Part shown: piece after piece, positions 1 to 64,000 of the stretch
Position numbering within the stretch: position 1 is the first letter of the stretch
Layout: each line of letters opens with the position of its first letter
NCBI GenBank assembly: GCA_963514005.1
Contig: OY740827.1
Span: 3,286,001-3,350,000, forward strand
Direction: 5' to 3'
DNA from: Raja brachyura
Taxonomy: Eukaryota
Length of the DNA stretch: 64,000 nucleotides
Position numbers and translations under genes: made by a program
Notes under the pieces: model-generated
The model's input: the letters and a program-made list of their open reading frames with translations, nothing else
The model's database searches: none
Told to the model about the DNA's origin: nothing

Positions 1-619
1 GCTGATAGTCCACATATTCCTCTTGATATGGACCTTGTTGAACAGCTGCCTGGGGAATCACTGGGCCCTTAGACCCTTGTTTTATCAGAGTTGGGAGCAT
101 CTTCTCCATATTCTGCATCCTCCCCCACATTATTTTATTATCTGGAGGGGAGTCACATTCTTCTTCAGACTCGTCTGACAACACGGGTCTGATAGATTTT
201 CTTTTTGCCTTTCTATGACTATCGGTGGCCTCAGCCTCCTGAGTAACTGGAACTGGTGTGGAAAGTTCACTTTCTAATAAAACGGCTGTCGGTAAAACGG
301 CACCCAGTATCGGAACCGGCGTTGCTGCGCTAATCTCCCGACCCGATCGAATTAGTGAATCCGTGGACCCACGCTTAGAGCGAACTCTCCTACCTGACCG
401 CTCCATACCACCAACTCCTACTGACGTCTCGAGCCAGCTTTGCGGAGTTAAATACTCCCAGGCAAAGTTTTTAAAAAACCACTTACCTGCGAGTTTTCTA
501 CTTATTGCTGGTGGAGCTGCGCCCTCCAGCCTGTTCAGTGCGACATGCGTGGACATAAGGACGCGCATGCGCCTGGCGGGGCTTCTTCACGTAGTCACTC
601 ACATGACTCAGAAGTAAAA
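1..619 (-). mobile_element. DIRS-type tyrosine-recombinase retrotransposon, 5' terminal repeat plus start of gag (continues beyond window start)
   Basis: Reverse complement of 569-619 (TTTTACTTCTGAGTCATGTGAGTGACTACGTGAAGAAGCCCCGCC) matches the left end of the DIRS at 30221. The minus frame TPVPVTQEAEATDSHRKAKRKSIRPVLSDESEE resembles gag at 30434. Confidence 0.8.
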
Positions 620-696
620 TTAGTGGTCGAAGTTGGGCTGCATAGAAATATATCCTAAAATTTGGAAGTGCCATTCCATCTTTGTCCTTTGGCAAA
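620..696 (-). pseudogene. L1 ORF2 fragment downstream of RT, separated from the main L1 body by the Penelope insertion
   Basis: Translates PKDKDGMALPNFRIYFYAAQLRPL, the typical L1 'PKxxGGLxLPNF..Y..AAQL' motif. Same strand as the L1 at 2271-6354. Confidence 0.7.
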
Positions 697-733
697 GTTT
701 GGAGGAAATGGGAGGAGTCAAAAGAAACTCAGC

Positions 734-1947
734 TTTCTTTTGACTCCTCCCATTTCCTCCAAACACAAGGCGTAGCTATGGGCACACGCATGGGCCCTAG
801 CTACGCCTGCCTCATTGTCGGGCACGTCGAACAATCTTTGTTCTCGGCGTACCAGGGCCCCACCCCCGACCTTTACCTCCGTTACATTGACGACTGCTTT
901 GGTGTCACCTCCTGCACCCACGCAGAACTGACTGACTTCATCCATTTCACCACCAACTTCCATCCGGCACTCAAATATACTTGGACCATTTCTGACATTT
1001 CCCTACCATTCCTTGACCTCACCATCTCTATTGCAGGTGATACACTCCTGACTGACATCCACTACAAACCAACTGACTCCCACAGCTACCTGAACTACTC
1101 TTCCTCCCACCCTGCTTCCTGTAAGGACTCCATCCCCTATTCCCAATTCCTCCGTCTACGCCGCATCTGCTCCCAGGATGACGTGTTCCACACCAGGTCA
1201 TCGCAAATGTCCTCGTTCTTCAGAGAACGGGGTTTCCCCTCCCCCACTATAGATGAGGCTCGCACCAGGGTCTCCTCCATACCCCGCAACACTGCCCTCT
1301 CTCCCCATTCCCCCACTCACAACAAGGGCCGAGTCCCCCTGGTCCTCACCTTTCACCCCACCAGCCAGCGCATACAACAGATAGTCCTCCGCCAGTTTCG
1401 TCACCTCCAACGTGACCCCTCCACTCGCCACATCTTCCCATCTCCCCCCCTGTCTGCCTTCCGCAAAGACCGCTCCCTCCGCAACTCCCTCGTCAATTCT
1501 TCCCTTCCCTCCCGCTCCACTCCTTCCCCGGGCACTTTCCCTTGCAACCGCAAGAGATGCTACACTTGTCCCTTCACCTCCCCCATCCACTCCTTTCAGG
1601 GACCCAAGCAGTCATTCCAAGTCCGACAGAGGTTCACCTGCACCTCCTCCAACCTCATCTACTGCATCCGTTGCTCCAGATGCCAGCTGATCTACATCGG
1701 TGAGACCAAGCGGAGGCTGGGCGATCGTTTCGCCGAACACCTCCGCTCGATCCGCAATAACCAACCCGACCTCCCGGTGGCTCAGCACTTCAACTCCCCC
1801 TCCCACTGCGTATCCGACCTCTCGGTCCTGGGCCTCCTCCACGGCCAGAGTGATCAACACCGCAAGTTGGAGGAACAGCACCTCATATTCCGCTTGGGGA
1901 GTCTGCATCCTCTGGGCTTAAACATTGAATTTTCTCAATTCTGTTAA
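734..1947 (+). CDS. PLE reverse transcriptase / GIY-YIG endonuclease (N-terminally truncated, remainder uninterrupted)
   Basis: Motifs GVAMGTRMGPSYA, YLRYIDD, LPFLD, YKPTD; Cys linker CNRKRCYTC; NLIYCIRC..CQLIYIGET..R..EH; C-terminal GLN. Residues before 734 in the ORF track come from the inversion and the L1 flank. Confidence 0.88.
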
Positions 1948-2173
1948 CCCAGACTGCCTCCCCCCCACCTCTCCCTCAGCCCTCTGGCCCTGACATTCCT
2001 TCTCCATCTCCCCCCCCCCCCTCCCCAGTCGCACTAGCTTCTCATTTTCACACCACAAACAGCTTACAATGGCCTGCTTCCTTTGTCACCAATACTTTTT
2101 TGCATATCTTTCACTCATTGTTCTTTATCTCTCCACATCACTGTTTATATCTCTCGTTTCCCTGATCCCTGAC

Positions 2174-2210
2174 CAGTCTGAAGAAGGGTCTCGACCCGAA
2201 ACGTCGCCTA
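2174..2210 (+). ncRNA. Minimal hammerhead-ribozyme-like motif in PLE 3' UTR
   Basis: CTGAAGA-A-GGGTC-TC-GACCC-GAAA-CGTC: conserved CUGANGA/GAAA/UH core, stem II, and palindromic ACGU in place of helix III. Helix I is weak. Confidence 0.7.
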
Positions 2211-2270
2211 TCTCCTTCGCTCCTTAGATGCTGCTGCACCCGCTGAGTTTCTCCAGCTTTTTGTGTAACC

Positions 2271-4640
2271 ATTTTTCTACTATCCTTTCTTATGTTTTGG
2301 TTGATGTGATTATAATTGGCCCCATACAACGTTGATATATTTTTTGTTATATGTACCCCTAGGTATTTGATTGATTTTGAATCCCATTGAATATTATACT
2401 TTTGTTTGATTTCTTCTGGAGGAGGACAATTAAATAGGAGTGTTTGAGTTTTTGAAATATTCACTTTATATCCTGCATAAAAATTAAATTTCTCTATGAT
2501 CCTGATCATCCTTGGAAATGAGGTGTTTACTTCCGTGAGATACATCATTACATCTGCAAAAAGGCCAATTTTATGTTCTCTGTCTCTCATAGTTACTCCC
2601 CTCAGTTCCCTATCTTGACAAATTGCTTGAGCCAATGGTTCCATATATATAGCAAACAGGGCTAAGACAACATCCCTGTCTCATTCCTCTTCCTAACACA
2701 AATCTCTCAGTTAAGGACCCATTCACCTTTACTCTTGCAGTAGGTTGCTGGTAAATTGCTTTAATAACTTGAATTGAATCCTCGGGAAAGCCAAATCTTT
2801 CTAGTGTTTGATATAAGAATTCCCAATTAACCCATCAAAAGTCTTTTCAGGACAGCACACATACTTTCCTTTTGAATCTTGTGTATTATATGTTGGGTTC
2901 TTCTAATACTGTCCTGTGTTTGTCTGGCTATTATAAATCCAGTCTGGTCTTCATCAATTAAATCTGGCATGAACTTTTCAAATCGTTTGGAGATAATTGA
3001 AGAATATAATCTGTAGTCCACATTTAGAATTGATATCGGTCTGTAGTTGGTACAATTTTCCTTGTCTTTGTTCTCTTTGGGGATTAATGTTATAATTGCC
3101 TCTTTCCATGACGGGGGTGTCTTACCTTCTTTGATAATCCAGTTAAAGGTTCTCAGAAGAAGTGGGTTCAGCTCATTCCGAAATATTTTATACCATTCTA
3201 TAGGGAAACCGTCGCTGCCTGGGACCTTGTTTGATTTCATCCTACCAATTGTCTTCTCTATCTCCTCCAGTGATATTTCTGCTGTGATTATTTTATTTTG
3301 TGTCTCTCCAATACAGGGCAGATTTTTTTGTACTTAAAAAAAGTCCTCATTGATTCCCCATCTACTGTAGAGATTTGTGTATATCATTCTTTATAATATT
3401 CCTGGAAGATATATTCTATTTCTTTTGGATCACTCTTCAAATTCTGTGGACAGGGGTCCTTAATTTTGTGTATGTTGTTGTCAGCCTGTTGTTTGCGTAG
3501 CCTTCGGGCAAGTATTTTAGTGGATTTAGGGCCAAGCTCATAATGTGCCTGTTTTACAAATCTTGCTTTTTGCTCTCCACCTCTTGACCCAATATTCCAT
3601 CCATTTGTCCCCTCAAATCTTCTATTTGCTTATAAGTTCTCTGGTCCTTATTATTTTTGTACTTCCTTTCTAAATCCTTCAGGTCTGATATCAACTTATT
3701 ATATGTTTTCATTCTGGCCTTTTTAATATGTGATGCCCTAGCTATTAACCTACCTTGTATTACAGCCTTCAATGAGTCCCATGGTATGGACGGGTCCACC
3801 TCCCCATTGTCATTCTCCTCTAGATACGTTTTGATTTCCAATATAATATCATTAACAGTTGCTTTATCATTCAGTATTCCAACATTTAATTGCCACAGTG
3901 TGTTTTTCCTTCTACTGTCCATTTGAATTGTTAAGTATATGGAATTATGGTCTAATACATCTGCCACACCAATTCTGCAATCCGTTACCCTAGAACAGTC
4001 TTCTTTCTGCATTAAGAAATAGTCTATTCTGGAGTAAACTGAGTGCGGTATTGAGTAATGTGTATAGTCTCTTTCTAGAGGGTGAAAATTCCTCCAGACA
4101 TCAAGAAAACCAAATTCTTAACAGGTAATGTTTCGTAGTTTTGTTAACTGGTTATTATTCTTCTTTTTACTTGTCATATCGAGCCGATAATTCAGTACAA
4201 CATTCAGATCCCCCCCCACATATACAAATTCCTTCTGCTTCCATTGCAATATCAAATAGGGATTTGAAAAAATGTTTATCACTATATGGCGTAGCATAGA
4301 TATTCACCAGTCAGGATATTATTATCAACTTTACCCTTTACTATGATATACCTCCCTTCTTTGTATTTTATTTCTTAAAACATTTCGAATTTAACTGAGT
4401 TTGAAATCAAGATTGCCACTCCTCTTTTATGACTACAAGTTTGTGAGCTATAATATGTGTTTTTATATCCAAATCTTTTCAGCTTCTCATGCTCTTGTCG
4501 CGATAAATGGGTTTCTTGTAAGAAAATAATATGCATCTTCACTTTTTTCAATTTATTCATGACTTTAGCCCTCTTAATCGGATTACTCAAACCATTAACA
4601 TTTAGAGACATCAGCTTAAGTCCTTGACATTGCATCATTA
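2271..4640 (-). pseudogene. L1 ORF2 (endonuclease + RT), multiple frameshifts
   Basis: [40 protein letters not shown](D), IKYLGV motifs spread over several frames. Confidence 0.88.
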
Positions 4641-5167
4641 CACTTAATGTGATTGATTTCACTGTATCCCCTCAACTCAACACCAGAACCATTCTGAACA
4701 ACAAACTAAAACATATGAACAAACAAAAGTGTTTTACCTGGCAAAACAAAACATATATGGACTCCCAAAAAAGGGTATTCTCTCTCCTCCATCGATCCCA
4801 AATCCCTTTGTAAATTGACAGGGGGGAAGCCTAACACTAAGAAAGGGCCCTCTCCTAGACAAGGGGGGTACCCCTCTGTGGTCCCTCCATTCATTCTAGC
4901 TCTAATATTTCGTTAATCTCCCTAACAGTCGGATTTATCTGATACAGAAAGTTGTATTAAATCAACATTATTTACACTCACTTGAGGTCTGTGATGCTTG
5001 GTGATATTTTTAGAACCAGGCTTATAAACAGATTTGTCTATGAATATACATATCTATACACATATTTGTAAACTTAGGATTCCATAAGAACTCCGTATTC
5101 TAACATATTGTAGCGGAAGTCACTGTGTTATCCATGTCTATGCGTACCTTCATAATCATATCACAGT

Positions 5168-6251
5168 TCAAGCATGAGTCTTTTGTTGTAATGCTTGAAG
5201 GCGCTCCCATGCCCATCTGACTATCTCTGATTCTCCGTGTCTCTCGACGAGCTGCCGTCGTGCTGTTCGGTGGAGTTGTTCACGCAGTGGCGGTATGTCC
5301 GTGTCTCCCCGTGGCTCTTCCACTTTATAGCCTCTCTGTTGTAGCTCTCGCACGGCTTCCCTTGCGTTGTTGTAGGTTTGGTGTCGGCTTTCCCAGTGAA
5401 TACATATCTTGGTAAATGGTGTCTGAAAGCAGATTCCTTCCTCTTTTAGGATGCTTTTAACATGTTTGCATGCCTTACATTGTTGTACTACAGCGGTAGT
5501 ATAGTCATGGTCAAAAGACAGCATTCGTTCACCAAGTTGGATCTTCTTTTGCCATGCCTCTTTGAGAACCATCTCTTTAACTTTAAACTGGAGAAAGTGG
5601 ACAATTATGGATCTCGGAGGGGAGCTGGGGCTTGGTTTCTGTGCCACGGATCTGTGTGCTCGTTGAATCTGCAAATCTGTAATTTCTGGGATTGACATTT
5701 CACTTCTGAGCAGTTTCGCCACAAACTGAGGTACTGAGCTACCTTCCACACCCTCTGGCACACCGTATATCTGCAGATTATTTCTTTTGGATCTGGACTC
5801 GATCGTTCAATTTGTCGACAAATAACTTCTGGTCTTTCAGTGTTTCTTGGTGTATGGTGTTTGCAGCGACACTCCATGTTTCCAGCTCCACTATTCGGGT
5901 GGCGGCTTCTTGCGGTTTTTGTTCGTCTTGTATTGCTTGCGCATTCGCTGCCATCTGATGATTAATTTCAAGTTTAAGTTCGGCCACCTCTTCTCTCATA
6001 TCCTGCTTGAAATCGTCTTTGAATGATGTGAAGTCCGCTTTTAATTCTCTTTTCAAGTTGCTGATTTGTGTACTTACGCTTTTTAATCCCTCATGGAGGG
6101 CCTCTGTTGCATCATCTCCACCAGCCTGTTTGTTTTTGTCTTCGTCTGTGTCACTTCGGGCCTGACCTTCTGTTTCTTGCTTTTCTAGCATCTTTTCTTG
6201 CGACTTTCTGCTCTTTGTTTTGACTCCCCCACTCATACTGTACTCATTCAA
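5168..6251 (-). pseudogene. L1 ORF1 (coiled-coil/RRM/CTD), frameshifted near 5780
   Basis: Coiled-coil N-terminal half, then PEGVEG, IQRAHRS, PRSIIVHFL, FDHDY motifs. Confidence 0.85.
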
Positions 6252-6360
6252 ACTTAAATACTCGCTAACTTTGAATTTAGGGGAGGTTTATTTATCCGAC
6301 TGTATGGAGCTCTCTGTCTAATCAGCCACCATGCTCTGCCGCCTACCGGAAGTGTAACTT

Positions 6361-6519
6361 TATATTAAGGTCACTACAAACCTAAGAGGCTCGGAACTAG
6401 CATTATTTGTTAGTTTTAAGAAGCCGCACAATAAGGTTTCAGTTCAGACCATTTCCAGGTGGCTGAAACATGTCCTGGCAGATGCAGCAGTTGATACTGA
6501 TTACTTTAAAACTCACTCC
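6361..6519 (+). pseudogene. DIRS tyrosine recombinase fragment
   Basis: YIKVTTNLRGSELALFVSFKKPHNKVSVQTISRWLKHVLADAAVDTDYFKTHS aligns with the YR region at 34083-34240. Confidence 0.8.
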
Positions 6520-6689
6520 CGGATTCTTCCCGGCTGTTTCAGGCAACTGAACTGTCCTCTCGTCAACTAGAGAGCGGTTCTCATCTACCTCATTGGAGAC
6601 CCTCGGACTATCTTTGATCGGACATTACTGGGCTTATTGGACGTTAATGTATCCACTGACTTGGCCTCCACAGCCTTCTGGAGCAGATT

Positions 6690-7090
6690 TACGCCATTCG
6701 GCTCATCGAGTCTACTCTGCCATTCAATCATGGCTGATCGATCTCTCCCTCCTAACCCCACTCTCCTGCCTTCTCCCCATAACCCCTGACACCCGTACTA
6801 ATCGAGAATCTATCTATCTATCTCTGCCTTAAAAATATCCACTGACCTGACCTCCACTGCCGTCTGTGGCAAAGAATCCCACAGATTCACTCTGGCTAAA
6901 GAAATTCCTCCTCATCTACTTCCTAAAGGAACATCCTTTAATTCTGAGGCTGTGCCCCCTGGTCCTAGACTCTCCCACTAGTGGAAACATCCTCTCCACA
7001 TCCACTCTATCCAGGCCTTTCACTATTCTGTACGTTTCAATGAGGTGTCCCCCCCCTCATTCTTCTAAACTCCAGTGACTACAGGCCCAT
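6690..7090 (-). mobile_element. CR1-clade LINE 3' fragment
   Basis: Similar to the CR1 3' end at 62423-62900 (RTRGH, NFF, VWN-type motifs and 3' UTR). Confidence 0.7.
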
Positions 7091-7914
7091 ACTCCAAGGG
7101 GCATGAAGGGCCGAATGGCCTGTTTCTGCGCTGTATCTAAGAACTAACGTGAACTGAAACACACTAAACTTTTTTTCCTTATAACAGTGCCCAGAACTGA
7201 ACATAATACTTTACATGTGGCCTCACCAATGCCTATATCTTGCACTAAACGTTATTCCCTTTATCCTGTATCTGTACACCGAGGACAGCTCGATTGTAAT
7301 CATGTACAGTCTTTCCGCTGCCTGGATAGCACACAACAAGAAAGCTTTTCACTGTACCTCGGTACACGGGACAATAAACTAAACTGAATGGAAAGGGAAG
7401 GCAGGAATTATTGCCTCTATTAAGCCATCGTGCGTCTATCACCAACTATCTTGGGATTTCCGTGAGTCAATGAAGACTCCTAAAACATCACGGCTATGGT
7501 TGCCAATTTTCTCACTCCCAAATAAGGGACAAAAGGTCAAAATACGGGACAAATTCCCCACGGCAATTCGTTGGCCAACTCGGCCGTGGCTGGGTGAATG
7601 ATGAGTTGGCCCGGGTACTGGACTGCACACAAAGCCCAGCCGGCGGGCCAGCTGAGGAGTTTTTGCCCAGGGGCAAAGTTCGGCGCCCCGTCCAACTCGT
7701 GAACCAACGATCGGCCCAAGAGAAGGAGGGGTGGTGGTTGTGTCGGCGGTCAGCAAAGGTCCGAAGCTCGGACAGCTGATCGGCCTGCCGTCCGACCGAC
7801 CGACCGACGGGGCCACGGGCGAGGTGCTGCTGCCACTGCACTCCATGGGCTGCACTACATTGGGAACGGTGAAGCCACTCCCTAACACACTGGTGGGAAG
7901 CAACCAAGGAGAAC

Positions 7915-8757
7915 ATACAATACAATACAATACCGTTTATTGTCATTTGAACCTCATTGAGGTTCCAACGAAATTTAGTTTCTGCAGTCATACACACAAG
8001 AAAAGAACCAAGACACAACACAATTTACACAAACATCCATCACAGTGAAGCTCCTCCTCACTGTGATGGAAGGCAAAGTCTTATCTCTCCCCTGCACTCC
8101 CCATTCTCCTCCCGCTGTCAGAGTCAAAGCCCCCGGCGGGCGATGGTAAATAAGTCCCGCAGCAGTTAAGTCCGGGCCGGGCGATGAAAGGCCCCACTCC
8201 GGGTCTTGATGTTGGAGCCCCCAGCGGGCCCGAGCAAGTCCCACGGCCATTAAAGCCGCGCCGGGCGATGTAAGGCCCTGCTCTGGGTCATTTTCAATCC
8301 CGCAACTCGGGCGGGATAAGTTGCCGTTGCGGGAGCTCCGAAAAGCAGTCTCCCACCAGGGACCCACGAGCTCCCGATGTCACCGTCCACCGGCCTGCAG
8401 CTGGAGCCTCCAAATCTCCGGGGTCGGACAGCAGCAGCGCGTCACCACAGCATCTCCCGTTCCGAACTTGGCCAGCTCCATGATGGTAAGTAGCCCGCAG
8501 CTCCGCGACTGGAGCCCCAGGTCCGGTTGGAGGCCGCTTCATGGTGCTAGGCCCCAACGACAACGGAGACCCGACAGAGAAAAGGTCGGGTCCTCCGTAC
8601 AGGGAAAAGATTTTAAAAGTTTCCCCCACCCATCCCCCCACCCATACCCAGCTAAAAAAAAACACTGTGGCTACACTCAAAACGAGACAAAAAATTAAAA
8701 AAGACAGATGGACTGCAGAGGCCGCTGCGACGAGAGTCGCGCTGCCCACCGGAAAAT
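7915..8757 (-). mobile_element. Non-autonomous retroelement with GC-rich body and Rex1-like tail
   Basis: The minus strand ends ATGACAATAAA + (GTATT)n, like the Rex1 tail near 18170. Homologous to 37520-38220. Confidence 0.5.
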
Positions 8758-8789
8758 CAAGAGGTTCTTCATATTTATAGGGGTTCAGA

Positions 8790-9115
8790 GAGCAAGAGGG
8801 AGTTGTGTCAACTCCAGTAAGATTTGTAGCAACTGCTCCTTCTGAAGTCGAGAGGGGTGGATGTGAGGGAGGAATTTAGAGAGTTGAAGGGCCGGCAAAC
8901 TTGGCTCTTTACCTCCGAATCCTCCAAGATCATCTTCCGATCCAGGGTCCGACACGTGGAGCAGGATGAGACGTGCTCACGCTTCTTCTTCCATAAGGTT
9001 CACAGGAGGAGCTCTGTGATCAACACCCTTAGGGAGGAGGACGGCTTGGTAACATCCTTGCAGACGGACATGCTGGGGATCTGCACATCATTTTATATGG
9101 ATTTGTACGACAGAA
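8790..9115 (+). pseudogene. Tx1-clade LINE ORF2 fragment
   Basis: IIFRSRVRHVEQDETCSRFFF...FYxDLY linker typical of Tx1 ORF2. Confidence 0.7.
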
Positions 9116-9511
9116 ACATTATTGAATGTATTCATTATTGATTGCGGAAGTATTCATACCCCTTGAACTTTTCCACATTTTGTCACGTTACAACTACAAA
9201 CGTAAATGTATTTTATTGGGATTTTATGTGATAGACCAACACAAAGTGGCGCATAATTGTGAAGTGGAAGAAAAATGATACATGGTTTTCAAATTTTTTT
9301 ACAAATAAAAAACTGGAAAGTGTGGCGTGCAAAAGTATTCAGCCCCCTTTACTCCGATACCCGTAAATAAAACCCAGTGCAACCAATTTCCTTCAGAAGT
9401 CACCTAATTAGTAAAGAGTCCACTTGTGTGTATTCTAATCTCAGTATAAATACAGCTGTTCCGTGAAGGCCTCAGAGTTTTGTTAGAGAACATTAGTGAA
9501 CAAACAACATC

Positions 9512-10530
9512 ATGAAGCCCAAGGAACACGCCAGACAGGTCAGGGATAACGTTGTGGAGAAGTTTAAAGCAGGGTTAGGTTATAAAAAAAATCCCGAGCT
9601 TTGAACATCTCACGGAGCACTGTTCAATCCATCATCTGAAAATGGAAAGAGTATGGCACAACTGCAAACCTACCAAGACATGGCCGTCCACATAAACTGA
9701 CAGGCCAGGCAAGGAGAGCATTGATCAGAGAAGCAGCCAAGAGGCCCATGGTAACTCTGGAGGAGCTGCAGAGATCCACAGCTCAGGTAGGAGAATCTGT
9801 CCACAGGACAACTATTAGTCGTGCACTCCACAAATCGGGCCTTTATGGAAGAATGGCAAGAAGAAAGCCATTGTTGAAACAAAGCCATAAGAACTGCCGT
9901 TTGCAGTTTGCCACAAGCCATGTGGGGGGACACAGCAAACATTTGGAGGAAGGTGCTCTGGTCTGATGAGACCAAAATTGAAGTTTTTGGCCTAAATGCA
10001 AAACGCTATGTGTGGCGGAAAACTAACACTGCACATCACCCTGAACACACCATCCCCACTGTGAAACATGGCGGTGGCAGCATCATACTGTGGGAATGTT
10101 TTCTTCAGCAGCGACAGGGAAGCTAGTCAGAGTTGATGGGAAGATGGATGGAGCCAAATACAGGGCAATCTTGGAAGAAAACCTGTTAGAGTCTGCAAAA
10201 GACTTGAGACTGGGGTGGAGGTTCACCTTCCAGCAGGACAACGGCCCTAAACATACAGCTAGAGCTACAATGGAATGGTTTAGATCAAAGCATATTCATG
10301 TGTTAGTATGGCCTAGTCAAAGTCCAGACCTAAATCCAATTGAGAATCTCTGGCAAGACTTGAAAATTGCTGTTCACTGACGGTCTCCATCCAATCTGAC
10401 TGAGCTTGAGCGATTTTGCAAAGAAGAATGGGCAAAAATTTCAGTCTCGAGATGTGCAAAACTGGTAGAGACATACCCCAATTGACTTGCAGCTGTAATT
10501 GCAGCAAAAGGTGGTTCTACAAAGTATTGA
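9512..10530 (+). pseudogene. Tc1 DDE transposase, frameshifted and with stops
   Basis: MKPKEH start, [39 protein letters not shown], ends TKY*. Confidence 0.92.
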
Positions 10531-10724
10531 CTCGGGGGGGCTGAATACTTTTGCACGCCACACTTTTCAGTTTTTTATTTGTAATAAAATTTGGAAACTT
10601 TGTATCATTTTCCTTCCACTTCACAATTATGCCCCACTTTGTGTTGGTCTATCACATAAAATCCCAATAAAATACATTTACGTTTGTGGTTGTAACGTGA
10701 CAAAATGTGGAAAAGTTTAAGGGG

Positions 10725-11026
10725 TTCTTGGTTCTTCTTGGTTACTTAGTCCTCCAAAATATTCCAACTGGAATTTAAACTGGAGGTGGTGAAGGGAGGG
10801 GTTTAGCCAGAGAGGGTTATTGGGAAGAAAGTGCCACTTTAAATTTAGTTGCATCTGGCTGGGCAACCGTGGCTTGGTGGAGATTATTCCATGCTTTAAT
10901 AGTGCATGGAAAGAACGAATTGCTGTACACATCTGTCTTTGAGGCTGGGACCACAAATTGGATCGAATGCCCTCGTCTGCTCCTAATTGGTTTGGAGTTG
11001 GTGTCGGACTTGTGATCTATGTCTAG
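10725..11026 (-). mobile_element. CR1-group LINE 3' end inserted into the right Tc1 TIR
   Basis: Minus frame RSRRGHSIQF...NSFFPCTIKAWNNL with an (AAGAACC)-like tail. It splits AAGGGG|TATGAATAC of the TIR. Confidence 0.7.
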
Positions 11027-11154
11027 TATGAATACTTTTGCAAGCCACTGTACTTATAGCCTCTGAGAATGTTGGATGGAGTCTTGTAGGAATCATGTAT
11101 TGAAATTTAAAAAGGAACCTTTGAAAAGGACACAATTGTGACTTTTACAAAATA

Positions 11155-13318
11155 CTAGACTAAATGGGACCCGTTGGGTCCCAGCACCACACGGGAGGGC
11201 TGGTTACCCAATGCAATATTCCACCTCTCCACAAATTCCAATATTGCTGGCCAGTGGGGGGGGGGGGATTTCTGTTGTGCTAGTATGGGTGTTGTGGGCC
11301 GAAGGGACTGGTTTACAGAGGGATAGTATGGACATTGTGCTGAATGGATTATTGGGCTGACACTTCAGTCACTTACAGCTTGTGGGCTGGCAGTTCACTT
11401 ACTCACGGCTGGTGGTCTGGCAGTTCGGTCTCTGACAGCTGGTGGGCTGGCAGTTCACTTACTGAGCTGGTGGGCTGGCCGTGCAGTCACTCACGGCTGG
11501 TGGGCTGGCAGTGCAATCACTCACAGATGCATCTAGCCTGGCAGTATCGTTAGAAAAAAATTGCAAACCGTAAGTGGGTTTTGAATTACATTTTACTCAG
11601 ATGCAAGCCAAGGAGTGGCATAATTGTTAGCTGTTAATTGGACATAATCAACCTCAGCAAATTGACAATATCCTATTGAAAGGAAGTGGGTGTTTAAGGT
11701 GTCAGGACATTTTATTATTTGATTTTCCACACACCACTCGTAATTCTGGAGATTTTATTATTGATAAATTTAGCTTCAGAACCGTTTCCTTTTTGCATGT
11801 AAAAACCCACTTCAGAAGCATGGGCGATTAAAAAATTTTACAGCCAGACTTATCACTTCTGAAACTTTTTAGATACCAAAGGATTCAAGAAAAAACACAA
11901 ATAAAGCCTTACTGTTGATGAAATGCAGTGAGCAAAGGCGATAATTCCCAATATTTTCAATCTCGATATCCGCACGGCCAATGTTCGCCAAGCACTTTAG
12001 CTGTTGTTGTCCCTTCAGCTCTCGCTTCTCTTTACCTTAATTTCTCTTCACTTTCGGAATTCTGAAGTAGGATAGATGTCTCTGTGTATGAAGAAGGGTG
12101 TCGACCCAAAACGTCGCCTATCTCCTTCGTTCCTTAGATGCTGCTGCACCCGCTGAGTTTCTCCAGCCTTTTGTGTACACTTGATTTTCCAGCATCTGCA
12201 GTTCCTTCTTTAAAACTAGATGTCTCTCACGGTTATCCTGACTTCCACAATTATTTACAGCGCAAAAATTCACGATTTTGGCAGTTTTTAACAGGTAGGA
12301 AAGTACGCGTTTCGTGTATTAACAACATATGCCAGAAGCTGCAATGTCCTCCAGATGGCTTGAGCGGTTCCGTTCACACACACACACAGACTGAAACACG
12401 CACAGAAACACAGGCTCACACACACACTCACTCACACACAACCAATACTAAAATGCCAAGTAAATTCAGAATGTGGTGAACATACAGTGTGTAAACCAAA
12501 TGATTCAAACGTTTAAAGCCTCCTGTCGAGGCTGCTGCTGAAGCAAAAACGTTCTTTAAATAACGTCCAACAAACACACTCACCACAGCAGTAAGCTCTC
12601 TTGAATTATTCAACGACCTCTTCACTCTGTGCCTTCTGTAGTCAGCGCCATCTTGCCACGAACCGGAAATGACGCACTCATTGCCATCTTGCAGCTAACC
12701 AGAAATTACGTCATCGGCGCCATCTTGCCACTAAGCGGAAGTCACGGAATGAGCGCCAATTTTGCAATTAAACACAGTCCTGATCCAATAAAATGTTTAT
12801 TCACGCTTTATCCATCAAAAAGCTGTTGAAAGCCCTTTAAAAGCCAAGCCAATTGGGCAAACACTTTGCAAGCCCACAAAACGCATTTTATGAAAGCCCT
12901 TTAAAAGCCAAGCCAATTGGGCAAACACTTTGCAAGCCAACAAAACACATTTTCTGTAAACCACATCGAGGGGACTCACTGTGGAGTAGACGTGCGTTCA
13001 GTGTTATTCGCACCTCAGAGAGCCGTGACCCTCTCGCTTCCTCCGTCACGCAGAGACTGTGTGAGGCACAACACTTCCGGGTTTTATAGTCCCCCCCCCC
13101 CTTCCACCAGCGGGGGCAGCAGAGAGAATGGTAAAATCTTTTAAAACATTAATAACTCTCTAATTTTTCATCAATGAGAAAAATCCTCCAGTCCAATCCG
13201 GTGGAGGGGGACTCTGAGCGAGGTGGCCAAAAATGATGGCCGTAAGCAGCGGCCTTCTCTCGGAAATCACGAAACAGAAAGTCGAAAGTGGTCAATTTCT
13301 TGGTTTTAGTCATATAGA
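11155..13318 (-). mobile_element. Non-autonomous Helitron
   Basis: Minus strand reads A|TCTATATGACTAAAA ... hairpin TGGGACCC-AAC-GGGTCCCA, then TTTAGTCTAG|T. Both ends are homologous to 50290-51798. Confidence 0.85.
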
Positions 13319-13374
13319 TTCAGACGGGAATGTAATCGGAAGGCTTTAATTTAGTTTAGAGATACAGCGCAGAA

Positions 13375-13905
13375 ACATAGAAAATAGGTGCAGGAGTAGG
13401 CCATTTGGCCCTTCAAGCCAGCACCGCCATTCAGTATGATCACGGCTGATCATCCAAAATCAGTAACCCCGTTCCTGCTTTCTCCCCTTATCCTTTAATT
13501 CCGTTAGCCCAAAGAGGGAAATCTAACTCTTGAAAACATCCAGTGAATTGCCCTCCGCTGCCTTCTGTGGCAGAGAATTCCCAGATTCACAACTCTCTGG
13601 GTGAAAATGATTTTCCTCAGCTCAGTCCCAAATGGCGAACCCCTTTTCCTTAAACTGTGACCCCTGGTTCTGGACTCCCCCCAACATTGGGAACATTTTT
13701 CTTGCATCTAGCCTGTCCAATACCTTAAGGATTTTATATGTTTTATAAGATCCCCTCCCCTCCTTCTAAATTCCAGTGAATACAAGCCCAGATGATCCAT
13801 TCTTTCATCATATGTCAGACCCGCCATCCAGGGAATTAGCCTGGTGAACCTCCACTGCACTCTCTCAATAGCAAGAATGTCCTTCCTCAAATTAGGAGAC
13901 CAAAA
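13375..13905 (-). mobile_element. CR1-clade LINE 3' fragment
   Basis: RKDILAIERVQ, LGLYSLE, RTRGHSL motifs and a 3' UTR matching 62423+. Confidence 0.8.
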
Positions 13906-14089
13906 ATCAAATAAAAGAAATGTTTAAAACATAATTCTGAGACATGTGACTGTAATGGTTCAGCATTTTAATCTCTTTGTTTACAAATGCAACAAATCCA
14001 AATCCTCTGCAGAAAACATGTAATGATATAAAAATACTATCAGGATTAATCTTGCGCCTGCTCCAATATTCGGTGACCATGACTGATTA

Positions 14090-14390
14090 GGTTTAGTTTA
14101 GTGTAGTTTAGGGACACAGCGCGGAAACAGGACCTTCGGCCCACCGAGTCAGCGCCGACCAGTGATCCCCGCACACTACACACACCAGGGACAATTTACA
14201 TTTACAGAAGCCAATTAACCCACAAACATGTCCTTCTTTGGAGTGTGGGAGGAAGCCGAAGATCCCAGAGAAAACCCACGCGTGTCACGGGGAGAACCTA
14301 CAAACTCCGTGCAGACAGCATCCGTGGTCAGGATCGAACCCGGGTCTCTGGCCCTGTGAGGCAGCAAATCTACCGCTGCGCCACCGTGCT
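14090..14390 (-). mobile_element. tRNA-derived V-SINE (HE1-like)
   Basis: A box TGGCGCAGCGG, B box GGTTCGATCC, V-domain GGAGTTTG..GTTCTCCCCGTG, (CTAAA)n tail. Further copies at about 22800-23105, 38232, 40150-40535, 43900-44200, 49805-50135, 53200-53490 and 54121-54410. Confidence 0.8.
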
Positions 14391-14936
14391 GCCCTTTGAC
14401 AGATTTACAGCGTCTGCATTTCATTATTATTATTACTCACCAATGCCACACAGAGCTGCTTGCTATGAAATTTGTTATAGAACATGGCACTACAAGAGCA
14501 AGAGGGGGTTTCAGAGTTTCAGAATAGCATAAGCAAAAATCCCACAGGATTTTCAAAAAATAAAGGTCTTCATTTAATAGCTAGGAGTCTATTTTGTAAC
14601 TGTAGGTAAAGACTGTATGTTTAACAGACTATCATTTGACCAGTGTCAATAAAAGCAATTATTGTCAATGTCAATAGTTACCCACGGAACAGTCTGTGTC
14701 TAAAGACACAAAGGCTTTTTTAAAAAGATACAGCACGGAAACAGGCCCTTCGGCCCACCAAATCCACACCGACCATCGATCACCCGTTCACACACTATAT
14801 CTATGTTATCCCACTATATCATCTATAGAGGGTTAATTAATGTATGAAACCCAAACTAATTAAGGCTGTCCCCATCATCTCTCCCTCCGCACAACTCCCA
14901 CAGCACGGCGCTCCCTCCTCTGCCCCTCCCTCCCTG

Positions 14937-15128
14937 CTACCCCTTCCCCTGCTTGGATTGGAACCAGAGCTCAGCGTATTCCACCCCCTCGCCACTGTGC
15001 TCCGTGTCTTCGCTCCTCGGCAGCTCCCGCAGGCTTGCGTACACGACCGCTCGCTCTTCCTGCTCTCCCGATTCCCCTCCTCCTTTCAGCTCCTCTGGGG
15101 CCGGCCCGTCCTCACCACTCCCCGCATT
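14937..15128 (-). CDS. Siglec-like gene: terminal exon with tyrosine motifs
   Basis: cttccctttccttccag acceptor with a tactaaac branch-like site; encodes VVYASL and VEYAEL, then TAG. Confidence 0.85.
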   Translation of the reverse strand, partial: NAGSGEDGPAPEELKGGGESGEQEERAVVYASLRELPRSEDTEHSGEGVEYAELWFQSKQGKG

Positions 15129-18100
15129 CTGGAAGGAAAGGGAAGCAGACGGGCAGTTGTGGGTTTAGTACAGAGCAGTGCACGGTGTCGCCGGCATTGA
15201 ACTATCATCAACGACAAGGTTCACAACTCCTGAACTCCCATAGACCCAGATTCAGCGATATTGTTTATGTTCTCCTCTCACACACTCTCACTCACACACT
15301 CTCTCATTCACTCACTCGCTCTCATTCTCTCTCCCCCTCTCCTCTCTCAATCACGCACTCTCTCTCACACTCGCAGTTTCACATTCTCTCTCTCTCCCTT
15401 GCACTGTCTTCCTCTCTCTCAAACTTTCTTACACACTCACACCAACTCTCTCTCTCTCTCTCACCCTCCTACACTCTCACGTAGTTAGATAAATCAATAT
15501 TCATACCCCGGTTGCTGAACACTAATTCTGCTTCCCATTCCCACACTGACCTTTCTGTCCTCAGTCTCCTCCACTGTCAGAGTGGGGCTAAACGCAAATT
15601 GGAGGAACAGCATCTCATATTTCGCTTGGGCACCTTACAGTCCAGTGATATGAACATTGATTTCTCTCACTTGAGGTGGCCAGTATATATATTTTTTCTC
15701 TCTCTCTCTCTCTCTGTCCCACCCATGTCGCACTAGCTTCTCATTTTCACCCAACAAACCGCTAACAGTGGACTGTTTCCTTTATCATCGTTACTTTTAT
15801 TTGCATATCTTTCATTCATTGTTCTGTATCTCTCTACATCATCGTCTACATAGAGTCATAGAGTGATACCGTGTGGAAACAGGCCCTTCGGCCCAACTTG
15901 CCCACACTGGCCAACGTGCCCCATCTACACTAGTCCCACCTGCCTGTACTTGGTCCATATCCAGAATTAGTGTACCACTACCACACCTGGGTCAGTCGGA
16001 CCATATATCCCTGCTTTTAATTCCTGCATATGCCCCCCTCAGGAAAACCGCTCCTCCCATCACAAAGACCATCACAACTTGGCCTGATGGTGCATCTCAG
16101 CAGCTGCAGGACTGCTTCGACAGGACCAACTGGGATGTGTTTGAACACCGGGACCTGGAGTTGTTCACAGACAGTGTACTGTGTTACATTAAAAATTGCA
16201 CGGACACGGTCACAGTGGACAAACAAATCCGGGTCTACCCCAACCAGAAGCCCTGGATGACCCGGGAGGTCCAGCGGCTGTTAAAAGAGAGGAACACTGC
16301 TTTTAGATCTGGTGATAGGGCTTTATACAGCACGGCCCGAGCTAACCTGAAGAGAGGCATCAGAGAGGCCAAGTCAGACTACAGGAGGAAGATAGAGGAC
16401 CACCTGGACAGTAACAACAGCAGGCAGGTGTGGCAGGGGATCCAGTATCTCACCAATTATAAGACAAACCTTGGAGCTGCTGAGGGTGACGCCTCGTTGG
16501 CAGAGGAGCTGAACCTCTTCTTTGCTCGCTTTGAAGTGGAGCCACCCGAGACAGCCAGAACACACCATATGGTCCACAGTAGCCTAACCCTCACGATAGA
16601 GGAGCATGAGGTGAGGCGCACACTGCGGGCCATCAATCCAAGGAAGGCTACTGGACCCGACGGCGTCTCTGGACGCGTGCTGAAGGACTGCGCAGACCAG
16701 CTGGCTGGAGTCTTCACGAGGATATTTAACCAGTCTCTGGCCCAGTCCACTGTCCCACCCTGTCTGAAGTCCGCAACCATAGTCCCCTTGCCCACAAAAC
16801 CCCACATTTCCAGCCTCAACGACTACCGGCCAGTCGCACTCACACCAGTGGTGATGAAGTGCTTTGAAAAACTGGTCCGGGGTCATATCACATCACTCCT
16901 GCCCCGAAGCTTTGACCCCCACCAGTTTGCGTACAGAGCGAATAGATCTACAGAGGACGCTGTAGCCACAGCTCTCCATGCTGCACTGTCCCACCTAGAG
17001 CAGCGGGGAAGCTATGTGCGAATGCTCTTTGTGGACTACAGCTCTGCTTTTAATAGTATCCTTCCCCACAAACTGGGGGACTTGGGACTTCCACAATCCA
17101 CCTGCATGTGGATAAATAGCTTCCTGTCGGGCCGCAGCCAGAGAGTCAGAATGGGCCATCACACATCCACGGCCCTCAGCCTCAGTACTGGCTCTCCACA
17201 AGGCTGCATGCTGAGCCCCCTGCTCTACACCATCTACACACATGACTGTACCTCCGCCCATCACAGCAACACCATTGTCAAATTTGCAGATGACACTACG
17301 GTGGTGGGGCTCATCTCCGGGGGGGACGAGTACGCCTATCGGGATGAGGTGGAGCAGCTGACAGTGTGGTGTGGAGAAAATAACCTGCTCCTGAACACCT
17401 TAAAGACCAAGGAGATAATAATAGACTTCAGGAAGAACAAAACAGAACTGGTACCACTAATCATCAGAGGGGACTGTGTGGAGAGGGTGGCGGATTTCCG
17501 CTTCCTGGGAATCCATATCGAGGAGGACCTGACGTGGAGCGTGAACACCTCTGCGCTGCTGAAAAAGGTCCAGCAGAGACTGCACTTCCTGAGGGTGCTC
17601 AGGAAGAATAACATCACACAGAGACTGCTGCTGTCCTTTGAGAGCATCCTAACATACTATATATGCGTGTGGTACACCAGCTGCACAGCGGCTCAGAGGA
17701 AAGCGCTCCAGAGGGCCATTGACAACACCCAGAGGATTGTCGGCTGCCCTCTCCTTACCTTGGAAGACTTACACAGTTCCCGCTGCATCAAAAAATCCCA
17801 GAATATTATAAAGGACATTTCCCACCCCGGACACTCCCTGTTTGAACTGTTGCCGTCAGGCAGACGGTACAGATCTACAAGGACAAGGACAAACAGATTT
17901 AAAAACAGTTTTTACCCCACTGCTATAAAGGCACTAAATGTAGCCGCCAAGGAACGGGGGGGACTAAGGGATTGTGGTTGGTACACTGTGAAATCGACAG
18001 AAGGATGTAGGGTTGGGTGTATATGCGTGCCATTTTCATATTTCATATTTATTTTAGTTATTTATCTTTTTTAATATTTTACCTTGTATGTATCGTTAGC

Positions 18101-21100
18101 TTTTATGGTTTGAATGTTGCACTGACTGGTTGACATTTTTAAATTTTGTTGTACATGGTCCATGTTACAATGACAATAAAGAAACTATACTATCCCTCCT
18201 AACTTGTCCTGTCCATGTACCTTTCTAACCGTTTCTTAAATTTTGGGTTAGTCTCAGCGTCAACTACCTCCTCTGGAAGCTCATTCCATACACCCACCAC
18301 CCTTTGTGTGAAAATGTTACCCCTCACATTTTTTCTCCTTCACCTTGACCCTATTTCCTCCGGTCCTCGATTTCCCTACTTTGGACAAGAGACTCTGTGC
18401 ATCTACCCAATCTATTCCTCTCATGATTTTATACACCTCTATGATCACCCCTCATCCCCCTGTGCTCCAAGGAATAGAGACTCAGCCTGCTCAACCTCTC
18501 CCTGTAGCTCAGGCCCCTCGAGTCCTGGCAACATCCTCGTAAATCTTTTCTGAACCGTTTCAAGCTCTCGTTTCCCTTTCCCATGACTTTGAGTCTGAGG
18601 AACGGTCTCGACCCAAAACATCACCTGTTCCTTCTCTCCAGAGATATTGCCTGTCCCTCTGAGTTACTCCAGCTTTTTGTGCCCACTTTCGTATCATCTG
18701 TAGTTGAGATCCACTACCTGATTGGTGGCAGAGTGTGGGCAGGAGGTCACATTGGTGTTTTGGTTTCCTGAAGCCTTCTCCATTGTCCCATCTTCCCTCC
18801 TGGAGCAACAGGAGATCACACCAAATTTACAGCACATCTGCACATTAGCAAAGTCCAAGTACAAAGTTGCAGTTGTATTAGTTGTTGGTCATAAGCTCAT
18901 GAGGTCATTAATGATAGGAGCAGAATTAATTCATTCGCCCCATCAAGACTACTCCACCATTCAATCATGGGCGATGTAACTCTTCCTCCTTTCCCCATTC
19001 TCCTTCCTTTTTTCCCCATAACACATACTAATCAAGGACCTATCCATCTCTGACTTAAAAATATCCATTCACTTGGCCTCCACAGCCTTCTGTAGCAAAG
19101 AATTCCACAGATTAACCACCGTCTGACTGAAGAAATTCCTCTCATCTGCTTCCTAAAGGAATGTCCTTTAATTCTGAGGCAATGAGCCTCTAGTCCTAGA
19201 CTCTCCCACTAGTTGAAACATCCTCTCCACATCCACTCTATCCAAGCCTTTCCCTATTCGGTAGGTTTCAATGAGGTCTAAACTGGTGAGGCTGCATTTA
19301 GAGTATTGTGTTCATTTCTGGGCACCATGATATCGGGGAGATGTTGTCAAGCTCGAAAGGGTGCAGAGAAGATTTACATCGATGTTGCCAGGACTACAGG
19401 GAGAGATTGAGCAGGCTGGGTCCCTATTCCATGGAACGCAGGAGTATGAGCGGTGATCTAATAGAGGTGTTTAATATCATGAGAGGAGTAGATCGGGTAG
19501 ACGCATAGAGCATTTTGCCCAGAGTAGGGGAATCGAGGACCAGAGGTCAGAGATTTAAGGTGAGGGTCGGAGGCGGGGGGGGAAAGATTTAATTTGAACC
19601 TGAGGGTTAACATTTTCACATAAAGGGTGGTGGGTGTATGAAACGAGCTGCCGGAGGAGGTAGTTGAGTCATGGGCGTAATGTTTAAGAAACATTTAGAC
19701 AGGTACATGGATAGGACATGTTTAGAGGGATATGGATGAAACGCGGGCAGGTGGGACTAGTGTAGATGGGGCATGTTGGCCGATATGGGCAAGTTGGGCC
19801 GAAGGGCCTGTTTCCACACTGTGTGACTAGGACTCTTCAACTACAAACAGGGGCCATGCCGTTGATTTTTCAAATTTCATGTAACTCCTGCATTCCTTTC
19901 CCCCTCTCTCCCCCCCACCCCTCCCCCACCCTAGTCGTCCTCCTAGTTCCACTATATGCATCCATCTATCCCTGTCTTTAGCACACCTTCCCCAGCCAAC
20001 AATGGGCCATTGTGGGCTCCACCCTTCATAACTTCAAGGAACAGAATTACGCCATTACGCCCATCAAGTCTACTCCGCCATTCAATCATGGCTGATCTAT
20101 CTCTCCCTCCTAACCCCATTCTCCTGCCTTCTCCCCATAACCCTGACACCCGTACTGATCAAGAACCTATCTCACTCTGCCTCAAAAATATCAATTGACT
20201 TGATCTCCACATCCTTCTGTGGCAAAGAATTCCACAGATTTACCACCCTTTGACTGAAGAAATTCCTCCTCTTCTCCTTCTTAAAGGTATGTCCTTTAAT
20301 TCTGAGGCTGTGGCCTTTAGTCCTGGACTCTCTCACTAGTGGAAACATCCTCTCTACATCCACTCTATCCAGGCCAATCACTATTCATTAAATTTCAATT
20401 AGCTTCCACCTCATTCTTCCAAACTCCAGTGAGTACAGGCCCAGTGCCGTCAACGTCATCATATGTTAACACAATGATTCTCGTAAACCTCCTCTGGGCC
20501 CTCTCCAGAGCCAGCACTTCCTTCGTCAGATATGGGCCCCAAAACGGCTCACAATAGTCCAAAGGTCATCTGTTGCTGGCTCTGTTTTGTTCTGGCTTTC
20601 ACAACGTTTCAGTCTGAAGAAGGTCCCAACCTGAAATGTCACCTATTCCCTAACCTCCAGAAATGTTACCTGACCCGCTGAGTTATTCCAGCACTTTGTA
20701 CCTGTCCACATTCTCCAGAGATGCTGCCTGACCCTTTGAGTTACTCCAGCACTTTGTACCTGTCCACGTCCTCCAGAGATGCTGCCTGACCCGCTGAGTT
20801 ATTCCAGCACTTTGTACCTGTCCACGTCCTCCAGAGATGCTGCCTGACCCGCTGAGTTATTCCAGCACTTTGTACCTGTCCACATTCTCCAGAGATGCTG
20901 CCTGACCCGCTGAGTTACTCCAGCACTTTGAACTTATCCACGTTCTCCACAGAGATGCTGCCTGACCCAATGAGTTACTCCAGCACTTTGTGTCTATGAA
21001 CAGGAGTTAGCCTGGCAGAAGCAGTCATAAGAAGCAGATGACAAAGGGATTGATTTGGAAATAAAAATGTGGATTTATTTACACTTACTTTTGTATATAC

Positions 21101-24100
21101 TTGTAGATGAAGAATCCAGCTAGCACAGCGATCAGTATTATCCCTGCTGTAAGTAAAACTGCGATCCAAATATTGAAGCTCTTAACTGTAAGAACAACCA
21201 GAGGTGTGTTTTCAGTTTTTACAGTTTTGTTTATTGTCACGTGTACCGAGGTACAGTGAAAAGCTTTTGTTGCGTGCTATCCAGTCAGTGTAAAGGCAAT
21301 ACATCGGGTAGATGCAGAGTCCCTTGCCCAGAGTAGGGGAATCGAACACCACAGGATATAGATTTAAGGTGAGGGGGAAAAGTTTTAATAGGAATCTGAG
21401 GGGTAACTTTTTCACACAGCGGGTGGTGGGTGTATGGAATGTGCTGCCCGATGAGGTAGTTGAGGCAGGGACTATCCCAACATTTACGAAACAGATAGAC
21501 AGGTACATGGATAGGCCGGGTTTGGAGAGAAGGAACTGTCCTATCTGCTCCATCACCGCCCTTGGCAGCGAGTTGCAGATGCTCTCCATGGTCTGTTAAA
21601 CAGTTTACCAGGGAGTACATATGCCTTGTACAAGTACCATCAGTCTGAAGAAGGGTCTCGCCCCAAAACGGCACGCATTCCCTCTCTCCAGAGATGCTGC
21701 CTGACCCGCTGAGTTACTCCCGCATTTGGTGTCTATCTTCAGTAAACTGGGCTGATCCAAGACCGCTGAGGCCCTGTACAAGAAGGGACAGAGCCGGCTG
21801 TACTTTCCGAGAAGGCTCCGCTCCTTCAACATCTGCAGCAAGAAGCTGCATATGTTCTACCAATCGGTGTTGGCCAGTGCCATCTTCTTCGCCGCCGTGT
21901 GCTGGTGCAGCAGGGGGAGGCCGCAGATGTCAACGGGATGAACAAGTTCATCAGGAAGGCCAGCTCCATCCTGGGGACGGTGTTGGATTCACGGGAGTTG
22001 GTCTTGATGGGGAGGATGCTCCTGAAACTGTGCCCCCTCTGTGACTCACTGATCACCCTGAGGAGCACCTTCAGCAACAGACTGTTCCCACCAAGATGCA
22101 GCACAGAACGCCACAGGATATCCTTCTTCCCTGTGGCTATCAAACTGTACAACTCCTCCCCCTTCAGTCGCAGGGTAGACTGAGACTGACTCCCCTCCCC
22201 ACCACCCTCCTACGTAATCTTTGCACATCCCCCAAGTCTCTCCACTCGTAACTTTAATTTCATGTTTCATGTATTTTGTGTTTTATGACTGTTGGCAAAT
22301 CAATTTCCCTCCTGGGATAAATAAAGTTCTATTGTGTCATATTGTATTGTAAAACTGGCCCCACACATCTCCTTTACGATTTTCCCCTCTCACCTTAAAG
22401 CTCTGCCCTCTCAACCTTGACATTTGCACCATGGGAAAAAGATCCTGACCGTCTACCTTCTCTATGCATCTCATAGTTTTATATATTTCTATCAGGTCCC
22501 CCTCAGCCTTTGAACTGGGTTGTGAATCTGTGGAAATCATTGCCACAGACGGCAGTGGAGGCCAAGTCAGTGGATATATTTAAGGCAGAGATAGATAGAT
22601 TCTTGATTAGTACGGGTGTCATAGGTTATGGGAAGACAGGAGAATGGGGTTAGGAGGGAGAGATAGATCAGCCATGATGGCGGATGTGTGAATGGCGGAG
22701 TAGGCTTGATGGGCCGAATGGCTTAATTCTGCTCCTTTCACTTATGACCTTATGAACTTATCAACTCCACAGAAAACAATCCAAATCTTTCCAACCTCTT
22801 TAGTTTTGTTTAATTTAGAGATAAAACAAGGAAATATGCCCTTCGGCCCACAATGTCCGCGCCGACCAGCGATCCCCGCACACTTACACTATCCCACACA
22901 CACTAGGGACAATTTACAAAAATACCAAGTCAATTAACCTACAAACCTGTATGACTTGTGTGTGGCAGGAAACCGGAGCACCCGGAGAAAACCCACGTAG
23001 GTCATGAGGTTAACTTACAAACTCCCGACAGCCAAGCACCCGTAGTCAGGATTGAACCCAGCTCTCTGGTGCTGTGAGGCAGAACTCTACCGTTGAACCA
23101 CTGTGCCCCCCTTAAAACTCCTTATTGCTAATACTCTCTAATCCAGGCAGCATTCTGCACCCTGGCCACATCCTTCCTGTAATGTGGTGACCAGAACTGC
23201 ACACAATGCTTCAAATAATTTTAACTAATCTTCCTCATCTCAGAAGAGGAGAGAGGAAATATAGGAAAGATGTTGTCAAGCAGGAAAGGGGACAGAGAAG
23301 ATTTACGAGGATGTGGCTAGGACTCGAGGCCCTGAGCAATAGGAAGAGGTTGAGCAGGCTGGGTCTCTATTTCTTGGAGCGCAGGAGGATGAGGGGTGAT
23401 CTTATAGAAGTGTATAATATCAGGAGAGGAATAGATCAGGTAGATGCACCGAGTCCCTTGCCCAGAGTAGGTGAATCAAGGACTAGAAGACATAGGCTCA
23501 AGGTGATGGCGAAAAGAATTAGTAGGAATCTAGGGGGTGACTTTTTCATACAAAGGTTAGTTGGTGAATGGAATGAGCCGTCAGAGGAGGAAGTTGAGGC
23601 AGCGTTTAAGAAACAGACAGGTACATGGATAGGACAGGTTGGGAGGGATATGGGTCAAACATGGGCAGGTGGGTATCATGTAGCTGGGACATGTAGACCA
23701 TTGAAATCAAGTTGAGCCAAAGTGCCTGTTTCCACGCTGGATCACTCTCTGTGACTATTACTTTATGGCTCTATAACTCTGTGACTATGACTTGATGAGA
23801 ATGTGAGGGATAAGATGATTAAACCACCATCATTGTGAGGGGCCGAGTAGTTGTAACCGCCGACCTTGTGATGGGCCGAATAGTTCGAATCACCAACCTT
23901 GTGATTCGAACGAACTGTTACTGTCCTTCAGAGCTGTTGATAACATTGTAGAATAACAAGATGAGGTAAGGAATGTAGCTGACAACACAGAAGCTAGTCT
24001 TTAGGTCAAAGGCAATTGAGTAGGTTAGGGCAAAAGCGACTGAGCATGCTTAATGAAATAAATGAATATTAACTTTACACCCCTCATGACAAAGAACCTA

Positions 24101-27100
24101 ATTTAAATGTAAATGCAATGTATGATGTGGGAGAAGAGGGAATGATTGATGACGCACGGAGGGGAGGGTTGGAAGATTGGGAACCTCGGTACCCTGATTG
24201 GAAGGGGTCAAAGGGGAGGCGTCCGATCAATAAAGACTGTATAATGAATTGTATAAAAATAGACGTTTTTCCTTTGCTCGGTGCGTCTCAACTTGGAGAG
24301 GCACCCGATTCTGCAGACTCGCAAATAAAGCATTTCTTGTTTCCACGATTTACTCTCTGAGTAGTGATTGTGAGCACAAACTATATCTCACAAGAAGGCA
24401 GGAAAATGGGGCTAGGAGGGAGAGATAAATCAGCCATGACTGATGGCGGAGTAGATTTGGCCTTTCGGCCATCTAATTCTGCTCCTATCACTCATGACAT
24501 TTTGAGGGACGTGTCAGTGTGTGTCTACTCACATTCTACAGTGAGGGTCACATCCCTCTCTGCTGTCCCGTGTTCATTCTCCGCCACACACTGATAGATC
24601 CCAGCATCCTGCCGTGTCAGCTGAGGGAACTCCATCCACAGCTCGTTGCTGGAACGTGTTGTGTTCAGCGTGACACCGAGATGTCTCCACGTTAGGTTAG
24701 ACGCTGGGAAACTCTGGACGGAGCAGAGGATCGCTGCAGAGTTTCCTTCCTTTACAATGACCAGGGAACTGTTCGCGCCATTGTGGGAAGTGATTGAGAG
24801 ATTCCGTGGAGCATCTAAATACAAACAAAGGTTTAAACGAGTTCACACGACAGAATTCCACGTGTCAACCTGGACAGTACGGAGAGAAAAGATGAAGTAC
24901 GAATATGACCAACCTGAAGAAGGGTCTTGACCCGAAACGTCACCCATTCCTTCTCTCCAGAGATGCTGCCTGACCCACTGAGTTACTCCAGCTTTTTGTG
25001 TCTGTCTTCAGTTTAAACCAGCACCTGCAGTTCCTTCCAACACATTTTGTCTGTTCCACTGCGAAATCTCCTCAAGATATGTCTACTTTGAAGAAGTTCT
25101 CCCCCTCTTTCCGATGAGAAGTTGGAGTCATAGGGTGATAGTGTGGAAACAGGCCCTTCGGCCCAACTTGCCCACACTTGCCAACATGTCCCAGATACAC
25201 TAGTGCCACCTGCCCGCATTTGGCCAAAATCCCTCCAAACCTGTCCTATCCATGTACCTGTCTAACTATTTCTTAAATGCTGGGATAGTCCCTGCCTCAA
25301 CTATCTGCTCTGGCAGCTTGTTCCGTGCACCAACTTCCCTTTGTGTGAAAAAGTCACCCCTCAGGTTCTTATTAAATATTTTCCCCTTCACCTTGAACCT
25401 GTGTCCTCTGGTCCTCGATTCCCCTACTCTGGGCAAGAGACTCTACCCGATTTATTCCCCTCATGATCTATACGCCTCGATAAGGTTACCTCTCATCCTC
25501 CTGTGCTTCAAGAAATAGAGACCCAGCCTACTAAACCTCTCCCTATAGCTCAGACCCTCTAGTCCTGGCAACATCCTCGTAAAACCTTTCTGAACACTTT
25601 CAAGTTTGACAATATCTTTCCTACAACATGGTGCAGTTCTGCCTCATCCTCTCTCCCTGCTCCCCCTCTGTGATGCCACATGTTCTCCGATCTTACATTC
25701 ATTGTTCTTTATCTCTCGACATCATCATCTGTATCCATCGTTTACCTTATCCCTAACCAGTCTGAAGAAGGACCTCGACCCGAAACGTCGCCCGTTCCTT
25801 CTCTCCAGAGATGCTGCCTGTCCCGCTGAGTTAGTTCAGCTTTGTTGTGTCTATCTTCAGTACGAATGTAAGCTGGCCAATAATGTAAAAGAGGATAGCA
25901 AGAGTTTCTACGGACATATAAAGAGTAAAAAAAGAGGCAAGAGGGGATGTTGGGCCGCGGAGGAATGATGCAGGAGAAATCAAGAAATGGAAGAAGAATG
26001 GAATAACTTTTCTGCATCAGTCTTCACCGTGGAGGACACCAGCAGTGTGCCTGCAATCCGAGAGAGTCAGGGGTGGAAGTTAGTGGAGTGACGATTACTA
26101 AGGAGAAGGTGCTGGGAAAACTGAAAGGTCTGAGAGTGGATAGGGCATCTGGACTGGATGGGCTGTACCCCAGGGTTCTGAAGGAGGTGGCCTCAGAGAT
26201 TGTGGAGGCAGGAAAATGGGATTACGAGGCAGAGAGCCATGATTGAATTATGGAATGGCCTCGATGGGCCGAATGACCTAATTCTAAAACTTGTAATCTT
26301 GTAAACATGAACCACCTGTTTGAAGTCTAAAGGTAATCCTATATCACCTTCTCATTTAAACAATATACTGTATAAATATTCATGATAGACACAAAGTTCT
26401 GGAGTAACTCAGCGGGTCAGGCAGCATCTCTGTAGAACACAAATAAGTACAAAGTTCTGGAGTAACTCAGCGGGTCAGGCAGCATCTCTGTAGAACACAA
26501 ATAAGTACAAAGTTCTGGAGTAACTCAGCGGGTCAGGCAGCATCTCTAGAGAACGTTGATGGGTACAATGTGCTTAAATAACCCAGCGGGTCAGTCAGCA
26601 TCTGGAAAAAAGGAATAGTTGGCATTTTGCGTCGAGACCCTTCTTCAGACTGAGAGTCGAAGAGAGGGAAACGAGAGATATCGATGGCATAAGTAAATGA
26701 AAGATATGCAAAAGCAACGATGATTCGGAAAAACGTCGAGCCCACAATGGTCCATTGTTGGCTCTGGGGTAGGTGATAACGAGTTATAAAGGCAATGAAA
26801 CTCAAGAGGTCAACAGTAAACAACAGACCCTTGTCACCTACCCTTGTTCTCCAGGATTGGAGGCATGAGCTACAGGGAGAGGTTGGGGCAGGCTGGGACT
26901 CTATTCCTTGGAGGGCTGGCGGATGAGGGGTGATCTTATAGAGGTGATCAAAATTATTGTGAGGAATTGATTGGGTAGACGCACAGAGTCTCTTGCCCAG
27001 AGTAGGGGAATCGAGGACCAGAGGACATAGGTTTAAGAGAAGGGGGAAGATTTAATGGAACCCGAGGGGTAACATTTTTCCACACAAAGGGTGGTGGGTG

Positions 27101-30100
27101 TATGGAAGGAGCTGCCAGAGGAGGTAGTTGAGGCTGGGACTATCCCAGCGTTTAGGAAATAGTTCAACAAGTACATGGATAGGACAGGTTTGGAGGGATA
27201 TGGGCCAAATACAGGCATGTGGGACTAGTGTCGATGGGGCATGTTGGCTGGTTGACTCCATCTACATCTCACACTGCCTCGGCAAGGCCAGCAGAATAAT
27301 CAAGGACGAGTCGCATCCCGGCCACTCCCTCTTCTCCCCTCGGGCAAGAGGTACAGAAGTGTGAAAACGCACACCTCCAGATTCAGGGACAGGTTTTTCC
27401 CAGCTGTTATCAGGCAACTGAACAATTCTACCATAACCAGAGCGCAGTCCTGAATTACTTATGTGCTATTTTTGATAGGACTTTACTGGCTCTTGCTTGC
27501 ACTACACATTCTTTCACATTCTTACACATTGCACGTGACTTTCACTCTGAAGAAGGGTTCAACCCGAAACGTCACCCATTCTTTCTCTCCAAAAATGCTT
27601 CCTGTCCCGCTGAGTTACTCCAGCTTTTGGTGTTGATTTGATTAGTACGGGTGTCAGAGGTTATGGGGAGAAGGCACGAGAAAGGGGTTATGAGGGAGAG
27701 ATAGACCAGCCCTGATTGAAGGGCGGAGTAGATTTGTTGGGCCGAATGACCAAATTCTGCTCCTTCCACTTATGACCTTATGTATCAGCACTGCTAATAG
27801 ATTATTGTTGTTCCTGCACAATAAACGATCTCCGTACTTACATTGCACAGTCATTGTGAGGATCTGCTCCGATGAGACAGTTGGGTATCTGACTCTGCAG
27901 GTGAGGTTTTGCCCGTGATGTTTGAGCGCTGGGGTCAGGGACAGAACAGAAGTATATGTCAGAGTGTCTCCCCGCTGAGTTACGCTGCGTGAGGCTGACG
28001 TTGGTTCATCAGCGGGGGTGACCCAGGTTAAGGTGGGTGCCGTTCCATCACACGTGGTGTTGAAGATGCAGGTCACGGTCACAGGCTGACCTGCCACCAT
28101 TTCAGCAGGGAATATCGTGGGTTTATCTCTGAAATCTAACACACACAGAAACAGATACTGTTAGTTAAATATCACTGGATACATCGGTTCACATCGTAAT
28201 CCCAGTCCCACACGAGGAAGGATGTTTTTACAAGGTATAGAAGTGTGGAAACACACACCTCCAGATTATCAAGGACCAGTCTCTCCCCGGTCACTCCCTC
28301 TTCTTCCCTCTTCCACCGGGCAAAAGGTACAAAAGTGTGAAACCGCACACCTCCAGATGATATCAAGGACCAGTCTCACCCCCAGTAACTCCCTCTTCTC
28401 CCCTCTCCCATCGGGCAAGAGGTACAGAAGTGTGAAAACACACACCTCCAGATTCAGGGACAGTTTCTTCCCATCTGTTATCAGGCAACTGAACCATGCT
28501 ACCACAGCAGAGAGCAGTCCCAAACGACTATCTACCTCATTGGTGACCTTCAGACTATCCCTGATCAGACTATGTTGGCTTAATCTTGCACTAAACGTTA
28601 TTCCCTTATCCTGTAACTAATTATATGCACTGTAAACGGCTCAATTGTAATCATGTATTGTCTTTCCGCTGACTGGATAGCACGCAACAAAAACTTTCCA
28701 CTGTACCTCGGTACACGTGGCAATAAAATTAACTAACTAAACTAACCAAGGAGATACAATGGTCAGGGGAGGTTGAAAAGGTTGGGGATCAGTAATGTTA
28801 TGATGACCTGTGATCGGGAAGATGGGGACAGAGTTCTCCACTAAGGACAGTAAGGATAAGACAGTCATTGTTTAGTTTAGTTCAGGCTGTGTGAAGTGTA
28901 GATGGAGTCGATATTAGGAGTAGGTATGTTACAAAACTTACCTTTAGCGGCGCTGCACTTCTGCCGCTCCCCGTGTGCGCGACTTTCGCGCCTTGCAGAG
29001 GGGGGCGGGCTGAAAGTGCCGTTTTTCCACAGGCCTGGATAATCGATGAATGTCAGGCGATTTGGTTGCTGAAGAAAAATCGCTCCGACATTTCATCAAT
29101 GAAGGTTTTTTTAAATTACTCTAGATTATTTATTAACTAGAGTAATTTAAAAATCACCTTCAAAAGCCGTGACCGCAGACAACCGGAAGCATTTTGCGTA
29201 GGGAAGATAAAAAGGTAAATATTTTATTTTTATATTAAAAGTTGGTTTTTCGGGAGGCATTAATAATATTTTTATGTTGCGAAATGGGTTCCCCAAAAAA
29301 TGTATGAACCCCCAGTATTTTTCCCCCCGACTTCACCGCTAACCGCAACGTTCCAATCCACCGCATTCCGCTAAAACCCACTCGCTAGTTGATTTAAATG
29401 GCCATTAATTTACAGGCATAAAACACTAAATTCCTTCCATTTGGCCCAGAAATTCATGAAAATGAGATTTAAAAATTATGTTATATTGTGGATTATTGTG
29501 TGAATGTTATTTGGACACTTAGGCAATTTTAAAAAAGTTTATCTTTTCTTAAGAAATTGATAGATGTTTAGATCTACTCATTGAATTTTGTAATTAGCTA
29601 CAATTAGATAACTAACTAATTATATGCTTTAATTTCAGGTAATCCAAGTAAGATTGTTTAATATTTGTTTCAGAATGCTTCAATCTATAATAACTGAACA
29701 TTTCATTGAGCTCTCTTAATTTTTAAGAATGTTATGGACATTTAACTTTTCCAGATCACAGCTTTTGAGTGAAGTCAATTGAAAGGCAATGGGAAGCAAG
29801 ATGCTCATTTCCGAGTATGAAAATGGCCATAACTTTCTTAATACTGAAGATATGAAAGTAAATTAGGTGTCAAATTAAACTTCTTTTTATGCTTTATCTG
29901 ATGGGATAAATTGCAGACTTGATTTTTAAAATCTCAAAATTTTGTAACATTGCTATTAGGAGCATATATGGGCAATGAAAACCTGGTAATAACAGTGCAA
30001 AAACTGGAGGTGTCACAATGATCCAGAAATGAACCAGAAGGATCCTGATGCGGTGGTGTGTGTGTGTGAATAGGGAACGTGTACATTCCAAAGTCCGATC

Positions 30101-33100
30101 AAGGATCGTCTGAAGGTGACCAGTGAGGTTGATGGTAGTTCAGCACTGCTCTCTGGTTGTGGTAGAATCATTCAGTTTTCTGATAACAGCTGGGAAGAAA
30201 CTGTTGAGTGAATGAGTGAATTTTACCTCGGAGTCACGTGAGTGACTACGTGAAGAAGCCCCGCCTGGCGCATGATCGGCATTACGTCGACGCTGTCGGT
30301 AGGGAAAGAGCTGCAGAGCGCAGCTCCACCAGCGGTAAGGAACAGGCCCGCAGGTAAGTGAATTTATTTTACTTCCAGGGCAAATTAAACTCCATGACGC
30401 TGGCGTGCAAAGCCAGGAGGAGTTAAAAATAAAATGGAGAAAGGTCCGAAAAATTCATCGCGGGTAAAACGGGCGTCCCGGGGTGAAGAACAACAGGCGG
30501 GACGGCAGATTAGTGCGGAGCCAGTTCCGATGCCGGTGGCCGTTGATATACCCAATAGTGAGCCTTTGGTTGCTCCACAAGAAGCCACGGAGGAAATTCC
30601 AGTGACTAAGAAATGTAAAAGGGAATCTGAGAGGCCCGCGGTTTCTGATGACTCTGATATGGAAAGTCGTCCAGATAGAAAAGCTTTATGGCTAAGAATG
30701 GATCAAATGGAGAAGATACTCCAAACAATCATCAACCAAGGGTCTAAAAACCCAGAATATTCCCAGGCAGGCCCTGAGGGGTTTCCATATCATGAATATG
30801 GTGCCATATCAAATTGGGAATTTGAAACTACAGAGCCTGGGATTGGGATGGAGGAAGTCTCCTTTGAGCAAGTCTCAGGAGTACCAGGACAGCAAGAGAC
30901 TGATCCTGAAGGTGGTGATTTGGGTCACGAGTGCCTACCACAATACAAAAATATTATTCCAGGTGTGCCTGATGTGGCACAATGTTTAGCTACACCTGAA
31001 GGAAGCGGTGAGGCCATGGAAGAAAACCTGGTGGCCAACATTAATTATTTGGTCTCTCACCAGCTTCAGGAAGGTGTTATGGTTGAAACAGCAGAATTAT
31101 ATAAAACACCTGTTAATTGTGCCTCACTGAGGGTACCTACCGTGAATCCGACTATTTGGACGCCCATGTCTTCAATTATGCGGGCGTAGGAAATACAATT
31201 TCAAAGAGTCCTCAAACTGATTTTGGCTGGCATCACTGCTTTTGGGAAGCAAGTTGAAGGTTGTGGTATGACCAAAGTTCAAAAAGATATGTTGGCATTG
31301 TTCTGTAATTCATTTTTTGAGCTCAATTGTATGAGGAAAATTGCCATTCGGCCCATTTTGCACCCGAGATTTGCAGGTCTGTGTAGATCAAGCAATGTTC
31401 AATCTCCTGGTTATCTGTTCGGAGAAAATCTGTCTAAACAAATTAAAGATATTGATGAAGAGGCAAAGACTATCAGCCTCATGAAACCCTTCATTTTTGG
31501 CCAAAGAAGGTCTGGTCATATGAGAAGGGGATTTGATTTTGGAGCTGGAACAAGCAGAGGCAGGAGTATGGTGAGGAAGTATTACCATCCAGCACAGCCG
31601 AATGTTCACCCATATGTTGGGAGAAGGAGACCATCACGTGCGTTTGGAGAGGTACAAAAACTTTATCCTATCACAGAAGAATCTTTGGATGAACCTCAGA
31701 TTGGACTGCATAGCATCTGTGTTAAAGAAGGAACTGCAGATGCTGGAGAATCGAGGGTTACACAAAAAGCTGGAGAAACTCAGCGGGTGCAGCAGCATCT
31801 AAGGAGCGATTTGAAGAAGGTCTCGACCCGAAACATCGCCTATCTCCTTCGCTCCTTAGATGCTGCTGCACCCGCTGAGTTTCTCCAGCTTTTTGTGTAA
31901 CCCTGCATAACATCTGACCAGTTTATATTAGATACGGTGTCAGGATCAACAATTCAATTTCTAGAAGGTATTGATCCACTGGAACAGAATAAACCTAATC
32001 ATATTTTGATGTTTTCTGCATCTGAAAAATCTCAAATTGAAGAAGAGGTAAAAAAATTGTTTAAAAAAGGAGTTATTGAGAAATCAGTTGAGGATCCACA
32101 ACAATTTGTATCAAATATTTTTCCCAGACCTAAGAAAGATGGGGGTTGTAGAATCATTCTGGACCTCACACATTTTAATACATATGAATTTGTTAATCTG
32201 CAGGTTCTGACCAGACCATTGCAAGGGCTTGGACTGTCGGATAGGACCATGGATGTTATAGCTGCAGCTTGGAGAAATAGCACTAAAAAACAATGGGTTT
32301 CTGTAGTCAGTCAAAGATATCATACTGTGGAACATTCTCAATCCACCACTGTAATTCTGATAAAGCTTCCTTTGGCAATTGCATGGGCCTATCAAAATGA
32401 CCTGCTCGCTCTATAAGTGCTTGTGTTTTTGCCCTTTGGAGATTTTGGAAATGCAGTGGACCAAATTCTACTGCAGGAAATGCTGCTACTAACTTACCAA
32501 TAACCTTAGCTAATTCTCGGATGGAGGGATAAGGTTTGTGAATAAGGCAACAACATACATTTGTAATATCAACAACTTTGTCTACTGGTAAAGTTACTAA
32601 CATGGTAACTGAATTAATCACAAACCCCAAATATTCAATTGTTTGGGATGGCTGTAGCTTAGATTTTGTTGGATGGATCAGGAAACCTAGCCTTTCAAAC
32701 AGACATGTAGTTGCTGAAACTGATTTTTCAGCTGACTCCTGATTAGCATTGACAATTAAAATGTCATCAAGATAAGCCATAACAATGTGTTTTTGTGCCC
32801 TTAGCAGTGCAGGCGCCGGTTTCAACAATTTTGTGAACAGCTTAGGAGCTGAACTTAATCCATTAGGTAGTGCTTTATATTGCCACAGCTGTCCCATCCA
32901 ATTAAATTTAAAGTACCTGCGAAAATGACGATGAATTGGTACTGAATAATATGCATTCAAATCTATAGTAGCCATGTAGCAACCTGTTGATACCAACTGC
33001 ATTGCAGTGTTGAAGGTATCCATTTTGAAATGTTTATACTGGACAAATGTATTGTCAATTGGTATGGATTACCGGACATTGATCTGTTTACGTCTAGATT

Positions 33101-36100
33101 AAATCACCAATTGCCCAAATACGTGTCTTGGGAGCACGACCCAGGAGCAGTAGCGGTGGATGCATTCTCACTACATTGGGGGAATATGTTCTTTTCTGCT
33201 TTTCCCCCATTCTGCCTGATTGGGCAATGTCTTATGAAAATAGCGCAAGACTCTGCCACGGGCGTTTTGGCGGTTCCAAATTGGCCTACACAGTCATGGT
33301 TCCCATTGATGCTTAGAATGATTATTGAATCATTTATGACAATTCCTAGTTGCAGTGATTTGTTGGTACAACCAGTAACAAAATAAATTCATCCATTGCA
33401 TGATCATATGAATTTGTTAATCTGCAGGTTCTGACCAGACCACTGCAAGGGCTTGGACTGTCGGATAGGACCATGGATGTTATAGCTGCAGCTTGGAGAA
33501 TTAGCACTAAAAAACAATATATGTCGCATATAAGGAAATGGGAAGTCTTGTGTAGACAGTCAAAGATATCTTATCATACTGCGAACATATCAAATGTATT
33601 GCAGTTCCTTGCTGGGTTACATTTTGATCAGCACTTAAGTTATAGTGCCATTAATAGTGCTCGTAGTGCTTTGTCATCCTACTTAGGACAAATTTCTGAC
33701 CGAGAATCAATCGGGTCTCATCCATTAATATCCCGGTTTATGAAAGGATTTTTTTAATAAAAATCCTCCCAAACCCAGACATACAGAAATTTGGGATGTT
33801 AGCATTGTTCTTACTTTGCTTAGGCAATGGGCTCCAATTACGTCAATGCCTTTGCAGAAGTTAACATTTAAGGTAGTAATGCTAATGGCATTAGAGTCAG
33901 CACAAAGAGTACAAACATTGCAAATGTTACGTTTAGATTGGATGCATGTGGCTTCAGATAACATTGTTTTTTATGTTTATGATCTAATCAAACAAAGCAG
34001 ACCAGGGAAAACTGGAACCAAGGTAATGTTTAAAGCATACCCTGTCGATCAAACATTGTGTGTAGTTAAGCATTTGACTCAATATATTGAAGTAACCAAG
34101 AGTCTCTGGGGTGGTGAGACAGCGTTACTGATTACGCACAAAAAACGCATTAAAAAGTTTCAGTTCAAACCATTTCTAGATGGTTAAAACAGGTTTTGGA
34201 TTTAGCAGTAGAGACTGATGTGTTTAAATCTCACTCCACTAGGGCTGCAGCTACGTCCGCGGCGAAGGTACAGGACATACCACTCGATCAAATTTTAGAG
34301 GCCGCAGGGTGGTGTAAAGAAGAAACTTCTTCAAAGTTCTACGATAAACCTGTTGTCACGGTGCCAGGGTTTGGACATGCAGTGTTGGGTTTTCTTTGAA
34401 TGTTTGCTTTGTTTTATATTATCGATTTATATTATCGATTTATGTTATCACTTTATATCATTATCACTTTTGTTGTAAACTTTCCCCTGGGATAGAGGGG
34501 TTATTAATTTTTGTTCTTTTATGATTAAAATACATTACATAAACAGAAACAATGTTTTAAAAATATATTATTTACTCACTACTGTGTTGACTGAACCAGA
34601 GTTCAGTATGGAATGAATCTGCGACATAAAAAACAGAGCTTTAAAATTTTCACGTAGTCACTCACGTGACTCTGAAGTAAAATAGTAAGATTAAACGAGA
34701 ACTTACCTGTTCGAAGTTTGATCTTTATTTTTTGAGGAATTACGATGTGGGATTACGTGCCCTCCGCTCGGAACCCTCATAATATAAATGACCATCTGGT
34801 AGTTCTAGTCTATGTAAGCCTTACTATCTTACTCCGGCTATTGGTTCTGTGTTTTTCATGCCGCTGCTTTGAAGTATGTCGATCAAGCGCCAGGCGGGGC
34901 TTCTTCACATAATCCCTCATCGTAACTCCTCATAAAATAAAAATCAAACTTTGAACAGGTAAGTTCTCGTTTAATCTTACTATTATATAGAGCACTTACC
35001 AGTAACATGGAGCCGTGTTACAGGGTAGTAGTTGTAACGCCATTCGCCAGTGAATTCAACTCTGAAAAAATAAGGACCTGCATCTTGCTGTGTGACGTTA
35101 TCTATAACCAGGGAACAGTCGTTGTGTCTCAGGATTCCTGACAGCCGGGTCCGATGCTGAAACGTTGTTGATTCTCGACTGGAATTCCCGGAGTGGAAGG
35201 CTGCAGAATCTTCATTGTTCTGAGTCTCACTGTTAAACCAGATTCCAGTCCGTGGTTCATTGTTCAGATGCGATGGGTACCTGTAGTGACACGGAATCCG
35301 TGCACACAAACCATTCTGCGCTGTCACATCTTGTGGATTGTCCGCACTCCACTGTCCCGACACCACGGCTGAGGACAGAAGGAACAATCTTTAGCAGTGA
35401 ACACCCTGTCAGTTCACTGGACTCACTTTCCCCACCTTTTATCCTGCGCTGTGGACCTGGTGTGTACAGAGCGTAGAAGGGCGGCATGGTGGTGTAGCGG
35501 TGGAGCCTCCTCCTCACCGTCCCTCCCAGTGTGTCACTCCCTCCTCACCGCCCCTCCCACAGTGTGTCACTCCCTCCTCACCGCCCCTCCCACAGTGTGT
35601 CACTCCCTCCTCACTGCCACTCCCAGTGTGTCACTCCCTCCTCACCGCCCCTCCTGCAGTGCGTTACTCCCAGGAACCAGTAGAACATCCCTTGTAGCCA
35701 GGGTCTAGAGGGCAAGGTGCACCGTCACTCCACCTAGGGTCCATAGGGAGAGGAGTGACTCTGCTGTCAGCGAATGAAGGACTAGTGATGGGATCTAGGG
35801 TGTATGCAGGGCCGAAAATGGCCTGGTTGGGTTTCTCCTAGGCCTGGCCAAGCTGGCCATCCGCAGGTCACGGCGCTAGGCGGAAGAGGGCTTTGCCCGA
35901 GCCAGTTGGTTGCATCATTACCAGGGTTACATCCGCGCCTGGGTGGTGTTAGAGAGGGACATGGTTATATAGTGGTTTATTAGTTTATCTGTAGCATAGT
36001 TGTTTGGAAATTTAGTGTCTGAATAATTTGGTGATTTTGTAAAATGGTGGAGGGTGTGTCACCATGTTTTTTTTTCCGTTTTTATATCGTGATCGTAATT

Positions 36101-37015
36101 AAATAATTTTTTTTTAAAACGGTGCGGCGCTCCCCCCTTTGCTGCAGTATATTTCAAATGCCACTCCTCTGTCCACTCTCCCAACCTGTCCAAGTCCTTC
36201 TGCAGAGTCCCTGCTCTCTCTACACTATCTGCCCCTCCACCAATTCTGTATCATCCACAAACTTGGCCACAAAGCCTTCAATCCCCTCATCCAAATCATT
36301 AATATATAATGTGAAGAGTAGTGGTGTGGAGGAGGGAACTGCAGATGATGGTTTGAACTGAAGATTGACACAAAAATAGGGAGAAACTCAGCCGGACAGG
36401 CAGCATCTCTGGAGAGAAGGAATGGGTGACGTTTCGCATCAAGACCCTTCTACAGACTGCAAGTCACGGGAAAGGGAAACGAGAGATATAGACAATAATG
36501 TACAGAGACAGAGAACAATGAATGAAAGATATGCATAAAAGTAATGATGATAAAGAAAACAAGCCATTGTTAGCTGTTTGTTGGGTGAGAACGACAATCT
36601 GTTGCGACTTAGGTGGGGGAGCAATGGAGAGAGAAGGAATGCAGGATTTACTTGAAGTGAGAGAAATCGATATTCATATCACTGGGTTGTAAGCTGCCCA
36701 TGCAAAATATACGATGCTGTTCCTCCAATTTGCATTTGGCCTCACTCTGACATCGGAGGAGAACTAGGACAGAAAGTTCAGTGTGGGAATGCAAAGGGGA
36801 ATTAAAATTTTTTGGCAACCGGGAGATCAGGTAGGTCCAGGCAGACTGAGCGAAGGTGGTCAGCGAAATTATCGTAGCGGCCCCAGCACCGACCCCTGCG
36901 GAACTCCGCTGGTCACTGGCAGCCAACCAGTAAAACCCTCCTCGCCCGGAAACACTGAGTTGCTGCTGATTGTACCTTGGAGAAGGGAGAGGAGGAAGAA
37001 CGATCTCCCGATCAT
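14937..37015 (-). CDS. Siglec-like (CD33/MAG/CD22 family) inhibitory receptor, 451 aa; join of 37015-36976, 35368-35000, 28135-27842, 24814-24533, 21185-21089, 18799-18718, 15128-14937
   Basis: All introns are GT-AG with compatible phases (1,1,1,1,2,0). Total 1356 nt, open from ATG to TAG. Domain order: signal, V, C2, C2, TM, ITIM, ITIM-like. Confidence 0.88.
15270..15480. repeat. (CT/CA)-rich microsatellite
   Basis: Degenerate ctct/caca tract. Confidence 0.85.
15520..15850 (+). mobile_element. PLE 3' fragment (GIY-YIG C-terminus and UTR)
   Basis: RKLEEQHLIFRLG matches 1861-1900. Related fragments at 26550-26820(-), 36340-36870(-), 41185-41580(+), 49110-49430(-) and 52300-52680(-). Confidence 0.8.
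15970..18195 (+). mobile_element. Rex1/Babar LINE, 5'-truncated, with a long open RT frame, in the last Siglec intron (antisense)
   Basis: PHLGQSDH, NQKPW, GPDG, DYRPVALT, QFAYR, FVDYSSAFN, GSPQG, KFADD, FRFLG, SGRRYRS, NSFYP motifs; tail ATGACAATAAA-(ACTAT)n. Confidence 0.92.
18718..18799 (-). CDS. Siglec-like gene: cytoplasmic exon
   Basis: 82 nt, phase 2 to 0; (K)REDGTMEKASGNQNTNVTSCPHSATNQ; ctcctgttgctccag acceptor, CAG|gtagtg donor; a unique-sequence island between repeats. Confidence 0.72.
20650..20995. repeat. Tandem array of ~58-bp units derived from the PLE pLTR segment
   Basis: About 6 copies of TCCAGAGATGCTGCCTGACCCGCTGAGTTA(C/T)TCCAGCACTTTGTACCTGTCCAC.., preceded by a degenerate hammerhead core at ~20614. 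Confidence 0.9.
21089..21185 (-). CDS. Siglec-like gene: transmembrane exon
   Basis: 97 nt; FKSFNIWIAVLLTAGIILIAVLAGFFIYKYIQ; ttcttacag acceptor, gtaagt donor; no charged residue within the TM. Confidence 0.88.
21745..22350 (+). mobile_element. Rex1/Babar 3' fragment (second family)
   Basis: YKKGQSRLYFLRRLRSFNI...SFFPVAIKLYN; GGGATAAATAAAG tail. Confidence 0.75.
23802..24392 (+). mobile_element. Solo LTR (Gypsy or ERV-like)
   Basis: TGTGAG...CTCACA termini; 4-bp TSD AGAA (23798-23801, 24393-24396); ATTGG (reverse CCAAT), TATAAAA at 24252, AATAAA at 24324. Confidence 0.85.
24533..24814 (-). CDS. Siglec-like gene: second C2-set Ig exon
   Basis: 282 nt; YAPRNLSI, EG..LC.V.SFP..LTW, DAGIYQCVAENEHG; gtgagt donor. 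Confidence 0.92.
26385..26550. repeat. Tandem ~58-bp pLTR-derived repeats (3 copies)
   Basis: ACAAAGTTCTGGAGTAACTCAGCGGGTCAGGCAGCATCTCT repeated three times. Confidence 0.85.
27842..28135 (-). CDS. Siglec-like gene: first C2-set Ig exon
   Basis: 294 nt; VTCIFNTTC (extra inter-domain Cys), PTLTW, SVLSLTP..HHGQNLTC; gtaagt donor. Confidence 0.92.
28921..29955 (+). mobile_element. Non-autonomous TIR element with 7-bp TSD (hAT-related, possibly hATw)
   Basis: TAGGTATGTTACAAAA...TTTTGTAACATTGCTA; TSD TTAGGAG on both sides; inverted homologue at 45423-46430. Confidence 0.85.
30434..31705 (+). pseudogene. DIRS gag-like ORF1 (stop at 31187)
   Basis: Position after the left repeat; P.NC..L.VP.VN..IW and YLFGENL motifs typical of DIRS gag. 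Confidence 0.75.
31720..31902. mobile_element. Fold-back PLE-derived mini-element with central hammerhead-like motif
   Basis: Perfect 55-bp inverted arms at 31755-31809 and 31849-31903; 14-bp TSD CTGCATA(G/A)CATCTG. Confidence 0.85.
32327..33053 (-). pseudogene. DIRS reverse transcriptase core, inverted relative to the element
   Basis: HFKMDT, IDLNAYYSVPI, LPNGLSSAP, AYLDDIL, IEYLG; continues the plus-strand ...CRIILDLTHFNT that ends at ~32183. Confidence 0.9.
33054..33400 (+). pseudogene. DIRS DNA N6-adenine methyltransferase-like domain
   Basis: IDLFTSRLN, DAF...W, FPPF, VPNWPTQSWFP motifs. Confidence 0.82.
33430..34399 (+). pseudogene. DIRS tyrosine recombinase, frameshifted
   Basis: SAINSARSALS, AQRVQ, LIKQSRPG, HSTRAAA, AAGW..FY motifs. 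Confidence 0.88.
35000..35368 (-). CDS. Siglec-like gene: V-set Ig exon
   Basis: 369 nt; QWS, GLCARIPC, IWF, DCSLVI, DAGPYFFRVE (sialic-acid-binding Arg); gtaagt donor. Confidence 0.93.
35510..35655. repeat. ~33-bp minisatellite, about 4 copies
   Basis: CCTCCTCACCGCCCCTCCCACAGTGTGTCACTC repeats. Confidence 0.85.
35800..36118 (+). mobile_element. Tx1-clade LINE 3' end
   Basis: LLGLAKLAIRRSR and GYIRAWVVLERD motifs, followed by a T-rich UTR. Confidence 0.6.
36976..37015 (-). CDS. Siglec-like gene: signal-peptide exon (coding part; exon starts at 37057)
   Basis: ctttctcttccag acceptor; ACAATG context; MIGRSFFLLSLLQ; G|gtacaa phase-1 donor. Confidence 0.82.
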
Positions 37016-37519
37016 TGTCCGATCCCAGATATCCCGTCAGTTACCCAATCTCCCGGTCTGGAAGAGAAAGTGATTGCAGTAAAACTCCAACGACCGATAT
37101 ACATTAAACGACACGGGTGCAATGCTAAGTTCTATAAGGCCTCACTTGTTGGTCAAGCCGCATTTGGAATATTGTGAGCAATTTTCAGCCCCATGTCTGA
37201 TGAAGGATGTGCAGACTCTGGATGGGTCTAGAGGAGGTTTACAGGAGTGAGTGGGTTTACATAGGATGAGCGTTTGACGGCACTGGGCCTGTACTCACTG
37301 GAGTTTAGATGAATGAGGGGACAATCAATGAAACTTACCGAATAGTGAAAGGCTTGGATAGAGTGGATGTGGGTAGGATATTTCCACTAGTGGGAGAGGT
37401 CATAGCCTCAGAATTAAAGGACGTTCTTTTAGGAAGGAAATGAGGAGGAATTTCTTCAGTTAGAGGGTGGTGAATCTGTGGAATTCTTTGCCACAGACGG
37501 CTGAGGAGGCCTATTCAAG

Positions 37520-38220
37520 CTTTCAAGGTCAGTTTATTGTCATGTACCAATTAAGGTACAGTGAAATTCGAATTACCAAATAAAAGCACCAAGAGACACA
37601 ACTACATAAAAGTTAACATAAACATCCACCACAGTGGACTCCGCACGATCCTCACTGTGACGGAAGGCAATAAAGTCCAAACTTCTTCCTCTTTTATTCT
37701 CCTGCGGTCGGGGCGATCGAACCATCCGCAGTCTGGGGGATTGAAGCTCCCGCAGCCAGCGGTTGAAGACCCCGCGTCGGGGCGATCGAAGCTCCCGCGT
37801 TGGGGTGTTCAAAGCTCCTGTGACTTGGAGTTTCCTGAAGTCGGTCTCTAACCCGAGACCACAAGCTCCGTGATGTTAAAGTCCACAGCACCCATGGGTG
37901 GAGCCCCAAAATCGACCCCCGACATGGATCACAAGCTCCGTGATGGTAGGTCCTACAGGCACCCGGGGTAGAGCTCTCAAAGTCAGTCTCCAGCAAAGGC
38001 CGCCAACTCCTCGATGTGAGACCGCAGTGCGGACGGAGATATGATACGGAAGAAAATCACATCTCCGTCGAGGTAAGAGATTAGAACAAGTTTCCCCCAA
38101 CTCCCCCCCTGCACATAAAACAACCTAAAGAACACTAAAGACATACACTTAACACACACAGACAGAGAACAAAGAAGGGAGTTATAAGCATCCCAACCGT
38201 TAGACTTCGCGCTAATCTTT
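37520..38220 (-). mobile_element. Second copy of the GC-rich non-autonomous element (cf. 7915-8757)
   Basis: Shared segments such as AAACATCCA.CACAGTG and CCTCACTGTGA.GGAAGGCAA, plus the TGACAATAAA tail. Confidence 0.5.
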
Positions 38221-38439
38221 GCCAAGTAACATGATGGCGCAGCGGTAGAGTTGCTGCCTCACAGCGCCAGAAACCCGACTTCGATCCTGACTACAGGTGC
38301 TGTCTGTACGGAGTTTGTACGTTCTCCCTGTGATCTGCATGGATTTTCTCCGAGATCTCTGGTTTCCTTCCACACCCCAAAGACGTACAGGTTTGTAGGT
38401 TAATTAGACTTCGGTAAAAAAAAATGTATTTGTCCGAAG

Positions 38440-39070
38440 TGTGTGCAGGATAACGTTGGTCACAGGTCGGCATGGGCCGAAAGGCCTGTTTCTACACAGT
38501 ATCACTAAACTAAACACAGAACTTGTTTGTGAACTGGTGATATCTGGTCGGCACGGACTAGGTGGGCCGAAGTGCCTGTTTCCACGCTGTATCTCTAAAC
38601 TAAAGAGAGAACTAGTGTGTGAACGGGTGATCACTGGTCGGCACGGACTAGGTGGGCCGAAGGGCCTGTTTCCACGCTGTATCTCTAAACTAAACACAGA
38701 ACTAGTGTGTGAACGGGTGATCGCTGGTCGGCACGGACTCGGTGGGCCGAAGTGCCTGTTTCCACGCTGTATCTCTAAACTAAACACAGAACTAGTGTGT
38801 GAACGGGTGATCGATTGTCGGCACGGACTCGGTGGGATGATGGGCCTGTTTCTGTGCTGTATCTCTAAACTAAAGAGAGAACTAGTGTGTGAACGGGTGA
38901 TCGCTGGTCGGCACGGACTCGGTGGGCCGAAGGGCCTGTTTCCGTGCTGTATCTCTAAACTAAACATATAAGTGGTGTGTGAACGGGTGATCGATTGTCG
39001 GCGTGGGCTTGATGGGCCGAAGGGCCTGATTCCGTGCTGTGTCTCTTAACTAGAAAACTAAACTAAACTG
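38440..39070. repeat. Tandem array of 90-bp SINE-tail units
   Basis: 6-7 copies of ACTAGTGTGTGAACGGGTGATCGCTGGTCGGCACGGACTCGGTGGGCCGAAGGGCCTGTTTCC..CTGTATCTCTAAACTAAA following the SINE head at 38232. Related inverted units at 39250-40250. Confidence 0.9.
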
Positions 39071-42059
39071 ACATCAACGGCTGCTGTGCTGCCATGTGGT
39101 TAAGTCCCACAAGGTGCCTGGTACATGAATTAGGGAAGGTATCTGAGGAACAGCTTAAGGCTCTAAGCTGATCATTACTAAAGTTGAAGTAAGAGGCTAT
39201 TCATACAGAGGTTGATGAGGGGTTGTGTGGGTTGTGGAACAACATTTAGTTTAGTTCAGTTTCGTTAAGAGATACAGCGCGAAAACAGGCCTTCGGCCCA
39301 TCGAGCCCACGCCGACCAACGATCTCCCAGTTACGCATTATTTCTATGTTTAGTCTAGAAATACAGCGTGGAAACAGGCCCTTCAGCCCACCAGGTCCGT
39401 GCCCACCAGCGATCACCCATTTCACACACTAGTTCTCTCTTTAGTCAGAGGGTGGTGAATCTGTGGAATTATTTGCCACAGCAGGCTGTGGAGGGCAAGT
39501 CAGTGGATAGTTTTAAGGCAGAGTAAAATAGATTGTTGATTAGTGCGAGTGTCAGGGGTTATGGGGAGAAGGCAGGAGAATGGGGTTAGGAGGGAGAGAT
39601 AGATCAGCCATGATTGAGTGGCAGAGTAGAGCTGATGGGCCGAATGGCCTGATTCTGCTGCTATCACATGACTGTAAATATCACCAACAGCATACCCTGC
39701 ATCAACTACATTGAAGCTGTGGTCAATAAGGCACACTAATGTTTCATCTTCCTCAAAAGATGAAGGAAGTTTGGCATTTCTCCAGTGATTCACACCAACT
39801 TCTTCACATGAACTGTGAAAGAACACTGTTAGGTTGCAGCACGCCATGGTTTGGGACCAGCTCTGTCCAAGACCACAAGAAATTGCTGAGAACTTAGTTT
39901 AGTTTAGTTCAGAGATGCAGCGCTGAAACAGGCCCCCTCGGCCCACCGAGTCCATGCCGACCATCGATCACCCGTTCACACACTAGTTATATGTTTAGTT
40001 TTTGAGATACAGTACAGATACAGGACCTTCAGTCCACCGAGTTTGCCCGACCAGCGATCACCCATTCACACATTAATACTGTGTTTAGTTTAGAGACAGC
40101 GCGGAAACAGGCGCACTGAGTCCGTGCTGACCAGCGATCACCGTTCACACACTAGTTCTGTGTTTAGTTCAGAGATGCAGCGCGGAAACAGGTTCTTCGG
40201 CCCACCCAGTCCGTGCCGACCAGCGATCCCCACACACTAGCACTATCCTACACACACCAGGGACAATTTACAATTTTGCAAAGTCAATTAACCTACAAAC
40301 CAGCACATCTATGGAATGTGGGAGGAAACCAGAGAAATCCAAAGCAGGTCAAGAGTCCAGATTCAAGAATGTTTTATTGTCAAATGTCCCAGATTGTAGA
40401 ATGAAATTCTTACTTGCAGCAGCACAACAGAATATGTAAACGGGCAAACTCCATACAGACAAGCACCCAAAGTCAGGATCAACCAGGGTCTCTGGCACTG
40501 TGAGGCAGCAATGCTACCCCTGCGCCACCTTGCCGCCCCTAACATGGATATCGCCCAGTCCATCACACAAAGCAGTCTCCCCATTCCACCCACCGAAGGT
40601 TCTGTTAGAAAGCATTTTATCAGGATGCATCACAGCTTGGTTTGAGAACAGTTCCATCCACACAGCAACATGCTCTTCGGCCCACCACGTCCATGTCAGC
40701 CCTTTTTTGTCCATCGATTGGTATGGTTGTGCAATTGCCATCTGTAACAGGATACAGTGTTTGCATGCAACCCAGGTAAGTCATACTATATAAGAATTCC
40801 ACAGATTCACCACCTTCTCACTAAAGATATTTCTCCTCATCTCCTTCCCAAACGAACGTCCCTTAAATTGGAAGCTATAACCTCTGGTCCTAGACTCTCC
40901 CACTAGTGGAAACATCCTCTCCACATCCACTCTATTCAAACCATTCACTATTCTGCACGTTTCAAAGAGGTTCCCCCCTCATTATTCTAAACTCCAGCAA
41001 GTACAGGCCCAGCGCCGGCAAACGTTCACCTGATGTTAACCATCTAATTTCTGGGATCATTCATGTGAACCTTCTCTCAACCCTCTCCGGAGCCAGAACA
41101 TACTTCCTCAGATACGGGGCCCAAAATTGCTCACAATATTGAGTATAATACAGACTAAGAGTCAGGGGAGATGGAGACAGAGACACCTTTCTGACCTTTC
41201 TGTCCTGAGGCCTCCTCCACTGTCAGAGTGAGGCCCAACACAAATTGGAGGAACAGCACCTCATAATTCACTTGGGAAGTTTACACCCCAGCGTTATGAA
41301 TATCATAACGTAAGCAAGTAACCCTCGCTTTCCCTCTCTCTCCATCCCTCCCCTTTCCTATTCTACGACCAGTCTGACTCTCCTCCTGATTAAATCTTAT
41401 CTCTGTTTGCTTCATTGTCACCTTCTCCTCGCTAACAATTGTCTATTCTACATTTTCCTCGAACTTCATAACCTTTGTCTCGTTTTCACACCTTTCACTT
41501 CCTTATCTCTGTGTCTCTCTCTCCCCTCACTCTCAGTCTGAAGAAGGGTCTCGACCCGAAACGTCACCCATTCCTTCTCTCCGATTTTCAGATTTGGGGA
41601 CAGTTTCTTCCCAGCTATTATCAGGCAACTGAATCCTCCTACAACAACCAGAGTGCAGTGCTGAACAACTAACTACCTCTTTGATGATCCTAAGACTATC
41701 CTTGATCAGTCTTTGCTGGTTTTAGCTTACACTAAACGTTATTCCCTTATCATGTATCTGTACACTGTACATGGAACAATTGTAATCATGCATAGTGAGG
41801 AACTGCAGATGCTGGTTTAAACCACAGATATACCCAAAATGATGGCGTAACTCAGCGGGCAGGCAGCACCTCTGAATAGAAGGAATAGGTGGCATTTCAG
41901 GTCGAGACCCTTCTTTTATCCACAGATGCTGCCTGTCCCATTGAGTTACTCCAGCATTGTGTCTATCTTCGATTATAATCATGTGTTGTCTTTCCGCTGG
42001 CTGGTTAGCACGTAACAAAAGCGTTTTGTTGTATCTCGGTACACCCAACAATAAACATC

Positions 42060-42720
42060 GAAAACATAGAATGATAGAAAATAGGTGCAGGAGTAACCCA
42101 TTCGGCCCTTCCAGCCAGCCCCGCCATTCAATATGATCATGGCTGATCATCCAGAATCAGTATCCCGTTCCTGCATTCTCCAAATCCCTTGATACCGTTA
42201 GTGATAAGAGCTAAATCTAACTCTCTCTTGAAAACATCCAGAGAATTGGCCTCCGCTGCCTTCTTTATTCGAGAATTCCACAGATTCACAACACTCTGGG
42301 TGAAAAGGTTTTTCCTTGTCTCAGTCCTAAATGGCCTACCGCTAATACTTAAACTGTGACCGCTGGTTCTGAACTCCCCCAACATCGGTAAATTTTTTCC
42401 TGCATCTAGCTTGTCCACTCCCTTAAGAATTTTATATGTTTCTATAAGATTCCCTCTCATCCTTCTAAATTCCAGAGAATTCAAGCCCTGTCGACCCATT
42501 CGTTCATCATATGTCAGTCCTGCCATACCGGGAATTAACCTGATGAGAATGTGTAGGAAAGAACTGCAGATGCTGGTTCAAATCGAAGGTCGACACATAA
42601 TTCTGGAGTAACTCAGTGGGACAAGTAGCATCTCTGGAGAGAAGGAATGGGTGACGTTTCAGATTCAAGACCCTTCTTCAGACCTGGTGAACCTACGCAG
42701 CACTGCCTCAATAGCAAGAA
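42060..42720 (-). mobile_element. CR1-clade LINE 3' fragment interrupted by a hammerhead mini-element
   Basis: Homologous to 62423-62950; insert at ~42545-42683. Other CR1 pieces at 18930-19830, 20040-20560, 23255-23740, 25130-25630, 26850-27250, 37120-37510, 40790-41140 and 48165-48860. Confidence 0.8.
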
Positions 42721-42918
42721 AACTAAACTAAACTCTCCCGAGATGTTGCCTGTCCCGCTGAGTTACTCCGGCACTTTGTGTCTATCTTCGATGTAAGCCA
42801 GCATCTGCAATTACCTTAATACACAAAGTATTTCCGTGATCAGACTCTGTACAAAATCACAACTCAACTAAACAGGTCGTTGTTTGTGGGAACGAGCGAC
42901 AGACACGGAATTACGTAC

Positions 42919-43010
42919 CTGGGTTCTGTCCGCTGCTCGTCTCTGGAGTATCGACTGACAAACTCTTGTCCTCAGCGACCGTTACCGTGTGGAGAACACG
43001 AATGTGTAGA
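42919..43010 (-). other. Probable non-coding first exon of the Siglec-like gene
   Basis: Unique-sequence island with a CAG|gtacgt donor, directly downstream of the ETS/IRF cluster. The 5' boundary is uncertain. Confidence 0.5.
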
Positions 43011-43026
43011 GGGGAAAATTTACATC

Positions 43027-43052
43027 AGGAAACGGAAGTGAAATAAGGAAGT
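43027..43052 (-). promoter_or_regulatory. PU.1/IRF composite element cluster (candidate Siglec promoter)
   Basis: Plus strand AGGAAACGGAAGTGAAATAAGGAAGT contains EICE GGAAnnGAAA and IECS GAAAnnnGGAA. Confidence 0.6.
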
Positions 43053-45422
43053 ATACCTTTATCAGCACACGGTTAACCCCTTTCATCCCTGATGTGGCAT
43101 GACTTTGACTTAGTGGAGGGAGTGCTATAATGTGGGAAGAGTCCCTCACTATCTCTGCAAACCTACTTTGGCTCTGACCCTATTCCTGGTCTCTGGAACA
43201 CCCTCCCCACTGGCCCCTACACCCCTCCATGTCAAATTGGAGGTATTTAATCTAACGGGTGTGACAGTCTCCTGTTCCACAGTGCCATGGTATGGGTGCT
43301 CATTTGGACAAGACTGCACTGATTCAAGAATTGCGCAGGAAACAACTGCAGATACTGGATTAAATCGAAGATAGACACAAATTGCTGGAGTACCTCAACG
43401 GGACAGGCAGCATCACTGGAGAGAAGGAATAGGTGACGTTTCGGGTCTGAAGAAGGGTCTCGACCTGAAGCATCACCCATTCCTTCTCCCTAGAGAAGCT
43501 GCCTGACCCGCTGAGTTACTGATTCAAGAATGTCTGGATTTGTGCAAGGCAAGTTTGCCCAACTAACTCCGCAAAGTTTTTGAATGAATTAGCAGAGTGA
43601 AAACCTAGAACAGAGAATAGCACAGCACAGGAACATGTCCGTGCCGAACATGATGCTAAATTATTCTCCTTTGCATGCACATAATCTGGAACTCTGCATT
43701 CCCTGCATGTCCTTCTGCCTATCTAAAGGTCACCAAAACACCACTATCATCACTGCCTACACCATCACCCCTAGGCACCACCACTCTCTGGGTAAAATAC
43801 GATCCCCACACATTTTAGATCTCATTAAGAATGAAGATACAGCGTGAAAACAGGCCCTTCGGCCCACCGACCATCGATCACCCGTTCACACACTGGTTCA
43901 ATGTTTAGTGTAGAGGTACAGGATGGAAACAGGCCCTTCGACCCACTGAGTCCGCGCCAACCTCCGATCCCGCACACTAACACCATCCGACACACACTCG
44001 GGACAATTTTACATTTATAGCAAGCCTATTATCCTACAATCCCGTGCGTCTTTGGAGTGTGGGAGGAAACCGAAGATCTCGGAGAAAGCCCACTCAGGTC
44101 ACGGGGAGAACGTGCAAGCTCTGTACAGGCATGTGGTCGTGATCGAACCCGGGTCTCTGGCTCTGTGAGGCAGCAACTCTACCGCTGCGCCATCGTGCCA
44201 CCCATTTCAGCTTTCCCCCTCTAACCTTAATTTGCCCCTAGTGCATGAGTAAGAGTCATGGAAACAGTAAAGTGGCAGAGACATGAGAGGCCCAACAACC
44301 TCTCACTTCACAAGGAAGTGGACAAAGGTAGTAACAGGAAATTTAGTGCTAAAATTAAAAATGTTGTTCAGAATGAAGGGAAAATGAATTGAACAGTTCC
44401 CCAAAGCTGAGGGTGCAGAACAGTCCCTTTATTAATCAAGAAAGCAATGTGCTGGAGGAACTCAGCGGATCTGCGGAGGGAGCGGACCAGTGTCACCAGC
44501 TCCTTGTTTCTACAAATGACATTTCAGATTGAGTCCCTCCCTCAGACTGAGGGAATAGAGGGAAAATCGGAAAAGCAAGGTCATAGTCATAGAGTGACAC
44601 AGCGTGGAAACGGGCCCTTCGGCCCAACTGGCCCACACTGGCCATCATGTCCCAGCTACACTCGTCCCACCTGCCCGCGTTTTATCCCTCCAAACCTGTC
44701 CTATCCATGTACCTAGACACACGATGCTGGAGTAACTCAGCGGGACAGGCAGCATCTCTGGAGAAAAGGAATGGGCGACGTTTCGGGTCAAGACCCTTCT
44801 TCAGACCTATCCATGTACCTTAAACGTTGGGACAGTCAATGCCTCAACGACCTCCCCTGGCAGCTTGTTCCGTGTACCCAGCACCCTTTGTGTGACTAAG
44901 TTACCCCTCAGATCCCGACTAAATCTTTGCCCCCTCTCACCATAAACCTATGTCCTCTGGTCCACAACTCACCTACTCTGGGCAAGAGACTCTGTGCATC
45001 TACCCGATTTATTCCTCTCATGATTTTATACCGTGTGCGGACGTTGCGCCGACAGACAAGAAGCCGAAGCAAAGAAGCCAAAGCCAAAGAACCGACTAGA
45101 AACAAGGCCAAAAGGCCAATCAACCGAAAGAGTCCGAAGACGAAACGCCTACTAACTAAAAGGATGGGACGCCTAAATGCAAACTAACCGAAAGTGCGGT
45201 ACGCCTAAACGCCACCGAACCGATAGGCTGGGTCGCCTAAAAGCAAACTTACCGAATGGCCGCTCAGTCGAAACGCCACCTACCCGAAAGGCGGCGTCGC
45301 CTACAGGCCAAAGTCTGACTGCCTCCCGACAGGACAGGGAAATAATGCCACCAATTAATTAACCATGTTCCCGAATGTATGAACGATTTATACATGTAAT
45401 ACATGATATACATTCATACAAG

Positions 45423-46430
45423 TAGCAATGTTACAACATTTTGAGATTTAGAAAATCAAGCCTGCAATTTATCCCATCAGATAAAGAATAAAAAGAAGAT
45501 TAATTTGACACCTAATTTACTTTCATATCTTCAGTATTGAGAAAGTTATGGCCATTTTCATACTCGGAAATTAGCATCTTGCTCCCCATTGCCTTTCAAT
45601 TGACTTAACTCAAAAGCTGTGATCTGGAAAAGTTAAAAGCCCATAACTTTCTTAAAAATTAAGAGAACTCAATGAAATTTTCAGTTATTATAGATTGAAG
45701 CATTCTGAAACAAATATTAAACAATCTTACTTGGATTACCTGAAATTAAAGCATATAATTAGTTAGTTATCTAATTGTAGCTAATTACAAAATTCAATGA
45801 GTAGATCTAAACATCTATCCATTTCTTAAGAAAAGATAAACTTTTTTTTAATTGCCTAAGTGTCCAAATAACATTCACACAATAATCCACAATATAACAT
45901 AATTTTTAAATCTCATTTTCATGAATTTCTGGGCCAAATGGAAGGTATTTAGTGTTTGATTCCTGTAAATTAATGGCCATTTAAATCAACTAGCGAGTGG
46001 GTTTTAGTGGAATGCGGTGGATTGGAACGTTGCGGTTAGCGGTGAAGTGGGCAGGAAAAATACTGTTTGTTCATACATTCATTTCGCAACATAAAAATAT
46101 TATTAAAGCCTCCCGAAAAACCAACTTTTAATATAAAAATAAACTATTTACCTTTTTTCTCCCCTACGGAAAATCCTTCCTTTTGTCAGCTCTCACGGCT
46201 TTTGAAGGTGATTTTTAAATTACTCTAGTTAACAAATAATTTAATTTAAAAATACCTTCATTGATGAAATGTCGGAGCGATTTTTCTTCCGCAACTAAAT
46301 CGCCCGACATTCATCATTCTGTCGAAAAACGGCACTTTAAGCCCGCCCCCCTCTGAAAGGCGCCAAAGTCGCGCACACGGGGAGCGGCAGAACTGCAGCG
46401 CCGCTAAAGGTAAGTTTTGCAACATACCTA
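45423..46430 (-). mobile_element. Second copy of the 7-bp-TSD TIR element, nested in the MULE-like element
   Basis: TSD ATACAAG (45416-45422, 46431-46437); reverse complement of 28921-29955. Confidence 0.87.
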
Positions 46431-47029
46431 ATACAAGGTTAATTAACGTGTGTATTTCATGTATTACATGTATAAATCGTTCTTATTTCCCTGTCCTAAC
46501 GGCCTTTGTTTTAGCCGGTGATTCCATCTATTCCATCCCTCCCTCGCAAAGATGAGGGGTATCAATTTGAGTGCACGTGTTTGAATGGATGCAAGCGGCA
46601 TGTCCAGCTTCCCTCCTGGGCGCGCAATACACGAAGCCGATGAAATGACACAACTGCCACACCAAAGATAGACACAAAATGCTGGAGTAACTCAGCTGAA
46701 GAGGCAGCATCTCTGGAGAGAAGGAATGGGTGGAGTTTCGGGTCAAGACCCTTCAGACGCACTCTGAAGAATGGTCTCAGCACGAAACGTCACCCATTCC
46801 TTCTCTCCATAGATGCTGCCTGTTTTGGCTTGGGTGCGTTCCGCAAACACCGAGACAGTAATAAATAAACCATCTGTCCCCGTGGCCGGGGTGAATCACC
46901 CTGGTGTGGGTGTCAAAGACCGGGGGTCAAGGGGGGGGGGGGGGAGGGGAAATCACCCTGGTGTGGATGTTGGGGTCCGATGGCGGTGCATCGCGGTCAG
47001 TAACAGTGGGACGCTCCTGCGGGTGGAGA

Positions 47030-47262
47030 TGGAGGAGAGAGAGAAGGGGGAGAGAAGTAGAGAGAGAGAGCGGGGGGCGGGGGGAGAGAGAAGGAAGAGA
47101 AAGGGGAGAGAGAGAGAAGGGGGAGAGAGGAGGGGGAGAGATGGGAGAGGAGAGGGGGAGAGAGAAAAGGGGAGAGAGGGGAGGAGAGAGAGAAGAGGGG
47201 AGAGAGGAGGAGAGAGAAGGGAGAGAGAAGGGAGAGAGAGAAGGGGAGAGGGAAGAGGGAGA
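47030..47262. repeat. Polypurine (GA/GGA) tract
   Basis: About 230 bp almost entirely G/A. Confidence 0.9.
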
Positions 47263-50200
47263 CGGGAGCGTGGGATTCATTTTCCCACACAAGCCATAGG
47301 TGACTGGGCAAACTGAACCCAAGCACCAAGTTGAAAGCGGCCGAAGGTGTGCATTCCTCGGGACAGCCCCCACTCTCCCACGGCCACCCTCCGTGGGCTG
47401 TGGGTCGGGTGGAGCGGAGGTATGGGGCAATGTTCATGTCTTCACAGTGATGTGATGGACGCGGAGGTCTGGATCAATCACTGACAACTCCTGCCCCCCC
47501 GGCAACATCAAGTCCGTTATTGGACTTTTCTGTTGAGCGACAGTCAGTCCGTTGGCCTGTAGGCGCCGCCGCCTTGCGGGTAGGTGGCATTTCGACTGAG
47601 CAGCCATTCGTTAAGTTTGCTTTTAGGTGACGCAGCCTTTTGGTTTTTGCCGTTTAGGCGTCCCGCCCTTTCGGTTAGTTCGCATTTAGGCGTCCCATCC
47701 TTTCGGTTAGTAGGCGTTTTGTTTTCGAACTCTTTCGGTTCATTGCCGTTTTGGCCTGGTTTCTATTCAGTTCTTTGGCTTCGGCTTCTTTGCTTCAGCC
47801 TCTTGTCTGCCGGCGCTGCGTCCGGGTACCATTTTATACATCTTTATAAGATTACCCCTCATCTTCCTGCGCTCCAAGGAATACTCATGCTCTCCCTATA
47901 GCTCAGACAATAGAATCCTGGCAACATCCTCATAAATCTTCTCTGTTTGCTTTCCAGCTGAAAACATCTTTCCTATCACACGGAGCCCAGAACTGAACGC
48001 ACATATTCTAAATGCACCTCATCAACGTGTTATACAACTGCAACATGACCTCCCAACTTCTACACTGTGCGGACTGTGTGAGCAGGTGTGAACGGGTCAA
48101 AGCCTGGCAAGTGATAAGTGGATGCAGGTGAGGGGGTGATCGGCGGATGAGTAGACTAGGCGGGAGAGTCCAGGACCAGAGGCACAGCCTCACAATTGAA
48201 GGACGTTCTTTTGGGAAGACGATAAGGAGGAGTTTCTTTAGTCAGGGGTGGCAATCTGTGGAATTCTTTACCACAGAACGCTGTGGAGGCCAAGTCCATA
48301 GATATTTTTAAGGTACGAGATAGATAGATTCTTGATTAGTACGGGTGTCAGGGGTTATGGGGAGAAGGCAGGAAAATGGGGTTGAGAGGGAAAGATAGAC
48401 CAGCCATGAATGAATGGCGTTGATGGGTCGATGGCGCAATTCTGCTCCAAACATAGGGTCATAAGGAATAGTAGTAGAATGTTCTTTAATTCTGAAGGTA
48501 TGACCTCTAGTCCTAGACTCTCCCACTAGTAGAAACATCCTCTCCACATCCACTCTATCCAAGCCTTTCACTAATCTGTATGTTTCAATGAGGTCCCCCC
48601 CTCATTCTTCTAAACTCCAGCGAGTACAGGCCCAGTGTTAACAAATGCTTATCATAGGTTAACCGACTGATTCCTGGGAACATTCTTTTAAGCCTCCTCT
48701 GGACCATCTCCAGAGCCAGCACATCCTTGCTCAGATACGGTGCTCTAAATTACTCACCCTATTCCAAAAGCGGCCTCACCAGCGCCTTATAGAGCCTCAG
48801 CATTATATCCCTGTTTTTGTATACAAGCCCTATTGACATATATGCTAGCATTGAGTTTGCTCTCTATAGTACCTTTATCACTATAACTTATGAAGTGGCA
48901 GAAACTCGAGAGGCCCAGTGAACTCTTGATAAATGAGGAAGTAGACAGAAGTTGTGACAGGAAATTTAGTGCTAAAAATGAAAATGTTCTTTCACAGAAT
49001 GAAGGGAAATGTATCGCAGAGTTCTCCAAAGCTGAGGGTTCAAAACACTCCCTTTATTCATCGGGAAAACAAATGCAGGAGGAACTCAGCGGATCTGGGG
49101 GGGGGGGGTAAGACACAAAGGGCTGGAGTAACTCAGCAGGACGGGTAGCATCTCTGGAGAGGAGGAATGGGTGACGTTTCGGGTCGAGGCCCTTCTTCAG
49201 ACAGATGGTCAGGTGAGAGGGAAACAAGAGATATGGACGGTGATGTAGAGAGATATAAAACAAATGAATGAAAGACATGCAAAAAAAGTAACAATGGTAA
49301 AGGAAACAGGCCGTTGTTAGCGGTTTACTATGTGAGAACGAGAAGCTGGTGCGACTTGGGTGGGGAAGGGATGGAGAGAGGGGGAACAGAGGGGTTAGTT
49401 GAAGTTAGATAAATCAATATTCATATCAGACCGAGAGGGGGCAAGGGAGGCGGTGCCAAAGCATCGCCATTAGTCGGCAGGTCCGTCCGACAGAACTAAA
49501 ATCTGTCATGAAGTGGTCCGTTATCACGAGGGTTTACGGTTGAGAGGGTAAATTTAGTTGAAGATGGAACCGCAGATGCTGGCTGAAACCAAAGATAGAC
49601 ACAAAAAGCAGGAGTAATTCAAAGGGTCAGTTTAGTTTAGTTTAGAGGTACAGCGCGGAAACAGGCCCTTCAGCCCACCAAGTCGCAACGACCATCAATC
49701 ACCTGTTCACACTAGGTATGTGTTTAGTTTAGAGATGCATCGTAGAGACAGGCCCTTCGGCCCACCGTGTCTGCGCCGACCAGCAAATATTCTCTGCATT
49801 AGTGCGGCAGCGCGGTAGCGTAGCGATTGAACTACTGCCTTACTGCGCAGGTTCAATCTTGGTTATGGGTGTTGTCTGTACGGAGTTTGCACGTTCTCCC
49901 CGTGGCGGCGTGGGATTTCTCTGGGTGCTTGGGTTTCCCCCCAAACTGCAAAGACGTACAGGTTTGTGGGTTAATTGGCTTGGTATAAATGTCCAATTGT
50001 CCCCAGTGTCCTGGGGCAGTGTTCATGTGCCAGTATCGCAGGTCGCCGTGTACTCGAAGGGCCGAAGGGCAGGTCGCCGTGTACAGGGCTGAAGGGCCTG
50101 TTTCCGCGCTGTAACTCTAAGCTAAATTAAACTAACAAATAACACGACACAAATAAATTGCTCTCACATTTATATATGAACACCAAAAAAACCATGTTTA

Positions 50201-50664
50201 ATGTTATAAATTTAGTTTAGTTTAAGGATCAACATGGAAACCAGCCCTTCGGCCCACCGAGTCTGCGCCGACCATCGGTCCCAGCACTATCTATATTATT
50301 AAAAGTATGACCTTGACCAGTTTTGGCTCGCTGTGCTGTGATTTCCGAGAGAACGCCGCCACCTACAGCCGTAATTGTTGGCCAGTTCGCACAGATCCCC
50401 CCTCCACCTCTTGGACCAGAGGATTTTTCCCATCAATGAAAAATCAGAGAGATATTAATGTTTTTAACAAATTCCCCATTCTCTCTTCTGCCCCTGCTGA
50501 AGGGAGGGGGAGGGACTATAAAAGCAGGAAGTGGTGTGCCTCACTCAGTCTCTGCAAGATGGAGGATTCAGAGGGTCATGTCTCTCTGAGCTCTGAACAG
50601 CACTGGACACATGTCTACTCAAATGTGAGTGCCCTTAATGTGGTTTGAAATTGAAAATATGGTT

Positions 50665-51041
50665 GGTTTGAAGTAAAAAGGCACTGCCTGCAAATGTTTG
50701 TTTGGGTGCTTTGGCTTGAAGTTAAAAGGCACTGCCTGCAAATGTTTGTTTGGGTGCTTTGGCTCGAAGTGAAAAGGCACTGCCTGCAAATGTTTGTTTG
50801 GGTGCTTTGGCTTGAAGTGAAAAGGCACTACTGCAAATGGTGGCTTTGGCTTGAAGTGAAGAGGCACTACTACAAATGATGGCTTGCGTGCTTTGGCTTG
50901 AGGTGAAGAGGCACTACTGCAAATGGTGGTTTGGGTGCTTTGGCTTGAGGTGAAGAGGGGCACTACTGCAAATGGTGGCTTGGGTGCTTTGGCTTGAGGT
51001 GAAGAGGCACTACTGCAAATGGTGGCTTGGGTGCTTTGGCT
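50665..51041. repeat. 48-bp minisatellite A inside the Helitron
   Basis: About 8 copies of TTGGCTTGAAGTGAAAAGGCACT..TGCAAATG..TGGGTGCT. Confidence 0.9.
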
Positions 51042-51294
51042 AACTTCCTGTTTGCACTGTATATTGATTTTAGATAAAATGCTACCACTTACGGCTGTGG
51101 TTTTTGGCCATCTTACTTAGTTCCCCTCCGCTCAGCATGTGCAGAGGATTCTTCCCATCAATGAAAAATAAAAGTGTTATTAGTGTTTAAAAAATGTTGA
51201 TAATCTCTCTCCTGTCATGAACACCACACCTTTTCCGGTGGGAGGGGGAGGGGTTATAAAACCCGGAAGTTTGGGTGTGGCTCAGTCTCTGCAT

Positions 51295-51590
51295 GAAGTG
51301 GTATGAAACTGCACTTGAATTTGGTGGCCTTGGATCCAGCTTGAAGGGTTATGAAGCTGCACTTGAATTTGGTGGCCTTGGATCCAGCTTGAAGTGTTAT
51401 GAAGCTACACTTGAATTTGGTGGCCTTGCGCCCTGCTTGAAGTGGTAGGAAACTGCACTTGAATTTGGTGGCCTTGCACCCTGCTCAAAGTGGTAAGAGA
51501 CTGCACTTGAATTTGGTGGCCTTGCACCCTGCTTGAAATGGTAGGAAAATGAATTTGAATTTGGTGGCCTTGCACCCTGCTTGAAATGGA
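51295..51590. repeat. 48-bp minisatellite B inside the Helitron
   Basis: About 6 copies of GAAGTGGTA.GAAACTGCACTTGAATTTGGTGGCCTTGCACCCTGCTT. Confidence 0.9.
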
Positions 51591-54500
51591 ATTTCAAGGA
51601 ATAGCCATGAGTTAACTGCCAGCCCACCAGCCATGAGTGAGTTGCCAGCACATCAGGCTTGAGGGACTGAGCTGCCACCCCAAGAACCCATACCAGCGCT
51701 CCAGAAAGCCCCCCCACACACCACCAATATTGGAATTGGTGTAGAGGTGGAATATTGTGTCGTGTGAACATGGGACCCAAAGGGTCCACCTAGTCTAGTC
51801 CTTTATATTTATATTGAGCCAGTTGTACCAATTTACATTTATACCTAGCCAATTGACCTACAAAACTGCTGTGGGAGGAAACCGAAGATCTCGGGAAAAA
51901 TACACGCAGGTCACGGAGGGAATGTACAAACTCCCTACAGACAAGCACCCGTAGTCAGGATCGAACCCGGGTTTCTGCCGCTGTTCCACCTTGCCTGCTG
52001 ACCCAATGCACTGAATGGTTTAACCCAAAGTACGGGATTCAAGAACCAGAGGACTTGGGTTTAACGTGAGCAGATAAAGATTAAATAGAAACTTGAGGAG
52101 CAACTTTTTCACTCACTAGGTGGAGGGTATGTGGAACGAGCTGCCATTATATGCATTAATTGGCTTGGTAAAGAAGTAAAAATTGTTCCTAGTATAGAAT
52201 CGTGTTAGTGTGTGGGGATCGCTGGTTGGTGCGGTCTCAGTGGGCTGGATGGTCTGTTTCCACGCTGTATCTCTAAACTAAACTAAACCATTAACAGTGT
52301 AGGAAGGAATTGCAGATGCTGGTTTAAACCGAAGATAAACACAAAATAACTCATTGAGACAGGCATCATGTCAAGGAATGGGTGACGATTCAGGTCGAGA
52401 CACTTCTCCAGACTGAATCAGGAAACGAGAGATATAGATGGTGATGTAGAGAGATATAGAACAAATTAATGAAAGATATTCAAAAAATATTTTGATGATA
52501 AAAACGATGATTAAGGAAACAATGCTGGCTACGTGCTGGCTGGGAACGAGAAGCTGGTGCGACTTGGGTGGGGGAGAGATGGAGAGAGAAAGAATGAAGG
52601 GGTTACTTGAAGTTAGAGAAATCAATATTTATACCAGACTGAGAAGGAATGGGTGACGTTTCGGATCGAGACCCTTCTTCATTGACAGCATTAATATGCA
52701 GCGGGATCCAGGAGTCCAGGTTCACAGCTCAATGAAGGAGGCAGCATGAGTAGATAGGGTGCGTGGCATTGAGAGAGAGCCGGTTTCGGCAGTAACCACT
52801 CTGACATTCACAGTAACACGGTGAACTCGGGTGCTTTATTCTATTTACAGCGGCAAAAATGTCCAGGACTACATGGGGGCGCTGTCCCTCACCGTCAGAG
52901 CGCATGTGTGAAGATGCTGGCGATCTGTGGCTGAGTGGGTTTGCTGATGACACCAAGATTGAAGGAGTTGCAGACAGTGAGGAAGCTGTCGGAAAATACT
53001 GCGGGCTGAAGATTAGATGCAGAAAGGGGTGGAGAAATGGCAGACGGAGTTTAATCCGAGCAAGAGTGCGTTGTTGCGATTTGGGAGGATGAAGGCACAA
53101 GGAGAGAGTGTAGAGTTAATGGCAAGTCCATTAACAGCATTGATTTTTTTTAGTGTGGAAACAGGCCCTTCAGCCCACCTAACCCTGACCGACCATCAAT
53201 CACCCGTTCACACAGTTCTAGGTTCAGTTTAGATACAGCGTAGAAAAAGCTGACAAGCGATCCCCGATTGCCCGCACTATCCCACACACGCTGGGGACAA
53301 TTTACATTTATACCAAGTCAATTAACCAACAAACCCGTACGTTTTTGGATTGTGGGAGGAAAGTGAAGATCTTGGGGAAAGCACATGCAGGTCACTGGGT
53401 GAACGTACAAACTCCGTACAGACAAACACCCGTAGTCGGGATCGAATCTGGGTGTCTGGCGCTGTAAGGCGGTAGCTCTACTGCTCCACCAACGACTACG
53501 GTTGCTGTCTGGGGCCTGGATCCGTGCTATATATCTAAACCAAATATAGAACGAGTGTGTGAACGGGTGATTGCTGGTCGGCACAGAATGGGTGAGATTA
53601 AAGGGCCTGTTTCCACGCTGAATCTCTGAACTAAACTAAAACTAAACTAGCCGGGACGCATCCCACTGTCTTTTTTTCTGTCTTCATTCTTGTCTTCTCC
53701 CAGTCTGTCCATCGGGCGAGAATGCCTGGGTTTCCGACAGGGGCACTGATGAGAGAATACTGTGCTGTGGGTGGGGTGGTGAGGCAGGAGCACTGCGCTG
53801 TGGGAGGGATAGTGAGTAGGGAGCACTGCCGGAGGAGCAGTGAGGAGGGAGTGCTGTGTTGTGGAAGTGATGATGATGAAAGAAGCACTGTTCTGTGAGA
53901 ACAACTGTTCACCCCTTACTCACCGACACCACCTGTCCGTCAGTCTACCTCACTTCCCCTCAAATCCTCCTCCCTCACAACACAGATCGTCCTCCCGTCG
54001 GTTCCTCACAAGTCCCTCCTCCCAGGGTCTCAACCCGAATTGGTGCCTATCCATGTCCTTCATAGATGCTGCCTGACCCGCTGAGTTACTCGAGCATTTA
54101 AAAAAAAATTGTAATCCATCACGGTGGCGCAGGGGTAGAGTTGCTGCCTTACAGTCAATGCAGCGCCGGAGACCCGTGTTCCATCCCGACTACGGGTGCT
54201 CTCTGTACAGAGTTTGTACGTTCTTCCCATGACCTGCGTGGATTTTCTCAGAGATCTTCGGTTTGCTCCCACACTCCAAAGACGTACAGGTTTGCGGGTT
54301 AATTGGCTTGGTAAATGTAAAAATTGTCCCTAGTGGGTGCAGGATAATGTTAATGTGCAGGGATCGCTGGTCGGTCCGGACCCAGTGGGCCGAATGGTCT
54401 GTATCTCGAAATAAAAACAAAACATCTGCAGTTCCTTGAGTCTTGCCTCCATTTCCTGACGATGCCCTCGCCCTCCCTCCTACCCACACTCACTAGGGTC

Positions 54501-54833
54501 CCACACACACATGCACTCGTTGCCCACCTCGGGAACCTCACGGTGGCCAGAGGAGCAGGAACCACGTTGCAAATGCATCGGATATAGACTGGGGAAACAA
54601 CTCGCATGAGCCGTGTATTGATGCAGCGCTGCTGAGGGTGAAGCCGGCCGGCCTCAGTCACATTCTCAAAATATACCAGAGGAGTGTAATGGAAGGTGGA
54701 AGGATCTAACCAAGGACGTGCTCTCAGAAAGCACATATCTATTTAGATTTCATGTGGGGAAAAAACTCATGTCAGCATGCATCATTAGAAAAGGGCAAAA
54801 AGGAAAAATAGGCAAGTAATATTTTCTACAAAC

Positions 54834-54951
54834 CAAGTATGGCTTCATAATTCCGCTTCATGTTCGTATAAAGGAGCTTCTCACAGTCACTTATTTCTTC
54901 AAACTCTTCCCTGGAAAAATAGCCAGCAATGTCTTTGAAATGGTCAGAATC
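54834..54951 (-). CDS. PRDM9/SSX-type ancestral KRAB-A exon (open; rest of gene not found)
   Basis: tgtttttccag|DSDHFKDIAGYFSREEFEEISDCEKLLYTNMKRNYEAIL-G|gtttgt; fits the FKDI..YF..EEW....WEK..Y.N.KRNY pattern and phase 0/1. Confidence 0.7.
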
Positions 54952-56685
54952 CTGGAAAAACAAACATTGAACCTGATACATGCTGGTGCATAATCTGTAA
55001 TCATCAGATATTAATTCCAAAACAGATTTTAAAATATCATTTATTTATTTAATATCGGCAATTCCAGGATATTGAATCACAACTTAAAATTAACAGGTAG
55101 ACAAAAGTGCTGGAGAAACTCAGCGGGTGCGGCATTATCTATGGAGCGAAGAAGTAGGTGATGTTTTGGCCCAAAACGTTGCATATCTCCTTCGCTCCAT
55201 AGATGCTGCCACAACCGCTGAGTTTATCCAGCACTTTTGTCTACCTTCGATTTTCCAGCATCTGCAGTTCCTTCTTAAACTTAAAATTAACAGGTAACTT
55301 CTTCAGCATAAACACTTCTTCAGTATTTCTTCACTCAGAATATAGTGATTTTTTTTCTAGGGTTGAAATAAATCTGTTGTTAATTGCATTGCAGCAAGAT
55401 CAAAATATTATTGATTCAAATAATTAATAAACCATATCACAGCATAAGAGGAAACTGCATTTAAAGTGCAGGTTAGGAGTGAGCTGCCTGAAAGGTCCAG
55501 ACCCATAATGTTGCCTGTCAAGATTCAAGATTGCAGCTTCCAGCCAACAGACATCAGTGTCTACATTTCTGGCAATGAAGACAGTGACTATCATGGGCTT
55601 CCCCCACACTGAAGTCAGGAGCAGCACTCAGTGGCTGCGACAAAACCACTACTTAAAAAAAGAATAAATTGTCCGTGGTAATCAGCAAGCCAGGCAGCAG
55701 CTGTGGAGGTAGAAACTGAGTGAATGTTTCAGGTTAATATTCTTTCCTCACAGCTGGGGAAGTTGCCAGATGGAGACAGACAACTAGAAGGATGAGGGAG
55801 ATGGTCTAAATGGCCTCCCAGATCAATATTAATGTCCGTGATCCACTCCAGTGCCCAGGGAACTCATCCACTGCTCACTGACACCAATTCCTGGGGTTGT
55901 GATGGTCTGAGAAGGAGCAGCAGCATCTTCCCTGTTCCCAGGCCCCTGAGAGGACATTTATCCGGCATCTTCTGCCCGTTCTCCATGTCAAAGCTCCCTG
56001 GAGTCCCACCTCTGGGCCCTGCGTCCCAGACATGGTCTTGTCTCCTTCAGCAGCTCCTCGGTCTCCCTTCCTGAGCTCAGACACCCACTTCTCCTCACCT
56101 CACCTACGCTCACTTCTCCTCACCTACACCTTGACTAAACCGCTCACCTCAATTAAACCCCTCACCTCAACCAAACCCCTCGCCTCACTACTAAAGGTAG
56201 ATAAAAATGCTGGAGAAGCTCAGCGGGTGAGGCAGCATCAATGGAGCGAAGGAATAGGTGACATCTTCAGTCTGAAGAAGGTTCTCAACCCAAAACGTCA
56301 CCTATTCCTTCGCTCCATAGATGCTGCCTCACCCGCTGAGATTCCCCAGCATTTTTGTCTACCTTCGATTTTTCCAACATCTGCAGTTCTTTCTTAAACT
56401 TCACGACTAAACCTCGCCTCGACTAAACTTCACCTCACACCTAACCCTCAACTCACTAAACTGTGCCTCGACCAAACTTCACCTCAGCTAAACCTCAACT
56501 ACATTTCACACCTCACTAAACATTACTTCGCTTCAACTAAACCTCACATCTACTAAACCCCACACCTCACTACTAAACTAATCCTCACAGCTGAACCTCA
56601 CTTCGATTAAACCCCTCGCCGCAACTAAACTCCACCTGAACTGACCCTAACCGTCACCTCAATAAACTCCACCTCGCGACTAAAC

Positions 56686-57010
56686 TATTTATAGCCCCTC
56701 CCCCCCCCCGGCCGTTGGCGGCGCCTCACGTGAGCGGAGCGGCCCCACCCAGAGCGCGGGTCACGTGGACAACTCCAGCCCTCGGCGGGAAAAGGCGCTT
56801 CTCACCCCCTCCCCGGCGCCTGCGCCGCTCTCCACGTTCGCCCCCCCCCCCCCCCCCCCCCGGGCGAGGATGGCGGGAGACTCGCGACCAAAGATTCTAC
56901 AGCAGCTCCTCCAGTATCTTTGCTCGCGACGGCTTTTGGCGCCTTTTCCCGCCGAGGGCTCGAGTTGCCCACGTGACCCGCTGGGGGGGGGGGCGGGGAG
57001 AAGCGGCGAT
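56686..57010. promoter_or_regulatory. CpG-island-like, partly palindromic candidate bidirectional promoter
   Basis: Very GC/CpG rich; three CACGTG E-boxes (~56728, ~56762, ~56969); GGGGCGGGG box; TATAAATA on the minus strand at 56686-56693. Confidence 0.6.
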
Positions 57011-58489
57011 TAGTTGAGGTTTAGTTGTGAGGAGTAGTTTATTAGTGAGGTGTGAGGAGTAGATGAAGCCAGGCGTTTAATCGAAGCAATGTTTAGTGAG
57101 GTGTGAAATGTAGTTGAGGTTTAGCTGAGGTAAAGTTTGGTCGAGGTGATTGAGGGGTTTAGTTGAGGAGGTAAAGTTTAGTCGAGGTGAGGATTTAGTC
57201 GAGGTGTGAGGTGAAGTTTAGTCGAGGCACAGTTTAGTGAGTTGAGGGTTAGGTGTGAGGTGAAGTTTAGTCGAGGCGAGGTTTAGTAGAAATGCAGATG
57301 TGACGTTTGAGACCTGCAGAAGCTGGGAAAATCGAACGTAGACAAAAATGTTGGGGGAACTCGGCGCGTGAGGCAGCATCTATGGACCGAAGGAATAGGT
57401 GACATTTCGGGTCGAGACCCTTCATCAAACTGAAGACGTCACTTATTCCTTCGCTCCATTGATGCTGCCTCACCCGCTGAGTTTATCCAGCATTTTTGTC
57501 TACCTTTAATAGTGAGGTGTGAGGTTTGGTTGAGGCGAGGGGTTTAATTAAGGCGATCGGTTTAGTTGAGGTGTAGGTGAGGAGAAGTGAGCGTAGGTGA
57601 GGTGAGGATAAGTGGGTGTCTGAGCTCAGGAAGTGAGACCGAGGAGCTGCTGAAGGAGACGAGACCATGTCTGGGACGCAGGGCTCAGAGGTGAGACTCC
57701 AGGGAGCTTTGACATGGAGAACGGGCAGAAGATGCCGGATAAATGTCCTCTCAGGGGCCTGGGAACGGGGAAGATGCTGCTGCTCTTTCACAGACCATCA
57801 CAACCCCAGGAATTGGTGTCAGTGAGGAGTGGATGAGTTCCCTGGGCTCTGGAGTGGATCACGGACATTAATATTGATCTGGGAGGCCATTCAGACCATC
57901 TCCCTCATCCTTCCAGTTGTCTGTCTCCATCTGACAACTTCCCCAGCTGTGAGGAAAGAATATTAACCTGAAACATTCACTCAGTTTCTACCTCCACAGA
58001 TACTGCATGGCTTGCTGATTACCACTCACAATTTATTATTTATTACAATAGTGGTTTTGCAGCAGCCACTGGGTGCTGGTCCTCACTTCAGTGTGGGGGA
58101 AGCCCATGATAGTCACTGTCTTCATTGCCAGAAATGTAGGTGCTGATGTCTGTTGGCTGGAAGCTGCAATCTTGAATCTTGACAGGCAACATTTTGGGTC
58201 TGGACCTTTCAGGCAGATCACTCCTGACCTGCACCCTAAATGCAGTTACCTCTCACGGTTTATTACTTCTTTGATATGGTTTATTACTTCTTTGAATCAA
58301 TAATATTTTGATCTTGCTGGAATGCAATTAGAAAAAAAAGTTACTATATTCTGAGTGAAGAAATACCTAATTTCTATCCTGAAGAAGTTACCTGTTAATT
58401 TAACTTGTGATTCAATATCCTGGAATTGTCCTATATTAAATGAATAAATGATATTTTAAAATCAGTTTTGGAATGAATATCTGATGATT

Positions 58490-59015
58490 TGGTAGCCTAA
58501 TTATAGGAAGGATGTCAACAAAATAGAGAGAGTACAGAGGAGATTTACTAGAATGTTGCCTGGGTTCCAGCAACTAAGTTACAGAGAAAGGTTGAACAAG
58601 TTAGGTCTTTATTCTTTGGAGCGCAGAAGGTTATGGGGGGACTTGATTGAGGTCTTGAAAATGATGAAAGGGATAGACAGAGTTGACGTGGATAAGCTTT
58701 TCCCATTGTGGGTAGGGAAGATTCAAACAAGCGGGCATGACATGAGAATTAAGGGACAGAAGTTTAGGGGGAACATGAGGGGGAACTTCTTTACTCAGAG
58801 AGTGGTGGCTGTGTGGAATGATCTTCCAGCAGATGTGGTGGAGGCAGGATCGATTTTAACATTTAAAAGTAAAGTGGATAGGTATATGGACGGGAAGGGC
58901 ATGGAGGGGTATGGTCTGAGTGCAGGTAGATGGGACTAGGGGAAAATAAATGGTCGGCACGGACTGCAAGGGCCGAGAAGGCCTGTTTCCATGCTGTAAT
59001 TGTTAAATGGTTATA
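58490..59015 (+). mobile_element. CR1 3' fragment inserted in the right arm only
   Basis: LSYRERLNKLGLYSLERRRL, RGNFFTQRVV motifs; absent from the left arm. Confidence 0.85.
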
Positions 59016-59067
59016 TGATTACAGATTATGCACCAAAGTATATCAGGTACAATGTTTGTTTTTCCAG

Positions 59068-59191
59068 GGTGCTGACCATTTCAAAGACATAACTGACTAT
59101 TTTTCCAAGGAAGAGTGTGAAGAAATAAGTGACTAACAGAAGCTCTGTTATAAGAACATGGAATGGAATTATGAAGCCATACTTGCCATTG
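59068..59191 (+). pseudogene. Paralogous ancestral KRAB exon with in-frame stop
   Basis: GADHFKDITDYFSKEECEEISD*QKLCYKNMEWNYEAILAIG; TAA at 59134-59136; intact AG/GT. Confidence 0.78.
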
Positions 59192-59399
59192 GTTTGTACA
59201 AAATATTATATCCCTTTTTTTCACTTTTCTATTGATACATGAGTTTTTTCCCCCATATGAAAACTAAATAGATATGTGCTTTCTGCGACTAAGTCCTTGG
59301 TTAGATCGTTCCATTTCACTCCACAGGTATACTTTGACAATATGTCTTAGGATATTGTACATTCCTGTTCCTTGATAACATAACTTCTAATGGCTCCTT

Positions 59400-61130
59400 A
59401 CTGAACACTCACAGCCATGATGACCTTGTGATCTCGGTCTCTGAAGTCAATGTCACATCTTCCTTCAAGAAGATGAGTTCACATCAAGCACCCAGCCCAG
59501 ACAGTGTTCATGGCTGAGTACTAAAAACCTGTGTTGAGTAACTACTTTGAGGGTTCAAGAATATCTTCAACCTCTCACATCTGTGGTCAAGGTTCAAACC
59601 TGCTCCAACAGTGGATCTATCGTTCCCATGTTGAAGAAGACCACTGTGATCTGCCTCACCGACTACCATCTGGTAGCACTTTGATTCACGGTAATAAAGT
59701 GCCTACAGAGGTTGGTTTGGGTGCAAATCAACTCTTGCCTCACAAATAACTTGGATCCACTTCAGTTTGCTAACCGTCACAGCTGATCAACAGTATATAC
59801 TATCTCACTGGCTCTGCACTCTGCTCTAGACCATCTAGAATACATGTCAGGCAGCTATTTATCAACTACGGCTCGGCATTCAACACTATCACCCCCTTCA
59901 AATTACCAGTGAGGTCCAATACCTGGTTCTCTGTACCTTCCTTTGCAACTGGATGCTACAGAGAGAGGGAAACTCTGGTTGAGTGGTGCTGCAACAAGAA
60001 CCTCTAGCTGAACTCTTAACAAACTTGTACAGATGTACTGTGTAAAGTAAAGTACCCAATCTACAAGAATGCAAGAGGCTGAATGGTGCGGTGGGCCTGG
60101 CCCAGTTCACCACAGGCACACTCCTACCCACCATCAATAGCATCTACATGAGAACCCACCACAAGAAGGCCGCATCGGTCATCAAGGTTCCCATTCATCC
60201 GGGCCGTTCACTCGTCTCGCTGCTAAATCAGGTAGGAGACACTGAAGCCTGGAGTTCCACACCACCAGGTTCGGGATCTGCTACTTTCCTCTTGCACTAC
60301 CATGGACTTTTCATAACAACATGATTTGATTGATGCCTTGTAACAGTTTTAGAGAATGACCGTATAATTAATGTTTCATGTGAATCCGTCTCTAAGCCTG
60401 GGATGCTTCTGCAAAGTAACCTTTCATTGTATCTACATCATACATGCATACAACAATAAACTTGACATGATTTGGAAAAAATGTGTTTGGGATCATTCAA
60501 GCCTGTGTCATTACTTGTGCATGCCTGAGACTGTTATTCCAGCACTTTGTGTTTTATCCTTGAAGTTCCTCTCTTAACTTGTCATTGCTCCCTCAAGTAC
60601 AGCACACTCCAGCAAAACATTTCCATAATGAGCCTTGGAAAATGTGAATATATTTCCATATGTCTTGAGAAACCCATTAGAGGAAAACACAGGCAGTGAT
60701 TTCTGTTTTATGAAGGCATGGCTAATTGAAGATACAGACTCCAGTCTGTGACTAATTGTTTGGTCCACTGTGCAACTAATTCCTGCCCTCCTTAATGTCT
60801 CGGAGACATGTACTACTTGCAACAGGCTCCACAAATTTGTAGATGCTTAATCAAATGTGTCACTAATGACGTATCTATAAGTTTGCAGATGACACCACTG
60901 TCGGATCGTGAACAATGATGAGACAGAGTACAGGAAGGAGAGAGTATCTCGTAACTTAGTGTCAAATTAACAACATCCTCCTCAATGTCAGCAAGATGAA
61001 GAGCTATTTCTCGTCTTCAGGATGGGTGGTGGAATACATGCCCCAATCATAGTGCCGAATATCAAATGATCCTTCGGTGTAAGATTATCAGCAATTTTTA
61101 ATGGACCGATCTCACTGAAACAGCCACTGT
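59400..61130 (+). mobile_element. Old degraded Rex1/Babar RT remnants
   Basis: DPLQFA, LALHSALDHL, SAFNTI and KFADDTTV motifs in scattered frames. Confidence 0.6.
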
Positions 61131-62019
61131 TCCCCACAGTTTTCAGACTACTGAGTGGTCCTTCGATGAGCTAGGTACAGTCCCGATTCTCCAACCTAGC
61201 TCATTTTCTCTGGAACAGTTGCATGACAATACTGAGAAATATATTTTGCAGTCTGCCATCTTTCCCTTCACTCTACCTTTTATACTTGTAATGTATTGTA
61301 TTATGTGGTTTGACTGAATAGCATGCAAGTTAAAGCTTTTCACTGTACTGCACACACGTGACAACAATAAACATAAACCGACTGCTATCTGTTAAATCTT
61401 GCTAAATACTTGACAGGATTAAATCAACCATAGGCATTGGTTTCTCCCAGATGAACAAAGTGGCATCAAGGCTCAAGATTTTGCAGAAAAGGCTTAATGG
61501 CCGTCCTTTATGAAACAGCATAAAGCATAATGAATGTGTGGGAATCCTTGATCTGCGGCTGTTCAAAATGGAGGAGGACCACCTGGAAGGCCATTTGACC
61601 CAGAAGTCTCATCAGGAAATCAAAGAGTCTCAAATATATTCTCATAAGCCATTCACTCATATAGACATTCAGTAGCAGAATCTTTACCTTACTCCAAGGC
61701 CTAAAAAATCAGTTCTCTCAAAACTGACAGAACTGGAATGGGAGCAGTGATCCTCTACACCGCGAGATTGCCCATAAATAAGGGATATCAAAGTGGGCAG
61801 TTAAATATATCTCAACATCCCCGGAGGAGATCATCCACAACACTCAAGAAGCTTGGCACTCTTAATTCCAAAATAAACTGGTTTTGCAAGCTCACACCTG
61901 CCTTGAAATGTGCGCCGTGTGCGGGAATGTTTCAATCAGCCATGATCACAATGAATGGCCTCCTGCACCTATTTTCTATGTTTCTAATGTCTTTGAGGAC
62001 TCAGCTGCTTTCACTGTTC

Positions 62020-62317
62020 ACCCTTGCACCGTGCCTGAAGTGGTATGAAACTGCACTTGAATTCGGTGGCCTTGCACCCTGCCTGAAGTGGTAGAAAACT
62101 GCACTTGAATACGGCGGCCTTGCACCCTGCCTGAAGCGGTAGGAAGCTGCACTTGAATTCGGCGGCCTTGCACCCTGCCTGAAGTGGTTGGAAACTGCAC
62201 TTGAATTTGGCGGTCTTGCACCCTGCCTGACCTGGTAGGAAACTGCACTTGAATTCGGCAGCCTTGCACCCTGGTTGAAGTGTTAGGAAACTGCACTTGA
62301 ATTCGGCGGCCTTGCAC
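62020..62317. repeat. 48-bp minisatellite B, second array
   Basis: Same unit as 51295-51590, about 6 copies. Confidence 0.9.
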
Positions 62318-62422
62318 TAGCAATGTTACAAAATTTTGTGATTTAAAAAATCAAGTCTGCAATTTATCCCATCAGATAAAGCATAAAAAGAAGTTTAATT
62401 TGACACCTAATTTACTTTCATA
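62318..62422 (-). mobile_element. End of a third 7-bp-TSD-family TIR element, interrupted by CR1
   Basis: TAGCAATGTTACAAAATTTTG... matches 45423-45528. Confidence 0.85.
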
Positions 62423-64000
62423 TAGAAACATAGAAACATAGAAATTAGGTGCAGGAATAGGCCATTCGGCCCTTCGAGCCTGCACCGCCATTCAATATGA
62501 TCATGGCTGATCATCCAACTCAGTATCCCGTACCTGCCTTCTCTCCATACCCTCTGATCCCCTTAGCCACAAGGGCCACATCTAACTCCCTCTTAAATAT
62601 ATCCAATGAACTGGCCTCAACTACCCTCTGTGGCAGAGAATTCCAGAGACCCACCACTCTCTGTGTGAAAAAATTCCTTCTCATCTCGGTCCTAAAGGAT
62701 TTCCCCCTTATCCTTAAGCTGTGACCCCTTGTCCTGGACGTCCCCAACATCGGGAACAATCTTCCTGCATCTAGCCTGTCCAACCCCTTAAGAATCTTGT
62801 AAGTTTCTATAAGATCCCCTCTCAATCTCCTAAATTCTAGAGAGTATAAACCGAGTCTATGCAGTCTTTGTTCATAAGACAGTCCTGACATCCCAGGAAT
62901 CAGTCTGGTGAACCTTCGCTGCACTCCCTCTATGGCAATAATGTCCTTCCTCAGATTTGGAGACCAGAACTGTACGCAATACTCCAGGTGTGGCCTCACC
63001 AAGACCCTATACAACTGAAGTAGAACCTCCCTGCTCCTATACTCAAATCCTTTTGCTATGAAAGCTAACATACCATTGGCTTTCTTCACTGCCTGTTGCA
63101 CCTGCATGCCTACTTTCAATGACTGGTGTACCATGACACCCAGGTCGCGCTGCATCTCCCCTTTTCCTAATCGGCCACCATTTAGATAGTAGTCGGTTTT
63201 CCTATTTTTGCCACCAAAGTGGATAACCTCACATTTATCCACATTATACTGCATCTGCCAAACATTTGCCCACTCACCCAGCCTATCCAAGTCACCTTGC
63301 ATTCTCCTAGCATCCTCCTCACAGCCAACACTGCCCCCAGCTTAGTGTCATCCGCAAACTTGGAGATATTGCCTTCAATTCCCTCATCCAGATCATTTAT
63401 GTATATTGTAAATAGCTGGGGTCCCAGCACTGAGCCTTGCGGTACCCCACTAGTCACTGCCTGCCATTGTGAAAACGACCCGTTAACTCCTACTCTTTGC
63501 TTCCTGTTTGCCAGCCAGTTCTCTATCCACATCAATACTGAACCCCCAATGCCATATGCTTTAAGTTCATATACTAATCGCTTATGTGGGACCTTGTCGA
63601 AAGCCTTCTGGAAGTCCAGATACACCACATCCACTGGTTCTCCCCCATCCACGCTACTAGTTACATCCTCGAAAAATTCCACAAGATTCGTCAGACATGA
63701 TTTACCTTTCGTAAATCCATGCTGGCTTTGTCCAATGATTTCACCACTTTCCAAATGTGCTGCTATCCCATCTTTAATAACTGACTCTAGCAGTTTCCCC
63801 ACTACCGATGTTAGACTAACTGGTCTGTAATTCCCCGTTTTCTCTCTCCCCCCCTTCTTAAAAAGAGGGGTTACGTTTGCTACCCGCCAATCCTCAGGAA
63901 CTACTCCAGAATCTAAAGAGTTTTGAAAGATTATCACTAATGCATCCACTATTTCCGGAGCTACTTCCTTAAGTACTCTGGGATGCAGCCTATCTGGCCC
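62423..64000 (-). mobile_element. CR1-clade LINE, young (ORF2 RT with one frameshift near 63335), extends past window end
   Basis: [49 protein letters not shown] motifs; (CTATGTTT)n tail. Confidence 0.95.

Follow-up and report, generated by a model that had tools for sequence, protein, structure and literature searches.

Short hammerhead-bearing repeats of the skate Raja brachyura are probably run-off insertions of one abundant Penelope-like element

We analyzed a 64,000-nt stretch of the Raja brachyura genome (hereafter the window; contig OY740827.1 of assembly GCA_963514005.1, positions 3,286,001 to 3,350,000), in which a short motif is repeated many times. The motif is a minimal type I hammerhead that forms part of the terminal repeat in a young retrotransposon of the Penelope-like kind, and most copies of the motif, which are insertions of 95 to 130 bp, are probably run-off products of uncut RNA from this one abundant element. 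The evidence observed directly consists of the identity of short copies with the element end, their two alternative 3′ ends, a pile-up of their 5′ ends, target duplications, and neutral decay. This kind of ribozyme was already known; the scale, and what the copy ends imply, are new.

A first-pass annotation of the window had given 22 positions for a hammerhead-like, Penelope-derived motif, and the motif is present at all of them. As it had reported, the core is exact in 4 of the 22, at 2178 (+), 24914 (+), 41538 (+), and 44804–44777 (−). Degenerate copies at 26630, 36428, 41892, 42653, 52384, 52655, and 57401 lie on the minus strand. In the window, 28 core-spanning copies were detected with a profile HMM, ~1 per 2.3 kb (3 of these are weak, with E near 3e-10), together with tail-only pieces and 7 head-to-head pairs. 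A hammerhead descriptor produced 7 matches in the window versus 0 in each of 30 dinucleotide shuffles. In an Rfam scan of the window, hammerhead families gave no match at E ≤ 5; the miRNA-like matches found by the scan are due to inverted repeats.

The four exact window copies contain the CUGANGA...GAAA core and the NUH cut triplet, with an additional base between A9 and G10.1, a G10.1-C11.1 pair, and a helix II of 4 bp by complementarity; in all exact copies, helix III is a palindromic ACGU lacking loop 3. The proposed minimal type I anatomy and Penelope-like origin of the motif are thus borne out, as is a helix I of only ~2 bp in window copies. Such ribozymes (min-HHR) were described in the pseudo-LTRs of metazoan Penelope-like elements by Cervera and De la Pena in 2014 (PMC4209133). 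Among the published rows seen, the closest is that of the Neptune element of Acropora digitifera. The described min-HHRs share with the skate motif the CUGANGA core, the extra base between positions 9 and 10.1, the G10.1-C11.1 pair, a 4-bp helix II with a 4-nt loop, and the palindromic ACGU without loop 3; they, too, are found in both terminal repeats, and their copies are mostly single and dispersed. Helix I is 2 bp in skate compared to 3 to 5 bp in the published rows seen, but D. virilis also has 2 bp, and the skate motif is therefore a short variant that need not be excluded from min-HHR. No shark or skate term was found in a search of one supplement file of the same paper.

The complete unit of the parent element is 4.2 kb long. 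At one locus (L064), a hammerhead is present at both ends, with 4,207 nt between the cut sites, and the unit contains a single 1,192–amino acid open reading frame (ORF) with reverse transcriptase (RT) and C-terminal GIY-YIG domains and with DKG, PIVS, and YIDD motifs. A CX2-5CxxC-type linker (C-x4-C-xx-C, residues 1059 to 1067) precedes the endonuclease. The GIY-YIG match to Pfam has an E value of 2.5e-4, just under the curated cut-off, and the truncated window copy gave no match to Pfam RVT_1. All 106 of the 106 scored ORF matches are 98 to 100% identical. The ORF starts with an ATG at +136, which places the ribozyme in the 5′ untranslated region (UTR). Here and below, ends are numbered from the cut site, predicted to lie after C17.

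These motifs suggest an EN+ Penelope-like element with a Neptune-type linker, its clade placement being by motif only. EN+ elements of the Neptune clade share the single ORF, DKG, RT, CX2-5CxxC linker, and C-terminal GIY-YIG, and they also have the partial tandems, inverted 5′ copies, and tail (in the skate, an optional one of 30 to 40 nt) that are present in the skate element (PMC8557442); in this motif-only comparison, the skate protein, 1,192 amino acids in all, differs by its long N terminus. The Poseidon element of Anolis carolinensis (PMC11167929) shares two RT starts 3′ of the ribozyme, an optional 30- to 40-nt tail, and uncut RNA as its chief template. Its ribozyme overlaps the start codon, unlike the skate ribozyme, and the skate protein differs by its extra C-x4-C-xx-C linker.

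In the window, the hammerhead at 2178 belongs, like that of L064, to terminal repeats flanking the RT–GIY-YIG ORF. This 5′-truncated element copy spans 735–2270 on the plus strand. It consists of a truncated ORF encoding the RT end, the linker, and the endonuclease (735–1947), with a short inversion at its 5′ junction (696–764); the 3′ UTR, which is the upstream part of the pseudo-LTR (1948–2177); the exact core (2178–2205, where C3 is 2178 and the predicted cut follows C17 at 2205); and a tail up to the short 3′ end at +65 (2206–2270), which corresponds to the 5′ UTR of a following unit. Two other truncated copies contain an ORF end: an older one with 3′ UTR and a degenerate core (36325–36895, −) and one with the exact core at 41538 (41188–41582, +). 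Apart from this one truncated ORF and the ORF ends at 36895 and 41188, the copies have no ORF, in agreement with the earlier description of them as mostly noncoding.

A young short copy with an 11-bp target duplication is found at 12087–12213 (+) and extends from −26 to +99; a short copy at 44715–44811 (−) has an exact core and likewise an 11-bp target duplication. Another short copy extends from −30 to +100 (42550–42684, −), and a copy at 49111–49445 (−) retains 3′ UTR and a near-intact core. Two adjoining degenerate copies occupy 52297–52681 (−). A short degenerate copy at 54024–54099 (+) and an inverted pair at 55096–55280 had escaped the first-pass annotation. Further head-to-head inverted pairs lie at 31720–31914 (predicted to form a long hairpin burying the core), 41791–41977, 43332–43520 (with the recurrent −31/−12 junction and a 14-bp target duplication), 46654–46823, and 56189–56399; the pair at 57311–57510 duplicates the latter within a 944-bp inverted duplication. 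At 20609–20997 (+), a short copy is followed by five 58-nt tail units, 4 of which were mapped to start at cut-site position +1.

Genome-wide, the claim of a very high copy number is supported. The exact 28-mer was counted 53,619 times over the whole 2.7 Gb of the genome, compared to 0 for the reversed control, and we estimate about 0.6 to 0.7 million core-spanning copies in total, whereas ~4,000 copies are given for coelacanth and ~9,000 for Xenopus in PMC4209133. The skate number is tens of times the counts published for these two. The expectation that the core be better conserved than its flanks held in part: the core is constant between subfamilies, but single copies decay. In six subfamily clusters, 0 of 11 non-CpG core positions were variable versus 20 of 60 tail positions (p = 0.027). 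In single copies, divergence at CpG core positions was 24%, and the commonest exact core was carried by 28 of 285 copies. Dispersed copies decay neutrally and are probably inert; selection probably acts on the ribozyme in source elements alone.

To see where insertions begin and end, we used 78 young copies that were not chosen by their 5′ end. The 5′ start was upstream of −40 in 21 copies, at −33 to −27 (0 to 6 nt before the core) in 39, at −26 to −20 in 10, at −19 to −2 in 6, and at the cut site itself (−1/+1) in 2. The 3′ ends fell into two groups, with 51 at +62 to +69 and 19 at +99 to +103. Genome-wide probe counts, for which stringency and subfamily reach differ between probes, were 54,599 for +3 to +33, 44,399 for −24 to +10, 12,552 for −36 to −6, and 5,865 for −65 to −35. 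Breaks at −29 were counted in at least 11,029 copies, and breaks at −30 in at least 12,357. Breaks at +1 numbered 188 matches under a three-base filter stricter than that for −29 and −30, with a rough average expectation of ~200. No common sequence was found beside the junction in 49 upstream flanks tested, and target duplications of 8 to 18 bp were found at short copies. Assembled contigs from most of 8 public runs have loose ends at the −31 to −29 boundary, though RNA ends cannot be read from contigs; in the contigs of the 8 runs, no variant reached 10% within 2178–2204.

These ends are consistent with the following scheme. By analogy with anole Poseidon, RT would start internally, at 62 to 67 or 99 to 103 nt 3′ of the predicted cut, and would run off the 5′ end of uncut RNA 2 to 4 nt before the core. 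The RNA 5′ end, which we place at −31 to −29, would probably be the transcription start. After run-off, the enzyme may jump back onto RNA, and longer copies may derive from RNA that reads through tandem units. Frangieh in 2024 (PMC11167929) reported that RT starts at internal sites, which yields the tail, and that it mainly uses uncut RNA, and the pseudo-LTR was reported to hold an internal promoter by Schostak in 2008 (PMC2377424). Our literature search found no description of run-off at the ribozyme, and the text consulted for Poseidon (PMC11167929) does not describe 5′ ends piling up where the ribozyme begins, as they do in skate. In 6 places among 30 loci with the ORF start, a unit beginning at −33 to −30 follows a piece that ends at +157 to +202, as expected for a jump after run-off. 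Two single full-length copies that we examined start at +7 and −11 and not at −30.

We considered whether extra bases at the junction represent a copied cap. Among −29 starts, 12 simple copies carry extra bases, which end in G in 11 of them, and ~62 of 100 listed starts, counted by eye, have G; slippage onto an internal GTCT repeat, or inverted junctions, can also produce this. The sign is absent from 100 listed −30 starts (~36 G, 44 A, and 20 T), and −31 starts have no apparent G excess. Since the copied-cap hypothesis is supported for −29 starts alone, we do not call the RNA capped. A splice-acceptor origin of the boundary, suggested by a pyrimidine tract and CAG at −31 to −29, was rejected because most copies retain part or all of the CAG and have no common upstream exon.

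An RNA that reaches further upstream, on which RT is halted at −31 to −29 by structure, a bound protein, or folding back at the core-start palindrome, is an unlikely source of the boundary. Head-to-head pairs are indeed common, many of them joined at or near the short palindrome around the core start, and pairing of the 5′ purine run with +88 to +101 is predicted for the young subfamily (mean probability of 0.87 in 40 copies). However, a structural block is expected where the enzyme enters the stem, near −17, not after it exits, and only 4 of the 78 copies start at −19/−18. Rather than being fold-backs, most short copies stand alone between unrelated flanks, and the predicted pairing is weaker in older subfamilies (0.04 to 0.47).

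The first-pass annotation had proposed a distinct non-autonomous ribozyme-bearing family. Judging from sequence, the short copies are probably not such a family: they match the autonomous end, have both 3′ ends, often with their own target duplications, and are present in every tail subfamily seen. A SINE- or retrozyme-like family of about 100 to 130 bp, with its own master copies and moved by Penelope protein, appears improbable. It would account for short copies outnumbering long ones, with 49 of 78 starting at −33 to −20, and such copies contain a putative promoter in addition to their target duplications. Retrozymes have been proposed as pseudo-LTR derivatives (bioRxiv 10.64898/2026.07.22.740005); non-LTR retrozymes are noncoding, carry a type I hammerhead, and are reported in one chondrichthyan genome (PMC7229834 and the same preprint). 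Yet the 5′ ends of short copies spread over 14 nt (−33 to −20) with no fixed position, young short copies can be aligned with the autonomous end, inspection by eye revealed no diagnostic change, and one boundary recurs across tail subfamilies, so that a separate family would need repeated independent origins. Retrozymes, as described in those sources, form tandem arrays with a ribozyme per unit, whereas skate copies are solo or head-to-head and the 58-nt arrays of the window lack the core. Whole-core tandem multimers are rare: in a set of 384 cores, 26 direct pairs lie within 330 nt, their spacers being mostly unrelated, and few are true tandem units. Our literature search found no report of the element in cartilaginous fish; the supplements of the preprint may list chondrichthyan families.

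Several copies had been placed in introns of a Siglec gene, some of them in the pre-mRNA sense. A Siglec-like gene is indeed present on the minus strand (about 14950–35390), with V-set (34983–35390), C2-set (about 27850–28135), Ig (about 24530–24815), and transmembrane (about 21130–21230) regions and a tyrosine-motif exon (about 14950–15120), and copies do lie in its introns. Of 7 solo core-spanning copies there, 6 are antisense. The antisense copies include degenerate ones at 18540–18705 and 21639–21747, one with an exact core and the long 3′ end at 24906–25043, one with changes in helix II at 25682–25862, and a near-intact short one at 27525–27637 (all +). The sole sense solo copy, at 26630, is degenerate and is accompanied by three 58-nt units from +1 (26377–26818, −); the introns contain no intact sense copy. 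The 6:1 ratio involves numbers too small to count.

We also tested orientation in 74 stretches of 11 myosin genes (729 kb; 27 further intron stretches were left out). Core-spanning copies were sense in 105 cases and antisense in 110, and intact ones in 15 and 14; the 54 stretches surely between exons gave 74 versus 83, again without bias. Two LINE controls (125 versus 124 and 23 versus 29) were also unbiased, and the test may therefore lack power in the skate genome. The absence of bias suggests that host introns tolerate intact cores by the tens of thousands, and the supposed effect on host pre-mRNA finds no support. It is highly improbable that dispersed copies self-cleave host pre-mRNAs, including Siglec, by dimerizing within or between transcripts: despite the many exact cores, several copies per intron, and weak in vitro cutting by minimal hammerheads as dimers (PMC4209133), sense copies are not depleted, CpG core positions decay, and the predicted folds below are unfavorable.

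Predicted ensembles of the monomer give helix II a probability of ≤0.01 in four exact copies and helix I a pairing probability of 0.0; a predicted co-fold of copies did not yield the dimer fold, and neither prediction lends the ribozyme fold thermodynamic support. Shuffle z-scores for four window copies were 0.24, −2.44, 0.38, and 0.34. Cutting by the ribozyme would be rare and would take place in a dimer or with the aid of protein. A few tandem junctions lie exactly at the cut site, and most of the 58-nt units of the window start at +1; they weakly hint at rare cleavage, in which case not all template would be uncut.

The role of the hammerhead in Penelope-like elements is described as an open question (PMC8557442). 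Tentatively, and with more doubt than confidence, we suggest that in this vertebrate lineage it makes up the first 31 nt of Penelope mRNA and serves as a switch, seldom fired, that clips the 5′ end; hundreds of thousands of strong-stop-like insertions would then mark where transcription starts, and a few junctions would mark both cleavage products. The intact 1,192–amino acid ORFs, the predicted RNA start, the two priming sites, and the rare cut-site junctions make for exact, testable predictions. If the hammerhead is such a switch at the mRNA start, the skate genome would preserve, genome-wide and at base resolution, fossil traces of transcription start, of RT priming, and of cutting in vivo.

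The first-pass annotation had placed about 20 dispersed hammerhead-like motifs in the window. The motif was present at all 22 sites it listed, exactly at four of them, and a hammerhead descriptor search of the window returned 7 matches compared to 0 in each of 30 shuffles; an Rfam search of the window did not detect it. Profile HMM analysis revealed 28 core-spanning copies and 7 head-to-head pairs. Across the 2.70-Gb genome, 53,619 instances of the exact 28-mer were counted (reversed control, 0). Forty-seven blind 10-kb stretches contained 9 exact cores and 105 core-spanning copies (223 per Mb). Since 317 such copies were found in 1.19 Mb of pooled blind and intron stretches, extrapolation gives about 0.6 to 0.7 million copies per genome.

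By its anatomy, the motif is indeed a minimal hammerhead, with putative catalytic activity. It has an extra base after A9, G10.1-C11.1, a palindromic ACGU, and no loop 3, the features given for minimal hammerheads of Penelope-like elements in PMC4209133, and it nearly matches the Acropora Neptune row in the supplement of that paper. Helix I is short (2 bp), as had been noted. The ribozyme type is thus already known, the element being a further case, and single dispersed minimal hammerheads from truncated elements are described in the same paper (PMC4209133). Neither the present copy-number scale nor the 5′-end pile-up reported below was found described in the literature searched.

The Penelope origin of the motif was confirmed, as the copy at 2178 terminates a 5′-truncated open reading frame (ORF) with a GIY-YIG domain. 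A genome ORF search yielded 152,502 candidates, of which 106 were scored; all 106 were 98 to 100% identical, with open frames reaching 1,204 amino acids. The whole ORF was found in 4 of 12 long copies fetched, measuring 1,192 amino acids from the first Met in one of them (L061); another of the fetched copies, L064, carries a 4,207-nt unit with a hammerhead at both ends. In numbering that sets C17, the last base before the predicted cut, at 0 (core C3 = −27), the 5′ UTR lies downstream of the cut and the ORF starts at +136. The source of the motif is an autonomous Penelope-like element, and the separate non-autonomous family proposed earlier is probably wrong. The protein contains DKG, YIDD, and a C-x4-C-xx-C linker. 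A linker of this type is, according to PMC8557442, a mark of Neptune or Nematis and not of Penelope/Poseidon; by this sequence motif, the element would therefore be of Neptune or Nematis type. One truncated Penelope insertion (433–amino acid frame, 100% identity) recurs at four places on OY740827.1 (2804312, 3092335, 3286775, and 3510465), which suggests that this part of the contig underwent segmental duplication recently.

Copy ends were analyzed in 78 young copies, in whose choice the 5′ end played no part. The 3′ ends were located at +62 to +69 (51 of 78) or +99 to +103 (19 of 78), the same optional tail that Frangieh et al. traced to two internal reverse transcriptase start sites (PMC11167929). 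Half of the 5′ ends (39 of 78) were at −33 to −27; 21 lay upstream of −40, 10 at −26 to −20, 6 at −19 to −2, and 2 at −1/+1. Genome-wide, probes matched 44,399 times for −24 to +10 and 12,552 times for −36 to −6, at somewhat different stringency. Older subfamilies share the peak (218 of 455 HMM matches at −40 to −20, mode −31). The upstream flanks adjoining the junction were unrelated in the 49 tested, and many short copies (~95 to 130 bp) had target duplications of 8 to 18 bp, often with extra bases ahead of the element, in a set partly selected on the base preceding the start.

We infer an RNA 5′ end at −31 to −29, most likely the transcription start. The bases at −32 to −28 resemble the initiator consensus. 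In Drosophila virilis, Penelope has an internal promoter within the pseudo-LTR, according to PMC2377424. Reverse transcriptase would run off the end of the RNA template and re-prime; a unit starting at −33 to −30 and preceded by a piece ending at +157 to +202, as expected from such run-off, was found at six places among 30 ORF-start loci. Against this start, the extra-G signal is strong for −29 starts only, where it could arise by slippage or from inverted junctions; in addition, +7 and −11 are the start points of two single full-length copies.

Breaks at −29 (at least 11,029) and −30 (at least 12,357) far exceed those at +1 (188 under a stricter filter), so the RNA template is mostly uncut. 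Two arrays of core-less, tail-only 58-nt units were found by profile HMM in the window (20700–20997, + strand; 26377–26564, − strand), and units in both begin at +1. Three arrays spaced 61 to 65 nt were present among the 100 +1 matches listed. Tandem junctions with a downstream start at −10 to +25 fell at 0 to +2 in 4 of 10 cases (p about 0.007), and 3 of 7 short upstream units ended at −1 to +1, as long as a 5′ cleavage product would be (p about 0.002). All these tallies are small and post hoc, draw partly on old copies, and have no neighboring-position control. One such junction may be a plain local duplication. Together, the junctions are weak hints of rare cutting.

Predicted folding did not favor the active form: helix II probability was at most 0.01 in four exact copies, and co-folding gave other structures. 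In RNA of the young subfamily starting at −30, the 5′ purines are predicted to pair with +88 to +101 (mean probability 0.87, 40 copies), more weakly in older subfamilies. Most subfamilies are also predicted to form an 8-bp stem (about +19 to +26 with +77 to +84; mean probability 0.66 to 0.99), noted in L064:3460–3600 and long-tail copies, which may be a reverse transcriptase–binding element.

Conservation of the core over its flanks held between subfamilies but not within them, where copies decay. Comparison of six subfamily clusters showed no variation at any of the 11 non-CpG positions of the core, whereas 20 of the 60 positions of the tail varied (p = 0.027). Within subfamilies, divergence was 7.9% for non-CpG core, 24% for CpG core, and 10.3% for the tail, the last inflated by subfamily mixing. 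Contigs of eight public runs had no variant at ≥10% over 2178–2204. A core constant between subfamilies and decaying within them suggests constraint on source elements; besides catalysis, this constraint could reflect promoter function or the binding of a protein.

The Siglec-like gene (about 35390 to 14950, minus strand) comprises V-set (FRVEF arginine motif), C2-set, Ig, and transmembrane parts and two cytoplasmic tyrosine motifs; its signal-peptide exon was not located in the window. One of its introns contains a broken element (30398–34187) with a reverse transcriptase match and pieces resembling RNase H and tyrosine recombinase, presumably DIRS-like; the last piece had no Pfam match. Other repeats include an element with 190-bp inverted ends (9158–10725), presumably Tc1/mariner-like; RVT_1-matching pieces at 2138–5806 (−), presumably L1-like, and 15867–18074 (+; 735–amino acid reverse transcriptase frame), presumably LINE; and a presumed CR1-like 3′ ORF piece (62520–63341, −). 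Inverted duplications of 944 bp (93%; 55447–56390 and 57310–58253) and 668 bp (95%; 29288–29955 and 45423–46090) and 90-nt and 48-nt tandem arrays (38383–39102, 50678–51671, and 61936–62413) were also observed.

Activity of intronic copies, raised by the report of some in pre-mRNA sense, is probably absent. The Siglec introns carry six antisense solo copies, one inverted pair, and a single sense copy, which is degenerate. Core-spanning copies in 11 myosin genes, sampled as 74 stretches totaling 729 kb with strand set by exon matches, showed no orientation bias (105 sense and 110 antisense), nor did intact cores (15 and 14); LINE controls were likewise unbiased. Nothing observed points to an influence on host genes. 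A recurrent head-to-head junction, with −31/−29 joined to −12 of the partner via a short shared word, occurs at 43332–43520 and at five other genome loci (L041, L044, L096, L108, and L245). Inverted pairs are predicted to form long hairpins in which the core is buried, and such head-to-head pairs would give rise to long double-stranded RNA.
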